Below, in pieces: positions 1 through 64,000 of a stretch of DNA of 64,000 bases (position 1 is the first letter of the stretch; each line of letters opens with the position of its first letter). The notes below the pieces were generated by a model. The model ran no database searches, was not told the origin of the DNA, and saw only the letters and a list, made by a program, of their open reading frames with translations. A program made the translations under genes and the position numbers. Source of the stretch: Myxococcota bacterium (lineage in GTDB: Bacteria > Myxococcota_A > UBA9160 > UBA6930); contig OZ245015.1 in the NCBI GenBank assembly GCA_965223705.1, forward strand, positions 4,288,001 to 4,352,000. Reading direction: 5' to 3'.

Positions 1-1
1 C

Positions 2-82
2 GTGCCGAGCGCTTGGGATTGGTCCGACCCGGCAGTCGTCCGTTGGTTGCACGCCCTCTCCGACGAGGACGACTCCGACTAG
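2..82 (+). CDS. 3' end of an unknown CDS (partial, runs off window start)
   Basis: Open frame VPSAWDWSDPAVVRWLHALSDEDDSD* ends at TAG 80-82 and overlaps the mazG stop in a CTAG, like three other convergent junctions in the window. Confidence 0.5.
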   Translation: MPSAWDWSDPAVVRWLHALSDEDDSD

Positions 83-762
83 GACTCGCCGCCCACCGCT
101 TCTTCGAACCGGTCGTTCGTCTTGCGAAGCGCCGACTCCGCATCACATCCCGCCGCAACCCCCGCGCGCACCGCGGCGAACAACAGGTTCCCGAGGCAGT
201 TCTCGTCCCCGTGCTCGGCAAACGCGGCAGCCGCTTCGGTGAGGGCGTTCCGGGGATCGTCATCCGGGCCCTTGTGAGCCCTTCTCGCCCGTTTTTCGAG
301 CTTCGCGGTGCGGAGCAACGCGGGAAGGTTGCGCGGCACGTCGTCGAAAAGCCCGGCCCGCTCGCCACGGACGCGCGCTTTTTCCGCGCGCTCCTTGGCC
401 TTGCGTTCCTCCCAGGTGCGGTGCACGTCTTCCGAGCCGCGCGCGATGGCATCCGGACGCTCGCCGAAAACGTGGGGATGCCGCCGGATGAGCTTGTCAC
501 AGACGGCGTCGACAACGGCTTCGAAATCGAAGTGCGACCCCTCGCGCGCGAGCTGCGCGTGAAACACCACCTGGAGCAACAAGTCTCCGAGCTCGTCGCG
601 AAGATCGTCCCACGCTTCGCGCCGAATCGCGTCCTCGACTTCGTACGCTTCTTCGATGGTGTATGGGGCGATCGTCGCGAAGCTCTGCTCGAGATCCCAC
701 GGACACCCGCGCTCGGGGTCGCGAAGCCGCTCCATGATCTCGAGGAGACGCTGCACCGGCAC
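79..762 (-). CDS. mazG: MazG-family nucleoside triphosphate pyrophosphohydrolase
   Basis: LRDPERGCPWDLEQ, EEAYEV, ELGDLLLQVVFH and KLIRRHPHVF motifs; GTG start overlaps the uvrA TAG. Confidence 0.93.
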   Translation of the reverse strand: MPVQRLLEIMERLRDPERGCPWDLEQSFATIAPYTIEEAYEVEDAIRREAWDDLRDELGDLLLQVVFHAQLAREGSHFDFEAVVDAVCDKLIRRHPHVFGERPDAIARGSEDVHRTWEERKAKERAEKARVRGERAGLFDDVPRNLPALLRTAKLEKRARRAHKGPDDDPRNALTEAAAAFAEHGDENCLGNLLFAAVRAGVAAGCDAESALRKTNDRFEEAVGGES

Positions 763-3596
763 TAGAGAAGTTCGCGCAAAAAGCGCGCCGTGTAGCTCTT
801 CTTGTTCTTTGAGACTTCTTCGGGCGTCCCCTCGGCGATGACCCGCCCCCCTTCTTCGCCGCCTTCCGGACCGAGATCGATGACCCAATCCGCACAGCGG
901 ATCACGTCGAGGTTGTGCTCGATCACGATGACGCTGTTGCCCGCATCCACCAGCCGGTTCAGCACGGACAACAGCTTCTTCAAATCGTCGAAATGCAGTC
1001 CCGTCGTGGGTTCGTCCAAAATGTAGAGAGTCCGTCCGGTCGCACGCTTTGACAGCTCGCGAGAGAGCTTGATGCGCTGCGCTTCACCGCCCGACAGGGT
1101 CGGCGACGGCTGCCCGAGCGTGATGTAGCCCATGCCCACGTCGGCAAGCGTCCGGAGGCCTTCCATGACCTTCGGCTGGTTCTCGAACACGGTGAGCGCT
1201 TCGTCGACGGACAGATTCAACACGTCCGCGATGGTCAGATCCTTCCAACGGACGCGAAGGGTCGCGTCGTTGAAACGCGCACCGCCGCAGACCTCGCAGG
1301 TGACGAAGACGTCCGACAGGAAGTGCATCTCAATCCGACGGACGCCGTCCCCCTCACACGCTTCGCAGCGCCCGCCTTTCACGTTGAAGGAGAACCGGCC
1401 CGGCGAGAATCCGTACGCGCGCGACTCGGGGATCCGAGCGAACACCTGGCGGATTTCATCGAAGACCTTCGTGTAGGTCGCGGGGTTGCTGCGCGGCGTG
1501 CGACCGATGGGCCGCTGATCGATATCGATCACCTTGTCGATCAAGCGCGTGCCGGTGAGACGGCGATGAGCGCCGGGCACGTCGCGACCGCCGAACTCGC
1601 GCCGCAGCGCGGGAAACAGTACGGAGTTCACGAGCGTGCTTTTCCCGGCGCCGGACACGCCGGTGACGGCGGTCAACGTACCGAGGGGAAAACGCACATC
1701 GACGTTCTTCAGGTTGTGTTCCGTGACACCGGAAACGCCCAGTGTTTTTCCCGAGCCGCGTCGCCTGGCGCGCGGCGTCTCGATTTCCATCCGACCGGAC
1801 AGGTAGCCTCCGGTGACAGACTTTCGCGCGCGCAGCAACTGAGCCGGCGTTCCCGAGAACACGATCTCGCCCCCGGCAACGCCGGCTCCGGGACCGAAAT
1901 CGACCACGTAGTCCGCCGACCGAATCGTCTCGGCGTCGTGTTCGACCACGATCACGGTGTTTCCGAAATCGCGGAGGCGCGCGAGCGTCGCGAGGAGCTG
2001 CTCGTTGTCGCGCTGGTGGAGGCCGATCGAAGGCTCGTCCAAGACGTACAAGACGCCGGTCAGCTCGCTACCGATCTGGCTCGCCAAACGAATGCGCTGG
2101 CTTTCACCCCCCGACAAGGACGGGCCCGGGCGATCGAGCGTCAGGTAGCCCAAGCCCACGGAAAGCAGGAATCCCAACCGATTGTCGATCTCTTTGAGAA
2201 CATCCACCGCGATTTGGCGGTCCGTTTCCGATAGTTCGAGCGCCTGGAGGAAAGCGCGCGCTTCGTGAATCGTGCCACCGCAGACACTTTGGATCGGACG
2301 TCCGGCGAGGAGCACGTGGCGCGACTCGACCCGAAGCCGCTGCCCGGAACACGCGTTGCATTCCTTGTCGGACAGATACCGCATGTAGTATTTGCGCATC
2401 CCCTCCGACTTGGTTTGACGAAACCTTCGGTAGAGCTCATTCAACACGCCCTCGAAGGAGCGCTTCCACTCGATGGAGCCCGTCTTGAACTCGACTTTCG
2501 TCTCGATCTTCTGATCGCCCAGGCCGTAGAGAAGGAGCTTCTTCTGCGACGCGGGAAGCTCTTTCCAGGGCTTGTCGAGATCGATCTCGAACTCGCGCGC
2601 CACTTCGTGAAGTAGGGAGCCGGTCCAGCCGCTCTGCTTCTCGGCCGCCTTCGCCCAGGGTTCGATCGCGCCGCCCCGAACCGTGCGCGTCGCGTCGGGG
2701 ACGACCAGGTCCGGATCCATCTCGGGCTTCGTGCCGAGGCCGTTGCATTCGGGGCACATACCGAGCGGTGAGTTGAAGGAGAAGCTCTGAGGTGTCAAGG
2801 CGGGAAAGCCGAGATCGCAATGCGCGCAGTGCAGGTGCTCCGAATAGAGGCGCTCTTCCCCGTCGATCACGTCGCAGCGCAGCAAGCCTCCGCCTTTGCG
2901 AAGTGCGGTCTCGACAGAGTCGACGAGGCGCGCTCGAAACGCGGCATCGCGACGTTTCGGGATCGCGAGGCGATCCACGACGACATCGACGGTGTGCTTC
3001 CTCTTCTTGTCGAGCTTCGCGTCTTCGGTGAACACCACTTCGCCGTTCACCCGCAAGCGCGCGAAACCTTCCCTCGCGGCCTCGTCGATGAGCTCGCGAT
3101 GTTCCCCCTTGCGGTTTTCTACGATGCGCGCGAGGAGATAGAAGCGCGCCCCGGACGGAAGCTCGGCGATGCGATCCGCGACCTGCTGCGCGGAGAGCTG
3201 TTCTACCGGCCGATCGCATTGGTGACAGTGCTGAGTTCCGACCCGTGCATAGAGAACGCGTAAGTAGTCGTAGACCTCCGTGATCGTTCCGACGGTCGAG
3301 CGCGGGTTGTTGCTCGCGGCCTTCTGTTCGATGCTGATCGTCGGGGAGAGTCCCCGGATGTGCTCGTATTTTGGCTTCTCGAGCTGGCCGAGGAACTGCC
3401 GGGCGTAGGATGAGAGGCTCTCGACGTACCGACGCTGCCCCTCGGCGTAGATCGTGTCGAAAGCGAGCGACGACTTGCCCGAACCCGACGGCCCGGTGAA
3501 CACCACGAGTTTGTGCTTGGGGATGCGCACATCGACGGACTTCAGGTTGTGTTCCGCCGCGCCGCGGATATCGATCTGCTCGCCGGTCCGTTTCAT
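762..3596 (-). CDS. uvrA: Excinuclease ABC subunit A
   Basis: Two Walker A motifs ([18 protein letters not shown]), two LSGGE signatures, zinc fingers, 944 aa. Confidence 0.98.
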
Positions 3597-3712
3597 GATC
3601 CCTCACCCGTCGGAGCGGACGAGTGTGCCTCGCCGACGCCGCGATGCAAGGCGCCGGCGGGCGGGCCCGCTGCGCTAGGCTCCGGCTCCGACGCCGCTTA
3701 CAGGAGTGCCCC

Positions 3713-4537
3713 GTGTACGAACAGATTCTCTACGAAGTGAAAGACCCGATCGCGACGATCACGCTCAACCGACCCGATCGCCTGAACGCCTACACGTCGC
3801 GCATGGGCGACGAGATCAAGCACGCGGTCGCTGCGGCGGAAGCCGACCCGCAAGTCGTCGCGATTCTCATCACCGGGGCGGGGCGCGGTTTCTGCGCGGG
3901 CGCGGATATGGGCGACCTGAAGAAGGCTTCGTCCGGCGACGCCGACTTCTTCTCCGCCGATCGCCTCGAAGCCGACCCGGGCGACCCCGAGATGACGGGC
4001 TTCCGCGCTCCATTGGCGTATATGCATTCAGTCCGCAAGCCGATTGTCGCGGCCATCAACGGCCCGGTGGCGGGCATCGGTCTCGCGCTGGCCCTTTTCT
4101 GCGACATCCGGTTCGCAGCGGATTCGGCGGTCTTCACCACGGCGTTCGCGCAACGCGGGCTCATCGCGGAGTGGGCTTTGTCGTGGACCCTCTCGCGTCT
4201 CATCGGGCAAGCGCGGGCGGCGGACCTCGTCCTCTCCGCGCGTAAGGTTCGCGCGGAGGAGGCCGCGGAAATGGGTCTCGTAAACCGGGTTCTGCCGAAG
4301 GACGAGCTCCTGGCCTTCGCCGAAAACTACGCCCGCGAGTTGGGTACGAACTGTTCGCCGACGTCGCTTCAGATCATCAAGCGGCAGCTCTACAACGGTC
4401 TGCACCAAAACCTCGACGAGGCGATGAGCGACTCCATCGCGTTGATGAACGAGAGTCTCCGGCGGGCGGATTTCAAAGAAGGCGTCGATTCGTTCCTCGA
4501 GAAGCGCCCGCCGAAGTTCCCGCGGATCGGCGACTAG
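3713..4537 (+). CDS. Enoyl-CoA hydratase/isomerase (crotonase) family protein
   Basis: ITLNRPDRLNA, GRGFCAGAD, KPIVAAINGP, FLEKRPP; GTG start after AGGAG. Confidence 0.9.
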   Translation: MYEQILYEVKDPIATITLNRPDRLNAYTSRMGDEIKHAVAAAEADPQVVAILITGAGRGFCAGADMGDLKKASSGDADFFSADRLEADPGDPEMTGFRAPLAYMHSVRKPIVAAINGPVAGIGLALALFCDIRFAADSAVFTTAFAQRGLIAEWALSWTLSRLIGQARAADLVLSARKVRAEEAAEMGLVNRVLPKDELLAFAENYARELGTNCSPTSLQIIKRQLYNGLHQNLDEAMSDSIALMNESLRRADFKEGVDSFLEKRPPKFPRIGD

Positions 4538-4543
4538 CGACGG

Positions 4544-5317
4544 CTAGTCGCCCCACGAGAACGCCGCGCGCGCCTCTTCCGTTTCGGCGGCAGCTGAAAT
4601 GATGTCGCCGTCCGTCTCGGTCGCGTCTCCGAGAAAGGCCGTCTGGGCGTAGCCTCGGAACTGGGTCTTCGTCATGTGCAGCGCGAGCTCGGGAAGTGCG
4701 GCGAGCTTGTCGGCGTAGCGTCCGACCTCGGCGTCGAGTTCATCGGCTGCGACCACGCGATTCAGAAACCCGGCGGCGTGGGCATCCTCGACCTCGATCC
4801 ATTCCGCTAGTGCGATCCACTCGCGGGCCCGGAGCGGGCCCACTTCGTAGATCAAGCGCGGCGTGGCGCCCCAGGTGAGCGGCACACCCAAATCGACTTC
4901 GGGGATGCGGAAGCGCGTACCCTCCGCCGCGATCCGAAAATCGCACGCGAGGGCCAGGCAGAAGCCGCCTCCGATCGCGTGCCCTTGCACGCGCGCGATC
5001 GTCATCGCTTCGAGACGCGTGATGGCTTCCATCGCGCGGCGGCCGACTTGACTCGCGAAACGACGCGCCCGCCCCGAGTCGTCCTCCGTGCGCCGGTTTG
5101 TCGGGCCCCCTTCTTTGCGATCGGCGCCCGCGGAAAACGTACGCCCGCGGCCCCCCAGAACGACCACCTTCACGTCGAAGGCACGCTGAAGCTCGGTGAA
5201 CGCTTCGGCGAGCTCTTCGAGGATTTTGTGGTTCAAGGCATTCAGACATTCCGGGCGGTTCATCCATACGTGGGCAACGGCGCCATTTCGCGCGACCTCG
5301 AGCGTCTCATACGTCAC
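4544..5317 (-). CDS. Enoyl-CoA hydratase/isomerase (crotonase) family protein
   Basis: NRPECLNA, FSAGAD, GHAIGGGFCLALACDFRIA, PEVDLG. Confidence 0.9.
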   Translation of the reverse strand: MTYETLEVARNGAVAHVWMNRPECLNALNHKILEELAEAFTELQRAFDVKVVVLGGRGRTFSAGADRKEGGPTNRRTEDDSGRARRFASQVGRRAMEAITRLEAMTIARVQGHAIGGGFCLALACDFRIAAEGTRFRIPEVDLGVPLTWGATPRLIYEVGPLRAREWIALAEWIEVEDAHAAGFLNRVVAADELDAEVGRYADKLAALPELALHMTKTQFRGYAQTAFLGDATETDGDIISAAAETEEARAAFSWGD

Positions 5318-6480
5318 GATGCGTCCTCCTGGCGCGGAGCCGGCGTACGATCCGCTCCCCGCAAAACGAGAAGAGTGATTTCGGGCGGAGCCCCGACGCG
5401 AATCGGCGGGCCCCAGTAGCCGGTTCCGCGGCTGACGTAGAGCGTCGACTTTCTCCGTCGATAAACGCCGGAAACGTAGGGCGTCACGGCGCGAACGGCG
5501 GCATGAAAAGGCCAGATCTGTCCGCCGTGGGTGTGCCCCGAGAGCTGGAGATCGACGCCGGCTTCGGACGCCGCGGCGAACGTCGCAGGGTCGTGGGCGA
5601 GGAGCACCAGCGGCGTCTCCCCGTTCCAGCCGGCGAGCGCTCGCGGCAAATCGCAGGTCGAGCCACGCGACCAGTCACCGCGATGATCGTCCACACCGGC
5701 CAACTCGAAGAACTCCCCCGGCGATCCGATGGAGACGCGCTCATTGCGAAGCGGCCGAAACCCGCGCTCGCGCCAAAACGCGCACCACGGGTCGGCACCC
5801 GAATAGTGATCGTGGTTTCCGGTCACGAGAAAAACCCCTTCGGGCGCTTGAAGCTCGGTGAGGGGCGTTGCCGAAGGAGCCAAGGCTTCGACCGAACCGT
5901 CGACGAGATCGCCGGTAATCACCACGAGGTCTGCGCCCAAGCGGTTCGTCCGTCGCGCCAGCCGTCGCGTAAAGCCTGCGCCCCGGCGCCTCGAGATGTG
6001 CAGATCCGAAAGTTGGGCGATGCGAAAACCGTCGAAACACGCGGGTAACCCCGGGACGGGGATCTCCACACGGCGAATCGGCACGGGACCGAGCGCCCGC
6101 CAAGTACCCCACAAGACGACGAGCGCAAAGGTCGCGGAGCCGGCGACCGCCCGAAACGTCGCGGGCGGCGCTCCGAAGAGCCCTGCCAACTGCGCGGGCA
6201 GTTCCCACACGAGGAGTGCCGTCACCCAAATGAACGCTGCGCCAAACCAGAAGTACGCGAGCCGCGCAGACCAGACCAGACCGGGGAAAGACCGCTGACG
6301 CAGAAACGGTTGGGCCAGCACGTTCAAAGCGAGCAGGGAAAAGAGTCCGAGACCCGCCCACCGCGTGCCCTCTGGCAGCTCGGGTGCCGCGAGCAGTCGA
6401 GACGCGAGATAGCTGTGCCCCGCAGCCACCAAGCTGACGAAGACCCCGAGAAACACGACCGCTCGCGTGCGCGCGCTCAA
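5314..6480 (-). CDS. Membrane-anchored metallophosphoesterase (YkuE-like)
   Basis: N-terminal TM helices; SDLH, GDLVD, GNHD, LAHDP, SGHTHGGQ motifs. Confidence 0.9.
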   Translation of the reverse strand: MSARTRAVVFLGVFVSLVAAGHSYLASRLLAAPELPEGTRWAGLGLFSLLALNVLAQPFLRQRSFPGLVWSARLAYFWFGAAFIWVTALLVWELPAQLAGLFGAPPATFRAVAGSATFALVVLWGTWRALGPVPIRRVEIPVPGLPACFDGFRIAQLSDLHISRRRGAGFTRRLARRTNRLGADLVVITGDLVDGSVEALAPSATPLTELQAPEGVFLVTGNHDHYSGADPWCAFWRERGFRPLRNERVSIGSPGEFFELAGVDDHRGDWSRGSTCDLPRALAGWNGETPLVLLAHDPATFAAASEAGVDLQLSGHTHGGQIWPFHAAVRAVTPYVSGVYRRRKSTLYVSRGTGYWGPPIRVGAPPEITLLVLRGADRTPAPRQEDAS

Positions 6481-6540
6481 CCCCTCTCCTTCTCCGCCCC
6501 GTCGGGGCAGGCGGGCGAGTTTAGCGGTACGTTGCGCGCG

Positions 6541-7335
6541 ATGGCGGCCATCGATTTCAACCGAGCTTGCTCCGCTGCCGAAGCGGCCGCCGACGCGGCA
6601 AGGCGCGAAATCATGACGCGGTTTCGGCGTGTCGGCGTCGCGTTGAAAGCCGACGGCTCACCAGTCACGGAGGCCGACCGCGAGGCAGAGCGCGCGATCC
6701 GGCGGGTTCTCGGCGAAGCGTTTCCCGACATCCCGGTCGTCGGCGAGGAGGAAGGCGGCGCCGCCGGACCCCGCCATTGGATCGTCGATCCCATCGACGG
6801 CACGTTGTCCTTCAGTCGGGGAGTCCCGCTGTTCGGGACATTGATCGCGCTCGTCGAGGACGGTGAGACGAAACTCGGTGTGATCGACCTTCCCGCGTTG
6901 GGAGAGCGACTCGTCGGTTTCCGGGGCGGTGGCGTTCGGCGAAATGGCACCGCCGTCCGAGTCTCGCGCGAGGCGGATCTCGGTCAAGCGCTGGTCGCGT
7001 GCGGAGATTTCTACTGTTTCGACCTGTTCGAAGCGCGACCGATGCTCGAGCGCATGGTCGCCGAAATCCCCAAGCTACGGGCTTACACCGACGCGTTCGG
7101 ACACGCCCAGACCATCGGTGGGGCCGCCGACGCCATGGTCGACCTCGCGCTCAAGCCGTGGGATGTGGCGGCTACGACGCTGCTCGTCGAAGAAGCCGGA
7201 GGGCATTGCCGCACCATCGATCGCAGCGACGCGTTCGACTACGGCCTGGGTCTGATCTTCGGAGCCCCCGCACTCGTCGAGCAGCTCGGCGCGTGGTTCG
7301 ACGAACTCGCCGGGGGAGCGCCCCGCCCGCGCTGA
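6541..7335 (+). CDS. Inositol monophosphatase family protein, HisN-like histidinol-phosphatase
   Basis: KADGSPVTEADREAE, GEE, WIVDPIDGT, KPWDVAA. Confidence 0.85.
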   Translation: MAAIDFNRACSAAEAAADAARREIMTRFRRVGVALKADGSPVTEADREAERAIRRVLGEAFPDIPVVGEEEGGAAGPRHWIVDPIDGTLSFSRGVPLFGTLIALVEDGETKLGVIDLPALGERLVGFRGGGVRRNGTAVRVSREADLGQALVACGDFYCFDLFEARPMLERMVAEIPKLRAYTDAFGHAQTIGGAADAMVDLALKPWDVAATTLLVEEAGGHCRTIDRSDAFDYGLGLIFGAPALVEQLGAWFDELAGGAPRPR

Positions 7336-7355
7336 TAACGCGAGCGGGAGCGCGG

Positions 7356-7868
7356 CTAGTTCGTCGCCGCGTCTTCGACCTCTTCGGCGGCTTCTTCCGC
7401 AGCGTCGGTAGCGTCACCCGCAAGATCAGCCGCCGCGTCGGTAGCGTCACCCGTAAGGTCAGCCGCCGCGTCGGTGGCGTCCGTCGCGAGATCCGAGGCG
7501 GCTTCCGCGGCGTCGCCGGCGGCCTCCTTCGCGGCGTCCGCGGCGCCGACGGCGGTTTCGGCGGCGCCTTCAAGCATCTGGCCGGCGGTCTCCTTGGCTG
7601 TACCGGCGGCTTCTTGTGCGGATTCGAGGGCGGAAGCGGCGGCCTCCTTCGCGTCGGTGGCGGCCTCCTTCGCCGAGTCCATCGCACCGGCGGCGACATC
7701 CTTCGCAGCACCGGCTGCGCTTGCGGCGGCGTCCTTCGTCGATTCCGCAGCGTCTTGGAGCTGGCTCGCCGCCTGGTCGCGGCTCTCCTGGCTACAACCG
7801 ACCGCGATAGCTAGACCGAGTGCGAGCACGGCGATGCCGACGATCGATCTCGACTTCAGATTGGACAT
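7356..7868 (-). CDS. Ala/Asp-rich lipoprotein with 11-mer repeats (LEA-like)
   Basis: Lipobox AVGC after a hydrophobic stretch; repeats such as ATDAAADLTGD/ATDAAADLAGD; SD GGAGGGAG. Confidence 0.8.
   Translation of the reverse strand: MSNLKSRSIVGIAVLALGLAIAVGCSQESRDQAASQLQDAAESTKDAAASAAGAAKDVAAGAMDSAKEAATDAKEAAASALESAQEAAGTAKETAGQMLEGAAETAVGAADAAKEAAGDAAEAASDLATDATDAAADLTGDATDAAADLAGDATDAAEEAAEEVEDAATN
7401..7466. repeat. 33-bp tandem near-repeat within the lipoprotein gene
   Basis: gcgtcggtagcgtcacccgYaagRtcagccgc occurs twice, 33 bp apart. Confidence 0.8.
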
Positions 7869-8017
7869 TGGGGACTCCCTCCTGGAGGTCCGTCCGGGAA
7901 CGAACCTCGGTTATTCTCTGGCTCTCCGCGCCGATAGGGTGCCGAATCCCCCGCGCGCTGCATGCCCGCGGGGAAGTCTCATAGAAACCGATCAGCCAGC
8001 CTTGGAGAACCCATCCG

Positions 8018-9658
8018 ATGTCCGCCGACACTTCCGAAATCCAACTCGACGACCTCCGTCCGCTCGTCGCGGCGGGCGAAAGCCTGGTCGCACGCTCACT
8101 CGACCAGGTCCGCGACATCACCGGCGGTCCGAAGGGAATCGACGATCACCAGGTGATCGCTGAGAGGATTGCGTACGCCGCGACGGAAGCGCGGACCGCT
8201 CGGGAACTACTCAGCACCGCGGAGACAGCCGGCGGAAGCCTCAATGCGCTCGCGGCTGCGGGTATCGGCGAGCTCGTCACACGGCTTCGCAACCGGCTGG
8301 AGTCGCTGCTCGGGGATCTAGGGCTTTCCGAGGGCGACCTCGAAGCGATCTTCACCGCCGATGTCCGCAGTGCGCTGCGTCGCTGCTCGAGTGAATCGCT
8401 GGTTCGGGCCGTCGGGCGCGCCGCGATCGAAAGCCGCGGCCAGACGGATTGGCCACTCGACGAAACCCTCGGGCAGGTCCGCGAGGCCGTGCGTGAGTTC
8501 GCGGACGCCGAAATCGCGCCAGAAGCTGAACGAATCCACCGCAACGACGACATCATCCCAGAGGCGTTCATCACGAAAATGGCAGAGCTCGGGTACTTCG
8601 GGATGAGCATCCCCGAACAGTACGAGGGCTTCGAGATGGGCATGCTCGCGATGGTGCTGATCACCGAGGAGCTCTCCCGCGCGTCGCTCGCGGCCGCCGG
8701 TTCGCTGATTACGCGTCCCGAAATCCTCGCGAAAGCGCTCCTCAAAGGAGGAACCGAAGACCAGCGCCAGCACTGGCTCCCGAAAATCGCGAGCGGTGAA
8801 TTGATGGTCGCCATTTCCGTGACCGAGCCCGATGTCGGGAGCGACGTCGCTTCGCTCAAGTGCCGTGCGACTCGCGCGACGGTCGACGGAGAAGAAGGCT
8901 GGGTGATCAACGGCCCGAAAGCGTGGTGCACCTTTGCGGGCCGGGCGAACATCATCGCCCTCCTCGCGCGAACGGACCCCGACCCGAACGCACGCGCGAA
9001 GGGGCTCTCGCTCTTCATCGTGCCAAAGGACACCTTCACGGGTCACGATTTCGAAATGAAGCAGACCAGCGGCGGCCGCATCGTCGGCAAGGCCGACGCC
9101 ACACCGGGCTATCGGGGGATGCACTCGTTCACGTTGAACTTCGAGGATTACTTCGTGCCGAAGGACCACCTGGTCGGAGGCGACGACGGCGCCGGTCAGG
9201 GCTTCTATCTGCAGATGGCGGGGTTCGCGGCCGGTCGGCTCCAAACCGGGGGTCGCGCGACGGGGCTCGCCCAAGCGGCGCTCGAGAAAACGGCGGAATA
9301 CGTCGTCGACCGGAACCAGTTCGGAAAAGCCATCAGCGACTTCCAGCTGACGGAATACCTCATCGGCCGCATGGCGGCGCTTCTCGCGGGCGCGCGCGCC
9401 ATCAGCTATGCGGCCGCGGAGGAGATGGAGGCCGATGAGCGAAAGGCGGCGCTCATCGCCGCTCAGGCGAAACTCCTCTCGTGCGACGTCGCCGTTGAAG
9501 TCGCGCAGCAAGGCCAGGTGCTGCACGGCGGCTGGGGCTACGCCGAGGAATACCCGATCAGCCGTTACGTGGCGGACAGCAACGTGCTGCCGATCTTCGA
9601 AGGTGTGAAACCGATCCTCGAGCTGAAGGTCGTCGCGCGAGCGCTCCTCGCGAGCTAG
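8018..9658 (+). CDS. Acyl-CoA dehydrogenase with N-terminal extension, (2S)-methylsuccinyl-CoA dehydrogenase-like
   Basis: TEPDVGSD, WVINGPKAWCT, GYRGM, HGGWGYAEEYPISR, IFEG; 546 aa with about 150 aa of extra N-terminus. Confidence 0.85.
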   Translation: MSADTSEIQLDDLRPLVAAGESLVARSLDQVRDITGGPKGIDDHQVIAERIAYAATEARTARELLSTAETAGGSLNALAAAGIGELVTRLRNRLESLLGDLGLSEGDLEAIFTADVRSALRRCSSESLVRAVGRAAIESRGQTDWPLDETLGQVREAVREFADAEIAPEAERIHRNDDIIPEAFITKMAELGYFGMSIPEQYEGFEMGMLAMVLITEELSRASLAAAGSLITRPEILAKALLKGGTEDQRQHWLPKIASGELMVAISVTEPDVGSDVASLKCRATRATVDGEEGWVINGPKAWCTFAGRANIIALLARTDPDPNARAKGLSLFIVPKDTFTGHDFEMKQTSGGRIVGKADATPGYRGMHSFTLNFEDYFVPKDHLVGGDDGAGQGFYLQMAGFAAGRLQTGGRATGLAQAALEKTAEYVVDRNQFGKAISDFQLTEYLIGRMAALLAGARAISYAAAEEMEADERKAALIAAQAKLLSCDVAVEVAQQGQVLHGGWGYAEEYPISRYVADSNVLPIFEGVKPILELKVVARALLAS

Positions 9659-10560
9659 AAGATCGCGAACAGCTCTTCGAACGCCTTCATTTGGTTGCCC
9701 ACAGCCGATGACGGGACCAAGATCGGCGTATTGATGCCGGCGTCAAAATACGCCTCGAGCCCTTCGCGGACCTCCGACGCGGTGCCGAACAACGTGCAGT
9801 CGGCGAGCCAGCGGTCGCTCATCAGCTCCGGCGTGCGCTTCCCCTCGCCGGCGTCAATCGCTTTCTCGATGGCTTCCATCTCCTCGACGTATCCGGCCTC
9901 TTTCCAGACGTTGCGGTAGTTGGGGAGCGACACGTAGCCCGTGAGCGTTTTGCGATTGCGGGCCGCGGCCTCCGCGCGGTCGTCGCTGATGCACGTCGGA
10001 ATCATGTTGCCGATCAAGAAGCTCGGATCGTTCCGCTTGGCCTCGGGAAGCGCCGAGAGCGACTCCGCCAAGTGACTCCGCGCGACGTTGGCGTAGACGA
10101 TTCCGTCGGCGATCTCGCCGCCGAGCGCGACCATCTTCTTGCGCAGCGCTGCCAGCACGAGGGGTGGCTGCTCGCCAGTGTGGGGAGTCGCGCGCCACGC
10201 GTCGACAAACGCCCGTGTGTCCGCGAGGGGTTTGCCGGTATCGACTTTCAGGCGGCTTGTCACCGGGCGGTGACTGACCCCGATCCCGAAGTGGAAGCGA
10301 CCGTCGGACAGCTCGTGAATGAGCGCCGTACTCTGGGCGTAGTCCGTCGGGTGACGCGTGTACAGGTTCGCGATCGCGGTCCCGAAGTGGATGCGCTGGG
10401 TCGCCGAGGCGAGCGCCTGACAGAGCCCCATGCCATCGCCGAAACTCGCACAGTAGATCCCCGAAAAACCTCGCTTCTCGATTTCTCCCGCGAGCTCGAG
10501 GGTCTGCTTTCGTCGGCCGGCGACGGCGGCGAGTGCGAGCGAGGGCATGCGAGTGGACAT
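9655..10560 (-). CDS. LLM-class flavin/F420-dependent oxidoreductase
   Basis: TQRIHFGTAIAN, ELSDGRFHFGIGVSH, KMVALGGEIADG. Confidence 0.88.
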   Translation of the reverse strand: MSTRMPSLALAAVAGRRKQTLELAGEIEKRGFSGIYCASFGDGMGLCQALASATQRIHFGTAIANLYTRHPTDYAQSTALIHELSDGRFHFGIGVSHRPVTSRLKVDTGKPLADTRAFVDAWRATPHTGEQPPLVLAALRKKMVALGGEIADGIVYANVARSHLAESLSALPEAKRNDPSFLIGNMIPTCISDDRAEAAARNRKTLTGYVSLPNYRNVWKEAGYVEEMEAIEKAIDAGEGKRTPELMSDRWLADCTLFGTASEVREGLEAYFDAGINTPILVPSSAVGNQMKAFEELFAIF

Positions 10561-10591
10561 GGTGCTTCTCCGTCAGGGTCTCCGTCGGCGA

Positions 10592-11347
10592 CTAGGTCGC
10601 CCCAAAGACCTTTTTCAACAGTTCTGTGGTGCGGGCCGCCGGATCGCTGCGAATCGAGGCCTCTTCGGCCGCCAGGTAGTGAAAAATTCCCGCGAGTCCA
10701 CCGTCGAGGACGTGGTCCGTGAGGTTCGCCGTAACGTCGGGCATGAAAGGAATCTTCTGGTAGCTCGACATCGCCCGATCGAAGGCCGCGACCGCTCCGA
10801 CTTCCGCCAGTGAGCTCTCGACGATGGGCCGGAAAGCGTCTCGCAGCTGCCCCGACGTCTTCTCTTTGAAATACTGGGTCGCGGCGTCCTCGGGGCCGTT
10901 GTAGATCCCGGTGACGTCGTCCAGGGTGAGCTGGGTAATCGCGCCGAAGAAGATTTCTTTCGCCTGGGGCGTGGCGGCTTCAGCGGCCCGGTTCATCTTG
11001 AGCTCGAGGTCGTCGAGGAGCGACGACATCCCGACTTTCTCGAGCGCGGACTGCACTTTCGACAAGCTGTCCGGGAGCGGGATGTGCGCGACCGGATCGG
11101 CGTTGAAACCGTTCGCGGCGCCGAGCTGGTCCACGACGCGCCCGGAACCGACGCGAAGCGCTTCTTTGAGGCCCGACCCGATTTCGCTGTCCGAAAGGCC
11201 CCCGCCACCGGTCAGGCCCTGCAAGATCGACTTGCCGCGGCTGAGCCAATCCGCGCCGACGGCCGGGCCCGCGGTGCAGAGGCCAGCGACGACGGCCGCC
11301 ACGACCCATGCGAGTCGGATCGACGGTTGTTTGCGATTCGAAAACAT
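10592..11347 (-). CDS. DUF4197-type exported protein
   Basis: Signal peptide; GLKEALRVG, MNRAAEAA, DAATQYFK, EEASIRSDPAARTTELLKKVFG; alternative start 11386. Confidence 0.88.
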   Translation of the reverse strand: MFSNRKQPSIRLAWVVAAVVAGLCTAGPAVGADWLSRGKSILQGLTGGGGLSDSEIGSGLKEALRVGSGRVVDQLGAANGFNADPVAHIPLPDSLSKVQSALEKVGMSSLLDDLELKMNRAAEAATPQAKEIFFGAITQLTLDDVTGIYNGPEDAATQYFKEKTSGQLRDAFRPIVESSLAEVGAVAAFDRAMSSYQKIPFMPDVTANLTDHVLDGGLAGIFHYLAAEEASIRSDPAARTTELLKKVFGAT

Positions 11348-11436
11348 CCTGTGTTCTCCAGTGGTGGTTTGTGTTGTACCACTCATCCGACGATTTCCGC
11401 AGCGCGGAATTCACTTTCTTCTTACTCTCCGGATCG

Positions 11437-12885
11437 ATGGAGGCTGAATTCGAAGCGGCATTCGCCCGCCTCGTCGACGACGCGCTCGTTGCGGATCCAC
11501 GGCTCTCGCTCTCGCTTCGAGTCGTTCGCGAGCGAAGCGAAACGCTCGAAGTGCAGCGCGGGGTCGACGAGCCCGTAGCGCTCGCCGAAGACTACGGCGC
11601 GATGGTGTCGGTCAGCCGAGGGGGCGCCCCCACCTACGCCGCGACGAGCGACGTTTCGGAACAGGGCTTGCGCGCGGCGTACGCGCGCGCGCTCCGCTGG
11701 CTCGACGCGCGCGGCGCGGGTCCCGTGAGCGAGGTACCGCAGCTCGTAGCGCGACGCGGGAGCTACGAGACGCCAGATGTCGAGAGCTTGTTGCGCGTGC
11801 CCGTGGAAGAGCGCATGGACTTGCTGCGGCGCGCTTCCGAGCGGCTCCGCCCGGACCCCTGCGTGGTCGACTGGAGCGCGGCGCTCTGGTGCGCCGAAAC
11901 CGAGTCGCTCCTTCTCGACTCCGCCGGGAGTCGTATCGAGCAAACTCTCATCATGGTTCTGCCCGAGCTTCGTGCGACGGCGCACCGCGATGGAGAAAGT
12001 CAGAGTCGCACTCTGGCGGGCCACAACCATGCGCGCCAGGGCGGCGTCTCCCTCCTCGAGGACATCGCTTTTCTCGATCGAGCGTCGGGTCTCGCCGAGC
12101 AAGCGATCGAGCTCCTGTCCGCTGAAAACTGCCCGAGCGGCCGCTATCCCCTGATCCTCGCGCCGGATCAGATGGTGCTTCAGATTCACGAATCGATCGG
12201 ACATCCGCTGGAGCTCGATCGCATCCTCGGCGACGAACGCAACTACGCGGGGACGAGCTTCGTCACGCCCGAGATGTTCGGGACCTACCGCTACGGATCC
12301 CCGCTCCTCAACGTGAGCTTTGCGCCGGATGTACCCACGGAGCTCGCTTCCTACGCGTTCGACGACGCCGGAAGCGCTGCAGGGCGCGCGCTGCTCATCG
12401 AGGAGGGAATCCTCAAACGGCCCCTCGGCGGCGCTCTCTCCGGCGCTCGGTCCGACCTGCCGAGTGTCGCCGCCGCGCGCGCGTCGAGTTGGAATCGGCC
12501 ACCGATCGATCGTATGGCCAACCTGAACATCGAACCGGGAAACGCGAGCTTCGAGGATCTCGTCGCGCCGATCGAAGAGGGCTTCCTCTTCGAAACCAAC
12601 TGCTCTTGGTCGATCGATCACGAACGCAACAAGTTTCAGTTCGGCTGCGAGCGCGGGCGGCGTATTCGAGGCGGCGAGCTCGCCGAAGTCGTCAAGAACC
12701 CGAACTATCGCGGTCGCTCGGCGGATTTCTGGCGAAAGCTCGACGCCGTGGGGAACGCAGCGCTCTGGGAGATCCTCGGCACGCCCTATTGCGGCAAAGG
12801 CGAACCCAACCAAGTGATCCGAGTCGGCCACGCCTCGCCTCCCTGCCGCTTTCTCGACGTCGACGTCTTCGGGGGCGCGGCATAG
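11437..12885 (+). CDS. tldD: TldD-family metalloprotease (catalytic subunit)
   Basis: IHESIGHPLELDR (HExxxH), PIDRMANL, CGKGEPNQ. Confidence 0.9.
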   Translation: MEAEFEAAFARLVDDALVADPRLSLSLRVVRERSETLEVQRGVDEPVALAEDYGAMVSVSRGGAPTYAATSDVSEQGLRAAYARALRWLDARGAGPVSEVPQLVARRGSYETPDVESLLRVPVEERMDLLRRASERLRPDPCVVDWSAALWCAETESLLLDSAGSRIEQTLIMVLPELRATAHRDGESQSRTLAGHNHARQGGVSLLEDIAFLDRASGLAEQAIELLSAENCPSGRYPLILAPDQMVLQIHESIGHPLELDRILGDERNYAGTSFVTPEMFGTYRYGSPLLNVSFAPDVPTELASYAFDDAGSAAGRALLIEEGILKRPLGGALSGARSDLPSVAAARASSWNRPPIDRMANLNIEPGNASFEDLVAPIEEGFLFETNCSWSIDHERNKFQFGCERGRRIRGGELAEVVKNPNYRGRSADFWRKLDAVGNAALWEILGTPYCGKGEPNQVIRVGHASPPCRFLDVDVFGGAA

Positions 12886-14207
12886 TGCGCGAAACGTTCC
12901 ACGCGCTAGCGGCGCATCTCCGCAGCCGGCGGCGCGCAAACGAGGATTTCGCCGCGACGTTCTACGGCGAGCAATCGGAGTTCGCGCGGTTCTCGAAGAG
13001 CGTTCCGCACCAGACCGGGTCGGTCGATCAACGCGAGCTCGATCTCCGCTTCATGGTGGGGCGACGTCAAGCGCAGATGTCGCTCTCGCTGACCGGCCAA
13101 CCGAAGGAGGACCGCGACCGAGTCGATCGCGCGGTGTTGCGACTCCGCCAGATTGCCGAAGCCGGCCGGGAGGATCCCTATCTCAAGCTGCCGACGGAAG
13201 TGGAGGAAAGCGAACGCGTCTCCGTGGAGGAGAACGTCGATGCGCGGGAGCAGCTCGAGTTGTTCTGTCGGCTACACCGCGACGTCGATAGCGTGGGCGT
13301 GCTGGCGGCGGGGCCCCAGTTCGTGGGTTTCGCGAACGGAGCGGGCCAGCACAACTGGCACGCCGTTTCGAGCCATCAATTCGACTGGAGCCTCCATGAG
13401 GCCGGCGGGCGCGCGGTCAAGGCGAACTACGCCGATTTTCGGTTCGACGCCGAAGTGTTGACACAACGCGTTCACGCGGCGCGGGAAGCGCAGCGCGCCC
13501 TTCGCAGAAACACCCGAACGCTCACGCCCGGCCGCTACCGCGTGTATCTCACGCCCGAAGCGCTCGATGAGATCTTTGGTCTCGTCGCCTGGGACGGTTT
13601 TTCTCTGCGCGCCCAACGGACCCGATCGACTTCTCTGCTCAAGTTGGTCGAGGGGCGTGCGTCGCTCCATCCGGCACTGGACATCCGCGAAGATACGGCC
13701 CGAGGACTCGCGCCGAATTTCGACGCGTTCGGTTTTCGTCGCCCGGATCGTGTCACGCTCGTCGCCCGGGGCTGCCATGCCGATGCGCTCGTCTCACCGC
13801 GTTCTTCCGCGGAGTACGCCGTGCCGACGAACGGTGCCTCCGGAGCTGAATCGCCGCTCTCTCTCGATGTCGGCCCGGGGTCCCTCGACGCGGAGCGCGC
13901 GCTGCAAGAGCTCGGGACCGGGATCTACATCAGCAATTTGTGGTATTCGAACTTCTCGGATCGCAACGCGTGTCGAACCACGGGAATGACGCGCTTCGCG
14001 ACGTTGTGGGTCGAGGGCGGCCAGGCCGTGGCCCCGATCGAGGTCATGCGCTTCGACGACACGCTGTACCGAATGCTGGGAGAGAAACTCGTCGGACTGA
14101 CATCACAGACGCACTTCTTGCCCGATCCCGGCACCTACGGGCGTCGGTCCCTGCGCAGCGCGCGGCTTCCGGGAGCGCTCGTCGACGACTTCACGCTCAC
14201 GCTCTGA
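12885..14207 (+). CDS. tldE: TldE/PmbA-family partner subunit
   Basis: GTG overlaps the tldD stop; PGRYRVYL, TGMTRFAT, MRFDD; no HExxxH. Confidence 0.85.
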   Translation: MRETFHALAAHLRSRRRANEDFAATFYGEQSEFARFSKSVPHQTGSVDQRELDLRFMVGRRQAQMSLSLTGQPKEDRDRVDRAVLRLRQIAEAGREDPYLKLPTEVEESERVSVEENVDAREQLELFCRLHRDVDSVGVLAAGPQFVGFANGAGQHNWHAVSSHQFDWSLHEAGGRAVKANYADFRFDAEVLTQRVHAAREAQRALRRNTRTLTPGRYRVYLTPEALDEIFGLVAWDGFSLRAQRTRSTSLLKLVEGRASLHPALDIREDTARGLAPNFDAFGFRRPDRVTLVARGCHADALVSPRSSAEYAVPTNGASGAESPLSLDVGPGSLDAERALQELGTGIYISNLWYSNFSDRNACRTTGMTRFATLWVEGGQAVAPIEVMRFDDTLYRMLGEKLVGLTSQTHFLPDPGTYGRRSLRSARLPGALVDDFTLTL

Positions 14208-14227
14208 AGAGGTGTGAGCGGGGCCGC

Positions 14228-14518
14228 CTACTTGCGACCGGACAGCGCCTTCTGAACGCGGCGCTTCAGTCGACGCGCTTTGGTCGGGAGCTTGGCGTCG
14301 TCGCTCTTCAGCAAATACGCGTCGAGTCCGCCCCGCTTTTGCACGGTTCGAATCGCCCGGGTGGTGACGCGGAGCGAAACCGTGCGGCCGAGCGCCTCGC
14401 TCAACAAGCTGATGTTCTGCAGGTTCGGATCGAACCGGCGAGGTGTGACGCGATTCGAGTGCGCCACGTTGCGGCCGGCGCGCGTTCGCGTGCCTGTGAG
14501 ATCGCATTCTCGAGGCAT
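14228..14518 (-). CDS. rpmB: 50S ribosomal protein bL28 (zinc-ribbon-free form)
   Basis: CDLTG...GRNVAHSN..TPRRFDPNLQ, GGLDAYLL. Confidence 0.95.
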   Translation of the reverse strand: MPRECDLTGTRTRAGRNVAHSNRVTPRRFDPNLQNISLLSEALGRTVSLRVTTRAIRTVQKRGGLDAYLLKSDDAKLPTKARRLKRRVQKALSGRK

Positions 14519-14521
14519 GCG

Positions 14522-14770
14522 CTACCCCTTCTTCTTGCCGTAGCGCTTGCGGAACCGATCGACGCGCCCGTCGGAATCGACTTCGCGCATCTGCCCCGTC
14601 CAAAACGGATGGCTCGCCGAGGAGATTTCGAGCTTGATCACCGGTAGCGATTCGCCGTCGACTTCTTTCGTCTCTTCGGAAGTCATCGTCGAACGGGAAA
14701 CCCATTCATCGCCGGTCGCGGAATCGACGAACAAGACCTTGCGGTATTCGGGATGGATTTCCGGCTTCAT
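14522..14770 (-). CDS. rpmE2: 50S ribosomal protein bL31 type B
   Basis: MKPEIHPEYRKVLFVD, EISSASHPFWTG, GRVDRFRKRYG; no Cys. Confidence 0.95.
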   Translation of the reverse strand: MKPEIHPEYRKVLFVDSATGDEWVSRSTMTSEETKEVDGESLPVIKLEISSASHPFWTGQMREVDSDGRVDRFRKRYGKKKG

Positions 14771-14775
14771 CGTTC

Positions 14776-15081
14776 TTACCAGCTCGACTTTCGGACGCCC
14801 GGAAGCTCTCCGCGCAGCGCCATTTCGCGAAGCATGATCCGGGACACGCCAAATTTTCGATACACCGCCTTCGACCGTCCGGTCACACGGCACCGTCGCG
14901 TGCGACGCGCGGGACAGGAGTTCGTCGGCAGTTTCTCAAGAGCGGCAAGGGCCTCGAGCTTCTCGTCGATGTCGAGGTTTGCGTTCTTCAGTTTCTTGCG
15001 GAGTGCGGCGCGCTTCTCAGCATAACGGTCGATCAGTGAGGCGCGGAACGCGTCGCGATTCTTCTGTGATTTCTTCGGCAT
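14776..15081 (-). CDS. rpsN: 30S ribosomal protein uS14 (101-aa zinc-independent type)
   Basis: [37 protein letters not shown]. Confidence 0.95.
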
Positions 15082-15148
15082 AGGGAGCGGGAAGGTATCC
15101 ACGAGGCGTTCACGGCGCAATCGCGTTTCGGCCCTTCCCCGAGGGGTT

Positions 15149-16561
15149 TCAGCCCCTTTCTGCCGCCGTCGCTCGAATCCTCTCCCAGGCTTCCTCGACA
15201 TGGCGCGCTTCGGTGAGGGTTCCGCCGATCGCCATCCGGAGCGTCGGGCGGCCGTTGAGTTCGGTTGCGGTGAGGTAAAGAGCCCCCGATCGATTGAGTT
15301 CCTCGAGGAGGGATCGGCTGCCGGCGTCGTCTCCGACCAGTCGAAAACAAACGAGGCCGAGGCGCGGCGGCGCCGCGAGCTCAAAAGCGGAATCGCGGTC
15401 GACCCATTCCGCGAATCGGCTGGCCAGCTCGGTGTGGCGCCGGACGTGCGCGCGGAGCCCGCTGGCCCCGAAGCTCCGCAGCACGAACCAGAGCTTGAGC
15501 GCTCGGAACCGTCGCCCGAGCGGGATCTGCCAATCTCGGTAGTCGATGACCTCGCCGGAATCCGTCGCGCGGTTCTTCAGGTAGACCGGGTTCACCGCGA
15601 GGGCTTCGGTCAGCGCGCTGCGATCCCGGACGAAGAACGCGTCGCAGTCGAAGTTCGTCAGGAGCCACTTGTGGGGGTTGACGCAATAGGAGTCGGCGCC
15701 GTCGAGCCCTTCCTGGAGGTGCCGGTGCTCCTCGCAGATGGTCGCGCTACCGGCGTACGCCGCGTCGACGTGGAGCCACACACCCTCTCGGCGGCAGATT
15801 TCGGCGATCGCCGGGAGCGGATCGATCGCCGCCGACGAAGTCGTGCCCAAGGTCGCCACGACGAGGCTCGGAGTCTGCCCACGAGCGCGGTCTTCGCGGA
15901 TCGCGAGCGCCAGCGCCTCGGGCTGCAGCGCAAATTCATCATCCGTCGGAATCTTGCGGAGCTGATCGCGCCCGACCCCCGCGACCCCGACCGCTTTGTC
16001 GATCGAGGAATGCGCTTCTTCCGACGCGTAGACCGTGAGCTTCTCGGACATCCCCCGGTGGTTCGCCGCGCCTTCGGTGGCGCGCTCGCGAGCGGCGAGG
16101 AGCGCGCACAGCGTCGCGCTCGACGCGGAATCCTGGATCACGCCGCCGCCGGTGCCGCGCGACGTCAAGGCCTCGGGCAAGCCGAGTAGATCCGCCAGCC
16201 AATCGAGGACGTGGGTTTCGAGCTCGGTGCAAGCGGGGCTCGTCGCCCAGAGCATGCCCTGCACGCCCAAGCCGGCGGAAAGCAGTTCGCCGAGGACCGC
16301 CGGCCCCGACGCATTGGCCGGGAAGAACGCGAAGAAGTTCGGGGATTGCCAGTGCGTGAGCCCGGGCACGATGAGGCGCTCGACGTCGGCCAACAAGCGC
16401 GCGAAGGGTTCCGGGTCTTCCGGCGCTCGGTCGGGCAAGGCCTCGCGCAGCGCGCCGGGGCGCTCCCGGGACTGCACCGGGTGCTGCTCGATGTCGCGCC
16501 AGTAGTCGGCGACCCAGTCGACCAGCGCGTGCCCGGCGGCGCGAAACGCTTCGTCGTTCAT
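15149..16561 (-). CDS. PLP-dependent group II decarboxylase, aromatic-L-amino-acid decarboxylase-like
   Basis: [49 protein letters not shown]. Confidence 0.92.
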
Positions 16562-17520
16562 CGGAAGAGTTCGTCGCGCGGGTTCTTCGGGCCTGCTTCT
16601 TCGAGGGCCGAGAGCGCGTCGCGGCCCGCTTCGCCGAGATCTTTCGGCACGACGATTCGAACCGTCACGTACAGGTTTCCGGGCACGCCGCCGCGCGGCC
16701 GGGCTACGCCTTTCCCGCTCAAGCGCAGCCGCTTCCCGCTGTCGGTTCCCGGCGGAAGCGTCACGGTGGCGCGCCCGTCGAGGGTCGGCACTTCGATCTG
16801 CGCGCCGCGAATCGCTTCGACGACCGTGATGGGCACGTCTAGGTGGAGATCGTTGCCCTCGCGTCGGAAGACCGGATGGGGACGGACGCGGACTGTGGCC
16901 CAAAGGTCGCCCGGCGGACCGCCGCGCAGGCCCGGTTGCCCCTGGCCGCGCAGGCGGATGCGCCCCCCCGCCGCGACACCCGGAGGTATTCGGACCGTGA
17001 CCGTCTGCGGGTGCGACCGACCGCTCGCGTCGGGCCGATTCAGGGTCAGCCGCTTCTCGGTGCCGCGCACGGCTTCCATGAAGTCGAGTTCGATCTCCGC
17101 CTCGAGGTCGCCTCCCGGCCTCGGGCCGCGGCTCGACCCGCCGCCGAACTGCGAAAAGAGGTCTTCCAGATCAAATCCGGGGCCCGGGCCCTGGCCGCCG
17201 AAGCCGAACGGGAAGCCCTCGGAGCCCGCGGATCGCGCGCCGCCCCCAAAGCGCGCTCCGGCGCGCCGTGCCGCTTCCGCATCGAAACCCGCTTCGAGAC
17301 TCACGTCGCCGAACTCGTCGTAGTTCCGCCGCTTCTCCGCGTCGGAGAGGACGGCATACGCTTCGGTCACTTCCTTGAAGCGCTCTTCTGCGGAATCATC
17401 GCCGGGATTGACGTCCGGATGGAGATCGCGCGCGAGCTTCCGGTACGTCGTGCGCAACGTCTCGTCATCGACGTCGCGCGCAACGCCCAGGACCTTGTAG
17501 AGATCTCTGCGACGACTCAT
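16558..17520 (-). CDS. DnaJ-class (CbpA-like) chaperone lacking the zinc finger
   Basis: J domain with HPD, G/F-rich linker, C-terminal VRIPPG/VPTLDG domains. Confidence 0.92.
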   Translation of the reverse strand: MSRRRDLYKVLGVARDVDDETLRTTYRKLARDLHPDVNPGDDSAEERFKEVTEAYAVLSDAEKRRNYDEFGDVSLEAGFDAEAARRAGARFGGGARSAGSEGFPFGFGGQGPGPGFDLEDLFSQFGGGSSRGPRPGGDLEAEIELDFMEAVRGTEKRLTLNRPDASGRSHPQTVTVRIPPGVAAGGRIRLRGQGQPGLRGGPPGDLWATVRVRPHPVFRREGNDLHLDVPITVVEAIRGAQIEVPTLDGRATVTLPPGTDSGKRLRLSGKGVARPRGGVPGNLYVTVRIVVPKDLGEAGRDALSALEEAGPKNPRDELFR

Positions 17521-18164
17521 CCCGTTCCCCATCGATGCGCTGCTTCGCGGAACCTCTCTTTCTGAAACCGCACGCGCGAGGGGCGTTGCATCAGCCAGAC
17601 GGGCGCGCCTCGAAACGCGAAACGCTTCGTCACGCCGAAGCCGAACGATTCGTAGAGACGCCGATTTCGGTCGCGATCCGTCTCGAGATACGCCGCGACC
17701 CCGCACCGATCGACTTCGACGAGCCAACTCTTCAGCAGTCGTCGCCCGATGCCCGCGCCCTGTCGCTCCTCCGCCACGCCCAGCGTGGCCAGGTACCAAT
17801 GGGGGATCACCGGATGCTGGGACGCGAGTGTCTCGAATAGAACGCCAAAGTCTTTCGACGCCCTCGCGCCCTGGGCCCACGCGGCGCGCAAGCGGCCGCC
17901 CAGCGGCGGCACCGGAAACGGGAACGCTCCCGGCGGCGCGGCGATGAGAACCCCGGCGAGGTCATGGCGGTCACTCGCACACAGCACCGTCCCGTGACGG
18001 AGGGAAACCGGAAGGCTCGCGCGCAGCCCGGCTCGATTCGCCCGCTCGCGTTGGCCGGGATCGGCACCGAGCAGCGCTCGATTCAAGGGATTGTCGCGGA
18101 ACGCCCGCGCCAGCAAATCGACGGCGGCGGGTAAGTCCGCGACTACGGCGTTGCGTACGATCAT
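17517..18164 (-). CDS. GNAT N-acetyltransferase
   Basis: HWYLATLGV, RQGAGIGRRLL, AYLET, LYESFGF; ATGA overlaps on both sides. Confidence 0.88.
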   Translation of the reverse strand: MIVRNAVVADLPAAVDLLARAFRDNPLNRALLGADPGQRERANRAGLRASLPVSLRHGTVLCASDRHDLAGVLIAAPPGAFPFPVPPLGGRLRAAWAQGARASKDFGVLFETLASQHPVIPHWYLATLGVAEERQGAGIGRRLLKSWLVEVDRCGVAAYLETDRDRNRRLYESFGFGVTKRFAFRGAPVWLMQRPSRVRFQKERFREAAHRWGTG

Positions 18165-19462
18165 TCCGCGTCTTTCGCCAAGAGATCCTCGCGCAAGGTC
18201 CGCGCCCCGAGGAAGAAATGCAGTCCGGCCAGCAGGAGCATTACCGCCTGAACGCCCATCAACGAGTAGCGGATCGCGTGATCTCCGAAGGTGCCCGCGA
18301 GAAGATCGTTGAGCACGCCGACGGCCTGGGGGCCGAGTCCCAGACCGATCATGTTGATCACAAAGATCAAGATCGCCGCGGCGACGGCGCGCATCCGGAG
18401 CTTCGCGAGATTCTGCGCGACCGCGAACGCCGGGCCCAGATAGATGGCCGAGAGAAAAACGGAAGGAATGGCGCAAGCCAACGCGAGCGCGATCGTGTCG
18501 GTCGCGTACAGCGCGATCGAAAACGGGATCGCCACAAGCGATGCTGCGCCCGGTACCCAGAGTGCGTAGCGCGTGTCGCCCTTCGCGAGTCGATCGACGA
18601 GCTTGCCGCCGAAGAAAGCCCCGGCCGCACCGAAGATTCCGGTGATCAAGCCCAACCAGGTTCCCGCCTCGCCGGTGCCCATTCCGTGAACGCGGTAGAG
18701 AAATGCCGGCGTCCACACCGCGGCGCCGTAGCCCGCGAACGCCTTGAACGAGGTGGCGAGCGCTAGGTGACGAGCCGAAGGCAGTCGCCCGAGGAAGCGG
18801 GCGGTCTCGCCCGTCGTGGGTTGTTCGGCGGCATCGGCCAGCCCTTCCGACGAACCGCGCAACGGCTCTCGCACCGTGAAACGCACCACCAGGGCCAGCA
18901 AGATCCCGGGCAGGCCGAGGACGTAGAACGCCACCCTCCAGCCGAAGAACTCATTGATCCAGCCTCCCAGGAAGTACCCGAATAGAATCCCGATATGGAT
19001 GCCGGTGGAATAGATCGCCAACGCCGTCGCCCGGCGCTCGGGAGGGAAGTAGTCGGCGAGTAGGGAATGCGCTGCGGGAGTGCAGGCCGCCTCGCCGACG
19101 CCGACCCCGATCCGCGCGAGCGCCAGGTGGGTGAACGAACGCGCCATTCCGGAGACCGCCGTCATCCCGCTCCAGAGCGCGAGCCCGATCGCGATGATCG
19201 AGCGACGCACGCCCCGGTCGGCCCACCGCGCGATGGGAATACCGGCGACGGTGTAGAACAGCGCAAAGGCGATCCCTGTGAGAAAGCCCATCGCCGTGTC
19301 GGAGACCCCGAGATCCTCCTTGATCGGTTGCAGGAGAATGGAGAGGAGCTGGCGGTCGATGAAGTTGACCGCGTAGACCACGACCAGCAGGCCCAGCACG
19401 TAGCGTGCATAGCCTTCGGTCACGAGCTCCGGATTCGGGGTCCCCGGCGGCGCGCTAGCCAA
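18161..19462 (-). CDS. MFS transporter (spinster-like)
   Basis: NFIDRQLLS, ARWADRGVRR, RIGVGVGEA, about 12 TM segments; start is TTG 19462 or GTG 19423. Confidence 0.9.
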   Translation of the reverse strand: MASAPPGTPNPELVTEGYARYVLGLLVVVYAVNFIDRQLLSILLQPIKEDLGVSDTAMGFLTGIAFALFYTVAGIPIARWADRGVRRSIIAIGLALWSGMTAVSGMARSFTHLALARIGVGVGEAACTPAAHSLLADYFPPERRATALAIYSTGIHIGILFGYFLGGWINEFFGWRVAFYVLGLPGILLALVVRFTVREPLRGSSEGLADAAEQPTTGETARFLGRLPSARHLALATSFKAFAGYGAAVWTPAFLYRVHGMGTGEAGTWLGLITGIFGAAGAFFGGKLVDRLAKGDTRYALWVPGAASLVAIPFSIALYATDTIALALACAIPSVFLSAIYLGPAFAVAQNLAKLRMRAVAAAILIFVINMIGLGLGPQAVGVLNDLLAGTFGDHAIRYSLMGVQAVMLLLAGLHFFLGARTLREDLLAKDAE

Positions 19463-20420
19463 GGCCCAAGTTCTTGCGGATGCGCTCCTCGGGATCCGAA
19501 ACGTCTGGGGCGAATGCGCGGCCGGTAATTTGCTCGTAGGCCGCGATATAGCGGCGGGCCGCTTCACAGCGGACGTCGTCCGGCAAAGCCGGAGGCGTGC
19601 CCTCCCCCTTGTAACCCTGCTCGCCGAGCCAACGCCGGACGTATTCCTTGTCGAGTGCCTTCGGGTCCTCACCCACCTTCATCGCCTCGTCGTACGCGTC
19701 GCGGTACCAGTAGCGCGAGGAGTCGGGCGTATGGATTTCGTCGATCACCACCAGGGCGCCATCCGACTCGAGGCCAAGCTCGTACTTCGTGTCAACGAGA
19801 ATCAAGCCCTGTTTTTCAGCCCACTCGGTTCCGGTTGCAAAGAGCGACATCACGAGGCGTTCGCAGCGGTCGTAGAGCTCCTCACTGAGCGTTCCGTTTG
19901 CGATGATTTCCTCGCGCGAAGTCAGCTCGTCGTGATCGCCCTTCTGCGCTTTCGTCGTCGGTGTGAGAAGCGGCTCGGGAAGCTTCTCGTGCCGCTTCAG
20001 TCCATCGGGCAATGTGTGGCCGCAATACTCGCGATCGCCGCGGTTGTAAGCGGTAAGGATCGAGGTCGACGTCGATCCGGTCAGATAACCGCGCACGACG
20101 AACTCGACGGGTAGCGGGTTGCACTCGCGAACCCAGGAGACAGCGGGGTCGGGGACCGACTCGAGGTGATTGTCGGCGAGGTCGGCGGTCTTCTCGAACC
20201 AAAACGCTGCAAGCTGGTTCAGCACCTGGCCCTTGAGCGGGATCGTCCCCACAACGACGTCAAAGCAACTGACGCGGTCGGTCACGACGATGGCGCGTCG
20301 TCCGTCCTGGATGTAGCTGTCGCGCACCTTGCCCTCTTCGCGACGACCGAGCCCTTCGAAGTTCGTCGTTTCGAGGGTTCGATTGCAGAGGTCCGGAAGG
20401 ATCGTTTCGAGATCGGTCAT
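19455..20420 (-). CDS. purC: SAICAR synthetase
   Basis: GKVRDSY, TDRVSCFD, PVEFVVRGY, ILVDTKYELG, DEIHTPDSSRYW. Confidence 0.96.
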   Translation of the reverse strand: MTDLETILPDLCNRTLETTNFEGLGRREEGKVRDSYIQDGRRAIVVTDRVSCFDVVVGTIPLKGQVLNQLAAFWFEKTADLADNHLESVPDPAVSWVRECNPLPVEFVVRGYLTGSTSTSILTAYNRGDREYCGHTLPDGLKRHEKLPEPLLTPTTKAQKGDHDELTSREEIIANGTLSEELYDRCERLVMSLFATGTEWAEKQGLILVDTKYELGLESDGALVVIDEIHTPDSSRYWYRDAYDEAMKVGEDPKALDKEYVRRWLGEQGYKGEGTPPALPDDVRCEAARRYIAAYEQITGRAFAPDVSDPEERIRKNLGLG

Positions 20421-20426
20421 ATTCTC

Positions 20427-21689
20427 CTATGCCTCGTTGGGGATGATCTCGGTGGCAAAAAGATCGGTGAGGGGTTGTCGCGGCCGCACGAGATGGGGGG
20501 TTCCATCGCGTACGAAAACTTCTGCCGCGAAGCCGCGGCTGTTGTAGTTGGAGCTCATCGCAAACGCGTACGCACCCGCACACTCGATCACGACAAAATC
20601 GCCCACGGAGGCGACGGGCAAGTCTTCGGTTCGCACGAAGCCGCCGTCCTCTTGCGTAAAAATGTCGCCCGACTCGCAGAGCGGACCGCCCACGACGACA
20701 GGCCGAAGCTCTCCCGTGGCATGGTTGTCGCGGAACGCGATCGACATCGGGTGATACGCCCCATAGAGAATGGGGCGCGCCAGGTTGTTAAAGCCCGCAT
20801 CGAGCACGTAGAACGTGTTCTTTCCCATCTGCTTGATCGCGCGGATCTCCGCGACCAAATAGCCGGCCTCCGCGACGAGGTAGCGACCGGGTTCGATCTC
20901 GAGCCGGACCGGGTGCCCGAACCGCTCGGCGAGCCGGTTTCGCGACGCGTCCCACAGCCTCTGGTACGCGTCGACGTCGATATCGGGATCGTCTTCTCGG
21001 TACGCGATCGGCAGGCCACCGCCGGCGCTGATCGACGTGACTTGCGGACCGACCTGTTTCGCGAACTCTTCCACCGCACCGGCCACTTCCGAGAGATGTT
21101 GGTAGTCCGTTCCCGAACCGATGTGAACGTGTAAGCCCGAGATTCGCAGGTCGTATCGCGCCGCGCGCTCGACGCACCGGGCGAGATCCTCGTACCAGAT
21201 ACCGTGCTTACTCTGCTCGCCACCGGTGTTCGTCTTCTGACTGTGGCCGTGCCCGAAGCCCGGGTTGATGCGCAACGTGATGTGCCCGCCCGGTGCGCGC
21301 TCACCGTACTGGTCGATCATGTCCGGCGAACCGCAATTGACATGAACGCCGCGCGAAACCACCAAGTCGAGGGCTTCTTCGTCGAAGATGTCGGCGGTGT
21401 ACACGATCGGCGGCGGATCGCCTTCGGGCTCGTAGCCCGCGGCGAGGGCGCGCAGCACTTCGCCGGCAGAAACGGCGTCGACCAACGTGCCGTTGCGACG
21501 GCACCAATCGACCACGGCCAAGTTGCTGTTGGCTTTTTGCGCGTACCGGACGACGTCGAACCCGCGGAGGGAAGCGACCTGCGCAGCGATCTGGGCAGCG
21601 TCGTACACGTAGGTGGGCGTCCCGAACGTCCGGGCGAGTTCCGTCACCGGGACGCCGGCGATTTCCGAACGCAGGGGAGATCGGGGCAT
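20427..21689 (-). CDS. lysA: Diaminopimelate decarboxylase
   Basis: YAQKANS, LRINPG, HVHIGSG, IEPGRY, GPLCESGD, GAYAFAMSSNYN. Confidence 0.96.
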   Translation of the reverse strand: MPRSPLRSEIAGVPVTELARTFGTPTYVYDAAQIAAQVASLRGFDVVRYAQKANSNLAVVDWCRRNGTLVDAVSAGEVLRALAAGYEPEGDPPPIVYTADIFDEEALDLVVSRGVHVNCGSPDMIDQYGERAPGGHITLRINPGFGHGHSQKTNTGGEQSKHGIWYEDLARCVERAARYDLRISGLHVHIGSGTDYQHLSEVAGAVEEFAKQVGPQVTSISAGGGLPIAYREDDPDIDVDAYQRLWDASRNRLAERFGHPVRLEIEPGRYLVAEAGYLVAEIRAIKQMGKNTFYVLDAGFNNLARPILYGAYHPMSIAFRDNHATGELRPVVVGGPLCESGDIFTQEDGGFVRTEDLPVASVGDFVVIECAGAYAFAMSSNYNSRGFAAEVFVRDGTPHLVRPRQPLTDLFATEIIPNEA

Positions 21690-21744
21690 GGCGGGAGGTT
21701 ACCCCAGGGGCTTCCCCCATCGCGAGATGGGGTACCACGGGGTT

Positions 21745-22608
21745 GTGACGTTGCCTTCCCAAACTACACCCGCCGATGATTTTCGCGCGTTGGCCTCCGA
21801 GCTCCGAGCGGACCCGAGCGGCGGCGCAACGCTGACCGAGGCGGCGCTCCGCCTGGCGGCGCTGTTCGCCGAGCGGGGGGACGGGGCTGTCGTCGACGCG
21901 ACGCTCGACGGGTTGGCGGAAGCGGCGCGGCCGCGAGTCGACGCCGCCGCGGGCAACTTCGCCCGCGCCGAAGCGCTGGTCGAATGCCTCGGGAACGAGG
22001 CGGGTTTTCGCGGTGACCGCAACTCCTACTACGACCCGCGCAACAGCTTTCTGCCCGACGTTCTCGAACGCCGTTCTGGTATTCCCATCACGCTGGCACT
22101 CGTCTACGTGGAAGTCGCGCGTCGGCTCGGGGTTCCGGTTTTCGGCGTCAGCTTTCCCGGGCATTTCTTGGCGCGCTTGCGCGATGACGAGAACGTCGAG
22201 GAAACCGTCTGGATCGACGCTTTCGAGCGGCGGGTTCTCCGCGACGCCGACTGCGCCGCGCGGTGGAAGCAGATCGTGGGTAAGAACACGCCCTTTGTCC
22301 CCGAAGCCCTGGCCAGCGCAACTGTCCTCGACTTCCTGGTCCGGATGACCGGGAACCTGAAGCAGATCTATCTCGAAAAACGCGATGCCGCTTACGCGTG
22401 GGTTTGCTGCGATGCGCTCGTCGAACTCTCGGGCGGCGGAGCTCCGGAGCGGCGCGATCGCGGGCTTCTCTACGAGCAGCTGGGGCGACCCGCCCTGGCC
22501 CGAGAAGATTTCGAAGCGTTCCTCGCCGCGGCGCCCGACGACGAAACCGCTCCGGTCATCCGGCAGCGACTGGCGGGGCTGCAGGGAAAAACCGAGCAGC
22601 TCAACTAG
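21745..22608 (+). CDS. SirB1/transglutaminase-like core plus TPR protein
   Basis: YYDPRNSFL..VLERRSGIPITL, GVSFPGHFL, ERRDRGLL; start uncertain (21727-21751). Confidence 0.88.
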   Translation: MTLPSQTTPADDFRALASELRADPSGGATLTEAALRLAALFAERGDGAVVDATLDGLAEAARPRVDAAAGNFARAEALVECLGNEAGFRGDRNSYYDPRNSFLPDVLERRSGIPITLALVYVEVARRLGVPVFGVSFPGHFLARLRDDENVEETVWIDAFERRVLRDADCAARWKQIVGKNTPFVPEALASATVLDFLVRMTGNLKQIYLEKRDAAYAWVCCDALVELSGGGAPERRDRGLLYEQLGRPALAREDFEAFLAAAPDDETAPVIRQRLAGLQGKTEQLN

Positions 22609-23966
22609 CCGCGGAGCACTGCGCCGTCGGGGATTACCGCGGGCTCCGTCACCTCGAGACGAACCGAGCCCCGACAGACGACGCCCTTTCCGAAGCGCAC
22701 CGGCCCGCGGACGCGGAGCTCTCCGCACTCGCGAAGCGACGGGGGGCCGCTCGGAAAGAGCGCGTCGAGTCCTTCGAGATCCCTGCAGCGCTCGGGGTCG
22801 AGATCGATCCGCGGCAGGGGATTCGCTGCCGGCCGGAGCCGGTGATCGTCACCCAAGGCATAGGCGTCCGAGCGCACGAGTAGGAGATCGCCGACGGTCT
22901 TCACTGGAGCAAAGCGAAGGTGGGAAACGGCGATGGCCCGCGTTTCGCGGAAGACGCCGATGGCGGCACCCATCGCCGACTCGAGCTGAACCACGGCGCG
23001 CCCGTGGACGTCTTTGCGGTTTCGAATCATCGGAAGAGGGAGGAACCCGCCGTGGGCCTCGAGGGCATCGGCCAGTCGATCGAGCTCGAGCCACAGGTTG
23101 TTCGTGTTGAAGAATCGGTAGCGCTGCGTGTCCTGAAACGCGTCGATTTCGTCGTCGGGACACTGCGCGATTTCTCGCAGGACGAGCCCGCCGCCCTTCG
23201 CCTTCGCCAAGTGTCCACCTTTTCGGTGCGCGGGCGTGCGCCGGCAGACCTCCATCGCGAATGCGGCCCCGCTTTCCGCAAACCAGTGCAGAAGTTTCGG
23301 CTCGAACACGGCGCCCAAGTTGTCAGCGTTGGAAACGAACGCGTAGCGCACACCCGCTTCGCGAAGTGATGCGAGGGCGCCGGAAGCCAGCATCGCTGGG
23401 TAGAGATCGCCGTGCCCAGGTGGACACCACTCCGCGTCGGGATCCTCGGCGCACGCAAACGGCGTCGCGTCGGACGCGACGATGCGGGGCACTTTGTTTT
23501 GCAAGAAATCGAGCGGAGCCGTCTGTCCCGCTTCGAGTTCGGGATACCGGGAAAGTGCGGCCAGCGTGTCGGTCCGGGTCCGGTAGCTGTTCATGAACAC
23601 GATCGGGAGCGCGCCGCGTGTCGCGCCCCGCGCGTGCAACGTCTGCTCTGCAATGATGTCGAGAAACGTCTGGTCGCCGCGAACCGGAAGGAGAGATTTC
23701 GCGCGCGTCATCCCCATGCTGGTGCCGAGACCGCCGTTCAGCTTGATGACGGCGCACGACCGGAGAAGACGTTCGGTATCCGCCGGCGGTTCGGGCAACG
23801 CCTCGGCGTCGGGGAGGGACTCGACGGGTTCGATCTCGCGCTCGGGGATCACCCCGGTCCCACCTGCGAGAAACTGCTCGTAGTGATATCGATAGCTCTC
23901 GATCGCGGCGGCGGGCAGGCCCTCCTTCGCCATCTTGGCTTCGAAGGCAGCGAACTCGCCGCTCAC
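22605..23966 (-). CDS. UTP--glucose-1-phosphate uridylyltransferase, eukaryote-type UDPGP family
   Basis: KLNGGLGTSMG...KS, WCPPGHGD, SNADNLGA, FNTNNLW, FAPVKT. Confidence 0.92.
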   Translation of the reverse strand: MSGEFAAFEAKMAKEGLPAAAIESYRYHYEQFLAGGTGVIPEREIEPVESLPDAEALPEPPADTERLLRSCAVIKLNGGLGTSMGMTRAKSLLPVRGDQTFLDIIAEQTLHARGATRGALPIVFMNSYRTRTDTLAALSRYPELEAGQTAPLDFLQNKVPRIVASDATPFACAEDPDAEWCPPGHGDLYPAMLASGALASLREAGVRYAFVSNADNLGAVFEPKLLHWFAESGAAFAMEVCRRTPAHRKGGHLAKAKGGGLVLREIAQCPDDEIDAFQDTQRYRFFNTNNLWLELDRLADALEAHGGFLPLPMIRNRKDVHGRAVVQLESAMGAAIGVFRETRAIAVSHLRFAPVKTVGDLLLVRSDAYALGDDHRLRPAANPLPRIDLDPERCRDLEGLDALFPSGPPSLRECGELRVRGPVRFGKGVVCRGSVRLEVTEPAVIPDGAVLRG

Positions 23967-25270
23967 GCTTGGCTGGTCAGGAAGTGGGACAGCACGTCGA
24001 TCATGGGCGCGACATCGGCGGTGGCTGCCATTTCGCGACACGAGTGCATCGAGAGCATCGGGTTGCCGACGTCGACGGTGCGAATTCCGACGCGCGCCGC
24101 GCTGATCGGGCCGATCGTCGAACCGCAGCCGAGATCGCTGCGCGAGACGAAGTTCTGGTGCGACACGCCCGCGCTCCGACACAACCCGGCGAACACACCG
24201 GCCGTCTCCGCATCGGTGGCGTAGGACTGATTGGCATTGGTCTTGATCACCGGCCCGCCGCCGAGCTTCGGGTGGTGTCCGGGTTCGTGCTTGTCGGCGT
24301 AGTTCGGGTGGACCGCATGCGCCATATCGGCGGACACCATCATCGAACGCGCCGCAGCACGCGCGAGTCCCTGACGTTCGCCGTCTTTGACGGCATTCAC
24401 GGTGCGTTCGAGAACATCGCCGAGCAGGGTGCCGCCGGCACCGGAAGCGCTGCGGCTACCGACCTCTTCGTGGTCGTAGAAGACGAGCATGCGCGTGAAA
24501 TCCGGCAGCGGACCGCTCACGGCGTCGACCAACGCGGCGAGACCGGCGTGACACGAGGCCAGGTTGTCGAGACGCGCGGACAGGAGAAACTCTCCACGCG
24601 CGCCCGCAACGCAGGCGGGCTGAACATCGTAGGTCATCAGATCGAACGAGCGGAGATCCTCGGCGCCGATCCGCGCGATCCCGCGCGCGCGGAGCTCAGA
24701 AGCGATCAATTCCGCCAGGTTCGGACTGTCTTCGAGACCCGCGACCGGCACCAGGTGTTGCTGGGCGTTCAGCTCGAGGCCCTTCGTCGCGATCTCGCGG
24801 TTCAAGTGGATCGCCAAGTTCGGTACGCGGAGCAGGGGTCGCTCGAAATCGATCAGGCAGACTCGGGTTTCGCCGTCCGACTCGTAGGCGACGCGACCCG
24901 CGAGAGAGAGATCGCGATCGAGCCACGTGTGGAGCAGTACGCCGCCGTAGATCTCCACGGCGAACTGCCGGTAGCCGTGGGCGGTGACGTCGGGGTTCGG
25001 TTTGAGTCGCAGGTTCGGCGAATCCGTGTGCGCGCCCACGATCCGGAACCCGGCCTCGGCGGGATTTCGCGCCCCGATCTGAAATGCCGCCACGGAACCC
25101 TCGGAGCGGACGACGTAACGCAAGTCACCCGGTTCGAGTTGCCACAGATCGCCCTCCGCCAACGCTCGGAAACCCGCCGCCTCGAGGCGACGCGTCGTTT
25201 CGGCCACCGCGTGGTAGGGCGTCGGGCTGCGATCGAGGAAGCGCAGCAGATCGGCGACTCGGTCGGTCAA
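23963..25270 (-). CDS. M18-family (aspartyl) aminopeptidase
   Basis: SPTPYHAV, GAHTDSP, RLDNL, DHEEVGS, SADMAHAVHPNY, GSTIGP, MHSCRE. Confidence 0.93.
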   Translation of the reverse strand: MTDRVADLLRFLDRSPTPYHAVAETTRRLEAAGFRALAEGDLWQLEPGDLRYVVRSEGSVAAFQIGARNPAEAGFRIVGAHTDSPNLRLKPNPDVTAHGYRQFAVEIYGGVLLHTWLDRDLSLAGRVAYESDGETRVCLIDFERPLLRVPNLAIHLNREIATKGLELNAQQHLVPVAGLEDSPNLAELIASELRARGIARIGAEDLRSFDLMTYDVQPACVAGARGEFLLSARLDNLASCHAGLAALVDAVSGPLPDFTRMLVFYDHEEVGSRSASGAGGTLLGDVLERTVNAVKDGERQGLARAAARSMMVSADMAHAVHPNYADKHEPGHHPKLGGGPVIKTNANQSYATDAETAGVFAGLCRSAGVSHQNFVSRSDLGCGSTIGPISAARVGIRTVDVGNPMLSMHSCREMAATADVAPMIDVLSHFLTSQA

Positions 25271-25280
25271 AGGCGCCCCC

Positions 25281-25502
25281 CTACGCCGCGATGGCATCCG
25301 GGGGCTGCGAAGCCGCGGGCTTGGCCGCGGCGAGAACGCGCACTTCGGCGACGGGTCGGAGTGCCTCACGCTCCGGCGGCGGCTCCGGCGGCGCTTCCTG
25401 TGCGGCTCGCCAGGCCCGGATGCCCCGGAACAACCACAGAGCGATCCGCGAGCCCACGATAGCGATGACGACTTCTCCGCCCATCAGAAAGAACAACGGC
25501 AT
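25281..25502 (-). CDS. Small (73 aa) putative membrane protein
   Basis: Hydrophobic N-terminus, Pro/Ala-rich tail; GAGGA SD and TAGAAT -10 immediately upstream. Confidence 0.55.
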   Translation of the reverse strand: MPLFFLMGGEVVIAIVGSRIALWLFRGIRAWRAAQEAPPEPPPEREALRPVAEVRVLAAAKPAASQPPDAIAA

Positions 25503-25539
25503 GCTTTTCCTCGCTTCTTCGATTCTAGCAAGCCCCAAG

Positions 25540-25555
25540 ATGACGCCTCGATGAC
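25540..25555 (-). promoter_or_regulatory. Pho-box-like direct repeat GTCAT-n6-GTCAT, 12 nt upstream of a TAGAAT -10
   Basis: Plus-strand ATGAC at 25540 and 25551. Confidence 0.6.
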
Positions 25556-25572
25556 GAAATTGCTGCGCAAAC

Positions 25573-25599
25573 CTCACAATTCGGTCAACAGACTGTCGT
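25573..25599 (+). promoter_or_regulatory. Pho-box-like triple repeat CTCAC-n6-GTCAA-n6-GTCGT upstream of the response regulator
   Basis: Half-sites at 25573, 25584 and 25595, then TTAACT at 25610. Confidence 0.5.
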
Positions 25600-25643
25600 T
25601 CGCGGCTGGTTAACTCGGGATCTCCGGGGACGGGCGGAGGTTC

Positions 25644-26333
25644 ATGAACGGTCAAGGCGTACTCGTGGCTTGCTCCGACGAGGCAACCCGCAAAGAAATG
25701 GTGGAGAGTCTGCCGAGCGGCGCCATCCAGCTCCACGAGGCGCGGACGGGCCAAGAGGCAATGGCGCTCGTCCTACGAGAAAAGCCCAGCCTCGTGCTGA
25801 CCGACGCCGTCTTGAGCGACCAGCTGGGCCTCAGCCTGGTTCGAGAAATCCGCGACAACCCGGAGCTCGAGGCCACCCGGGTGGCCGTCATCTCTGCGTT
25901 CGCCAGCGAAATGGACCGGGTGATGGCCTTCGAAACCGGCGCAGACGACTTCGTCGCCCATCCTTTCTTCCGACGAGAGCTCACGGCGCGCATCTCGGCA
26001 CTGCTCCGCCGCGGCAGTGGCCCCCGCCGGCGCTCGACGCGTGAGCTCGACGGCGGAGGCGCGATTCAGATCGATCTCGACCGCAAGCGCGTCGAGGTAC
26101 ACGGCGAACAAGTGGATCTCACCCGCAAGGAGTTCGACCTCCTGACGGCGCTGGTTCGCAAATCCGGCCGCGTCGTCAGCCGCGAGAATTTGATCGACGA
26201 AGTCTGGGGCCCCGAGGTCCATCTCACCGAGCGCTCGGTGGACGCCCATATCAAGCAGTTGCGGCGAAAGCTCGGTACTGCTCGCGACACGGTCCAAACC
26301 GTTCGGGGCGTGGGCTACCGCTTCAGCGCCTGA
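25644..26333 (+). CDS. OmpR/PhoB-family response regulator with an atypical receiver
   Basis: DRVMAFETGADD, LTRKEFDLL, RSVDAHIKQLRRKL, VQTVRGVGYRF; GGAGG SD. Confidence 0.92.
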   Translation: MNGQGVLVACSDEATRKEMVESLPSGAIQLHEARTGQEAMALVLREKPSLVLTDAVLSDQLGLSLVREIRDNPELEATRVAVISAFASEMDRVMAFETGADDFVAHPFFRRELTARISALLRRGSGPRRRSTRELDGGGAIQIDLDRKRVEVHGEQVDLTRKEFDLLTALVRKSGRVVSRENLIDEVWGPEVHLTERSVDAHIKQLRRKLGTARDTVQTVRGVGYRFSA

Positions 26334-26402
26334 CTCCGCGGTGGCATGTAGGCATTTTGCACCAGAATTAAGTGACGGCATCGTTTGTCCGCAAGGACAA
26401 AG

Positions 26403-27335
26403 ATGCCGTATCGCATCCCCCTCGCGTTTCTTCTCACAATCGTCACCGCCTCGTGGGCGGGCGCGGCGGATCACGAGGTCAGCCTGACGCCCCGCGACTT
26501 CTTCCCGGGCGATTCGTACGCCCTGTTTCTGCGGACCGACTCGACCACGGAAGCACATCTGCGTTCGACACCGGTCCGGTCCCACTGGGACATGGTCGAA
26601 CTCCGCTATAGCGCCGCAGTGATCGTCACCGAAGTGGACGACGAAGGGATCCCCACTCGGGAGCGACACGAAGGCGCACAGCTGACCTACGTGCGGCCTT
26701 ACGAAACCGAAGCTCTGTTCGACGAGAAAGTGTCACTCGACATCCATCGCTTGTCGCGCGGGCGCGTCGAGATCTACCACGCCGGGGAACGCGTCGCCGG
26801 AAAGATCGAGCGAACGATCGAAAAAGTGCTCGCACAACAATTCGAGTACGGACTCGGCCCCGAATTATTCACCCCGTCGCAACCCGTCGCAGTGGGAGAT
26901 ACCTGGGCGCTCGACCCGTGGGTTGCGCGGCGCTTCCTGCGACAGCTGGGGGTGCGAGCGATTCGCGTTTCGAAAGACGCGACAGCGACCCTCGTACGCT
27001 CGCACCGCGAAGGTGCGGTCGGCGAGCTCGCGATCCGCTACAGCATCCCGATCCCGTGGTTCGCGCCGGAAAGAATGCCCGCGTACTCGCTTCCCGCGGA
27101 CTCCAACGGACTCCTCGAAGGAGAGATCGTACTGCCGCCTCATCCCGCGCTGGGACACATCGGCCACTCGTCCATGTTGACCCTCAGCGCCCACGGGAGC
27201 CTGCGCGTAACCGCACCCGGTGGCGGCAAAGCCTGGCTGGTACAGAGCGCCATCGAGGCGGATCAGCGGACCCGCATGGTGAAGAAGCGTCTCGGCAGCG
27301 CTCGGATCAAGGTGTCCGCGATCGCTGCGCCCTGA
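26403..27335 (+). CDS. Hypothetical exported protein
   Basis: Signal peptide (…ASWAGA); fills the gap between the regulator and exbD; AAGGA SD. Confidence 0.7.
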   Translation: MPYRIPLAFLLTIVTASWAGAADHEVSLTPRDFFPGDSYALFLRTDSTTEAHLRSTPVRSHWDMVELRYSAAVIVTEVDDEGIPTRERHEGAQLTYVRPYETEALFDEKVSLDIHRLSRGRVEIYHAGERVAGKIERTIEKVLAQQFEYGLGPELFTPSQPVAVGDTWALDPWVARRFLRQLGVRAIRVSKDATATLVRSHREGAVGELAIRYSIPIPWFAPERMPAYSLPADSNGLLEGEIVLPPHPALGHIGHSSMLTLSAHGSLRVTAPGGGKAWLVQSAIEADQRTRMVKKRLGSARIKVSAIAAP

Positions 27336-27342
27336 CGGGTCG

Positions 27343-27741
27343 TTAGTGGGTGGTGCTGAACGAGAGCGCCACCGCACCGCCTCGTTTCGCAGCGTCCCAG
27401 ACCTGAACGAACGTGCCGTGGCTCGACTTCTCGTGCGCGCGGATGGAGATCGGGGTTTCGGGCTCTTTGAGCGCGCCCTTTACGACCTCGCTCACTTCGG
27501 CGAGTGAGATCTCGCGGCGATCGATCAGGATCTTGTTCTCCGACGTGATCTCGAGCGCCAGGTTGTCGCTCTCCTCTTGGTCGACGGGCTCGGCGGCGTC
27601 GGGCTTGCTCACCTGCACGCCCTGCTCTTCGATAAAGACGGTCGTCACGATGAAGAAGATCAGCAAGATGAAGATGCAGTCGATCATCGGCGAGAGGTTG
27701 ATCTCGGTCGCTTCTTCCTCGCTGAGAATCCGCTTCGCCAT
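27343..27741 (-). CDS. exbD: Biopolymer transport protein ExbD/TolR
   Basis: [24 protein letters not shown]. Confidence 0.92.
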   Translation of the reverse strand: MAKRILSEEEATEINLSPMIDCIFILLIFFIVTTVFIEEQGVQVSKPDAAEPVDQEESDNLALEITSENKILIDRREISLAEVSEVVKGALKEPETPISIRAHEKSSHGTFVQVWDAAKRGGAVALSFSTTH

Positions 27742-27743
27742 CG

Positions 27744-28325
27744 CTAGCGAAAGTTTCCGCTCGAAAGCGTCAGGCTCTCGAGTCGCGCGAGCTGCGCTTC
27801 GAGGAGCTGTCGCTTTCGCTGAATCAACATCACGATGAAGAGCCCGGGCAACGCGATGGTGAGGCCCGTCTGGGTCGTGACCAGCGCTTCCGAGATCCCG
27901 GAGGCGACGACGCCGGCGGTCTCGCCGCCGCCGCTCGTCGAGATGCCGAAGAAGGTCTGCAGCATCCCGAGCACCGTTCCGAGCAACCCGAGGAGCGGCG
28001 CGGCCGCCACCAGTGTTTTGACGAACTGAGAGCGTCGATCGATCAGCGACAAGATGGCGAGGCGTACTTCGTCAAAGCGCGTCCGGACGTCGTCCTCGGT
28101 GGACGCGCCGGCCTGCGTATAGGCGATGATGCGACCGACCGGTCCCTCCGCCCGCTCGGGCGAACGCACCCATTCCCACCAGTGGAGCTCGGTTTCGTCA
28201 CCGAAGCTCGCGCGGCCGACGTAGAGCATCAACGCGAACGCCTGGGCGTAGAGAAGCACGGCGAGGGCGAAGAGCGGGATCATCACCCAGCCGCCCGAGA
28301 GCCAGATGTCGAGGATGCGGTCCAC
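27744..28325 (-). CDS. exbB: MotA/TolQ/ExbB proton channel protein (short)
   Basis: GGWVMIPL, AAPLLGLLGTVLGM, GISEALVTTQTGL. Confidence 0.92.
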   Translation of the reverse strand: MDRILDIWLSGGWVMIPLFALAVLLYAQAFALMLYVGRASFGDETELHWWEWVRSPERAEGPVGRIIAYTQAGASTEDDVRTRFDEVRLAILSLIDRRSQFVKTLVAAAPLLGLLGTVLGMLQTFFGISTSGGGETAGVVASGISEALVTTQTGLTIALPGLFIVMLIQRKRQLLEAQLARLESLTLSSGNFR

Positions 28326-29767
28326 TAACGCTCGTCGTCCTCGAGATTGCGTGCACCCTGCAGAGCGGGGTGACCGATCTGCAGGCGTTCGCGAATCGAT
28401 TCGAGCCCGTTCACGAAAGCGACGGAAAGCTGTTCGAGGAGCCCGATCTTCCGTTTCGCCATGCGCGACAGCGCGCCGTGAAGAATCAATGTGGGGATCG
28501 CCACGATGAGACCGAGCGCCGTCGTGACCAGCGCCTCGGAGATTCCCGAAGACAGGCTCTTCGCGTCGCCGGTGCCAAACACCGTGATGAGCTGGAACGT
28601 CTTGATCATGCCGACCACGGTGCCGAGCAGCCCGAGAAGCGGTGCGGCAGCGGCCGTGATCGCCAAGAACGGCAGGAAGCGCTCGAGGGAGGGCCTTACG
28701 CGGAGAATCTTCTCGAACAGGAGCTCTTCGAGAACGCCGCGTTTTTCCGTCGCGTGGTCGACGCCGGTGGTCAGCATGTCGCCCGCGACCCCACCCAGCT
28801 GACGGGCCTCGGCGGAAGCCGCCGTGTGATTGCCGTTCGCCAGGGCTTCGAGCACTTCGTCGACGCGCTCGGGATCCGCCACGCGGAAGGACAAGATTTC
28901 AAACACTTTGAACGCGGTGAGAAGAAGCGCCGCTACGCCGAGCGCGATGATGACGTAGCCCACGGCGCCGCCATCGCGCACGTAGTCGAGCACGCCCTTT
29001 CGCGCCTTCTCGATCTTGAGCGCCTTTCCCAGTGTCGCGTCGAAGGGCAACGTGCCGCGCCCTTCTTGTGCCAGCGCGACGATTCCAGATCGGAGGTGCG
29101 CGGGGAGGCTAACCACCACCGGATCCGCTGCGTTGAGCTGGTTCTCGACGAGCCCGACGACCGCGCCGTCTTCACTCGCGAAAAACACCGTGGGTCCGAG
29201 TGAAATGAACTTACCGGCGGTGAGCACGCCTTCCGGCGACAACGCCTCGCCGGCGTAGACCTGCCCGCCCAGCTGGTCGCTCAGCCGATTCACCGCGGCG
29301 CGGACGACCGCCACCTGCGCGGCGCGTTTCCCTTCCGCGTCGAGGTTGACGTTCTTCTCCGCGAGCTTCGCCGCTTCCGTCTTCTTTTCGTAGAGGGGCA
29401 ACTCGCTGATATCGAGGCGGCTCTCGAAATCGCGAACGAACTCGTTCAAGCGGCTGTTGATGAATTCTTCTTGCTCGCGCAGGGACTCGACCTGCTTTCG
29501 CAGCGACGTCAGATCGACGCCGCGGCTGTCGCGGACCTTGTAGAGCTCCGTCCGCTTTTGACGAAGTGTAAGTACCTCTTTCTCGAGGTTCGAAACCGCG
29601 CGGGAGAGCGGGACCCGCTCCTTCGCGATGCGATCCCGCGTCGCCGAGAGCTCCGACAGCGCTTTCTTGAGCCGCGCGTCGATTTCTCCGCTCGCTTTCT
29701 CGAACGATTGCGCGTCGGCGGAGGCCGAAAAGATCAGGGTACTCGCTAGGAGCAAGATGCGAACCAT
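28325..29767 (-). CDS. Long MotA/TolQ/ExbB protein with periplasmic coiled coil (TtpC-like)
   Basis: Signal peptide, heptad-rich N-terminus, C-terminal APLLGLLGTVVGMI…GISEALVTTALGL. Confidence 0.9.
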   Translation of the reverse strand: MVRILLLASTLIFSASADAQSFEKASGEIDARLKKALSELSATRDRIAKERVPLSRAVSNLEKEVLTLRQKRTELYKVRDSRGVDLTSLRKQVESLREQEEFINSRLNEFVRDFESRLDISELPLYEKKTEAAKLAEKNVNLDAEGKRAAQVAVVRAAVNRLSDQLGGQVYAGEALSPEGVLTAGKFISLGPTVFFASEDGAVVGLVENQLNAADPVVVSLPAHLRSGIVALAQEGRGTLPFDATLGKALKIEKARKGVLDYVRDGGAVGYVIIALGVAALLLTAFKVFEILSFRVADPERVDEVLEALANGNHTAASAEARQLGGVAGDMLTTGVDHATEKRGVLEELLFEKILRVRPSLERFLPFLAITAAAAPLLGLLGTVVGMIKTFQLITVFGTGDAKSLSSGISEALVTTALGLIVAIPTLILHGALSRMAKRKIGLLEQLSVAFVNGLESIRERLQIGHPALQGARNLEDDER

Positions 29768-29770
29768 CGG

Positions 29771-30526
29771 TCAGCGCGCCTCCACGGGCAGCGCGACGAA
29801 CTCGATGTTGTCGACGTTCCCTTCATAGATATCGAGGAGCAAGCTCGCCTGACGCGCGAGCTCGGGCTCGTTCGAGAACTCCCATCCGTCGGGCCCCGAA
29901 GGTCGCCCGATCCCTGCAGTTTGCCCTTGGGCGTCGACGTACATCGCCTGGCCGAGGCCCCAGTAGAGCGTCCGCACCTGCACCTTCTGCCCGCCGGAAA
30001 TCGCGCGCGTCTCGCCGACGAAAGAAGCCGTACCGTCGAACTTCTCGACCTGGGCGAGCACGCCGAGAACATTCATCAGCCGTTGGCCCAGCTGGCTCTT
30101 CCCCTTCGAGGGATCCTCTGGAATTTGGACCAGCAGGAGCTTGAGCTTTTCTTGCAGCGGCTGGGGAAGCTGAGGCGCGAGCGAGAGCACTTCTTCTTCC
30201 AGGCCGCGAATCTGCTCCTCGAGGACGGCGCTCGCGCGTTGGTACTCGGCGCGTTGAAGCAGCAACTCTCGCCGCTCTTCGTCCGCCGCGCCTGTCGACG
30301 CTTCGAGTTCTTCGACTTCCTCGGCGAGCGCCTTCTTCTCCTGCTTGAGGAGATCCCGCTCAGAGCGGAGGTACTGTTGATCGATCTCCCAGCCGGACTT
30401 CTCCTCGGAGATGATCTGGCGCGTCTCGACCCACTTCTCGGTCTTGCTGCGGAATGCGTCCACGGAGTCCGCGGCCTGAGCGCTACCCGCAAGAGCGAGC
30501 ACGCCGAGCGCGAGATAACGAAGCAT
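29771..30526 (-). CDS. DUF3450-type periplasmic coiled-coil protein (TtpB-like)
   Basis: Signal peptide, coiled coil, TLYWGLGQAMYV; lies directly upstream of the long ExbB. Confidence 0.8.
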   Translation of the reverse strand: MLRYLALGVLALAGSAQAADSVDAFRSKTEKWVETRQIISEEKSGWEIDQQYLRSERDLLKQEKKALAEEVEELEASTGAADEERRELLLQRAEYQRASAVLEEQIRGLEEEVLSLAPQLPQPLQEKLKLLLVQIPEDPSKGKSQLGQRLMNVLGVLAQVEKFDGTASFVGETRAISGGQKVQVRTLYWGLGQAMYVDAQGQTAGIGRPSGPDGWEFSNEPELARQASLLLDIYEGNVDNIEFVALPVEAR

Positions 30527-30583
30527 GGTGAGAGGCCTCCCTGAGGCCCCCAAGATATGGGGGACGTGTGACGGGAAATCGTA

Positions 30584-30637
30584 GGATGGAAAACGTTTCC
30601 ATCCGGGTTGACCCCGATTTCGTCGCGATTTCGTTAC
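30584..30637. promoter_or_regulatory. Perfect palindrome GGATGGAAA-acg-TTTCCATCC plus 11-bp tandem repeat GATTTCGTCGC/GATTTCGTTAC
   Basis: Seen directly at 30584-30604 and 30616-30637, upstream of the DUF3450-exbB-exbB-exbD unit. Confidence 0.55.
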
Positions 30638-30662
30638 TGAAATCTCTTGCACACGGGTCCCG

Positions 30663-31472
30663 CTAGTTCGCCGCGACCGCCTGGACCTTGAGGTTCTTCA
30701 TGGCTTCGACGAGTCGATCTGCGGTCCCTTCGCCCCAGACTTCTTCGAAATACGAGCGCCCTTCTGAGGAAGTCAGAAGCACTCGCGGATACTCCTCTGC
30801 GGTCACCAACGTCGTCGAGTACGGCTCAGAGAGGCGCTCCATCATGAATGGGATGAGCCACCCTTGCTTCTGCAGGACACGCATCACCTCGATGTCCGGG
30901 GCATCGCCTTGGGGGAAGAAGACGGGCATGACAGCCTCCGGGATCGCCCGCTCGCGGATCGCGCGCGCCATGGCCTCGAAGGCTTCCGACTCGGGATCGG
31001 CGAAGATGTTCAAGAATCCGGCGGCGGCTTCCGCCTCGATCGGGTTTAGCGGGTTGGGCAACACACCTGACGATTCGAAAAGCCGCGGGACAACCGATGT
31101 CGTGAAATTTGCGCGCCGCTTCCGAATTTCGCCGCGGCGAATGCCGTTCGCCGCTTCGACAATGTTCGTCGACGTTATGGGAACGCGAAAGATTCCGTAG
31201 CTCGGCAGGTCAATCCGCGCGTGGCCTTCGGGCTCGACTCGAATGAGGATTCCCTTGGCGCCCTTACGCAGCGTCAGCGCAGACCCGGGCGGACTCCAGT
31301 CGGCGGCCATTTCGACGCGGTATGGCCAAAAGGCTTCTCGGTCGAGCAGATTGCCGACCGTGACTTCATCAGGTGGCGTCGTCGCAGCAACCTTCTCCGA
31401 ATGGGTCTCTGTGCATGCAACGAGCATCAGGGCCGAGAAGGTAAACGCGACGGGAAGCGTGAGAGATCTCAT
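30663..31472 (-). CDS. Lipoprotein; C-terminal half resembles a thioredoxin-like fold lacking CxxC
   Basis: Lipobox LVAC; FLNIFADPESEAF…VMPVFF…WLIPF…YPRVLLTSSEG pattern. Confidence 0.7.
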   Translation of the reverse strand: MRSLTLPVAFTFSALMLVACTETHSEKVAATTPPDEVTVGNLLDREAFWPYRVEMAADWSPPGSALTLRKGAKGILIRVEPEGHARIDLPSYGIFRVPITSTNIVEAANGIRRGEIRKRRANFTTSVVPRLFESSGVLPNPLNPIEAEAAAGFLNIFADPESEAFEAMARAIRERAIPEAVMPVFFPQGDAPDIEVMRVLQKQGWLIPFMMERLSEPYSTTLVTAEEYPRVLLTSSEGRSYFEEVWGEGTADRLVEAMKNLKVQAVAAN

Positions 31473-31511
31473 AGAAGAACTCGTTCCATTCAGTGGTTGA
31501 TTGATTCAAGT

Positions 31512-31547
31512 GAAGCGCCGCCGCCCCGAGAAGGGCGACGGCGCTTC
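31512..31547 (-). terminator. Strong stem-loop downstream of the PEP-CTERM gene
   Basis: 15-bp arms GAAGCGCCGCCGCCC/GGGCGACGGCGCTTC (one G-U pair on the minus strand); weak U tract. Confidence 0.6.
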
Positions 31548-31573
31548 GAATCAGGCAAGGCCCGCTGACCGCC

Positions 31574-32371
31574 TTAGCGGCGCACGCGGCCCGCGCGCTG
31601 GAGGCCGAGGAGACCCGCCAGCAGCATGAGAGCCGTCGACGGCTCCGGAATCGGCGCCGTCGTCGCGCTGATACCGAGGTTGTCGATCGCGGTGTTGCCT
31701 TGGTCGAAGGTCAAGCGAACGAACGCCATCGTCCCACCGTCGAGGAGCCCCGGCAGATTGACATTGTAGAGCGCCGCCGCGTCGGTGAGGTTCAACGTGG
31801 TGACCGCGCTGTAGGCCGCACCATCCGCCGAAGCCTCGACTTGGATAGTTCCCGCGTCCGCGCCGAGAATCATCACGCCCGCCAGGTCGAGCATATACTG
31901 AGTGCCGAGCAAGCCGACTGTGGTGAGGTCCGACTTGAAGACGATGCTCGTCGCCGCGGTGGCTTCGAGGCTCACGTCCGAGTACGGAAAACCGCGAGCG
32001 GGGTCCTCGGCGAAGAGCTGGGGAAGGTTGTCAAACGGACTGTCGCCCGCGGGCGTCCCGTTCTGCGGCAGTGTGTCGCCCAAAGCCCCGAATTGGTCGA
32101 CGGTCGAAAGAACCGAAGCACTCGCAGAGGCACCGTTTTGACCGTTGATGAAAGCGGTACCGAACGCTCGGGACTCCGCTCCCACGCCCTGTGTAGGGTC
32201 GAAATCCGAGTAGAGGGCATCGAGTGCTTCGGCAGGAGCACCGGAGGCATCGATGAAGTTCACACCTGCTGCGACGTATTCTGAGAAGTCCCAGCCGGCG
32301 ATGAAGGCGGCGTTTGCGCTACTGGAAGCCAGTAGGAGCGAAGCCGCGATTGCCATGGTCTTTTTGATCAT
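31574..32371 (-). CDS. PEP-CTERM sorting domain protein
   Basis: Signal peptide ending ANA; IAGWDFS start; C-terminal IPEPSTALMLLAGLLGL-QRAGRVRR; alternative start 32386. Confidence 0.9.
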   Translation of the reverse strand: MIKKTMAIAASLLLASSSANAAFIAGWDFSEYVAAGVNFIDASGAPAEALDALYSDFDPTQGVGAESRAFGTAFINGQNGASASASVLSTVDQFGALGDTLPQNGTPAGDSPFDNLPQLFAEDPARGFPYSDVSLEATAATSIVFKSDLTTVGLLGTQYMLDLAGVMILGADAGTIQVEASADGAAYSAVTTLNLTDAAALYNVNLPGLLDGGTMAFVRLTFDQGNTAIDNLGISATTAPIPEPSTALMLLAGLLGLQRAGRVRR

Positions 32372-32386
32372 TAGAGCTTCCTTCAT

Positions 32387-32458
32387 TGCGCCTCACCAGA
32401 GGCGCACGTCATAAGTGCAGCGAGGTGCCGGGCCTCGCCGGAGCGGAGCCCGGCACCT
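32387..32458. other. Two intergenic hairpins (TGCGCCTC/GAGGCGCA; AGGTGCCGGGC/GCCCGGCACCT)
   Basis: Perfect 8-bp and 11-bp inverted repeats between the beta-helix gene and the PEP-CTERM gene. Confidence 0.6.
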
Positions 32459-32477
32459 GGAGAGCAGCTGCGTCCGC

Positions 32478-34163
32478 CTAGAGCAAGCCGGCGAGATCGA
32501 GCACGGTCCAACCGTCCGTCCAGAGCGGCTGACCGGCAATGAACCCGCCGCGGGTCGAGGACGTTCCCAGCGGAATCGTTCCGCCGATTGCACCCAACCC
32601 ACCCGGTCGAGGATCAATCGGGGCCGACTTGAGACCGGCGCTCAGCTTGTTTGCGGAGTCGCCCGTCGGGTCGAAGGACGTGTCGGCATTGCCGAAGGTC
32701 GCGCCGATCGTGTTTAAGCGGTTCACGCCGAGAGCCGAGGTCCGCGTGTCTGCGTCGCCGCAAGCGAGGAGCGCCAGCTCCGTTGCGTTCTGACCACCCG
32801 AACCACCTTGGAACGTCGAGGACAGCACTTCGGTCGTGCAGGCTTCCGGTGTCCCCGTGCCGTCGATTTGTTCGGCGGTGGAGAAGCCGGTGCATCCATC
32901 AGACGTGTTGTCGTCGACGTCGATGCCTTGACCGATCGGGTTGTTCACGATCGCGTTCACGAGCATGCCGCCGGCGCCGTTGCGGAATTGCACACCGCGG
33001 TTGTTGCCCACGCCTGCGACGCCCGTGGGCGTGAAGTCAGGCGAAGTGACGAGACCGGACCCGAAAGTGGTCCAGTTTGCGAACCGGAAGTTCGACTTCG
33101 GTCGGCAATCGGCCGTGATACCCTTGTCGGCATCGTTGAAGTCGTCGCCGTCGAGCTCGCCGGCCTTGTCGCCGGAGTCGGAGCCGAAGGTTCCGATGTT
33201 ATCGGTCTCGCCAAAGAAGGGCATAATGGCGAAGAGATCTTCATTCACGCCGGTGTAGCCCTGATCGGTGTCGAAGGAATCATCGCCGGCAAATGTCACC
33301 ATCAGATTGTTTCCGTTGACGGTTCCGCCGAACCATTCCATGCCGTCGTCGAAGTTCGCAAAGACCTCGATGAACTCGAAAACGGTCGCGTCGCCGACGC
33401 CGGCGAGAGTCACGCCATTGATCTCGTTCGCTGTACCGATCTGGTCGCCACCGTGTTTGACCTGGATGAATCGCATCGTGCCGCTGTAATCGTGGACCAG
33501 CGGATTCGCGCTGTTGCCGTAGGAAGCCTGGAGCGAGTCGACATCGCCCGGGAGCTCGATCCCCTCAACGGTGCACTCGCCGAGGAGGCTGCCTGACAAG
33601 CCCGCGCAATCGGAGCCGTTGCCGACGTTCACCGGTGCTTCGCCGAGGATCACGAGGCCACCCCAGAGCTGAACCGCCGCGGTGCCATCGGCGGCAAGCG
33701 GAGCGGACGGAACGGTCGTGGGCGTGTCGTCCCAGTACTGCGACTCGAGAGTCGCCCCGGTCGCCTGGTTGAGGAAGGCACCCGTACGGTCCGGCACGTT
33801 GTCCGAGTTGAGATCGAGAGCAGCCGTCGTGAAGATGATCGGGGACGTCGGGAGCCCTTGGGCTTCGAGCGCACCTTGGCGCGTGATAATCAGAGAGCCA
33901 GGAGCTCCGGCCGAGCCCGCGGCGGAACGCCCCTGTCCGCGAACGACGCAGCCAGGGAGAATTGTGAGCACGACCGGCTCGCCACCCTTCGTTCCGTCAC
34001 CGACGGCCACCGGGCCGTCGAGCAGAATCGGGCAGGGATTCGGCGCGACGCCCCAAGTCTCGGACGACGCGATCGTGCCCGACTTCACTGTGCTTTGAGC
34101 ACCTGCCGAACCGGCGACACCGGCGACGGCAAGGGCAATCAAGGCAGTCAACAATCTGCGCAT
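32478..34163 (-). CDS. Exported beta-helix-like protein of a family found beside TonB-dependent receptors
   Basis: Signal peptide; LTILPG, PIIFT, WGGLVILGEAP, EINGVTLAGVG, DDGMEWFGGTVN, GDDSFDTDQGY, WTDGWT; GAGGA SD. Confidence 0.85.
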   Translation of the reverse strand: MRRLLTALIALAVAGVAGSAGAQSTVKSGTIASSETWGVAPNPCPILLDGPVAVGDGTKGGEPVVLTILPGCVVRGQGRSAAGSAGAPGSLIITRQGALEAQGLPTSPIIFTTAALDLNSDNVPDRTGAFLNQATGATLESQYWDDTPTTVPSAPLAADGTAAVQLWGGLVILGEAPVNVGNGSDCAGLSGSLLGECTVEGIELPGDVDSLQASYGNSANPLVHDYSGTMRFIQVKHGGDQIGTANEINGVTLAGVGDATVFEFIEVFANFDDGMEWFGGTVNGNNLMVTFAGDDSFDTDQGYTGVNEDLFAIMPFFGETDNIGTFGSDSGDKAGELDGDDFNDADKGITADCRPKSNFRFANWTTFGSGLVTSPDFTPTGVAGVGNNRGVQFRNGAGGMLVNAIVNNPIGQGIDVDDNTSDGCTGFSTAEQIDGTGTPEACTTEVLSSTFQGGSGGQNATELALLACGDADTRTSALGVNRLNTIGATFGNADTSFDPTGDSANKLSAGLKSAPIDPRPGGLGAIGGTIPLGTSSTRGGFIAGQPLWTDGWTVLDLAGLL

Positions 34164-34264
34164 GGTAATTGTGGTTCCTCTGGATGAGTTTGTTTCAACG
34201 CCGAGCCCCGCTCCCCGTCCTCGAGGTTCTGGCCCACCGTCGGCGCCTAATGTGTCAGTGCGGG

Positions 34265-34314
34265 GTGACACACGCGCCGCGCTCGTGTGATGTTTCGTTT
34301 GCCCCTCGGTGACA
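34265..34314 (-). promoter_or_regulatory. Three TGTCAC/CATCAC half-sites at exact 22-bp spacing (Pho-box-like)
   Basis: Plus-strand GTGAC 34265, GTGAT 34287, GTGAC 34309. Confidence 0.55.
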
Positions 34315-34352
34315 AGACATTCTTCCCCCTGGGACGCTCATCTCGCGCCTTC

Positions 34353-37300
34353 TCAGAACGTTCGCCGATAGGAAAGGGAGACCGAATAGTCCCGCCCGGA
34401 GCGGAACCGCCGCTCGTAAATGTCGCTGCTTGTCTGCTCGGGGTCGTAGAGGACACCCCGTTGGCTGTCGAGGAGGTTCTTCGCACTGAACTTCAGGACC
34501 AGCGGTTCGAACGTTTCCTTGCCCGGGCGAAGAAACCCGAAGCTCTGGCTGAACACCAAGTCGAGCTGAGAAAAGCCATCGGTGAACTGATCCAGGATCA
34601 GCGAGTTGACCTGTCGGTTCGGGGCGATCTGAGCCACGCCTGCGGCGTTGAGGACATCACTGATCGAGAAGAGCGCTAGGGTGGCCTTCGTTCCCCAAGC
34701 CGGATGGTCGAAGCTCAAGTCGACGTTCGCGATCCACTCCGGCTGTCCGAAAAGGCGCCGCTTCTCCTCGAGACCGCCGAAACGAGCGAGGCCGTCCGCT
34801 TCCGTCGTGCCAAAGAACCCCTCTGAGCGCGCGAGGGTCGCGAAACCGCGTTCCACTTCGGCGTCGATGTACGTGAAATTCCCGCCGATCGAGAAGTAGC
34901 TCGGGAACTCGGACTTGATCGGCTGGTAACCAAAGATCTTCCCGGCCAGGAAGCCCAGGTTCTTGCGCGCCTCGAACTCGAAACCGAGGAGATCGGCATC
35001 TGTCTGGTTGTTGAACCACGTGCGATAAAACGCGAACGAAGTCGAGTCATTGATCGTAGGATCGCGGAGCACGATCTTCTCGATCGGATCCTCAATCGTT
35101 TTATGAAATACGCTGAACGCGACCAGATCGCCTTGGTCGCCCCAGGTGTACTCCAAGCGCGCGTCGAAACTCTCGACTCTCGAGACGTCGAGCTGCGGGT
35201 TCCCGACCTCGAGACCGCTGCTGTCGACGGGAATCGTGACGTAGTAGCCGAGCTCGCGAAAAGACGGACGCGCGACCGTCTTTGAATAGGCGAGTCGTAG
35301 ATTGACACCTTCGAAGGGGCGATAGCCGACACCAATCGTGGGAAGGAAGAACCGCTCGTCGAGCTCCCCGTCGATCAGACTGTTGGGATCATCGACATCC
35401 ACGAATCCCGTGGCTGGATCGATTTGGACGTCGAGCCCGAGAATCTCGTCATTGAACACTGTGCCTGGGACCGCCGTGCCCTCGGTTCGCGTCACCGAAT
35501 TGTCGAGTCGGTCGAAAAACAAATAGCGAGAGGGAAAGACTTCGGGCGCTCCGAGAATCACTTTCGGATCGCCGTTTCGATCGAACGCCCGAGCGTCATT
35601 CGCCGAGGTCAAGCGCAGCGATTCGACGCGAAACCCGCCGAAGACATCGAACACATCCCAGAAGGTGAGCTTCGTATCGAAGTTGAAGGACCAGACCCGC
35701 CTTTCGGACTCGTTGCTCGACAATTGGAGGTTCACCAGTCGGTCCGTGTCGGGGTCCACCGCCAAGCTCGGGATCAGATTGGTCCCCACTTCCTCGAACG
35801 AATCGCCGAGCGCGATCCCCTGCGAGAAGTTCGCCAAGCAAATATCTCGCTCGAATCGACAGCGCTCTTGATCGAACAGAACGCCATCGCCGAGGAAACT
35901 CGCCCCGACATCGCGATCGGAGTTTTCGTACCAGCCGCCGGCGCGGATCGTCCAATCGACGAATCCGAACAATGACCGCTCGTAGCTGATGTCGAGGCGT
36001 GCGAAGTTCTGATTCTCTTCAATTTCGGTGTCGCTGAGCAAAATGTCGTCATTAATCGCGAAGACGCCGTCGCGTTCCGTTATCGGGTAGGTCTCCGGAA
36101 TGAAGGCAAGGTCCGGAGACGTGTTGAAGATCCGGTTCCTCAGTCCGAATTCTTCCTGGTCTGTTCGCGCCGTGTTGGCCACCCAGTTGATCTCGAGCCC
36201 TTCGAAGCGGTCCCAGCGGTGAGACCCATTGATCTGAAAGAGAGTCAGCGAACGCTCGCGATCGACACCCCGACCTTCGTTCACGTTCGACAGCCACTGA
36301 TGCCCTCGGAGAGGCGACGATGTGCGTCCACCCTCGTCGGAGTTGATATTGAACGCGATCCACGACCCCGGTGTCGCGAAGTTGTTGAAGCTGTCGGCAG
36401 AGACCGCTTCTCCCTGCAGTGTGTCGTCGACGAACACGTCGTAGTCGAACCCGGGAATGAAGCCGTTTTCTTTGTGCTGGACGATTTCCTCTTCCTTTTT
36501 CGTGTCGAAGAACGTGAAATCGATGGTGTGGTTCCCCTCGGTGTCGAGGTCGAAACCCAAGCCGCTAAACGCGGTGCGTTGCAGGACGCGCTCGCTCTGG
36601 GTGAGCTCGAACAGGCCTTCCGAGAGGTTGAGCTCGCCGAAGGCGAGGTCTCCGGACTGCTCTTCTCGCAAACCGGCGACTTCAAAACCGAACGGCGGTG
36701 TGATCAAGAGGTTCCGGCGACGCGGTTCCCGCGTTTCCTGAAATCCCTCCGACGTGGAGTAGTCGATCTCGTTGCTCAAGATCGCCTTGAAGCGGACGTT
36801 GCGACCGAAGAGTTCGTTGTTTCCTCCGGCGGAGACCTTGAAATCTGTCTCGAACGGGTTTGACCGGTCGCCACCCGTCGATGATTGGTCGTTGTACCGG
36901 AGGAACGTGTCCTGGGCTCGGTCCTCGAGCCCAGCGCCGGCGCTGAACTCGATGAAGAAGTTGTCTTCGGTGTACTGGTCGGTGCGGATGTCGATCGTAC
37001 CGCCCGCGGAGTTTCCGGGCGCGTCTGCGCCGAAGGTCTTCGCCACGACCAAGTTCGAGACGACTTCCGCGGGAAACAGATCGAGCTGAACCGATTGGCT
37101 CTCCGGGTCCGGGCTCGGTACCGGCGCGCCGTTAAAGAGCGTGCTGCTGTACCGATCTTCGAGGCCGCGAATAATGGCGAACTGCCCCTCGACGATGTTG
37201 ACGCCGGCCACGCGCTTGAGCGCATCGGCCACGTCGCTGGCCGCGAACCGCGAGAGGTCCTCGGCGCTCATGATGTTCAGCAGTTCATCGGACTCGAGCC

Positions 37301-37847
37301 GCAGCTCGAGCGATGTCATGATCTCGCTCACCGTAGACGCTTCGACGACGAACGCTTCGAGGTCGAGCACCTCGCGGCCTTCTTCGGTGGGGAGCGGCGG
37401 CATCGGAAAATCGGCGCGGTTCAGTTGCCCGGCGACGACCTGAAAGTCGGTCATGGTCGATGCTCGGTAGCCAGACTTCACGAAGCTCAGGCTGTACGAG
37501 CCTTCGGGGATCGAAGGAAACGTGAACGCGCCGTCCGGGTCGGTGAGCTGAACTTCCTGGCGGGGTTCGGATCCATCGCCGGGGTCGGGCCACACGACAA
37601 TGACCGAAACACCTGATACGGGCACGCCTGCTTCGGAATCGAACACCTGACCTGCCACACTTCCGTGGCCCGCCGCCGCTTCCGTCGCGGGTGCATCTTT
37701 GTCGACCGCGCTGGCGCTACCGATATTGCCGAGAACGTCTTCGAGGTCTCCCTGTGCCGACACGGGGAGCGCCATCATCAGGCAGAGCGCTGTGGCGGCG
37801 ATGATTGCAAGAGCGCAATGCGCCAGGTGGGGAGCGATTCGCTTCAT
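34353..37847 (-). CDS. Large TonB-dependent receptor with N-terminal carboxypeptidase-regulatory-like extension
   Basis: Signal peptide; GSVAGQVFD…GSYSLSFVKSGY extension; plug DVADALKRVAGV…IRGLEDRY…LDLFP; ARPSFREL, GNPQL, KNLLD; C-terminal Phe. Confidence 0.95.
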   Translation of the reverse strand: MKRIAPHLAHCALAIIAATALCLMMALPVSAQGDLEDVLGNIGSASAVDKDAPATEAAAGHGSVAGQVFDSEAGVPVSGVSVIVVWPDPGDGSEPRQEVQLTDPDGAFTFPSIPEGSYSLSFVKSGYRASTMTDFQVVAGQLNRADFPMPPLPTEEGREVLDLEAFVVEASTVSEIMTSLELRLESDELLNIMSAEDLSRFAASDVADALKRVAGVNIVEGQFAIIRGLEDRYSSTLFNGAPVPSPDPESQSVQLDLFPAEVVSNLVVAKTFGADAPGNSAGGTIDIRTDQYTEDNFFIEFSAGAGLEDRAQDTFLRYNDQSSTGGDRSNPFETDFKVSAGGNNELFGRNVRFKAILSNEIDYSTSEGFQETREPRRRNLLITPPFGFEVAGLREEQSGDLAFGELNLSEGLFELTQSERVLQRTAFSGLGFDLDTEGNHTIDFTFFDTKKEEEIVQHKENGFIPGFDYDVFVDDTLQGEAVSADSFNNFATPGSWIAFNINSDEGGRTSSPLRGHQWLSNVNEGRGVDRERSLTLFQINGSHRWDRFEGLEINWVANTARTDQEEFGLRNRIFNTSPDLAFIPETYPITERDGVFAINDDILLSDTEIEENQNFARLDISYERSLFGFVDWTIRAGGWYENSDRDVGASFLGDGVLFDQERCRFERDICLANFSQGIALGDSFEEVGTNLIPSLAVDPDTDRLVNLQLSSNESERRVWSFNFDTKLTFWDVFDVFGGFRVESLRLTSANDARAFDRNGDPKVILGAPEVFPSRYLFFDRLDNSVTRTEGTAVPGTVFNDEILGLDVQIDPATGFVDVDDPNSLIDGELDERFFLPTIGVGYRPFEGVNLRLAYSKTVARPSFRELGYYVTIPVDSSGLEVGNPQLDVSRVESFDARLEYTWGDQGDLVAFSVFHKTIEDPIEKIVLRDPTINDSTSFAFYRTWFNNQTDADLLGFEFEARKNLGFLAGKIFGYQPIKSEFPSYFSIGGNFTYIDAEVERGFATLARSEGFFGTTEADGLARFGGLEEKRRLFGQPEWIANVDLSFDHPAWGTKATLALFSISDVLNAAGVAQIAPNRQVNSLILDQFTDGFSQLDLVFSQSFGFLRPGKETFEPLVLKFSAKNLLDSQRGVLYDPEQTSSDIYERRFRSGRDYSVSLSYRRTF

Positions 37848-37901
37848 CGATTTTTGCTCGGTCGGCAACGCTTTCGGATGCGCCGGTACTCTACTGATGG
37901 T

Positions 37902-37977
37902 CCGATGAATCGGAGCCTCACTCGCGTGATGAAACCGGGGTGATTCTGTGACGCGACGGAGGCGCGCCGATGAATCG
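37902..37977 (-). promoter_or_regulatory. Three half-sites at 22-bp spacing plus a duplicated CCGATGAATCG
   Basis: Plus-strand GTGAT 37926, GTGAC 37948, ATGAA 37970; CCGATGAATCG at 37902 and 37967. Confidence 0.5.
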
Positions 37978-37985
37978 CGTTCGCA

Positions 37986-39341
37986 CTAGCGGGGGCGTAC
38001 GGCTCCTTCGACGCGGGCGAGGAATCGTTCGACGCGCGGCTCGCGCTTGATCGCGAGCGCATCGCGCAGGAGCTCGGCCGCCTTCGCGTAGTCGCGACCG
38101 GTAACGGCGAACTGAGCGTGCTCGAGCAGCGCGCGATATTCGAAGTCGTCGAGCTTTCGGGCGCGCTCCACCAGGAGAATCGCACGCTCTTCCTGACCGC
38201 GTCCGTGGTAGTAGGACGCGAGCTCGAGCAGTGCCTCTCCGCGGGTCCCGTCGCGATCGACGATGGATTCCAGCAGCTTCGCCGCTTCTTTCTCGCGACC
38301 TTCGGCGCGCGCGACCTTCGCTTTCAGGGTCAGCACCTTGAGCTCGTCCTCTTGCGAAAGCTCCTTGGCGTAGCGCGCGTCGACGGAGTTGAGGATTTCT
38401 TTTGCCGAGTCGAACGAGCGCGTCCGAATCAAGAGCTCAGCCGCGCGGTACGCCGTCGTAAACTGGCCGCCGCTCTTGTCGGAACGAATCACGTCGAGGT
38501 ACGCGTTCTTCGCTAAGTCGTACATCCCCGCGTTCATGTAGATATCGCCGAGCAGCACGAGACTGCTGGTCTCGGTTTTTCCCATCATGCGAACGGCTTC
38601 TAAGTTGGTCGCGGCATCCATCGGTTGCTCGAGCCCGATGTACGCGTTGGCCTGGAGCATCCAGGCACTGACGTCGCTGGGATCGTCTTCGATCAAGCTT
38701 TGGAACAGGGCTACGGCCTCGCGGTGCTGGTTCGTCGCGAGAAGTGCGCGCGCCAGGCCGAGCTGCCAATCTCGCGTGTCGGGCTCCTGCAAGATCGCGT
38801 TGCTGTACGCCTCTTTCGCCGCCAGGTTCTTCTCGAGGTTGATGTAGCAGTAGCCGAGCAGGCCGTAGTTCCGGCCGTCGCGGTCGCCGAGCTCGACCGC
38901 GCGGCCGAGGTGCGCAGCACCGCCTTTGAAATCGCCCTTCTGGACGCGCAGGAGTCCCAGGTTCTTGTGGGCGCGCCGGAAGTCCGGAAACTTGTCGATC
39001 GCGCTGCTGTAGTGCTTGGCGGCGGAATCGAGCTGACCGTTCTGAAAACTCAGGTTCGCGAGGACGAAGTCGAGCGCCGCACTACTGTCGCCGGTGATCT
39101 GTTGCGCGAGGACGCTTTCCGCAGCTTTGGGGTTGGCCTTCATCAGCCCGATGACTTCCCGCAGCAACTCGAGCTCGGTGTCTTTGACCTGAGGCTCGGC
39201 GCCGGAGAGAAAGCCGTAGCTTCCGAGAAAGCGCTTCTTCCACTCGGGATCGTCCAAGAATGAGGAGATCTCCGGAGAAGTTGCCGCGGTCGCCGCGCTG
39301 GCGAGTAGAACGAAACAGGCTGCGAGGATTGTTGTGCGCAT
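37986..39341 (-). CDS. Periplasmic tetratricopeptide repeat protein (TtpD-like)
   Basis: Signal peptide; TPR helices (AHKNLGLL, YGLLGYCY, AWMLQANAY, LLGDIYM). Confidence 0.9.
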   Translation of the reverse strand: MRTTILAACFVLLASAATAATSPEISSFLDDPEWKKRFLGSYGFLSGAEPQVKDTELELLREVIGLMKANPKAAESVLAQQITGDSSAALDFVLANLSFQNGQLDSAAKHYSSAIDKFPDFRRAHKNLGLLRVQKGDFKGGAAHLGRAVELGDRDGRNYGLLGYCYINLEKNLAAKEAYSNAILQEPDTRDWQLGLARALLATNQHREAVALFQSLIEDDPSDVSAWMLQANAYIGLEQPMDAATNLEAVRMMGKTETSSLVLLGDIYMNAGMYDLAKNAYLDVIRSDKSGGQFTTAYRAAELLIRTRSFDSAKEILNSVDARYAKELSQEDELKVLTLKAKVARAEGREKEAAKLLESIVDRDGTRGEALLELASYYHGRGQEERAILLVERARKLDDFEYRALLEHAQFAVTGRDYAKAAELLRDALAIKREPRVERFLARVEGAVRPR

Positions 39342-39404
39342 CACCGGCGAGGCTACTCGATCGGAATGCGCCGAAGTGTTCCGGTCGAGCCGTTCGGCCG
39401 TCTC

Positions 39405-39431
39405 TTCAACACTTCGTCATCGATTCTTCAA
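39405..39431 (+). promoter_or_regulatory. TTCAA-n6-GTCAT-n6-TTCAA 11-bp phased repeat overlapping the inverted repeat CGAAGTGTT/AACACTTCG
   Basis: Half-sites at 39405, 39416 and 39427; IR arms 39372-39380 and 39408-39416. Confidence 0.5.
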
Positions 39432-39432
39432 A

Positions 39433-40365
39433 CTAGGGCGATCCGCTGTAAAAGGCCTCGAGCACGACGCGACCGGCGCTTCCCAAGCTCAGTGGCGAGC
39501 ACTTGTCGAGTGTGTCGTCCTGGGTGTGCCACGGCGGATAGTCGAGATCGATCAACACAGCCGCGGGGAATCCGATCTGGAGGAACGGCGTGTGATCGTC
39601 GATGATCGCCTGACCCAAGCGAGGGACAAAGGCCCCTTCGTTTTGGCGACGGGCGGCGTCAAAGAGCTTTTTCGTGAGCGCGGGAAAGCGCTGCGCGCCG
39701 GTGCGCTCCTGGAAGATCTCGAGCTCCGCGTCGCCGACCATGTCGACGATCACCACGGCTTCGGGACGCGCATTCGGACGAAGTCGTTTCCAGTGCTTCG
39801 CCATGTAGCGGGAGCCGACGAGGTAGTCTTCGAGCTCACCCGCACGACCGAAGTCTTCTCCGTCGAAGAAGGCCACCTCGAGTCCCGGTTCCGCGCCCGC
39901 TTCGGCGACGACACGAGCGATCTCGAGCAACACCGCGACGCCGGATCCGCCGTCGTTTGCCCCGACGATCGGCCTCGCGCGCCCCATCGGATCGTCGTCG
40001 AGATCGCCCCACGGCCGCGTGTCGTAATGCGCACCGAGCAGGATCCATGAACCGTCGCGGCCTCCGATGAGCCCGGTGATGTTCGTAAAGTCGCGCGGAG
40101 CGCTCTCGTGCCGGGCTTGGTACTTGAGCGGAATGTCTTCGACCGTAGCGCCCAGCGCTTCGAGGTGTTTCCGGATATAGCGCTGAGCTCGCTCATGCCC
40201 CGGCGTCCCCGGGGCGCGCGGCCCCATCGCGACGAGATTCTGGAGGTGAGTCCAAGCGCGCTCCTCCGAGAAGCGCGCGGCGAGATCGGCGGAAACGGGA
40301 TCGGCTCCGGGTTTCGAACCGCAGGCCAAGACGAAGACAACGAGGAAGCCGTGGATCCACCGCAC
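39433..40365 (-). CDS. M28-fold lipoprotein, glutaminyl cyclase-type
   Basis: Lipobox VLAC; GAHYDTRP, GANDGGSG, FDGED, VDMVG, IDDHTPF, WHT. Confidence 0.82.
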   Translation of the reverse strand: MRWIHGFLVVFVLACGSKPGADPVSADLAARFSEERAWTHLQNLVAMGPRAPGTPGHERAQRYIRKHLEALGATVEDIPLKYQARHESAPRDFTNITGLIGGRDGSWILLGAHYDTRPWGDLDDDPMGRARPIVGANDGGSGVAVLLEIARVVAEAGAEPGLEVAFFDGEDFGRAGELEDYLVGSRYMAKHWKRLRPNARPEAVVIVDMVGDAELEIFQERTGAQRFPALTKKLFDAARRQNEGAFVPRLGQAIIDDHTPFLQIGFPAAVLIDLDYPPWHTQDDTLDKCSPLSLGSAGRVVLEAFYSGSP

Positions 40366-40374
40366 CCGCAGAGG

Positions 40375-41934
40375 TTAGTTCACGCGAATCGGAATCGGCA
40401 GACGCGCCCGCGCCGAAACGGGCTGCCCGTCCCGCGTCGGGGGTGTGAACTTCCACGTTCGGACCTGGGTGAGGACAAACGCTTCGAACTCCGGCAGATC
40501 CGACGAATCGATATCGGCGGTCAGGACCTCGCCTTCTGCGCTGAGCTCGACGGACAACACGATCTCGCCTTGGATCTTCTTGCGCCGCAGCTGCCAAGGT
40601 AACTCGAGCCCCGCGCTACCGACCGGCCGCGGCGGTCGGTCGAGATCGGTCGCGTTGTGAATGCGCGCGAGCTCTTGCGCGCGCTTGAGCGCGGCAGCCC
40701 GCTTCGCGTCGCGGTGCGTTCGCTCGTGTCGAGCCAGCGCGGCCCGCGCATCACCGCGTTGATACAGCCCACGGAACCCTTCGTGCGAGCACGCACCGTC
40801 CGCGCAAAAGATCTCCCACAGACTCGCGGCGGCGAGTTCCGATGCGCTCGCGCCGCCGACTTGTGGATCGTTGACGACGAGCGTCGCGATCGCGATGCGC
40901 GGCTCATCCGCCGGAGCCACACCGATAAACCACTGATAGAGACCTTCCGGCGCGTGCCCGCTCAAGGTCCCGGTCTTACCGGCGACGGAAATCTCGCCGA
41001 GAAAGGGCGAGCCCGAAGCGTTGTGGAAAGCGCGGCGCGCGGTTCCACTGCGGGTGACCGAAATCAAATGCTCGCGCAGTTCGGCTGTGAGCTCGGGCGT
41101 CCAAACCGCTTCCGCCGGCCGCGCTTCGGGGATTTCGTAGTCGTTTCCATAGCGATCCCGAATGCGTGCGATCCAGTGGGGCGTCACCAGACCACCGTTG
41201 GCGAGAAGCGCTGCGAGACGGGCCGCGCTGAGCGGCGTGATGAACGAGCCGGCGAGTCCCGAACCGAGCCGGCCGAGATCGAAGGGACCTTCGCCGCTGT
41301 CGATCTCACCCGTCGCGTGCCCCGGCGCTGGCGCTTCGAGCAGTCCGGCGCGCTCGATCTCGTCGACGAGTAGCGTCTCGCCGACGTCTCGCGCGGCGAA
41401 GCGTGCGAAGCACTGATTGTTCGAGTTTGCGAGAGCGGTGCGGAACGTTTCGACGACTCCGCCTTCCCGAGGAGGCGTAAAGTCGCCACCGTGCAACGCG
41501 TAGCGGTTTCCCGTGTATCGGCACGGGCCCCGTGCCGCATCGGGAGCGTGTTTTAGAACCGCTGCAGCCGTGACAACTTTCATCAGCGACGCGGCCGGGT
41601 AAGCGCGCGTCGGCGGGAAGGCCTCAGGATCGGTCGAAAGGTAGGCGAACACTGCGCCGCTCGACGCATCCATCACGAGGATGTGACCGCGGTCGACCTC
41701 GCGCTCTGTGAGTAGGGCCCGCAGATTGGACTCGAGCATCGGATCGGTCGTGTATTCGACTTCGTAGTCGCCGACGCGCTCAAGCGTGCGAAGTCCTGCT
41801 GCGGGAACCGTCGCTTGCGACGCCCGCGCTCCCGGGGGCAAGCGTTCGAAGAGTTCCTGCGCCGGCTCCGCACCCGCGGGACACCCGAAAACGAGCGCCC
41901 CGAGCAGCGCGAGTGTTCGGACGCGCCCGCTCAA
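40375..41934 (-). CDS. Penicillin-binding transpeptidase domain fused to a TonB C-terminal domain
   Basis: SLMK (SxxK), SNN (SxN), KTGT, WFIGVAP; C-terminal WKFTPPTRDGQPV TonB_C. Confidence 0.88.
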   Translation of the reverse strand: MSGRVRTLALLGALVFGCPAGAEPAQELFERLPPGARASQATVPAAGLRTLERVGDYEVEYTTDPMLESNLRALLTEREVDRGHILVMDASSGAVFAYLSTDPEAFPPTRAYPAASLMKVVTAAAVLKHAPDAARGPCRYTGNRYALHGGDFTPPREGGVVETFRTALANSNNQCFARFAARDVGETLLVDEIERAGLLEAPAPGHATGEIDSGEGPFDLGRLGSGLAGSFITPLSAARLAALLANGGLVTPHWIARIRDRYGNDYEIPEARPAEAVWTPELTAELREHLISVTRSGTARRAFHNASGSPFLGEISVAGKTGTLSGHAPEGLYQWFIGVAPADEPRIAIATLVVNDPQVGGASASELAAASLWEIFCADGACSHEGFRGLYQRGDARAALARHERTHRDAKRAAALKRAQELARIHNATDLDRPPRPVGSAGLELPWQLRRKKIQGEIVLSVELSAEGEVLTADIDSSDLPEFEAFVLTQVRTWKFTPPTRDGQPVSARARLPIPIRVN

Positions 41935-42593
41935 TTGATTTGAATCGGAATCGGCAATCGCGCTTGTGCGCGCACCGGTCGACCCTGTTGCGTGGGCGGA
42001 GTGAACTTCCAGTCTCTGACTTCGGCGAGGATGAAGTTGTTGAAGTCGGGAAGCGTGGAAGAATCGAGCTGCACGTCCATGACGTCGCCGCCGGTGTCGA
42101 GCTTGACGAGCAGGACGACGCGCCCCTTGACTTTCTTTTTCAACAACCGACGCGGAAAGTTGAACCCCGAGACACCGATCGGTCGCGGCGTTTGATCGAG
42201 GCTTGAGAAATCGACGAAGTCCTCGGTTCCGAGATCGCGCGACGAAGTCCCGATCGTCGGCATCGCGAAGTCTCCCGCGAGCGATCCTCCCGTGCCGGGG
42301 TTGAGGGCGATATCGAGCTGGTCGAGCGAGAGCTGCGGCGGATCCTCTTCGAGCTCCGGCGGCGGCGGCTCTTCCTCAGGCGGGGGCAGTTCTTCTTCCT
42401 CGATTTCCTCGATGTCGGGCGGCGTGTACGCCATGACCATCTCATCGATCTCTCGGGTCGGCGGCTTGACCTTCCCCATCATCTGTACGAGGGCCATCAC
42501 CAAGAAGAGAACCACCGCGAAGAGCACCCCTGCCGCGAGGCCTGCGCGAGCCTCACCGGGGCGTTCGGGCAATCGAAACGTTCGCTTCGGCAT
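41931..42593 (-). CDS. tonB: Energy transducer TonB
   Basis: N-terminal TM, E/P-rich linker, C-terminal GRVVLLV…WKFTPPTQQGRPV. Confidence 0.92.
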   Translation of the reverse strand: MPKRTFRLPERPGEARAGLAAGVLFAVVLFLVMALVQMMGKVKPPTREIDEMVMAYTPPDIEEIEEEELPPPEEEPPPPELEEDPPQLSLDQLDIALNPGTGGSLAGDFAMPTIGTSSRDLGTEDFVDFSSLDQTPRPIGVSGFNFPRRLLKKKVKGRVVLLVKLDTGGDVMDVQLDSSTLPDFNNFILAEVRDWKFTPPTQQGRPVRAQARLPIPIQIN

Positions 42594-42603
42594 TGGGGGG
42601 CCC

Positions 42604-43008
42604 TCAGTCGTTTCGCGTTGAGAGGCTGATCTTCTTGGCCCCGGCGTTTTTGACTTCGCTCCAAACGTCGGAAAAAACGCCGTGGTCCGCGCGCGCGTCC
42701 GCCTGGATGATGACGGGCAACTCGTCGCGGGTGAGAAGCTGTTTCACTCGCGCGCCGACGCCCGAGACGCCGAGCTCGCGTCCGCCGTAAACCACTTTGT
42801 TGTCGGCGGAAACCGCGATGATGATGCTGTTCTTTTCGAGGTCTTCGTCCAAAACCGCGTCGGGTTTCGCGATCTCGACCCCCGGTTCTTCGACGAAGAC
42901 GGTCGTCACGATGAAGAAGATCAACAGGATGAAAATGCAGTCGATCATCGGAGACAGGTTGATCTCCGTTTCGGTATCCGGATCTTCGAGGACGCTTCTT
43001 CGGGCCAT
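42604..43008 (-). CDS. exbD: Biopolymer transport protein ExbD/TolR (second copy)
   Basis: [31 protein letters not shown]. Confidence 0.92.
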
Positions 43009-43311
43009 GATCTGACATCGAGGGTGGACGAAGGCGCGGGCGGGGCAAAGCCGCTTCGGGTGAAGAAGAAGTTACGTTTGGAAGAAGGCCGGCCGCGGCT
43101 TCCCGAATTGTGTGACGAAACCGCCCGACACACGCCTCCGAAAACCAACACCGAAAGCGCGTTCCGTTCGCCACACTGTGGTCCGTGCGAATCCATCGGT
43201 GGCAGTGGCGCCGAACGCACCATGGAGCGCACGGGGACCCCCAATCCCCGAAAGAACACTACGGACGGAAAACCCAAGCTAGGCGCCAAGACAGATACCG
43301 GAGCCCGAACC

Positions 43312-44079
43312 ATGTCACGCTGGTTTCTAGGCTTCCTGTTCGGCTTCACGTCGACGCTGATCGCCTTGACGATCGGGTCGCAGGAAGCCCAGGCTGCTTC
43401 ACTCAACTTCAACAGTCTCGCCAGCGGCGAGGTCGTCTCCACCCAGTTCGCTGGGCAAGGGGTGACGATCAGCGCCATCAACCCAAACCAACCGTTCGAC
43501 CTAGCCGTCGCTTTCGACGGGGACGACCCGGCGGCGGCCGCCGCCGACCCGGATCTGGTCGGTCCCTTTTCGAGCGGGAACCTCGCCGGGCAGGACGTGG
43601 GAAACCTGTTGATCGTCGCCGAGAACAACGTCGACGGGAACAGCGACGGATTGATCGACTCGCCGGATGATCAGGGCTCGGGTTCCGGCGCCACGTTCGT
43701 CCTCGACTTCGCGATGAGCGTCGCGAGCTTCGGTTTCGATCTCATCGACATCGACGCCGACGAAACCGGCGAGATCCGGCTCTTCGGAGCGAGCGGAGTG
43801 ACCTCCTTCCTCTTTCGGGACCTCCCCGGACCCACCGTGTTCGGCGACAACTCCGCGAACCGCGTCGACCCATTGATCGCCGGTTCGGAAGGTTGGGATC
43901 GCGTCGAAATCGAGCTGTCCCGCTCGGGCGCAATCGCGAACGTGAACTTCACCGTGGTTCCAGAGCCTGCGAGCGGGTTGGCTGTCGCCCTAGGGCTCGC
44001 CGGCCTGGCGGGCTGGCGGAGGCGAAGACTGCGCGCCGCCTCGCCAGCCCGCTCCGCACGGAACCCCCATTCTTCGTAG
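43312..44079 (+). CDS. PEP-CTERM sorting domain protein
   Basis: Signal peptide ending AQA; C-terminal VPEPASGLAVALGLAGLAGWRRRR; GGAG SD. Confidence 0.88.
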   Translation: MSRWFLGFLFGFTSTLIALTIGSQEAQAASLNFNSLASGEVVSTQFAGQGVTISAINPNQPFDLAVAFDGDDPAAAAADPDLVGPFSSGNLAGQDVGNLLIVAENNVDGNSDGLIDSPDDQGSGSGATFVLDFAMSVASFGFDLIDIDADETGEIRLFGASGVTSFLFRDLPGPTVFGDNSANRVDPLIAGSEGWDRVEIELSRSGAIANVNFTVVPEPASGLAVALGLAGLAGWRRRRLRAASPARSARNPHSS

Positions 44080-44099
44080 AAAAGGGTCACGCAGGCGCC

Positions 44100-44184
44100 C
44101 AGATCCCCGCAGGGCCTATTCCCCCAATCCCAATCCCATTTTCCGAATACCCTGTGGGGATCTGAGGCGTTCTGATCGCCTCAG
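44100..44184. other. Long stem-loop with a C-rich loop followed by a second hairpin
   Basis: CAGATCCCCGCAGGG/CCCTGTGGGGATCTG plus TATTC/GAATA; CTGAGGCG/CGCCTCAG. Confidence 0.6.
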
Positions 44185-44341
44185 TCCAACGCTTTTTCCC
44201 TCATCGGCTCGGCCATCTGTATAGAATGCAATCCGCCCTTCTCTGAGAGGCGTTTAGATAGATAGGTGCCGAGACCCGTGTCCCGAGGCGAATCCTCCGG
44301 GCGGAACGGTCCGGAAGCAATCATCAATAGGGGAACTCGTA

Positions 44342-45685
44342 ATGAAGCGACTCGCATTCTTCGCTGCGCTCGGCTCGATGCTCTTCGCGCTGTCAGCGCA
44401 AGCAGACGTCCAGCCCGGCGATGAAATCCGGTGGGACGATCGGGAAAAGGTCCGCGGCCTGCTCCCGGATGAGATCTTTCCGTATGTAGCCGAGGGCTAC
44501 AAAGACCTGTACATGCGGATTGTGCCGACCGGCGACTACACGCCGAACCAGAAGTACATCGAGGCCACCGTCAAATACGCCTGCCAGGCGACGGTGAACG
44601 ACAAGGGCGTTCTCGAGAACTACACCGCGGGCGAGCCCTTCCCGTACTCGAAGTGGTCGCAGGAAGCGACGAATCACTCGTGCGACCTCAAGGAAGACGA
44701 TCCGCAGTTCGCGATCAAGCTGGGCTGGAACTACAACTACCGCTGGCAAGGTGGCTCCGGCCTGAACCTCCCGCACTGGGGCTTCAGCTGGATGCGCAAC
44801 AACGGCAAAGAGCGCTGGCGCCTGGGCCAGGGCGAGTATCGCCGCACCTACTTCAGCCACCGGGCCGACCTGCTGCCCGACACCACGGTCCTCGAAGAGG
44901 GCACCGAAGTCGAATGGGCCGAGTTCTTCGACGTGAAGACGCCCTTCGACCTTCGCGGCACGATGTTCCTGCTCTACCGCTACGTGACCGACAAAGAGGA
45001 CGACACGTGGGCGTACATTCCGGCGCTGCGCCGCGTGCGCCGCATCGCGGCGACCCAGAAGTCGGACTCGCTGCTCGGCACGGAGTTCTCTCTCGAGGAC
45101 TTCTACGGAATGGCGGGCTACATCTGGAACCAGGCTTGGGAGTACGGTGGTACGACCACCAAGCTCGCGGCTTTCGGCGGAAGCAACGGGAACTACGGCC
45201 GCAAGTGCTGGAACCACATCATTCCGGACGACATGGGGCTCCAGGGTATGTCGCGCCTCGGCACCGACGAAGAGTGGGAGTACTGCAAGTTCGGTCCCTA
45301 CAACGCCATGGCGTGGCACGACGAAGACTGGCAGAAGCGCGAAGCTATCCAGCTCGACATCATTCCGCTGCAGAAGGGTCACCCCTACAGCCGGCGGAAG
45401 TTCTGGGTCGACCGCGAGACCTACACGCCCATGTATTTCATGGCGTATGACCGCGCGGGTCAGCCGTACAAGATCCTGAACGGTGGCCACCGCTGGAGCG
45501 AGGACAGCCCGATTCCGGACAATCACGGACGGCGCACCCTCAACTACTCGTTCATCGCCATCGCGAACGTGCAGAACGAGATCTCGCACACCGGTCAATT
45601 TGACAACGCGAGTTCTCCGCCGTTCAGCATTGCAGAGTCGAGGAAGTACTACGACACCACGCGCTTGAAGCGCCGCGGTCGCTAG
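44342..45685 (+). CDS. DUF1329-type exported protein (LolA-like fold)
   Basis: Signal peptide; DDTWAYIPALRRVRRI, HPYSRRKFWVDRET, AYDRAG. Confidence 0.85.
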   Translation: MKRLAFFAALGSMLFALSAQADVQPGDEIRWDDREKVRGLLPDEIFPYVAEGYKDLYMRIVPTGDYTPNQKYIEATVKYACQATVNDKGVLENYTAGEPFPYSKWSQEATNHSCDLKEDDPQFAIKLGWNYNYRWQGGSGLNLPHWGFSWMRNNGKERWRLGQGEYRRTYFSHRADLLPDTTVLEEGTEVEWAEFFDVKTPFDLRGTMFLLYRYVTDKEDDTWAYIPALRRVRRIAATQKSDSLLGTEFSLEDFYGMAGYIWNQAWEYGGTTTKLAAFGGSNGNYGRKCWNHIIPDDMGLQGMSRLGTDEEWEYCKFGPYNAMAWHDEDWQKREAIQLDIIPLQKGHPYSRRKFWVDRETYTPMYFMAYDRAGQPYKILNGGHRWSEDSPIPDNHGRRTLNYSFIAIANVQNEISHTGQFDNASSPPFSIAESRKYYDTTRLKRRGR

Positions 45686-45709
45686 TCCGACAACACTCGG
45701 CGAGAATCG

Positions 45710-45748
45710 AACCGGGCGTTCGCGAAAGCGGGCGCCCGGTTTTTCTTT
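45710..45748 (+). terminator. Rho-independent terminator
   Basis: AACCGGGCGTTCGC-GAAA-GCGGGCGCCCGGTT followed by TTTCTTT. Confidence 0.85.
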
Positions 45749-46568
45749 ACGTGCTCGGTACCGGCTGGCACACGGGGCACCAATACGTCGCGCGGGCGCT
45801 CTCCCCCGCCCGGCCCGCGCGAATTCGCGTTCCGCAGCGGGGACACGGCTGGCCCGCGCGCCCGTGCACATGCGTTCGTGCCTCTCCGCGCGCCAGTGGG
45901 CGGTCAGCGGTCACGGTACGCGTTGTCGTTCGCTTCCAGCCGCCGAGGTTGGCCTGAAGGAGCGCCCGGCCCCGGGTGAAGAGCGCCTCGACTTGCCGAT
46001 CGTCCAAGTTCGTCGGCGACGTCTCGGGGTGTAGGCCCGCCTCGAAGAGCAACTCGTTCCGGTATTCGTTGCCAAGGCCGCAAGCGACGGTCTGATCGAG
46101 CAGGAGGTCGGTCACGGTGTGCGGTGCTCGCAGACGTGCGCGCCGGGCAATCTCGTCGAAGCTCACGCGCTCGGCCAACAGGTCGGGTCCCAGGCGCCCG
46201 AGCCTTGGGTGGCCCACGACTTCAGTCTCCGTGAGAAGCTCCGCGACCATCGGTCGGAAACAAACGTGTACGTAGCCCTCGGTCGCGATACGTGTTCCGG
46301 CTTGGTAGGCCGGTCGTTCCCACGTCTCGCCGCTGCGGTAGCGATCCCAGCGCCCTTTCATCCCGAGGTGGACGTGGAGATTCCATCGACGCTCCGCCGC
46401 GATACCGACGAGCATGTGCTTGCCGCGCGTCTCGACGGCGTCGATCGTCGCGCCGACGAGGGGGGAGACATCGCCTCGATTCCGGAGCCAGATCCCCTCG
46501 AGCGAGCGACCGACGAGATCCCGCTCGAGCACGCGAGCGATCTTCAAAACGGTATCGCCCTCGGGCAC
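45747..46568 (-). CDS. nei: Fpg/Nei family DNA glycosylase (Nei-like)
   Basis: N-terminal PEGD, RGKHM, HLGMKG, H2TH LLDQTVACGLGNEY, zinc finger CPRC…CPVCQ. Confidence 0.92.
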   Translation of the reverse strand: MPEGDTVLKIARVLERDLVGRSLEGIWLRNRGDVSPLVGATIDAVETRGKHMLVGIAAERRWNLHVHLGMKGRWDRYRSGETWERPAYQAGTRIATEGYVHVCFRPMVAELLTETEVVGHPRLGRLGPDLLAERVSFDEIARRARLRAPHTVTDLLLDQTVACGLGNEYRNELLFEAGLHPETSPTNLDDRQVEALFTRGRALLQANLGGWKRTTTRTVTADRPLARGEARTHVHGRAGQPCPRCGTRIRAGRAGESARATYWCPVCQPVPST

Positions 46569-46570
46569 CG

Positions 46571-49500
46571 CTAGCGCTCGTCTCGTGCGAATCGCTCGAG
46601 AACGAGCCCTTTGTAGTCGGCGCGAAAACCGGCCTGGACGAACGCCTCGGAAAATTCCGATTCCCTCGCGGTCTCGCCGTCGATCTGTTCGATGCGCACC
46701 GCTTTTCGGCTGCGATCGCGAAAGAGCTGTGTCAATGCGCGCGCGGCTTGGGTGACGCGACCGACGGGGTCGAGCGCATCGCTCGCGAAAACGGAGACGC
46801 GCGCGCCGCCACGCTCGAGAAACAGCAGCGCCTCGCCGTCGTGGATCACCACGCACGCGCCGCTCGCACGGCGGGGTTTTCCCGCGCCGGGCCGGACCTC
46901 CGGCCAGGCGAGTGCGGCGCCGAAAGGGTTCGCCGGGTCGCAAGCCGCGAGGAGGCGCGGCGGGCTCTCAGCGTCGGATTCGCGACTGCCGCGCAGTCGG
47001 TCCACCGTGCCCACGTGCGCGAACTGAGCACCGACGAGCTCGTCGACGAAATGGCCGCGCCGAATCTTTCCCGCTTCTTCCATCGATCGAAACAGCGGAT
47101 AGAACGCGGTGAAGCCGCCGGACTGTGCCTCGATCGCCAGCATGTCGCGGCTCGCGATGCCGTGGCGGGCGAGAAGCATTTGCGCCCGCCCGTGGAGCCG
47201 CTCCGTCGGCTCGGGGCGTTTGGCAAAAAGGGGTTCGACGCGCGACCACCGGCCGACGGCGAGGTTTTGCGTGGCAGAACGTCGCGCCCTGCCCCGACCT
47301 CCCCGCGGCGCGCGCAATGCGCGGAGCGGGGCGAAGGTGTCGTTCGTGACGAGCCCCCACCACACCAGGTCCCACAGCGCGTCGAGGGTTCGCGCGGAGT
47401 CCGCTTCCGTCGCGGCGTCGAGGTCGGCGAAGAAACTCGCGCCGTTCGTTCCCAGGTGCGCGAGCAAGGCATCGTGAACCGGCTCCCTCTCGTCCGGCAA
47501 CTCCGGGGGATCGGCGAGGAGCGTCAATCGTTCTCGGCGGTAGAGCGCGATGCGGCCGTCTCGCTCGCCCAACGCTCCGCGACCGACCCAGACCAAGCGA
47601 CCTTCCGCACCGAGCTCGTCGAGCATGCGAGGATCGAAATTCGATACCCGAGCGGGGAGGATCCGTGTTTCGAGATCGCCGAAAGAGACCGGGAGCCCCT
47701 CGAGCTGGTCGAGCGCCGCGTCCACCCGAGGTGCTTCGGCTCCGATTCCGTGCCATGACGGAAGGAAGCGCGCGTAGGTGCGCGATTCGACAGGTGCGAC
47801 CTCGCCGCGAAGTTTCGCCAAGGTGCGGCGTCGGATTCTCCGCAAGACGTCGGCGTCGCAGTATTCCTGGTCCAATCCAGAAGGATGAAACTCGCCGACG
47901 AGGAGTTTCTCTCGCGACGCGAGGTCCGCGAGGAGCGTCTTCGCCTGAGCGGAGACCCAGGCATACCGTTCGGCCAAGGCCTCGGGAACGAACGGCCCGC
48001 GGTAGCGCGCGAAGCGCTGCACGAGTTGATCGAGCGGCCGAACGGTCTCCTCGAGAAAAGCCTCGGGCAGTCCGCGCGGGGGAACGACGCCGAGCGCGTC
48101 GCGATAGAGCGCCGTGTCTTCAGCAGCGATCCAACGCGCCGCGCCGCCGATCTTCACGGGGACGGCTCGCCTCGAGGCCTGAAGCTCCGCCAGCCAACCG
48201 GAAGCGTCGGCGTCGCAGCGCGCGAAGATCTCCTCTTCGGACAGATCGCCCAAGCGCCGGAGCAAGTCGTGAAGTCCGTCGAGATGGGTCACCTGGTATC
48301 CCGGAGCCGTACCCTGCAGCTCCGCTTCGACGTCCGCGATGACGTCGGCGTCGAGCAGCTCCCGGAGCTCTTCTTGTCCGAGCAGCTCCCGGAGCATGTG
48401 ACGATCGAGGGTGAGCGCTTGCGCCCTTCGCTCGGCGACCGGCGTATCTCCCTGATACAGATACGTCGCGGTGTAGGCGAACACCAAGGAACGCGCGAAA
48501 GGCGATGCCGACGGGGTTTCGACCTCATCGATCCGCAACGTGCGTTCGCCGATCTCGCGCAACAAGCCCGTCAGACCCGGCAGATCGAAGGTGTCCTGCA
48601 AGCAGCTCCGATACGTCTCGAGAATAATCGGGAAGGCCGGGTATTCGCGGGCGACCGCGAGCAAGTTCTGCGCCCGCAGGCGCTGCGTCCAAAGCGGGGT
48701 CCGCGCGCCGGGGCGGGCTCTCGGAAGCAGCAGCGCGCGCGCCGCGTTCTCTCGAAATTGTCCCGCGAAAAGCGCCGAATGACCGAGCTGCTCCACCACC
48801 AGGTCTTCGATTTCGTCGGGGTCTGGCAGCAGCAACGCGACGTCGGGCAGAACGTCCGCGTCCGCGAACCGCATGACGATGCCGTCGTCACTCCAGAGCG
48901 TCTGACACTCGAACCCCGTCTCTCGGGAAAGCCGCGCCTCGATCGCGAGGGCCCACGGCGCGTGGATTCTCGAGCCGAACGGTGACAGGATGCACAGCCG
49001 CCAATCTCCGAGTTCGTCGCGAAATCGCTCGACCGTGACACGCCGATCGGTGGGAAGGGTGCCGGTGGCGTCGATTTGTTCCGTCAGGTACGAGACGAGG
49101 TTGCGCGCGGCGTAGCCGTCGAGGTGGTGGGCTTCGCGCAAGAATTCCTCGGTGGCGTCGCGCGCGGCGTCTTCTCCCGACCCGATCCGCTCCCCCATCT
49201 CGCGAACGAACGCGCCGAGAGAACGCCCCAAAGTCACGGGGCGACCGGGCCCGTCGCCGCGCCAAAAAGGCAGCTTTCCGACTTCGCCCGGCGCGGGCGC
49301 GACGATGACGCGATCTCGGGTGATCTCGACGATGCGCCAGGTCGACGCACCGAGGGTCACCGTCTCGCCGGCGCGAGACTCGTACACCATCTCCTCGTCG
49401 AGCTCCCCGATCCGCGGTCCGGAATCGACGGTATGGACGGCGTAGAGCCCCCGGTCGGGAATGGTTCCGCCGGACAAGAGCGCGAGCTTGGCGGCGCCCT

Positions 49501-51007
49501 TGCGACCTTCGAGTACGTCGCGATCGCGGTCCCACACGATCCGCGGCCGAAGCTCGCCAAAATCCGTCGACGGATAGCGACCCGCCAGCATGTCGAGCAC
49601 TCCGGACAACACCTCGCGCGTGAGCCCGGCGTAGTTCGCCGCGCGGCGGACGAGTTGCTCCAAGTCGTCGACGGTCCACGCCTCGGTCGCGCACATCGCG
49701 ACGATGTGTTGGCTCAAGACATCGAGCGGCGAGTTCGGAACCGAGAGCGGTTCGACTTCGCCCGCTTCCATTCCGGTCGTCACAACGACCGCTTCGAGAA
49801 GATCGCCTCGGTGTTTCGGAAAGATCCTGCCGCGACTGGTCTCACCCACGGCGTGACCCGCGCGGCCGATCCGCTGCAGGCCGCGCGCGACGTCGCCGGG
49901 CGATTCGACGAGGAGCACCCGATCCACGGCGCCCATATCGATTCCAAGTTCGAGAGAACTGGTGGCGACGATCGCTCGCAAGCTTCCTGTCTTCAGCGCC
50001 TCCTCGATTTCTTTGCGCTTTCCGTGCGCCAAGCTTCCGTGGTGAGCGCGCACGAGATCGCGCTCTGCCAGCTCGTTCAATTTTTGAGCGAGCCGCTCGC
50101 AAAGACCGCGGCTATTGACAAAGACGATTGTGCTTCCATGCGCTTCGATCTCCGCCAGGATCTCGGGGTAGAGCACCGGCCACAAACTGGGAACCGGCGG
50201 CTCGCTGTCCCGCGCATAGAGCTCTCGGAGAATGGGCCCGGACGGTGGGCCGTCCCTTTCTACTGGACGCGGCTGAAAATCTGCGGGCCGGGTCATGTCG
50301 GGCACCGGTACCGAGACCTCGAGCTCGAGCTTCGGCGGTCGCGTCGCGTCGACGACAGCGACGCTCCGATCACCACCGAGAAACCGCGCGACTTCGGCGG
50401 GCGGCTTCGCCGTCGCGGAAAGGCCGATCCGCTGGGGATCGACCGCCGCTTCGTTCGCCACCCGTTCGAGGGACAACATGAGATGCGCGCCGCGTTTCGT
50501 CGGAGCCAACGCGTGGATCTCGTCGACGATGATGGTTTCGACCGTTCGCAGGGTCTCGCGTTGTTGCGAGCCGAGGATCAGGTAGAGGGATTCCGGCGTC
50601 GTGACGAGAATCTCCGCCGGGTTCCGCGCTTGCTGCTGCCGTTCCCGCTGCGGCGTATCTCCCGTGCGAACCGCGACCCGAGGCGTGCGAAACGGTGTCC
50701 CTAGGCCTTCGGCCGCCCGTGAGACGCCGACGAGGGGTGCGCGGAGATTTCTCTCGACGTCGTAGACCAACGCCTTGAGAGGCGAGACGTACAAGACCCG
50801 AACCCCGGGCGAGAGGTCTTCCCTCGCCTGACCCAATCGATCGATGCAGTAGAAGAACGCCGCGAGCGTCTTGCCGCTACCGGTCGGCGCGAGCAGGAGT
50901 GCGTGGCCGCCGAGTGCGATGCGCTCCCACCCGGCCTGCTGGACGGGCGTCGGTCCTTCGAAGTTGTCGGCGAACCAACGACGCGCCGCTTCGCTCAGGA
51001 AATCCAT
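46571..51007 (-). CDS. lhr: Lhr ATP-dependent SF2 helicase (long form with C-terminal domain)
   Basis: APTGSGKT, DEIH, SAT, HHGSL, SSLELGID, QRIGRAGH, GTIPDRG, DPANPFG; 1478 aa. Confidence 0.96.
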   Translation of the reverse strand: MDFLSEAARRWFADNFEGPTPVQQAGWERIALGGHALLLAPTGSGKTLAAFFYCIDRLGQAREDLSPGVRVLYVSPLKALVYDVERNLRAPLVGVSRAAEGLGTPFRTPRVAVRTGDTPQRERQQQARNPAEILVTTPESLYLILGSQQRETLRTVETIIVDEIHALAPTKRGAHLMLSLERVANEAAVDPQRIGLSATAKPPAEVARFLGGDRSVAVVDATRPPKLELEVSVPVPDMTRPADFQPRPVERDGPPSGPILRELYARDSEPPVPSLWPVLYPEILAEIEAHGSTIVFVNSRGLCERLAQKLNELAERDLVRAHHGSLAHGKRKEIEEALKTGSLRAIVATSSLELGIDMGAVDRVLLVESPGDVARGLQRIGRAGHAVGETSRGRIFPKHRGDLLEAVVVTTGMEAGEVEPLSVPNSPLDVLSQHIVAMCATEAWTVDDLEQLVRRAANYAGLTREVLSGVLDMLAGRYPSTDFGELRPRIVWDRDRDVLEGRKGAAKLALLSGGTIPDRGLYAVHTVDSGPRIGELDEEMVYESRAGETVTLGASTWRIVEITRDRVIVAPAPGEVGKLPFWRGDGPGRPVTLGRSLGAFVREMGERIGSGEDAARDATEEFLREAHHLDGYAARNLVSYLTEQIDATGTLPTDRRVTVERFRDELGDWRLCILSPFGSRIHAPWALAIEARLSRETGFECQTLWSDDGIVMRFADADVLPDVALLLPDPDEIEDLVVEQLGHSALFAGQFRENAARALLLPRARPGARTPLWTQRLRAQNLLAVAREYPAFPIILETYRSCLQDTFDLPGLTGLLREIGERTLRIDEVETPSASPFARSLVFAYTATYLYQGDTPVAERRAQALTLDRHMLRELLGQEELRELLDADVIADVEAELQGTAPGYQVTHLDGLHDLLRRLGDLSEEEIFARCDADASGWLAELQASRRAVPVKIGGAARWIAAEDTALYRDALGVVPPRGLPEAFLEETVRPLDQLVQRFARYRGPFVPEALAERYAWVSAQAKTLLADLASREKLLVGEFHPSGLDQEYCDADVLRRIRRRTLAKLRGEVAPVESRTYARFLPSWHGIGAEAPRVDAALDQLEGLPVSFGDLETRILPARVSNFDPRMLDELGAEGRLVWVGRGALGERDGRIALYRRERLTLLADPPELPDEREPVHDALLAHLGTNGASFFADLDAATEADSARTLDALWDLVWWGLVTNDTFAPLRALRAPRGGRGRARRSATQNLAVGRWSRVEPLFAKRPEPTERLHGRAQMLLARHGIASRDMLAIEAQSGGFTAFYPLFRSMEEAGKIRRGHFVDELVGAQFAHVGTVDRLRGSRESDAESPPRLLAACDPANPFGAALAWPEVRPGAGKPRRASGACVVIHDGEALLFLERGGARVSVFASDALDPVGRVTQAARALTQLFRDRSRKAVRIEQIDGETARESEFSEAFVQAGFRADYKGLVLERFARDER

Positions 51008-51026
51008 GGTCGGGGGGCGCCGTCAC

Positions 51027-51788
51027 TCACCACGTTGCGTCGGGCTCGGCTCGCGCGAGCACCTGCATCTCGGCGAGGAGGTGCCCCAAGTGCTCGGTGT
51101 GCCGGCCGGATCGGCCGTCGACGGCGACACTGTTTCCGCTCTCGGGGAGCTCGAGTGTCGCTTCCCGACATGTTCGCTCGACTTCGTCGCGCCAGGGCTC
51201 GGCGAGCGCGCGCACGTCGGGCCACCATCCCGCGCGAGCTGCCGCTTCGCCGATCGGATCCGCCGCAAAGAGCTCGCCGGTAAAGCGCCACAACCCGTCC
51301 AGTGCGGTTTGCGTGCGGCGATGACTCTCCTCGGTGCCGTCACCCAGCCGCAGCAACCACGAGCGGCTATGTCGCTCATGGAACGCCGCCTCTTTCGATG
51401 CTCCGCGTGCGAAGTCGGCGAGTTCTCCGTCGTCGCTTTCGGTCAGGTTGGAGAGCCAGAGTCGGTCGTAGACATCGAACAGATATTGACGAGCGATGGT
51501 GGCGGCGAAATCCCGGTTCGGTTGTTCGACGAGGACCGCGTTCCGGAAGGCCTCGGCGTCTCGCAAGAAGGCCAGCGCATCGGGGTTTCGACCCTCATCG
51601 TCGAACTTCGATGCGCGCTCGTAGAGCGCCTGGGCTTGGCCCAACAAATCGAGGGCGATATTCGCGAGCGCGAGTTCCTCTTCGAGGATCGGCGCGTGGC
51701 CGCACCACTCCGATAGGCGGTGGCCGAGAATCAGTCGATCGTCGGCCATACGCACGACACACTCAAAGCGAAGTTCCCGCTCTTTCAC
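51027..51788 (-). CDS. paaC: Phenylacetyl-CoA epoxidase subunit C
   Basis: DDRLILGHRLSEWCGHAPILEEELALANIALDLLGQA, GRHTEHLGHLLAEMQ. Confidence 0.95.
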   Translation of the reverse strand: MKERELRFECVVRMADDRLILGHRLSEWCGHAPILEEELALANIALDLLGQAQALYERASKFDDEGRNPDALAFLRDAEAFRNAVLVEQPNRDFAATIARQYLFDVYDRLWLSNLTESDDGELADFARGASKEAAFHERHSRSWLLRLGDGTEESHRRTQTALDGLWRFTGELFAADPIGEAAARAGWWPDVRALAEPWRDEVERTCREATLELPESGNSVAVDGRSGRHTEHLGHLLAEMQVLARAEPDATW

Positions 51789-52097
51789 CTACGCACCCTT
51801 CAGCGCGCGCGGCACCGCGTAGAACCGCGGATGGCGATAGAGCTTGTCGTCCGCAGGGTCGAAGAACGAGGGCGCGTCTTTCGGTTGGCTCGCGGTGATC
51901 GACTCGAACGGAACCACCCACAAGCTCAGCGGATGCCCGCGACGGGCGTACACGTCGCGGGCGTTCTGGAGTGCGAGCTCGGAGTCGGGGGCGTGCACGC
52001 TCCCCACGTGGACGTGCGGCCCGCCCTCTTTTTCTTGGGCAAAGACTTCCCAAAGCGGGCCCTCGGAGAACGTCTTGTCAGTGTTGGGGGTCGCCAC
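51789..52097 (-). CDS. paaB: Phenylacetyl-CoA epoxidase subunit B
   Basis: WEVF…HVGSVHAPD.ELALQNARDVYARR, DKLYRHP. Confidence 0.95.
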   Translation of the reverse strand: MATPNTDKTFSEGPLWEVFAQEKEGGPHVHVGSVHAPDSELALQNARDVYARRGHPLSLWVVPFESITASQPKDAPSFFDPADDKLYRHPRFYAVPRALKGA

Positions 52098-52100
52098 GAT

Positions 52101-53057
52101 TTAGGCCGACAACCGGTCGGATTGACGCTTCGCCTCGTAGGCGGCTGCGGCCTCCCGCACCCACGCGCCTCCTTCGTGGGCGCGACGCCTCGCTTCGAGG
52201 CGATCGTGATTGCACGGCCCTTCCCCGCGCAGGATCGCGGCGAACTCGTCCCAATTGATGGCGCCGGTTTTCCAGTGACCGGTATCGGGATCTCGCGCTA
52301 GTTCCGGGTCGGGAATCACCAGACCCATCGCCTCCGCCTGGGGAACGGCGAGATCAACGAACCACTGCCGTAGCTCGTCGTTGCCTTTGATCTTCACTTT
52401 CCAGTCGAGAAGCACGTCGTTGTGAGCAGACGCGTCGTCGGGAGGGCCGAACATCATCAGTGTCGGCCACCACCAGCGGTCGAGTGCGTCTTGCGCCATC
52501 GCCTTTTGTTTCGGCGTGCCCTTTGCGAGATTCGACATGATCTCGATGCCCTGGCGCTTGTGAAAGTTCTCTTCCTTGCAGATGCGCACCATGGCGCGCG
52601 CGTAGGGTCCGTACGAACACTTGGTCAACATCGTCTGGTTGACGATGGCGGCCTGGTCGACGAGCCAACCGATCGCGCCGACGTCGCCCCAAGTCAACGT
52701 CGGATAGTTGAAAATGCTCGAGTAGCGAGCTCGTCCACGGAGCAGTTGATCGATGAGATCCGAGCGATCCACTCCGAGCGTTTCCGCTGCGCTGTACAAG
52801 TACTGCCCGTGGCCCGCTTCATCTTGGACCTTGGCGAGGAGGGAGATCTTGCGGCGCAGACTCGGCGCCCGGGTGATCCAGTTGCCCTCGGGCAGCATGC
52901 CCACGACTTCGGAATGCGCATGCTGGGACATCATGCGAATGAGCTGTTTCCGGTAGCGATCGGGCATCCAATCCTTCGGCTCGATGCGCTCGCCCCGTGC
53001 GATCCTCTCCTCAAAGGCCGCAGAACGGTGGTCTTCAGTGTTGGCTTCCGGCGACAT
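52101..53057 (-). CDS. paaA: Phenylacetyl-CoA epoxidase subunit A (di-iron catalytic)
   Basis: [44 protein letters not shown]. Confidence 0.96.
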
Positions 53058-53153
53058 GGAACCCTCCGGCTGGATAATGAATCCCGTAATAATACCGGCC
53101 GTCTAGGGATGGTTGTAGGATGGCCCCTCGGGAAACGCATCGGGCGGGAATTT

Positions 53154-54587
53154 TTGAACGAACGGGAACGCAATCAGATTCTCTGGGTACGAGCCGTGGA
53201 GGAAGCGGACGAGGGCGGTGCACTGTTGTCCCCCGCGGCCCGGGACCGCGCCTCCCGTCGTGCGCGCCCGCTGGCTCCGCCGGATGAGGCGTCGCCGGAA
53301 GCGTTTCTCGTAGCGCGGGCGGAGCTCCTCGACCGGCAAGTTGCCACGGCGGAACCGGGGCTCGAAGGCGCTCTCGAAGCGACCCAGGTGCCCTCACCGT
53401 GGCTCTTCGTCTTGCTCGGGCTTTTCTCCGGATTGGCGCTGGAGGTGATCGGCGGCGATCCCCGGATCAATTTGCTCGCCTTGCCGCTCCTCGGTGTGCT
53501 GGCCTGGAACGCCCTGCTTTTTGTCGTGGAATTCGTGCGGCTCGCCTCCGGACGCCCCATTCGATTCCCGCGCTGGCTGCGCGGCTTTCTCTCGCGCGTT
53601 CGCTTGCGCCGGGCGGGCTGGATCAAAGAAGGCGAAGCCGCCCTGCGCGCGGCGGTGGTGGCGCGCTTCGGGATGCTGTGGGTGAGCCACGGCGCCGAGC
53701 CCGCAGCGCTTCGACTGCGCGCGGGGCTCCATCTCGCGGGCTTGGGTTTCGCAGCGGGAATCGTTGCAGGGCTCTATACCGCGGGCTTTGCTCTCGCATA
53801 CCGCGCGACGTGGGAGAGCACGTTCCTCGACGCGGAGGGCGCACTGCGTTTTCTACGGGTACTGCTCGCCCCAGGGGTGAACGTCCTCGGGTTCGCGTTC
53901 CCGACGGTGACGGAATTCGCGGCGCTCGAAGCACCCGGTAGCGGCCCCGCAGCGAACTGGATCCATCTTTGGGCCGTGAGCCTCGCCGTTTGGATCGGTG
54001 CGCCTCGCGCGCTCTTCGCCGGCGTGCACGCGCTTCGGGCGCGTCGCGATAGCACCCAGGCCACGCTCGACCTCGACGATCCCTACTACCACCGCCTTCT
54101 CGCGTGGCGCGAAGCGGGCGGCCGAGGGGCCACGGTGATTCCCTACAGTACGCAGCTCGCCGCCGGCGCCGCGGCATCTCTGCGCGAGCTTTTGTTCGAG
54201 CTGCTCGGAAACCGCACCCAGGTGCGTCTCGCCGATCCTGTCCCCTACAGCGGAGCGCTTCCAGAACTCGGCAACTCTCTGGAAGACGTGGTCGTCCTCG
54301 TATTCAACCTCGCCCAATCGCCCGAGCAGGAAGTACACGGCCGCATTATCGAAGAGCTTCAAGAAAAGCTGCGCGGCCGCGGACGCTTGCTCGTTCTCCT
54401 CGACGAAGAATCCTACGCGGCGAAGGCCGATGAAGGACGGCTCCTCGAACGCCGCCGCAGCTGGCAACGTGTCGCTCGGGAATCGGGGATCGTCGCGGTA
54501 CCGTTCGCCGGAGAAACGCGGCTCGCGCGGACGACCCTCGACGCGGCCAGTCGAGAACTCGGCGTATCCCGAGGCAATGCGGCATGA
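53154..54587 (+). CDS. DUF2868-type membrane protein
   Basis: TM helices, YRATWESTFL, SPEQEVHG; ATGA overlap with the downstream GTPase. The upstream part of the listed ORF is antisense to paaA. Confidence 0.78.
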   Translation: MNERERNQILWVRAVEEADEGGALLSPAARDRASRRARPLAPPDEASPEAFLVARAELLDRQVATAEPGLEGALEATQVPSPWLFVLLGLFSGLALEVIGGDPRINLLALPLLGVLAWNALLFVVEFVRLASGRPIRFPRWLRGFLSRVRLRRAGWIKEGEAALRAAVVARFGMLWVSHGAEPAALRLRAGLHLAGLGFAAGIVAGLYTAGFALAYRATWESTFLDAEGALRFLRVLLAPGVNVLGFAFPTVTEFAALEAPGSGPAANWIHLWAVSLAVWIGAPRALFAGVHALRARRDSTQATLDLDDPYYHRLLAWREAGGRGATVIPYSTQLAAGAAASLRELLFELLGNRTQVRLADPVPYSGALPELGNSLEDVVVLVFNLAQSPEQEVHGRIIEELQEKLRGRGRLLVLLDEESYAAKADEGRLLERRRSWQRVARESGIVAVPFAGETRLARTTLDAASRELGVSRGNAA

Positions 54588-56005
54588 AGAGCGACCGAGA
54601 CGTCCTTTCGCTCTCCCTGATTTCGCATACGAACGTGGGCAAGACGTCGCTCGCGCGAACACTGCTGCGACGAGACGTCGGCGAGATCCTCGATCAGGCT
54701 CACGTCACGCGCGAGGACGAACGGTTCGTGATGCTCGAAGGAGATGACGAGCACCGCATCGTGTTGTGGGACACGCCGGGGTTCGGCGACTCCGGGCGAT
54801 TGTTCGCCGAATTAGAGCGGCACGAGCGACCTCTCGAGTGGTTGTCGTCCCAGTCCTTCGATCCCGAAACCGAAGCGCCGCTTTCCTCGAGCCGCGCTGC
54901 CGTTCAGAACGTGATGCGCGAAGCAGACGTGATCCTGTATCTCGTGAACGCCTCGGAGGATCCGGCGATGGCGGGATACGTCGAGCCGGAAATGCGCATT
55001 CTCGGATGGATCGGGAAACCGGTCATCGTCCTTCTCAACCAGACCGGAAGCCCGACAGACGCGGACGAACGACGCCGGGACGAAGAACGGTGGCGCTGGC
55101 ATCTCGCGTCTTTCGCGTCGGTTCACGAAGTGATGAGCCTCGACGCGTTCTCCCGCTGCTGGGTTCAGGAGGGTCTCCTCCTGCTCCGGCTCGAAGCACT
55201 CGTCGAAGAGCGCCATCGCAAGCACATGACCCAACTCCTCGAGCGTTGGCGACGCGACAACTTGGCGATCCTGTCGGAAGCCGCAGGCGAATTCGCGAAC
55301 GCCCTGTGGGCATCCGCGTGCGACCGCGAGACCGTCGGCGAAGCCGTCCTCTCTCGCGTCGCCCGCAAGCGGGCGGCGGAAGAGCTCGCCCGACGCCTCG
55401 ACGCGAGAACCCGCGCCTCACTCGATCGATTGATCGCGTTGTACGGACTCGAAGGCGAAGCCGCGACGTGGGCGCGCGGGGCCTTCGCCGATGTCAAAGT
55501 GCCCGGCGACAAGCCCGACCCGCGAAAGATTTCGGTGCTGGGCGGCATGGCTGGGGGAGCACTCGGCGGACTCATCGCCGACATCGCTCACGGTGGACTC
55601 ACGTTCGGCGGGGGAACCGTCGCGGGCGCGATTCTCGGTGGCCTCGGCCTCGGCGGATTGGCCTGGGCCTACGAACAGCTCACGGGACAGTCCGGGGAGC
55701 CGGTGGTTGCGTGGTCGCCCGCGTTTATCGAACGACTCGTACGCGACGGGCTGCTGCGCTACCTCGCGGTGGCCCACTTCGGGCGCGGTGCCGGGGCCTT
55801 CCGCGATCGAGTCACCCCGGCGGCTTGGGCGCCGCGGGTCGAGCAACTGCTCGAGCGCAATGGGCGCGCCTTCGCAAAATTGGTCAAAAACGCGAAGCCC
55901 GAAGCGCGCGGAGAAACACCGAGCGCGCTGGTTGCGCAATATGAGCAGTCTTTAAAAGGCCTGCTCGCGGATCTCTACCCTGGGTCGGAACGACTGCTTC
56001 GCTAG
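54584..56005 (+). CDS. P-loop GTPase with DUF3482-type C-terminal domain
   Basis: [27 protein letters not shown]; Gly-rich hydrophobic hairpin GGALGG…GGLTFGGG. Confidence 0.85.
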
Positions 56006-56643
56006 GCGTCGTCCGGGAACGGGACGCCCGTACCACCGATCCCGCAATAGCCCATGGGGTTCTTGTCGAGATATTGCTGGTGGTAGTCCTCAGCGTAGTA
56101 GAACGGACCGGCGGGCTCGATTTCGGTCGTGATCGACGGGCCGCCCGCTTGGGAGATCGCTTTTTGGTACATCTCGCGCGTCTCGAGAGCCGCTTCGCGT
56201 TGCGCGTCGTTCAAGGTGTAGATCGCGGAGCGGTACTGAGTTCCGACGTCGTTTCCCTGACGCATTCCCTGGGTCGGATCGTGCGCCTCCCAGAACACCT
56301 TGAGTAGCGCCCGGTAGCTCACGATCGCGGGATCGAAGACCACCAGCACGACTTCGTTGTGCCCAGTGAGCCCGCTACAGACTTCTTCATACGTCGCGTT
56401 CGGCGTGTGGCCGCCCGCATAGCCGACTGCGGTGCTGTAGACGCCGGGCACCTGCCAGAATTTGCGTTCGACGCCCCAAAAGCAGCCGGCTCCGAAAATC
56501 GCCTGTTCGAGACCCTCGGGAAACGGCCCTTTGAGCGGGTGCCCCGAAACCGTGTGCTGGGGCGGAACGGGCATCGCTGTATCGCGTCCCGGTAGGGCCT
56601 CATCCGGAGCGGGAACCTCGAGCTTTTTCTGAAAGAGCGCCAT
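56002..56643 (-). CDS. msrA: Peptide methionine (S)-sulfoxide reductase
   Basis: [45 protein letters not shown]. Confidence 0.97.
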
Positions 56644-56686
56644 CGCGTACCTCCGCGAGACAGTGTACCGGTGTCTGGCCCGGGTT

Positions 56687-57517
56687 TCAGGCGGGGGCCG
56701 GAAGGCCTTCGAGGAACTCGCGCAGGATGCCCCCCACTTCGTCGCGGTGGCTTCGCAGAGGGAAGTGCCCCGCACCCTCAACGACGTGCAGGACGGCGCC
56801 GGGAATAACCGACGCGACCTGGCGGGACATCGCTTCTGTGGGGAAGTGGTCCTCCGCGCCGGAAACGATGAGTGCCGGGCAGCGGATCTTTGCGCAGTCG
56901 TCCACCCAATCGGACCGGGAGTACGTCTCGTCGAGGACCGCGAGAAGCGTCTCGACCGTGTGATCTCGCAGGCCGTGAATCGCGCGCGCGAGCCGATCCG
57001 AGTCGGCGGCGAGTCGATCGGCCACTTGGTCGTTCATTCGGAGACGCACGTTTTCGATGTAGAACGCCCCGAACTCGCCCGCTTCCACGAGCGGGCGGTG
57101 CGCTTTCCACCACGCGACGTCTTCCGGCGTGGGCCCGAACGGCGGGCCGCTGATCGAAATCAGCGCGCGCACGCGCTCCGGGTAGTGGGAGGCGACATAG
57201 AGCGAGAGCGCACCCCCCATCGACGGACCGCCGAAAATCGCGCGCTCGATCCCCAAGGTGTCGATCCACGCCATGAGGTCCCGCGCTTTGCAGGCATACG
57301 TATTTTCTTCGCGCTTCGGCGACTTTTCGGAAAGCCCGTGACCCCGCGCGTCGGGATGGAGCACGCGGTAGGTCGCCCACAAAGGCTCGAGGTCGGCCAC
57401 GACGTTCCGCGATTCTTCGACCGACCCCGGGTGGATCCACACCACCGCGGGCCCGGTCGGATTACCGCGGGCGAGCCAGTGGACGCGCGCGCCGTGATGG
57501 AGGATGCACTCGGGCAT
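56687..57517 (-). CDS. Alpha/beta fold hydrolase
   Basis: [14 protein letters not shown] nucleophile elbow, GAED, GAGHF. Confidence 0.9.
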
Positions 57518-57523
57518 GGGGCG

Positions 57524-58753
57524 CTAGGCGACGTGCGCTTCCCGCTCGATCAATTCGCGCTGCACGTCGGTGATGTAGTCGCGAACAGTCGGAGCCGCGT
57601 CTCGCTGGCGCGCGAGCTGCATCTGAAACGCGAGCTGGCTCCCGGTTCGAAACATCATCTCGGCGCTGATCAGGTAGAACTCGAACATTCGGCAGAAGCG
57701 CTCGTCGTACATCTCCGCGATCGTTTTTCGATTCGCCTCGAAACGGTCGTGCCAGTTGCGGACCGTATCCGCGTAGTGAACGCGCAAGAACTCGAGATCC
57801 GTCACCCACAAACTGTGCTGCTCGACCGACGCGAACACTTCCGATAGCGCCGGCGAGTAGGCTCCGGGGAAGATGTACTTACGGAGCCACGGACTCGCCG
57901 TTCCGGGCGGGCTCATGTGACCGATTGAATGGAGGACGGCGACGCCGTCGTCGACCATCAGCTCGTTGATCTTGTCGAAGAACTCTCCGTAGTGCGCGAC
58001 GCCGACGTGCTCGAACATGCCCACGGAAACGATGCGGTCGAAGCGTTCCGAGACCTCGCGGTAATCCTTGAGTTCGAACCGCACGCGCCCCAGGAGACCC
58101 GACGCCTCCGCCCGCTGGCACGCGAGCTCGTGCTGTTCTTTCGAGAGCGTCACGCCGAGGACTTCTACCGGAACGACTTCAGCGAGATAGAGGGCGAGCC
58201 CTCCCCAGCCGCAACCGATGTCGAGAACGCGCTGCCCCGGCTTCAAGCCGAGCTTTGCGGCGAGGAGCCGGCACTTGTTTCGCTGTGCCTCTTCGAGGGT
58301 ATCGCTGGGATTTCTGAAATAGCCGCAGGAGTAGAACATCCCGTCGTCGAGAAACAAGCGATAGAAATCGTTTCCCAGGTCGTAGTGGTGCGCGACGTTC
58401 CGCTGCGCCTTGCCGATCGGATTCGCCTGTTGAAACCGCTTCAACCCCCGGGAAATGCGACGCAGGAAGCTCTGCATTGGATACGAACCCAAGTTCAGTC
58501 GGTTCGTCGAGAACAGGGTCAAAAAATCGCGAAGGCTCGATTCCGGAAAGGTCAGGCGCCCGTCCATGAACGCTTCGCCGGCGTGAAGCTCCGGGTTGAG
58601 GAAGAGCTTCCAGTAGAGACTCGGGTCGGAGAGGCGCATCGTCACGTCGAGCCCCGGCTCGCCAGCGAAGACGTGGGAGCGGCCCGCTGCGTCGATCACC
58701 GTCAGTCGACCCACTCGAACGAACGACTGCAACATGTGGGAAAGCGGGAACAT
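57524..58753 (-). CDS. cfa: Cyclopropane-fatty-acyl-phospholipid synthase family methyltransferase
   Basis: HHYDLGNDFY, VLDIGCGWGG, FDRIVSVGMFEHVG, KYIFPG. Confidence 0.92.
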   Translation of the reverse strand: MFPLSHMLQSFVRVGRLTVIDAAGRSHVFAGEPGLDVTMRLSDPSLYWKLFLNPELHAGEAFMDGRLTFPESSLRDFLTLFSTNRLNLGSYPMQSFLRRISRGLKRFQQANPIGKAQRNVAHHYDLGNDFYRLFLDDGMFYSCGYFRNPSDTLEEAQRNKCRLLAAKLGLKPGQRVLDIGCGWGGLALYLAEVVPVEVLGVTLSKEQHELACQRAEASGLLGRVRFELKDYREVSERFDRIVSVGMFEHVGVAHYGEFFDKINELMVDDGVAVLHSIGHMSPPGTASPWLRKYIFPGAYSPALSEVFASVEQHSLWVTDLEFLRVHYADTVRNWHDRFEANRKTIAEMYDERFCRMFEFYLISAEMMFRTGSQLAFQMQLARQRDAAPTVRDYITDVQRELIEREAHVA

Positions 58754-58761
58754 AGAGGCTC

Positions 58762-59988
58762 CTAGCGCGCGGGTTCTCCGGGAATGGTTTCGCGCTGCAA
58801 CACGTCGTCGGTTTCCATCGCTGCGATTTCCGCCTCGTCGTAGCCGAGCATGCCGGACAACACATCGCGATTGTGCTCGCCGAGGTAGGGGGCTTCGAGA
58901 TCGAGCGACTCCGGGAAGTCCGAAAAGCGCAGCGGATTCCCCGGCACGTGGAAATCGGGCAGCCCGCGGTCGGAAATCGTTCGAATCGTTCCCCGCGCGC
59001 GGTGGTGCGGATGCTCCATCGCCTCTTTCACGGTGAGGACCGGACCCACCGGGATCCGGCCTTCCATCAGGGCGTCCATCGCTGCGTCGTCGCTCTCCAT
59101 GCCCCGAATCCAGGTTTCGACGATCTCTACGAGCGCGTCGACGTTCTCGACGCGCTTGCCGTTATCGACGAAGCGCGGATCCTGGATGATGTCTTCGCGC
59201 CCGATGACTTTGCAGAACTGCGGCCACTGGTGCTCGAGCGCGACGATGAACATGTAGCGCTCTCGTCCTCGGAAGATGCCGGTGGGTGCCAACGCGAAAT
59301 GGTGCCGACCGTTCCGCGTCGGATTCATCGCGCCTTCGGACAGGCTGACGACCTGGGTGGTGATGTCGTGGTGGTGGAAGTAGCAATCGAGGAGCGAGAT
59401 ATCCAAGTACTGGCCTTTTCCGCTCTTCTCGCGGTGCAGCAGTGCGGCGTTGATCGCCCCGAAGGCGTGAGCTCCGGTCAGGGTGTCACCCAGACTGAAC
59501 ATCGGATAAGACGGCGCCCCGCCCTTCTCGCCGATCAGTTCCGTGATCCCGGCGAATGCCTGGGCGATCGGGTCGTAGCCCACCATCTTCGCAAGTGGCC
59601 CGGTCTGACCGAACGTCGTGATCGAGCACATCACCGCGCGTGGATTGATCTCGTGGACGACATCCCAGCCGAGTCCGAGGCGCGCAATCGCGCCCACGGA
59701 AAAATTCTCGATCACCACGTCCGCTTTCGCGACCAGCTTTTTCGCAGCTTCGAGAGCGCGCGGGTCGCGGAGATCGAGACACACGCTCTTCTTGCCTCGG
59801 TTCTGCTGCACGAAGTACCCGCTGCGCCCGTCCTTTACGAAAGGCAGCCCGCGAGCGCCATCGCCGGTAGGCGCCGCCTCGACCTTGATCACGTCGGCGC
59901 CCAGCTCGGCAAAGAGTCGGGTGCAGGCCGGCCCCGCGAGGAAATGAGTGAAATCGAGCACGGTGTAGCCGCTGAGTAGATGCGCCAC
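58762..59988 (-). CDS. CaiB/BaiF family III CoA-transferase
   Basis: LAGPACT, GADVIKVE, NRGKKS, DVVIENF, FGQTGP, LGEHN; GTG after GGAGG (alternative start 60039). Confidence 0.92.
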   Translation of the reverse strand: MAHLLSGYTVLDFTHFLAGPACTRLFAELGADVIKVEAAPTGDGARGLPFVKDGRSGYFVQQNRGKKSVCLDLRDPRALEAAKKLVAKADVVIENFSVGAIARLGLGWDVVHEINPRAVMCSITTFGQTGPLAKMVGYDPIAQAFAGITELIGEKGGAPSYPMFSLGDTLTGAHAFGAINAALLHREKSGKGQYLDISLLDCYFHHHDITTQVVSLSEGAMNPTRNGRHHFALAPTGIFRGRERYMFIVALEHQWPQFCKVIGREDIIQDPRFVDNGKRVENVDALVEIVETWIRGMESDDAAMDALMEGRIPVGPVLTVKEAMEHPHHRARGTIRTISDRGLPDFHVPGNPLRFSDFPESLDLEAPYLGEHNRDVLSGMLGYDEAEIAAMETDDVLQRETIPGEPAR

Positions 59989-60086
59989 GAGACCTCCTGC
60001 AGCCCGAGCCGGGAAAACCGGCTGGTACGGGGCAATCACTCGGTGCAGAATAGGCGACTTTCGACGAACGCCTGGAGGAAACCTCA

Positions 60087-60857
60087 GTGCAAACCGGCCC
60101 CCGACTGGCGGGCAAGAATATCCTCGTCACCGGCGGAGCCAGTGGGATCGGGAGAGCGGCCTCGCTCAGGCTGGGTGTCGAAGGCGCCCGGGTGTGCGTC
60201 GCGGATATCGCTTCCGAAGGCGTTCGCGCTGTAGCCGACGAGATCGAGTCCGCGGGCGGCCAGGCCGAGCCGCTCACGCTCGACGTGACCGACGGAGGCG
60301 CCGTCGCGGCCGCGATCGCGAATTTTGCGAGCCGGAACGGGAGACTCGACGGCGCGTTCAACAACGCGGGCATCGAGGGTCCCGCGCTCCGGACGCTCGA
60401 GTACCCCGACGATGCGTGGGATCGCGTCCTCGACGTCAACTTGAAGGGCGTGTGGTGGTGCATGAAGGCCGAGCTCTCCCAAATGATGTCCCAGGGCGGA
60501 GGCGGCTCGATCGTCAACACTGCATCGGTCGCCGGCATTCGGGGGTTCCCGGGAGCTTCGGCCTATGTCGCTTCGAAGCACGGGGTCGTCGGTCTCACGC
60601 GCTCCGCCGCCGTGGAATACGCCCGCCACGGAATCCGCGTGAACGCCATCTGCCCGGGCTTTATCAAGACGCCCATGGCGGACCGTGTGGGAGAGGCCGG
60701 ACGGGTGAACCCCGACGCCATGGGAGGCCTCGCACCCATTGGGCGGATGGGAGAGGCACGCGAAATCGGCGACGCCGCGAGTTGGCTGCTCTCCGACGAG
60801 GCGGGCTTCACAACCGGCGTGGCACTCGAAGTCGACGGGGGATACGCCGCTCGCTAA
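60087..60857 (+). CDS. Short-chain dehydrogenase/reductase
   Basis: TGGASGIG, NNAG, YVASKHG, RVNAICPG. Confidence 0.93.
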   Translation: MQTGPRLAGKNILVTGGASGIGRAASLRLGVEGARVCVADIASEGVRAVADEIESAGGQAEPLTLDVTDGGAVAAAIANFASRNGRLDGAFNNAGIEGPALRTLEYPDDAWDRVLDVNLKGVWWCMKAELSQMMSQGGGGSIVNTASVAGIRGFPGASAYVASKHGVVGLTRSAAVEYARHGIRVNAICPGFIKTPMADRVGEAGRVNPDAMGGLAPIGRMGEAREIGDAASWLLSDEAGFTTGVALEVDGGYAAR

Positions 60858-60869
60858 GCGGCAGTCGGT

Positions 60870-61877
60870 ATGCAACGTCGGATCGGCATCATGTTGTGGC
60901 CGTCCCCCGGGATCGACGCGGGCTTCTCCCGCGCGCTCTGGTGTGAGCAGGAAGGATTCGACGACGTCTGGTTCCCCGACGGCGAGGGAATGCAGGACGC
61001 GCTGACCCTTGCTGCCGGGGTCGCTTCTCGAACCGCTCGTATCCGTTTGTGTACGGGGATCGTCCCCGTCTACAACCGCCCCCCCGCTGTCTTGGCGACT
61101 TCAGCGCTCGCGCTGTCTCACCTCGCTCCCGGTCGGTTCGTCCTTGGGATTGGATCCTCGACGCACGCGATGATCGAGAACTGGTACGGCCGGTCTTTCG
61201 AGAAGCCTTTGGCCAACGTTCGCGAAACGACGCAGCTCTTGCGCCGCCTGTTCGCGGGCGAGAAAACGGATTTTCAAGGCGAGGTCCTTCGCAGTCGGGG
61301 TTTCCGGTTGAAGGAGCGCCCGGGCGGCGAGATTCCGATTCATATCGCCGCCATGGGGCCCAAGATGCTTCGCCTCGCCGGCGAAGTGGGAGACGGTGTC
61401 GTGTTGAACGACATGACCCCCGACGACCGTATTCCCGCAGCGCTCGAACAGATCGACGAAGGCGCGAAGCGAAGCGGACGTCGGGTCGAAGACCTCGAAA
61501 TCTCGATCCGGCGTGCCACCCTCGTCACCGACGATGAGAACGACGCTCGAGAGATGTTCCGGAGCCAGTTCACCTTTTATGCGTCAACTCCGGTGTACCA
61601 ACGGCAAATGATCGAGCTCGGCTACGCATCGGCGATCGATGAGATTCGGCTCGGCTACGCGAACCGCGATCGGGGGCGCAGCCTCCGCGCCGTCGACGAT
61701 GCCATGGTCGAACGGTTCTACGTTTTCGGTGATGGCGAAGCCTGTCGCCGGCGGGTCCGCGCGAGTTTCGACGCCGGGATCGACACGGTGTTCGTGAGCC
61801 CTCAGGCGCGTTGTAGCGACCACTTCGATGCCACGTGCCGAGCGTTTGCGCCGACCGTCTTTGCCACCGGATCGTGA
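60870..61877 (+). CDS. LLM-class flavin/F420-dependent oxidoreductase
   Basis: TARIRLCTGI, PGRFVLGIG, AAMGPKMLRLAGEVGDG. Confidence 0.9.
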   Translation: MQRRIGIMLWPSPGIDAGFSRALWCEQEGFDDVWFPDGEGMQDALTLAAGVASRTARIRLCTGIVPVYNRPPAVLATSALALSHLAPGRFVLGIGSSTHAMIENWYGRSFEKPLANVRETTQLLRRLFAGEKTDFQGEVLRSRGFRLKERPGGEIPIHIAAMGPKMLRLAGEVGDGVVLNDMTPDDRIPAALEQIDEGAKRSGRRVEDLEISIRRATLVTDDENDAREMFRSQFTFYASTPVYQRQMIELGYASAIDEIRLGYANRDRGRSLRAVDDAMVERFYVFGDGEACRRRVRASFDAGIDTVFVSPQARCSDHFDATCRAFAPTVFATGS

Positions 61878-61886
61878 GGAAAATCG

Positions 61887-62906
61887 ATGCCGCGCCAATC
61901 GCGAAAGCTTCGCTTCGGTCTCTGGTACGCGTTTCGCAACCCCGAAGCCTGGAGACGTCCCTTCCCAGAAATCTATGCCGAGGTCTTCGAGCAAATCGAG
62001 TGGGCGGAGCACCGCGGCTTCGACGACGTCTGGTTGACCGAGCACCATTTTTGCGAGGACGGACACGCGCCCTCGATCCTTCCTCTCGCCGCAGCCGTCG
62101 CGGCGCGGACGAAACGCATCCGGATCGGTACGGGCGTTCTGCTGCTCCCGCTCCACAATCCCGTCCGCGTCGCCGAAGATGGCGCGACCATCGACATCAT
62201 TTCGAACGGTCGGTTCGAGTTGGGCGTCGGAGTCGGCTACCGGCCGCAAGAATTCCCCGCTCTCGGCGCAAGACGCGAGGAGCGTGCGACGCGAACCGAC
62301 GAAGGGCTCGAGATCATTCGTCGGCTCTGGGCCGGTGAAACGCTTTCCTTCTCCGGCCGGCATCACCAGTTCGAGAACGTGAAGCTCGAGCCGATGCCTG
62401 TACAGGAGCCGCCGCCGATCTGGGTCGGCGGGTTTGCGCCCGCATCGGTGCGACGCGCAGCGCGTTTGGGAGATGGCTACCTCGGCACGGCCGACGACGG
62501 GACGCTCACCGCCCTCTACCGTGAGGAACTGGCAAAAGCGGGCAAAGACCCCTCGGCCGCGCGCATCGCCGGGGGGCACTTTTGGCTCATCGCTTCTCGC
62601 GACCCGGAAAAAACCTGGGCCGAGCTCGCACCCCACGTCCTCTATCAGATGCAGGTCTACAACCGCTGGCTCGAGGACGCGGGCCAGGCGCTTTTCCCGG
62701 AGATGTCCGATGTCGAGGCGCTTCGCGCCACGGGACTGCTCAAGGTCCTGACACCGGCCGAGGTCGTCCGGGAAATCCGGACTTACCTCGAGATTTGCCC
62801 ACTCGAGAGGTATTACAGCTGGACGATTCCGCCGGGCGTACCCGCCGAGGCGATGACGCCGTATCTCGAGCTTTTTGCGGCAGAGGTGATTCCCCACTTC
62901 CAGTGA
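61887..62906 (+). CDS. LLM-class flavin-dependent oxidoreductase
   Basis: WLTEHHF, PLHNPVRVAED, SNGRFELGVGVGY, PPIWVGG. Confidence 0.92.
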   Translation: MPRQSRKLRFGLWYAFRNPEAWRRPFPEIYAEVFEQIEWAEHRGFDDVWLTEHHFCEDGHAPSILPLAAAVAARTKRIRIGTGVLLLPLHNPVRVAEDGATIDIISNGRFELGVGVGYRPQEFPALGARREERATRTDEGLEIIRRLWAGETLSFSGRHHQFENVKLEPMPVQEPPPIWVGGFAPASVRRAARLGDGYLGTADDGTLTALYREELAKAGKDPSAARIAGGHFWLIASRDPEKTWAELAPHVLYQMQVYNRWLEDAGQALFPEMSDVEALRATGLLKVLTPAEVVREIRTYLEICPLERYYSWTIPPGVPAEAMTPYLELFAAEVIPHFQ

Positions 62907-62984
62907 GAGAAGACGCAACTTGCGGGTCCGTTGCCGGCCAGCGAGCCCTTAATCTCGACCCGCAAGCCGGCCGATAGAACGAAG

Positions 62985-64000
62985 GTGTCTTCCTCGAATC
63001 AGCCGCCGCTGGTGCTCGTGGCCCTCGCCCAGGGTCCGCGTGAAGTCGCTTGCCAGGAACTGATCCGGCGCGGCTGCTACGCGGAGCCCGTCCTCACCGA
63101 GCACCTCCCGGAACTCACCCGCGAGCTGGGAAGTTGTTGTGTTCTCATCGATTTCGATACTGCGATTGATTCACTGCCCCACCGACTTTTAAACCGCGCG
63201 AACGACCCGGTACCGATGTTGATCTTCGCGCGCGATGTCGGAGTCGCCGCTCCGCTTGCCCAGGCCGACCCGCAGTACGTCGACGTCATCGCGAGACCTT
63301 GCGATTGGGATGACGTCGCGCTGCGGGTTGCGCGACTTCTCGAGACCTGCGCCGGCTGGAACGCGTTGCAGCGCTCTCAGCGCGTCGCCCGCATGGGAAG
63401 TTGGAAGTGGGACTACGAATCGGATGAGATGCAGTGGTCGGACGAGACGTTCCGCGTGCTCGGTCTAGAACCCGGAAGCTTCATCCCGAGCGGACAAACG
63501 CTTCTCTCCCGTGTGCACGCGGACGATCGCACGACGGTCCAGGACAAAATGCGTTGGTCGGCAAAGACCGGAAAAGGGTTCTCCCTCGAGCATCGGGTGT
63601 CACGACCCGACGGGGAGACCGTTCGGGTGCGACACGAGGGCGAAGTCTCGGACGTCGACGGGGTGCTGATCGGAACGATCCAAGACGTCACGAGTCAGGT
63701 CGAGTCCATTCAGTCTATCCAGCAGCTCGCCAACCTGGACAGCCTCACCGGCTTGGCGAATCGCCGCTACTTCCTCGAACGGCTCGATCAGGCGATCTTG
63801 GAAGCGCAACGAACGGGGCAGCTCGGCGCGCTCCTTTACTTGGATCTCGATCAGTTCAAGCGCATCAACGACAGCCTCGGCCACCGCGCCGGCGATGTCC
63901 TGTTGCGGACCGTCGCGGAGCGGATCATCCGACAAGTCCGCGAGCACGACGACGTCGGTCGCCTGGGGCAACTCGAGAGCGGGCTGCATTCGATCTCCCG
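62985..64000 (+). CDS. Degenerate receiver-like + PAS + GGDEF signalling protein (partial, runs off window; absent from the ORF track)
   Basis: My translation from GTG 62985: …QRVARMGSWKWDYESDEMQWSDETFRVLG (PAS)…DSLTGLANRRYF…YLDLDQFKRINDSLGHRAGDVLL. Confidence 0.88.
   Translation, partial: MSSSNQPPLVLVALAQGPREVACQELIRRGCYAEPVLTEHLPELTRELGSCCVLIDFDTAIDSLPHRLLNRANDPVPMLIFARDVGVAAPLAQADPQYVDVIARPCDWDDVALRVARLLETCAGWNALQRSQRVARMGSWKWDYESDEMQWSDETFRVLGLEPGSFIPSGQTLLSRVHADDRTTVQDKMRWSAKTGKGFSLEHRVSRPDGETVRVRHEGEVSDVDGVLIGTIQDVTSQVESIQSIQQLANLDSLTGLANRRYFLERLDQAILEAQRTGQLGALLYLDLDQFKRINDSLGHRAGDVLLRTVAERIIRQVREHDDVGRLGQLESGLHSIS

What the first reader, a model, noticed from the sequence alone, without database searches (positions are those of the whole stretch)
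25281..44079. Candidate undescribed envelope system: TtpC-type TonB motor, large receptor, beta-helix partner, PEP-CTERM proteins, PBP-TonB fusion and glutaminyl cyclase beside a PhoB-like regulator
Seen: 13 co-oriented minus-strand genes in the order exbD, tonB, PBP-TonB, M28/QC, TPR, TBDR, beta-helix protein, PEP-CTERM, lipoprotein, DUF3450, long exbB, exbB, exbD. A second PEP-CTERM gene is divergent, and an orphan OmpR/PhoB regulator sits at the far end. Established: DUF3450 + long ExbB + ExbB + ExbD + TonB + TPR is the component set of Vibrio TtpC-TonB2 systems; PEP-CTERM marks exosortase-processed surface proteins; in Myxococcus xanthus the TonB-dependent transporter Oar acts in protein (PopC) secretion. 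Inference: a self-contained trans-envelope machine with its own wall-remodelling and N-terminal capping enzymes. It could serve nutrient (possibly phosphorus) scavenging or export/display of the co-encoded surface proteins. I know of no description of this combination.
Basis: partly seen in the sequence, partly recalled or inferred. Interest (0 to 1): 0.85.

Follow-up and report, generated by a model that had tools for sequence, protein, structure and literature searches.

The report
Phosphate-starvation importer with wall-editing tag
This gene cluster joins two known parts, a six-protein TonB-type motor and an outer-membrane receptor with a beta-helix partner, behind DNA boxes shared with the phosphate-uptake genes, so it likely imports a phosphorus source during starvation; its unusual extra is a predicted cell-wall enzyme carrying a copy of TonB's docking domain, which would bring it to the receptor.

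Summary
All 13 minus-strand genes, the regulator and the second PEP-CTERM gene are there. They are not one new machine. (1) Receptor + beta-helix is the ElpS/BT4056/Fjoh_0546-type pair, published as phosphate-starvation induced and as a predicted transporter lid (membership shown indirectly; here the beta-helix has no lipid anchor). (2) The motor is Vibrio Ttp-type; motor plus pair also occurs in Pseudoalteromonas. (3) New here: a Pho box learned from relatives' loci marks pstS in 18 of 24 relatives, the beta-helix gene in 12 of 12 held-out loci, and this operon's start (rank 5 in the genome). Phosphorus scavenging is likely; the cargo is unknown. (4) The PBP-TonB fusion is a real, catalytically intact but optional accessory (14 of 161 order genomes, plus one partial); two other genomes carry an unrelated M15-type peptidase fused to the same TonB domain in the same slot. 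(5) Glutaminyl cyclase and the second PEP-CTERM gene are not conserved in the locus. The scan noted this cluster and the PBP fusion before in other genomes. No expression or binding data.

The parts
43060..43077 (-). Pho-box-like direct repeat (ACGTAAC-N4-TCTTCAC), 69-52 nt before the exbD start; predicted PhoB site of the operon
   Evidence: 18.0 bits, rank 5 of 4.54 million positions, matrix trained on relatives only; pstS boxes of relatives sit mostly at -56 to -116
42604..43008 (-). ExbD (second exbD of the canonical order; first gene here)
   Evidence: PF02472 98.7 bits
41931..42593 (-). TonB
   Evidence: PF03544, N-terminal membrane segment, Pro/Glu spacer
40375..41934 (-). Secreted-type PBP transpeptidase domain fused to a TonB C-terminal domain; optional accessory
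   Evidence: PF00905 + PF03544; SLMK/SNN/KTG, intact in 82 of 83 near-full fusions; 47 of 91 C-terminal residues identical to the neighbouring TonB
39433..40365 (-). M28 lipoprotein, likely type II glutaminyl cyclase; passenger in this genome
   Evidence: best PDB hit 6qro glutamine cyclotransferase E 4e-41; only copy in the genome, about 35% homologues in 17 of 40 relatives, none in the locus
39403..39431 (+). Three Pho-box-like half-sites at 11-bp period, antisense to the TPR gene; role unexplained
   Evidence: 16.6 bits twice, rank 18
37986..39344 (-). TPR protein (TtpD position)
   Evidence: TPR families; found in 6 of 41 genomes
34353..37847 (-). TonB-dependent receptor, 1164 aa, carboxypeptidase-regulatory-like N-domain, TonB-box-like stretch LEAFVVEA (163-170)
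   Evidence: PF13620/PF13715, PF07715, PF14905, PF00593; V167 in 43 of 46 aligned rows
32478..34163 (-). ElpS/BT4056-like right-handed beta-helix protein, cleavable signal then Gln, no lipobox; predicted receptor partner (lid)
   Evidence: 37% over 292 columns to the L077 lipoprotein; Gln23 in 66 of 72 aligned, lipobox in 1 of 120
31574..32386 (-). PEP-CTERM protein, clade-specific partner
   Evidence: in 27 of 34 locus groups that hold beta-helix + the next gene; 2 exosortases in the genome
30663..31472 (-). Secreted protein, lipobox here, thioredoxin-like by language-model features (a lead only), no CxxC
   Evidence: always with the receptor (34 of 34 groups)
30620..30637 (+). Weaker Pho-box-like repeat before DUF3450 (antisense), as in many relatives
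   Evidence: 11.2 bits; 10 of 15 held-out DUF3450 upstream regions reach 12 bits
29771..30526 (-). DUF3450 protein (TtpB)
   Evidence: PF11932 80.3 bits; TtpB2 = DUF3450 in PMC6957404
28325..29767 (-). Long ExbB (TtpC-type)
   Evidence: 480 aa, PF01618 at 330-445
27744..28325 (-). ExbB
   Evidence: PF01618
27343..27741 (-). ExbD (first exbD of the canonical order; last gene here)
   Evidence: PF02472
26403..27335 (+). Overlooked secreted-type hypothetical protein (DUF6263-like lead), linked to the enzyme-TonB fusions
   Evidence: in 9 of 116 locus groups, 8 of them with a PBP- or M15-TonB fusion
25644..26333 (+). Atypical PhoB-like response regulator, member of a locus-linked clade with a degenerate receiver
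   Evidence: TIGR02154 176 bits, cut-off 296; clade of 15 rows, support 100/99
43312..44079 (+). Second PEP-CTERM gene; bystander
   Evidence: PF07589 26.2 bits; 0 of 116 locus groups

Best explanation
The locus encodes a TonB-dependent receptor, a beta-helix partner and a Ttp-type motor behind Pho-box-like repeats, and is likely a phosphate-starvation uptake system whose optional PBP-TonB fusion would dock at the receptor and edit the cell wall locally. Steps: (shown) gene set, domains, intact catalytic motifs, boxes shared with pstS. (Inferred) When phosphate runs low, the genome's PhoB (C1:689067, beside pstSCAB-phoU) switches the operon on; the degenerate locus regulator may tune it. (Inferred from published homologues) The beta-helix binds the outer face of the receptor and helps capture a phosphorus-bearing substrate of unknown kind. 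(Established for TonB systems) ExbB/TtpC/ExbD use the proton gradient to drive TonB, which pulls the TonB box. (Inferred, untested) The soluble PBP-TonB fusion uses its TonB domain as an address tag for the same box and changes peptide cross-links where the motor crosses the wall. Glutaminyl cyclase is a housekeeping passenger that could act on the Gln-starting proteins but is not needed in the locus. Odds: Pho control about 0.85; uptake about 0.7; docking and wall editing about 0.4.
For: Matrix trained on 71 upstream stretches of relatives' loci reaches 10 bits, sense strand, before pstS in 18 of 24 relatives, versus 0 of 24 coding controls, 5.2% of shuffles, and 4, 1, 4, 5 of 24 at spacings 9, 10, 12, 13. 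Held-out loci at 12 bits: beta-helix 12 of 12, DUF3450 10 of 15, regulator 5 of 8; shuffles 2-4%. In this genome the operon start ranks 5, phoB 10, the pst-operon porin 12; other top non-coding hits precede a choice-of-anchor I protein, an ArsJ-type GAPDH-like gene and a GT4. Distant homologues lie beside pst, phoU, ppk or PHO4 genes in 5 of the 21 distant loci whose neighbours were partly scanned (L032, L062, L065, L068, L074). L077 repeats the Pfam layout of F. johnsoniae PUSIV; L164 repeats Caulobacter's elpS-receptor-T2SS layout. Receptor beside beta-helix in 77 of 88 groups. Fusion: 14 genomes plus one partial of 161; 10 lie in the system's locus; an M15-like peptidase with the same TonB domain sits right after tonB in G030 and G097.
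Against: No RNA, protein or binding data. No ElpS, Fjoh_0546 or BT4056 sequence was available, so family membership is indirect. The beta-helix lacks the lipid anchor of ElpS (1 of 120), and how it would reach the surface is unknown. In this genome no 11-bp box precedes the beta-helix gene (3.4 bits) or the receptor (9.4), and three of four boxes are antisense to the next system gene. The motif seed was chosen after I had seen the window's spacers. The fusion is dispensable: 21 of 34 genomes with this tonB lack any fusion, none was seen in family f11 (19 genomes), only 2 of 10 fusions have their own box, and G085 and G102 keep the fusion far from the receptor pair with no TtpC or TPR found. 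Deleting cc0171 did not abolish ElpS production, and Caulobacter elpS and cc0171 were reported to be regulated apart (PMC2996285).
Confidence: 0.6

Rival explanations
1. The machine exports or displays its own surface proteins (beta-helix, PEP-CTERM protein) through the receptor, as the first reader proposed by analogy to Oar/PopC (analogy recalled, not checked).
For: The beta-helix has no lipobox or PEP-CTERM tail (1 and 0 of 120), so it needs another route or anchor. The motor is elaborate (two ExbB, two ExbD). The receptor is large (1164 aa).
Against: The same pair sits beside a type II secretion system in an alphaproteobacterium, and ElpS release needs T2SS in Caulobacter. The published model is a lid on an importer. 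The PEP-CTERM partner is missing in 7 of 34 groups.
Confidence: 0.15
2. Pho-controlled uptake is right, but the enzyme-TonB fusions do not dock on the receptor: the TonB domain binds peptidoglycan or another motor part (TPR, TtpB), or competes with TonB as a brake.
For: Fusions are optional and sometimes unlinked. In Tol-Pal a TPR protein (CpoB) links TolA to PBP1B (PMC7391070).
Against: Two fusion genomes retain the beta-helix but no detectable TPR or TtpC, which fits the receptor better than TPR as partner. The domain stays about 50% identical to the operon's TonB.
Confidence: 0.2
3. An iron or vitamin uptake system like Vibrio TonB2, with the other genes accidental neighbours.
For: Same six motor components; TonB2 moves siderophores (PMC6957404).
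Against: Pho boxes are conserved before three locus genes; the receptor has no sequence match among solved structures and scores far below cut-off against haem or siderophore receptor models. Fur boxes were not scanned.
Confidence: 0.05

Closest known systems
ElpS/CC0171 (Caulobacter), Fjoh_0546/0545 = PUSIV (Flavobacterium johnsoniae), BT4056/BT4055 (Bacteroides): PMC2996285, PMC8115612, bioRxiv 10.1101/2023.03.17.533168
   Same: Pectin-lyase-like beta-helix encoded beside a non-SusC TonB receptor with PF07715 + PF13715 + PF14905; tied to phosphate starvation; a response regulator often adjacent.
   Different: Beta-helix is not a lipoprotein here; followed by a PEP-CTERM protein and a thioredoxin-like protein; own Ttp motor; regulator is degenerate and has no kinase beside it. 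Direct sequence comparison with the named proteins was not possible.
Vibrio TonB2/TonB3 (ttpB-ttpC-exbB-exbD-tonB-ttpD): PMC6957404
   Same: DUF3450, long ExbB, ExbB, ExbD, TonB, TPR; receptor inside the operon as in TonB3.
   Different: Two ExbD; order circularly permuted in this genome (cut between the two exbD); Pho boxes rather than iron control; optional wall-enzyme fusion.
Pseudoalteromonas sp. Bsw20308 locus (NZ_CP013139.1, L165)
   Same: DUF3450-ExbB-ExbB-ExbD-TonB-hypothetical (TPR position)-beta-helix-receptor in one run; beta-helix 27% and receptor plug 41% identical to the window's.
   Different: Lipoprotein with two beta-helix units; no PBP fusion, PEP-CTERM, M28 or regulator hit; single ExbD. 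An annotated genome locus, not a studied system as far as my searches show.
Tol-Pal CpoB-TolA-PBP1B: PMC7391070
   Same: A proton-driven ExbB/ExbD-like motor coupled to a wall transpeptidase.
   Different: There a separate TPR adaptor regulates a membrane-bound synthase at the septum; here the enzyme is soluble and carries the TonB domain itself.
PusCD1/2 of Bacteroidota: bioRxiv 10.64898/2026.09.03.749221
   Same: Proof that receptor + surface partner complexes import organic phosphorus.
   Different: SusD-type lids; the beta-helix loci (pus3, pus4) remain without a known substrate in that paper.

Membership tests
Ttp (TonB2/TonB3) system | TtpB = DUF3450 protein of about 255 aa | tested here: met
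   PF11932 80.3 bits over cut-off 32.6, 251 aa
Ttp (TonB2/TonB3) system | TtpC (long ExbB) plus ExbB, ExbD, TonB | tested here: met
   long ExbB 36% to the Pseudoalteromonas protein over its membrane part
Ttp (TonB2/TonB3) system | TtpD: about 425-aa TPR protein after tonB | tested here: inconclusive
   452-aa TPR protein in that position; no Vibrio sequence compared, and no tblastn hit to the matching gene of L165
Ttp (TonB2/TonB3) system | One contiguous ttpB-to-ttpD operon | tested here: not met
   Split and permuted in the window; contiguous in most relatives
Vibrio TonB2 | Iron-regulated siderophore uptake | not testable with these tools
   Pho boxes argue against; Fur boxes not scanned
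ElpS/BT4056/FII receptor-partner pair | Pectin-lyase-like beta-helix fold | tested here: met
ElpS/BT4056/FII receptor-partner pair | Adjacent receptor with PF07715, PF13715, PF14905 | tested here: met
   against the Fjoh_0545 row; 77 of 88 groups
ElpS/BT4056/FII receptor-partner pair | Sequence homology to the named proteins | tested here: inconclusive
   Named sequences unavailable; 37% to L077 (PUSIV layout) and 35% to L164 (Caulobacter layout)
ElpS/BT4056/FII receptor-partner pair | Partner is a lipoprotein | tested here: not met
   Cleavable signal then Gln; lipobox in 1 of 120 close homologues. Hence filed as a variant.
ElpS/BT4056/FII receptor-partner pair | Induced by phosphate starvation | tested here: inconclusive
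   Pho-box-like repeats conserved; expression itself not measurable here
PhoB (window regulator) | TIGR02154 cut-off and intact receiver (acidic pair, Asp, Lys), kinase partner | tested here: not met
   176 of 296 bits; Lys replaced by His, acidic pair degraded; the pst-linked regulator is another gene (258 bits, also under cut-off)
Type II glutaminyl cyclase | M28 fold with single-zinc QC motifs, lipoprotein | tested here: met
   E 4e-41 to 6qro with aligned GANDGGSG, DGEDFG, DMVG, DDH, WHT motifs (motif roles recalled); activity untested
Class B / PbpA-type PBP | SxxK, SxN, KTG motifs | tested here: met
   82 of 83 near-full fusions; PDB hits SpoVD, PbpA
Class B / PbpA-type PBP | Membrane anchor and N-terminal pedestal domain | tested here: not met
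   Signal-peptide-like N-terminus by eye, no dimerisation-domain hit
M15/LAS zinc peptidase (fusion in relatives) | SxHxxGxAxD and distal His, LAS fold | tested here: inconclusive
   Motif residues invariant in 24 of 24; best domain match 1lbu DD-peptidase Z 7.4, rmsd 3.5, 99 aligned; Pfam below cut-offs
Oar-type protein secretion | Receptor needed for export of a cargo protein | not testable with these tools
   no test

The most novel reading that the evidence does not exclude
The TonB C-terminal domain has been recruited twice, onto two unrelated wall peptidases (a serine PBP and an M15-type zinc enzyme), as an address tag that brings the enzyme to a loaded receptor's exposed TonB box, so that substrate binding outside triggers local peptidoglycan editing for a phosphate-starvation import machine: the first TonB uptake system with a dedicated, receptor-targeted wall enzyme.
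Probability: 0.35. Interest if true: 0.75.

Novelty: new variant of a known kind. Interest (0 to 1): 0.52.

Why it matters
It ties three things the literature treats apart: the Ttp motor (function of TonB3-like operons unknown), the very widespread ElpS/BT4056 receptor pair (621 genera, substrate unknown) and the Pho regulon. That gives a direct test: phosphate limitation, in a cultured Pseudoalteromonas with the same motor and pair. The enzyme-TonB fusions bear on how TonB crosses the wall; if they dock on the receptor they are a new use of the TonB domain. The clade's Pho box is a reusable result for an uncultured group.

Tried and rejected
Complex prediction (TPR + fusion TonB domain): queue full, never ran; no verdict. 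Sequencing runs: no RNA holder listed. PDB sequence search: nothing for beta-helix or receptor; Foldseek no hit at E 0.001 for either model. PF28492 is not in the local Pfam. A scan with the E. coli-type Pho consensus gave little; sigma-70 and terminator scans were at chance level. Tree of 55 TonB domains, 93 columns, largely unresolved: it cannot count origins, but the window's fusion does not group with its own tonB, and third-position identity is 50%, so a recent duplication is rejected. A genome-wide 'Gln after signal peptide' rule: crude regex, 11 of 158, inconclusive. Lipobox versus PEP-CTERM trade-off: 4 of 7 against 3 of 25, regex missed some, kin not independent. QC as a system part rejected (4 of 11 beta-helix relatives have it, versus 17 of 40 overall). 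Literature searches without a description of the PBP-TonB fusion or of a Pho-controlled Ttp operon: (listings only; open-access library, so absence is weak). PMC12872454 was irrelevant. Supplements not opened; bioRxiv ones are closed and may hold BT4056 homologue tables.


Full report
OBSERVATION. The 13 minus-strand genes, the plus-strand regulator and the divergent PEP-CTERM gene are at the stated places with the stated domains. GC content is flat. Short-read contigs from two coded runs carry 27661-38870 and 38958-42201 unbroken. The nearest titled homologous loci are mostly Myxococcota or Deltaproteobacteria assemblies, so the host is likely an uncultured Myxococcota (inference).

WHAT IS CONSERVED. 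The beta-helix protein was found in 13 of 41 genomes, one only weakly. In all 11 relatives with a full copy the order is receptor, beta-helix, PEP-CTERM, secreted protein. Across 125 fetched loci, merged into 116 distinct groups, 88 hold the beta-helix; 77 of these hold the receptor, 36 a regulator, 34 the secreted protein, 29 the PEP-CTERM gene, 1 an M28 gene, 0 the second PEP-CTERM gene (loci are cut at 20 kb or contig ends, and kin are not independent). The motor is a separable module: some relatives have a plain ExbB/ExbD set or none nearby. Where present, its usual order is DUF3450, long exbB, exbB, exbD, exbD, tonB, TPR, receptor, beta-helix. The window is a circular permutation of this, cut between the two exbD genes. 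So the conserved unit is receptor + beta-helix; motor, PEP-CTERM partner and fusion are layers on it; glutaminyl cyclase and the second PEP-CTERM gene are local.

THE CORE IS KNOWN. The model is a right-handed beta-helix (PF28492). Le Blastier 2010 (PMC2996285; part 1 of 6 and passages) describe ElpS, made under phosphate starvation, beside receptor cc0171 and T2SS genes. Lidbury 2021 (PMC8115612; passages) list Fjoh_0545 (PF07715, PF13715, PF14905) and Fjoh_0546 (pectin-lyase fold) in the phoBR cluster, strongly induced by phosphate depletion. Price 2023 (bioRxiv 2023.03.17.533168; part 1 of 3 and passages) link BT4056, Fjoh_0546 and ElpS, find the pair in 621 genera and predict a lid with few confident contacts. 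I could not obtain those sequences. Indirectly: homologue L077 is a lipoprotein in a GT28, kinase, regulator, receptor layout like PUSIV (37% to ours), and L164 shows beta-helix, receptor, T2SS as in Caulobacter. Difference: ours has a cleavable signal and no lipobox. The motor has the six Ttp parts (PMC6957404; passages), and motor plus pair stand together in Pseudoalteromonas. Connolly 2026 (bioRxiv 2026.09.03.749221; parts 1-3 of 6) show SusD-type PusCD importing inositol phosphates and leave the beta-helix loci unassigned.

PHO CONTROL. Gibbs sampling on upstream regions (window included) gave a CGTCAC-type repeat, information 15.1-15.8 bits versus 11.5-12.9 for shuffles. I then trained a tied half-site matrix, 11-bp period imposed, on 71 stretches from relatives only (seed chosen after seeing the window). 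Independent tests: before pstS it reaches 10 bits on the sense strand in 18 of 24 relatives (24 of 25 loci usable), 0 of 24 coding controls, 5.2% of shuffles, with wrong spacings at 1-5 of 24. In 36 held-out regions (4 duplicates dropped) it reaches 12 bits before the beta-helix in 12 of 12, DUF3450 10 of 15, regulator 5 of 8, but receptor 2 of 19, fusion 2 of 10, TPR 1 of 21, exbD 0 of 19. In this genome the best locus site lies 69-52 nt before exbD, the new first gene, rank 5 of 4.54 million; 3 of 3745 upstream windows score as high. So the rearranged operon carries a box where relatives have none. Against: no strong box before this genome's beta-helix gene, three antisense boxes, and many top genome hits lie at unrelated genes. 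The regulator falls in a 15-row clade found at these loci (100/99), next to pst-type PhoB with weak support (90/83), with the acceptor Asp often Glu or Ala and the Lys lost in several: an atypical paralogue, not the genome's PhoB.

THE FUSIONS. The PBP-TonB protein belongs to a family of about 90 clusters (91 full-coverage rows, 89 with both Pfams) with catalytic motifs intact in 82 of 83 near-full members. Its enzyme domain forms a branch apart from the stand-alone paralogue found in most relatives (24 versus 20 rows, SH-aLRT 100, unrooted). Of 161 order genomes 38 have this TonB-domain subfamily. I fetched hits for all but one (G154, open frame 225 aa): 14 genomes have the PBP fusion, one a partial, two an M15-type fusion. 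Ten PBP fusions and both M15 fusions lie in the system's locus; G104, G030 and the window use the slot between tonB and TPR, and G097 has its fusion directly after tonB. Thirteen of 34 genomes with the stand-alone tonB have a fusion; family f11 shows none. Four have a fusion without that tonB: G064 has TtpC, G085 and G102 have the beta-helix but no TtpC or TPR found, G146 nothing found (drafts, 89-93% complete). All 23 relatives of the M15-like domain found at that length carry TonB_C; motif residues are invariant and the fold matches zinc DD-peptidases at middling Z. The hypothetical gene at 26403 accompanies a fusion in 8 of 9 groups. Two unrelated wall enzymes on one docking domain, in one slot, argue that the tag is selected for; what it binds was not tested, since the complex job never ran.

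GLUTAMINYL CYCLASE. Best match is a bacterial glutamine cyclotransferase. Beta-helix, receptor and long ExbB are predicted to start with Gln after cleavage (66 of 72 for the beta-helix), so it could cap them, but it is unlinked in every relative and no more frequent in beta-helix genomes.

EARLIER NOTES. This scan reported the cluster (e1-7819375) and the PBP fusion (e1-9856948, e1-7819364) in other genomes; I read them after reaching the same points. The excerpts shown do not mention Pho boxes or the M15 fusion.

VERDICT. New variant of known kinds: an ElpS-type, likely Pho-controlled uptake pair on a Ttp motor, with an optional wall enzyme tagged by a TonB domain. Interest 0.52.

Noticed in passing
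L081:6086-6925 (-); L162 about 340-1100 (-): M15/LAS-like zinc peptidase fused to the operon-type TonB domain, directly after tonB; family of 23 clusters, all with TonB_C.
   Followed up: yes
window 25281-25505 (-), box at 25540-25557 (-): The box before the regulator points the other way, about 35-52 nt before a possible 74-aa membrane protein (MPLFFLMGG...) inside the 25281-25754 ORF; perhaps a small Pho-regulated gene.
   Followed up: no
window 27343-43008: Gene order is a circular permutation of the relatives' order with the cut between the two exbD paralogues, and a Pho box before the new first gene.
   Followed up: partly
window 34164-34352 and 37848-37985: GTCAC/ATCAC half-sites at 22-bp spacing before the beta-helix and receptor genes, with poor middle half-sites; possibly weak or decayed boxes.
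   Followed up: partly
L021, L024, L124, L137, L142, L143, L144: Where the PEP-CTERM partner is missing, the following secreted protein more often has a lipobox (4 of 7 versus 3 of 25 by a crude regex): the two may be alternative anchors.
   Followed up: partly
G000:C1:4284563, 361234, 4480975, 1513937: Strongest other Pho-box-like sites: near a regulator/VWA gene pair 3.4 kb before the window, before an ArsJ-type GAPDH-like gene, a GT4 glycosyltransferase and a choice-of-anchor I protein; a first sketch of this genome's Pho regulon.
   Followed up: partly
G000:C1:537724-538716 (L087): Stand-alone secreted-type PBP transpeptidase domain without pedestal, present in most relatives of the order; the likely parent of the fusion and itself uncharacterised.
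   Followed up: partly
L031, L034, L055, L074: Tandem arrays of 3-5 beta-helix units or genes beside the receptor in Flavobacteriales and other phyla.
   Followed up: no
L122, L132, L134, L140: Second copies of the same tonB subfamily outside the Ttp operon in four genomes; neighbours not examined.
   Followed up: no
window 45747-51007 (-): Lhr helicase followed by an Fpg/Nei glycosylase, and apparent phenylacetate-CoA oxygenase genes at 51027-53057 (by eye); ordinary.
   Followed up: no

Follow-up and report, generated by a model that had tools for sequence, protein, structure and literature searches.

The window analysed here, a 64,000-nucleotide stretch of a Myxococcota genome, encodes a protein in which a penicillin-binding protein (PBP) transpeptidase-fold domain is joined to a TonB C-terminal domain (TonB_C). 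We found that this fusion recurs across several families of its class, and that in two relatives the gap behind tonB encodes a different enzyme, an M15-fold zinc peptidase, carrying the same subtype of TonB_C. From these sequences we propose that the fusion may well be an accessory periplasmic wall peptidase, docked by its TonB_C at the site of TonB transport and likelier to cut the wall than to cross-link it.

A transpeptidase-fold domain fused to TonB_C

The gene lies at 40375..41934 on the minus strand and its ORF translates into 519 residues, for which Pfam, a structural model and assembly contigs give a predicted signal peptide, a PBP transpeptidase-fold domain, a helical spacer and TonB_C. 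Both Pfam domains score above cut-off, PF00905 (Transpeptidase) at residues 84-370 (40825..41685, minus strand; E 1e-23) and PF03544 (TonB_C) at residues 446-514 (E 8.5e-10, 39.4 bits; TIGR01352 also above cut-off at 36.2 bits), which upholds the architecture that the first-pass annotation had read from the sequence. Structure and sequence matches place the transpeptidase domain with the class B, PbpA-like enzymes, the best sequence match being Mycobacterium tuberculosis PbpA (3UN7, E 1e-23) and the fold matching class B PBPs (Foldseek E 4e-18). All three catalytic motifs are intact, as had been claimed: S116LMK (41578..41589), whose serine is catalytic by homology, S171NN (41416..41424) and K320TG (40969..40977), all on the minus strand. 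Among the best 120 of 478 homologues, the S and K of SxxK are kept in 119, SxN in 120 and KTG in 119, and the motifs are intact in 18/18 genome copies of the fusion.

At E 0.01, Pfam found no pedestal (PF03717), PbpA dimerisation, glycosyltransferase or M56 domain in the protein, in agreement with the earlier view that pedestal and glycosyltransferase are missing. PF00905 and PF03544 are the only Pfam matches, and the S11 DacA, S13 DacB and AmpH families are absent; the enzyme may still work like a low-molecular-mass PBP.

In the AlphaFold model (86-sequence alignment, mean pLDDT 92.4, pTM 0.83) the fold begins at about residue 50, and an Ala/Arg/Glu-rich helix at residues 388-427 (40654..40773, minus strand; inferred length about 6 nm if straight) separates the two domains, matching the helical linker noted before. 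Across the family this linker has 27-57 residues and is likewise Ala/Arg/Glu-rich. By Pfam and alignment the TonB_C domain comprises residues 431-519 (40378..40644, minus strand) and ends in the conserved last strand ARLPIPI-I. Our recount of its ungapped alignment to the adjacent TonB gave the same 47/89 identities over the C-terminal 89 residues as the first count, and BLAST of the region returned 47/93 identities (E 2e-32).

Translation starts at a TTG codon, and this start and the stop of tonB overlap by 4 nt. A cleavable signal peptide is predicted at residues 1-22 (41869..41934, minus strand) from sequence, hydropathy and family N-termini, by a heuristic of hydropathy and inspection. Of the two export routes that the first-pass annotation had offered, signal peptidase I cleavage near AGA(20-22) is the likelier, by prediction. 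The lipobox route is rejected: the pattern occurs in 2/108 full-length homologues, and VFGC in the window does not fit it. AxA is present in 103/108 of these homologues, a loose pattern and hence a weak indication. By a heuristic score, the best 19-residue N-terminal hydropathy is 1.3 for the fusion vs 2.8 for TonB, and 13/108 full-length homologues exceed 2.0. Model, linker composition and hydropathy agree with the earlier statement that the fusion is without the N-terminal membrane helix and extended Pro-rich linker of TonB transducers, and a soluble periplasmic protein is predicted.

Misassembly was also considered. Single contigs span the whole ORF in 4/4 runs (2 samples, 1 study), bridging the junction with no indel, and these contigs together with the existence of a family rule out a chimera. 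Promoter and terminator scans stayed at chance level.

Distribution and origin of the family

A protein search gave 478 matches among 8000 scored candidates, and both Pfam domains are present in 119 of the best 120 of these 478 (query included). Source labels on relatives are Myxococcota. Within the class, a match spanning both domains was found in at least 18 of 225 genomes, distributed over 6 of 13 families and two orders, and two further fusions (G144, G137) are interrupted by contig ends. Some match exists in 195/225 genomes, mostly the unfused paralogue. When longer proteins carrying this TonB_C were sought, 120 candidates were scored and 2 PBP fusions came out, too small a yield to enumerate other partners; a search of representatives was dominated by tandem TonB_C repeats. 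In 18 genomes sampled from other classes of the phylum, no TonB closely matching this type was found.

The unfused paralogue in the window's genome (G000:C1:537455-538777, equal to L001:9455-10777) is 52% identical to the fusion; it is a pedestal-less transpeptidase of class B type with intact motifs and a hydrophobic N-terminus, and such a paralogue is present in most genomes of the class. The genome carries five other PF00905 genes, so the fusion is an extra enzyme.

An unrooted tree of the transpeptidase domain separates 18 fused copies from 23 unfused paralogues (23/24 loci tried), the branch between them having an SH-aLRT support of 99. Ranked by similarity to the window's fused TonB_C, its own genome's TonB comes 19th of 33. 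Between fused TonB_C and neighbouring TonB, dS is 0.94-1.6, synonymous sites thus being near saturation, and dN about 0.4. The support of 99, the rank and these dS values point to a fusion that arose once, long ago. The first-pass annotation had derived the C-terminus from a local duplication of tonB: descent from this TonB type stands, and a recent, strain-level duplication is ruled out by the tree, the identity ranks and dS. Its suggestion to compare dN and dS was followed, and of 15 pairs, 13 aligned ungapped and have dN below dS (dN 0.34-0.52, dS 0.68-1.58).

Furthermore, the fusion lies directly behind tonB with overlapping stop and start codons in three genomes (G000, G099, G072), which suggests that it did originate at the tonB locus. 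The tree of TonB_C itself (89 columns, G017 fusion left out) leaves 27/55 inner branches open. AU tests on this domain, with 53 rows from which orphan TonBs, fragments and one long branch were left out, failed to reject a pairing of the G000 fusion with its TonB (p 0.37) and likewise failed to reject a single clade of TonBs (p 0.87). Likeness is 0.48 among the fused TonB_C domains vs 0.63 among the TonBs.

The fusion in a Ttp-type TonB cluster

The locus carries a full Ttp-type set in one cluster, namely ttpB (DUF3450), a long ExbB-like ttpC, exbB, exbD, tonB and a TPR-type ttpD, of which TtpC and TtpD were assigned here by domain and position and not by alignment to the Vibrio proteins. The following genes are all on the minus strand. 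Upstream of the fusion are a second copy of ExbD (42604..43008, Pfam) and TonB (41931..42593), a 220-aa protein with an N-terminal membrane helix and a short Pro/Glu linker by Pfam and hydropathy, which is the only stand-alone TonB above cut-off in the genome. Downstream, an M28 peptidase, likely a lipoprotein (39433..40365, Pfam), which is absent from the relatives' clusters examined, is followed by the TPR protein at the TtpD position (37986..39344; Pfam, neighbourhood comparison) and by a TonB-dependent receptor (34353..37868) whose N-terminal extension is carboxypeptidase-regulatory-like by Pfam and alignment. A candidate TonB box, LEAFVVEA, lies at about 37338-37361 by an inferred assignment, and the cluster receptors have this box-like segment in common after the N-terminal extension.

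Further along come a beta-helix protein (32478..34271), PF28492-like by Atlas and conserved with the cluster by neighbourhood comparison, and a PEP-CTERM protein (31574..32386; Pfam and other family profiles). The remaining core genes encode the DUF3450 protein TtpB (29771..30652; Pfam, PMC6957404), the long ExbB-like protein at the TtpC position (28325..29767; domain and position) and, by domain, ExbB (27744..28325) and the first copy of ExbD (27343..27741).

Several other features of the locus were observed. The order over 27343-43008, exbD-tonB-fusion-M28-ttpD-receptor-beta-helix-PEP-CTERM-hypothetical-ttpB-ttpC-exbB-exbD, is a circular permutation of that in most relatives. The Atlas clusters closest to the beta-helix protein come mostly from Verrucomicrobiota, as far as their phylum is recorded, which is a lead on the source of the gene cluster. 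At the cluster end, many relatives keep an exported protein of about 270 aa (30663-31472 in the window, minus strand) that matches no family. A second exported protein, of about 310 aa (26403-27335, plus strand) and without any Pfam or NCBIfam match, is found again beside the cluster in several relatives. A likely lipoprotein with Ig-like and VWA-like domains (L043:11813-12901, L035:6207-7292, L037:5829-6941) stands next to ttpB in several relatives, often adjoining the fusion.

The link to the TonB system proposed from the window alone is borne out in other genomes: in 12/18 the fusion belongs to or adjoins a TtpB/C/D-type TonB cluster, at varying position and on varying strand, with one of the 12 (G094) having it beside satellite genes only. 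The slot between tonB and ttpD is used in 5 genomes. In the other 6/18 the fusion lies among unrelated genes, the cluster being located elsewhere in 3 of these genomes. TonB_C is most diverged in four of the 6 unlinked fusions, all from one genus. In this genus (L068, L071, L072, L074), where the fusion is outside the cluster, the catalytic motifs are intact, and in the three genomes that have a TonB of their own, TonB_C is 37-45% identical to it.

Of the 20 fusion genomes, 14 yielded a stand-alone TonB of this subtype, vs 25 of the 205 others, with at most 11 candidates scored per genome and kin not being independent. We inspected 20 of these 25 genomes, and 18 have the cluster and no fused enzyme in the stretch covered. 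Therefore the machine does not need the fusion, which is an accessory and not a core part of it. A class-wide search for PF11932 gave 176/225 genomes and mixes several Ttp systems, for which reason it does not enter these co-occurrence counts. Orphan second copies of this TonB subtype occur away from clusters in G058, G115, G209 and G208 (L044, L085, L102 and L104, respectively).

A zinc peptidase with the same TonB_C

In the other two of the 20 inspected genomes (G038 and G097, one genus), the gap between tonB and ttpD encodes a different enzyme attached to TonB_C of the same subtype. Directly behind tonB, a single gene (L043:6086-6925 in G038, L077:341-1093 in G097) codes in turn for a signal peptide, a zinc peptidase of M15 fold and TonB_C, and no PBP fusion was found in either genome. 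The family comprises 44 proteins (P0123-P0166), 43 further full-length homologues having been recovered among 79 matches; its genomic placement is known for 2 genomes, both of one genus.

The enzyme domain of P0123 adopts a Hedgehog/DD-peptidase fold, with the Zn DD-peptidase 1lbu as best structural match (Z 8.2, rmsd 3.5, 99 residues) and VanXY and phage endolysins as the next peptidase structures. The zinc ligands H/D/H (H-x6-D...H) are present in 44/44. Pfam labels are DUF5715 in 36/44, VanY in 4/44 and M15_3 in 4/44, all of them below cut-off for P0123, and the linker is disordered. Two unrelated wall-peptide folds with the same TonB_C in the same slot are the strongest argument for a functional pairing and for a hydrolytic job, and cutting is favoured over cross-linking because the solved M15 relatives are hydrolases.

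Discussion

We suggest, at about even chances, that the fusion serves TonB transport as a docked wall peptidase. The protein would be exported and released by signal peptidase I, and the last strand of its TonB_C would pair with the TonB box of a receptor, as in TonB. A helical spacer of 4-8 nm could then span the gap between the outer-membrane face and the wall and bring the active site to peptidoglycan, where D,D-endopeptidase or carboxypeptidase action would make or keep room for the trans-envelope parts of the TonB/Ttp machine. Consistent with such docking, 33 TonBs, 120 PBP fusions and 44 M15 fusions show similar conservation of the TonB_C core and its last strand, and the third strand of TonB_C binds the TonB box in FhuA-TonB (PMC11658791).

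The first-pass annotation had left open whether the enzyme cross-links or edits the wall. Of these, cross-linking now looks the less likely, and hydrolysis is favoured because the fusion is without a pedestal for SEDS pairing and an unrelated enzyme of hydrolase fold fills the slot in relatives. Several points count against a docked peptidase. Most genomes with this TonB lack the fusion, 6/18 fusions lie outside the cluster, and the M15 counterpart is placed in a single genus. The class B domains characterised so far are cross-linking, not cutting, enzymes. In addition, the genome has five TonB-dependent receptors and one TonB, and periplasmic TonB fragments inhibit TonB function; a soluble TonB_C would compete with the only TonB for the five receptors.

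That last difficulty would disappear if the fusion edits the wall for the same machine while its TonB_C tethers it to TtpD, TtpB, ExbD, a TonB dimer or peptidoglycan instead of a receptor box, since the receptors would stay unblocked. The position between tonB and ttpD fits such a tether, and TtpB2 and TtpD2 have been proposed as protein-interaction parts (PMC6957404). However, conservation of the box-binding strand equals that in TonB and nothing points to TtpD or TtpB as partners, and we regard this as a minority possibility.

It is rather improbable that the class B domain braces the wall under the receptor, either by cross-linking or by gripping stem peptides as an acyl-enzyme, and so provides a fixed point for the TonB motor. 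Such a role would suit the class B fold and the rigid helix of the model, and anchoring to peptidoglycan matters for the Ton motor, whose component ExbD binds the cell wall (PMC10771500). Nevertheless, the fusion has neither the pedestal, which pairs class B enzymes with a SEDS polymerase, nor a predicted membrane anchor for such a partner (PMC12516126), and the M15 alternative combines a hydrolase fold with a disordered linker.

Still less probably, TonB_C would merely occupy boxes as a competitor or regulator of TonB, or have no role at all while the enzyme acts like its unfused paralogue. Without a predicted membrane helix or a Pro-rich linker no energy coupling is expected, the fusion is patchy (at least 18/225) and unlinked in 6/18, and fused TonB_C domains resemble one another less than TonBs do; yet both halves have stayed intact across long divergence, and two unrelated wall-type peptidases gained the same domain. 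Least probable of all is a beta-lactam trap or slow beta-lactamase at the receptor exit, guarding against antibiotics that enter via TonB-dependent receptors: the soluble serine PBP fold with intact motifs and the acylation of solved relatives by beta-lactams would allow it, but a zinc peptidase sits in the same slot and a single weak beta-lactamase Pfam label (P0040) was found in the best 120 homologues.

Both domains and the host system are already known. With class B PBPs (M. tuberculosis PbpA, 3UN7 and 3LO7; Clostridioides difficile SpoVD/PBP3, 7RCZ and 7RD0) the fusion has the fold and the SxxK/SxN/KTG motifs in common; in contrast to them it is without pedestal, PbpA dimerisation domain or predicted membrane anchor, its cluster has no SEDS gene, and it adds TonB_C at the C-terminus. 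In having PF00905 without PF03717 it resembles the pedestal-less 'only-TPase' proteins of a 2025 InterPro survey (PMC12516126), a group into which the class-wide unfused paralogue also fits. The partners named in that survey are PASTA, M56, OB, MecA_N, PBPA_dimer and SEDS; its main text does not mention TonB, and its Table S8 may still include the architecture. In BlaR1/MecR1 and M56-TonB_C proteins, a membrane M56 protease is followed at the C-terminus by one or the other of these two domains (bioRxiv 10.64898/2026.04.08.717257), whereas the fusion has transpeptidase and TonB_C together and no M56.

The Vibrio TonB2/TonB3 systems (PMC6957404, PMC10734418) have the same gene set as the fusion locus (ttpB, ttpC, exbB, exbD, tonB, ttpD), with DUF3450 as TtpB and the TPR protein as TtpD; the locus adds a second exbD, the beta-helix protein and the PEP-CTERM protein, and the consulted text on the Vibrio systems mentions no wall enzyme. 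Myxococcus xanthus AgmT, which works with the Agl-Glt motor (PMC12288465), is a wall enzyme serving a trans-envelope machine and in this resembles the role proposed here, although AgmT is a lytic transglycosylase outside the complex and is not described there as fused to TonB_C. We found no paper on a transpeptidase-TonB_C fusion in the literature, the consulted text of PMC12204202 and PMC8597729 containing none, and no dedicated wall enzyme for TonB systems.

The way in which TonB and its partners traverse and exploit peptidoglycan is only partly understood, and two unrelated peptidases that carry the same TonB_C open a direct way into this question. The PBP and M15 fusion proteins are small and, by prediction, soluble enough to test. 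The fusion family also offers a convenient case for studying class B domains without a pedestal, on which the authors of the 2025 survey were aware of no functional study (PMC12516126).

More tentatively, TonB_C could be a transferable tag by which wall hydrolases are addressed to TonB-dependent receptors. In this class it would have been recruited twice, once by a serine PBP and once by a zinc peptidase, in the same slot behind tonB. Wall hydrolases serve trans-envelope machines in flagella and secretion systems. If TonB_C is such a tag, Ttp-type TonB machines would, like these, carry a dedicated wall-opening part, perhaps for large cargo such as the co-encoded beta-helix protein.
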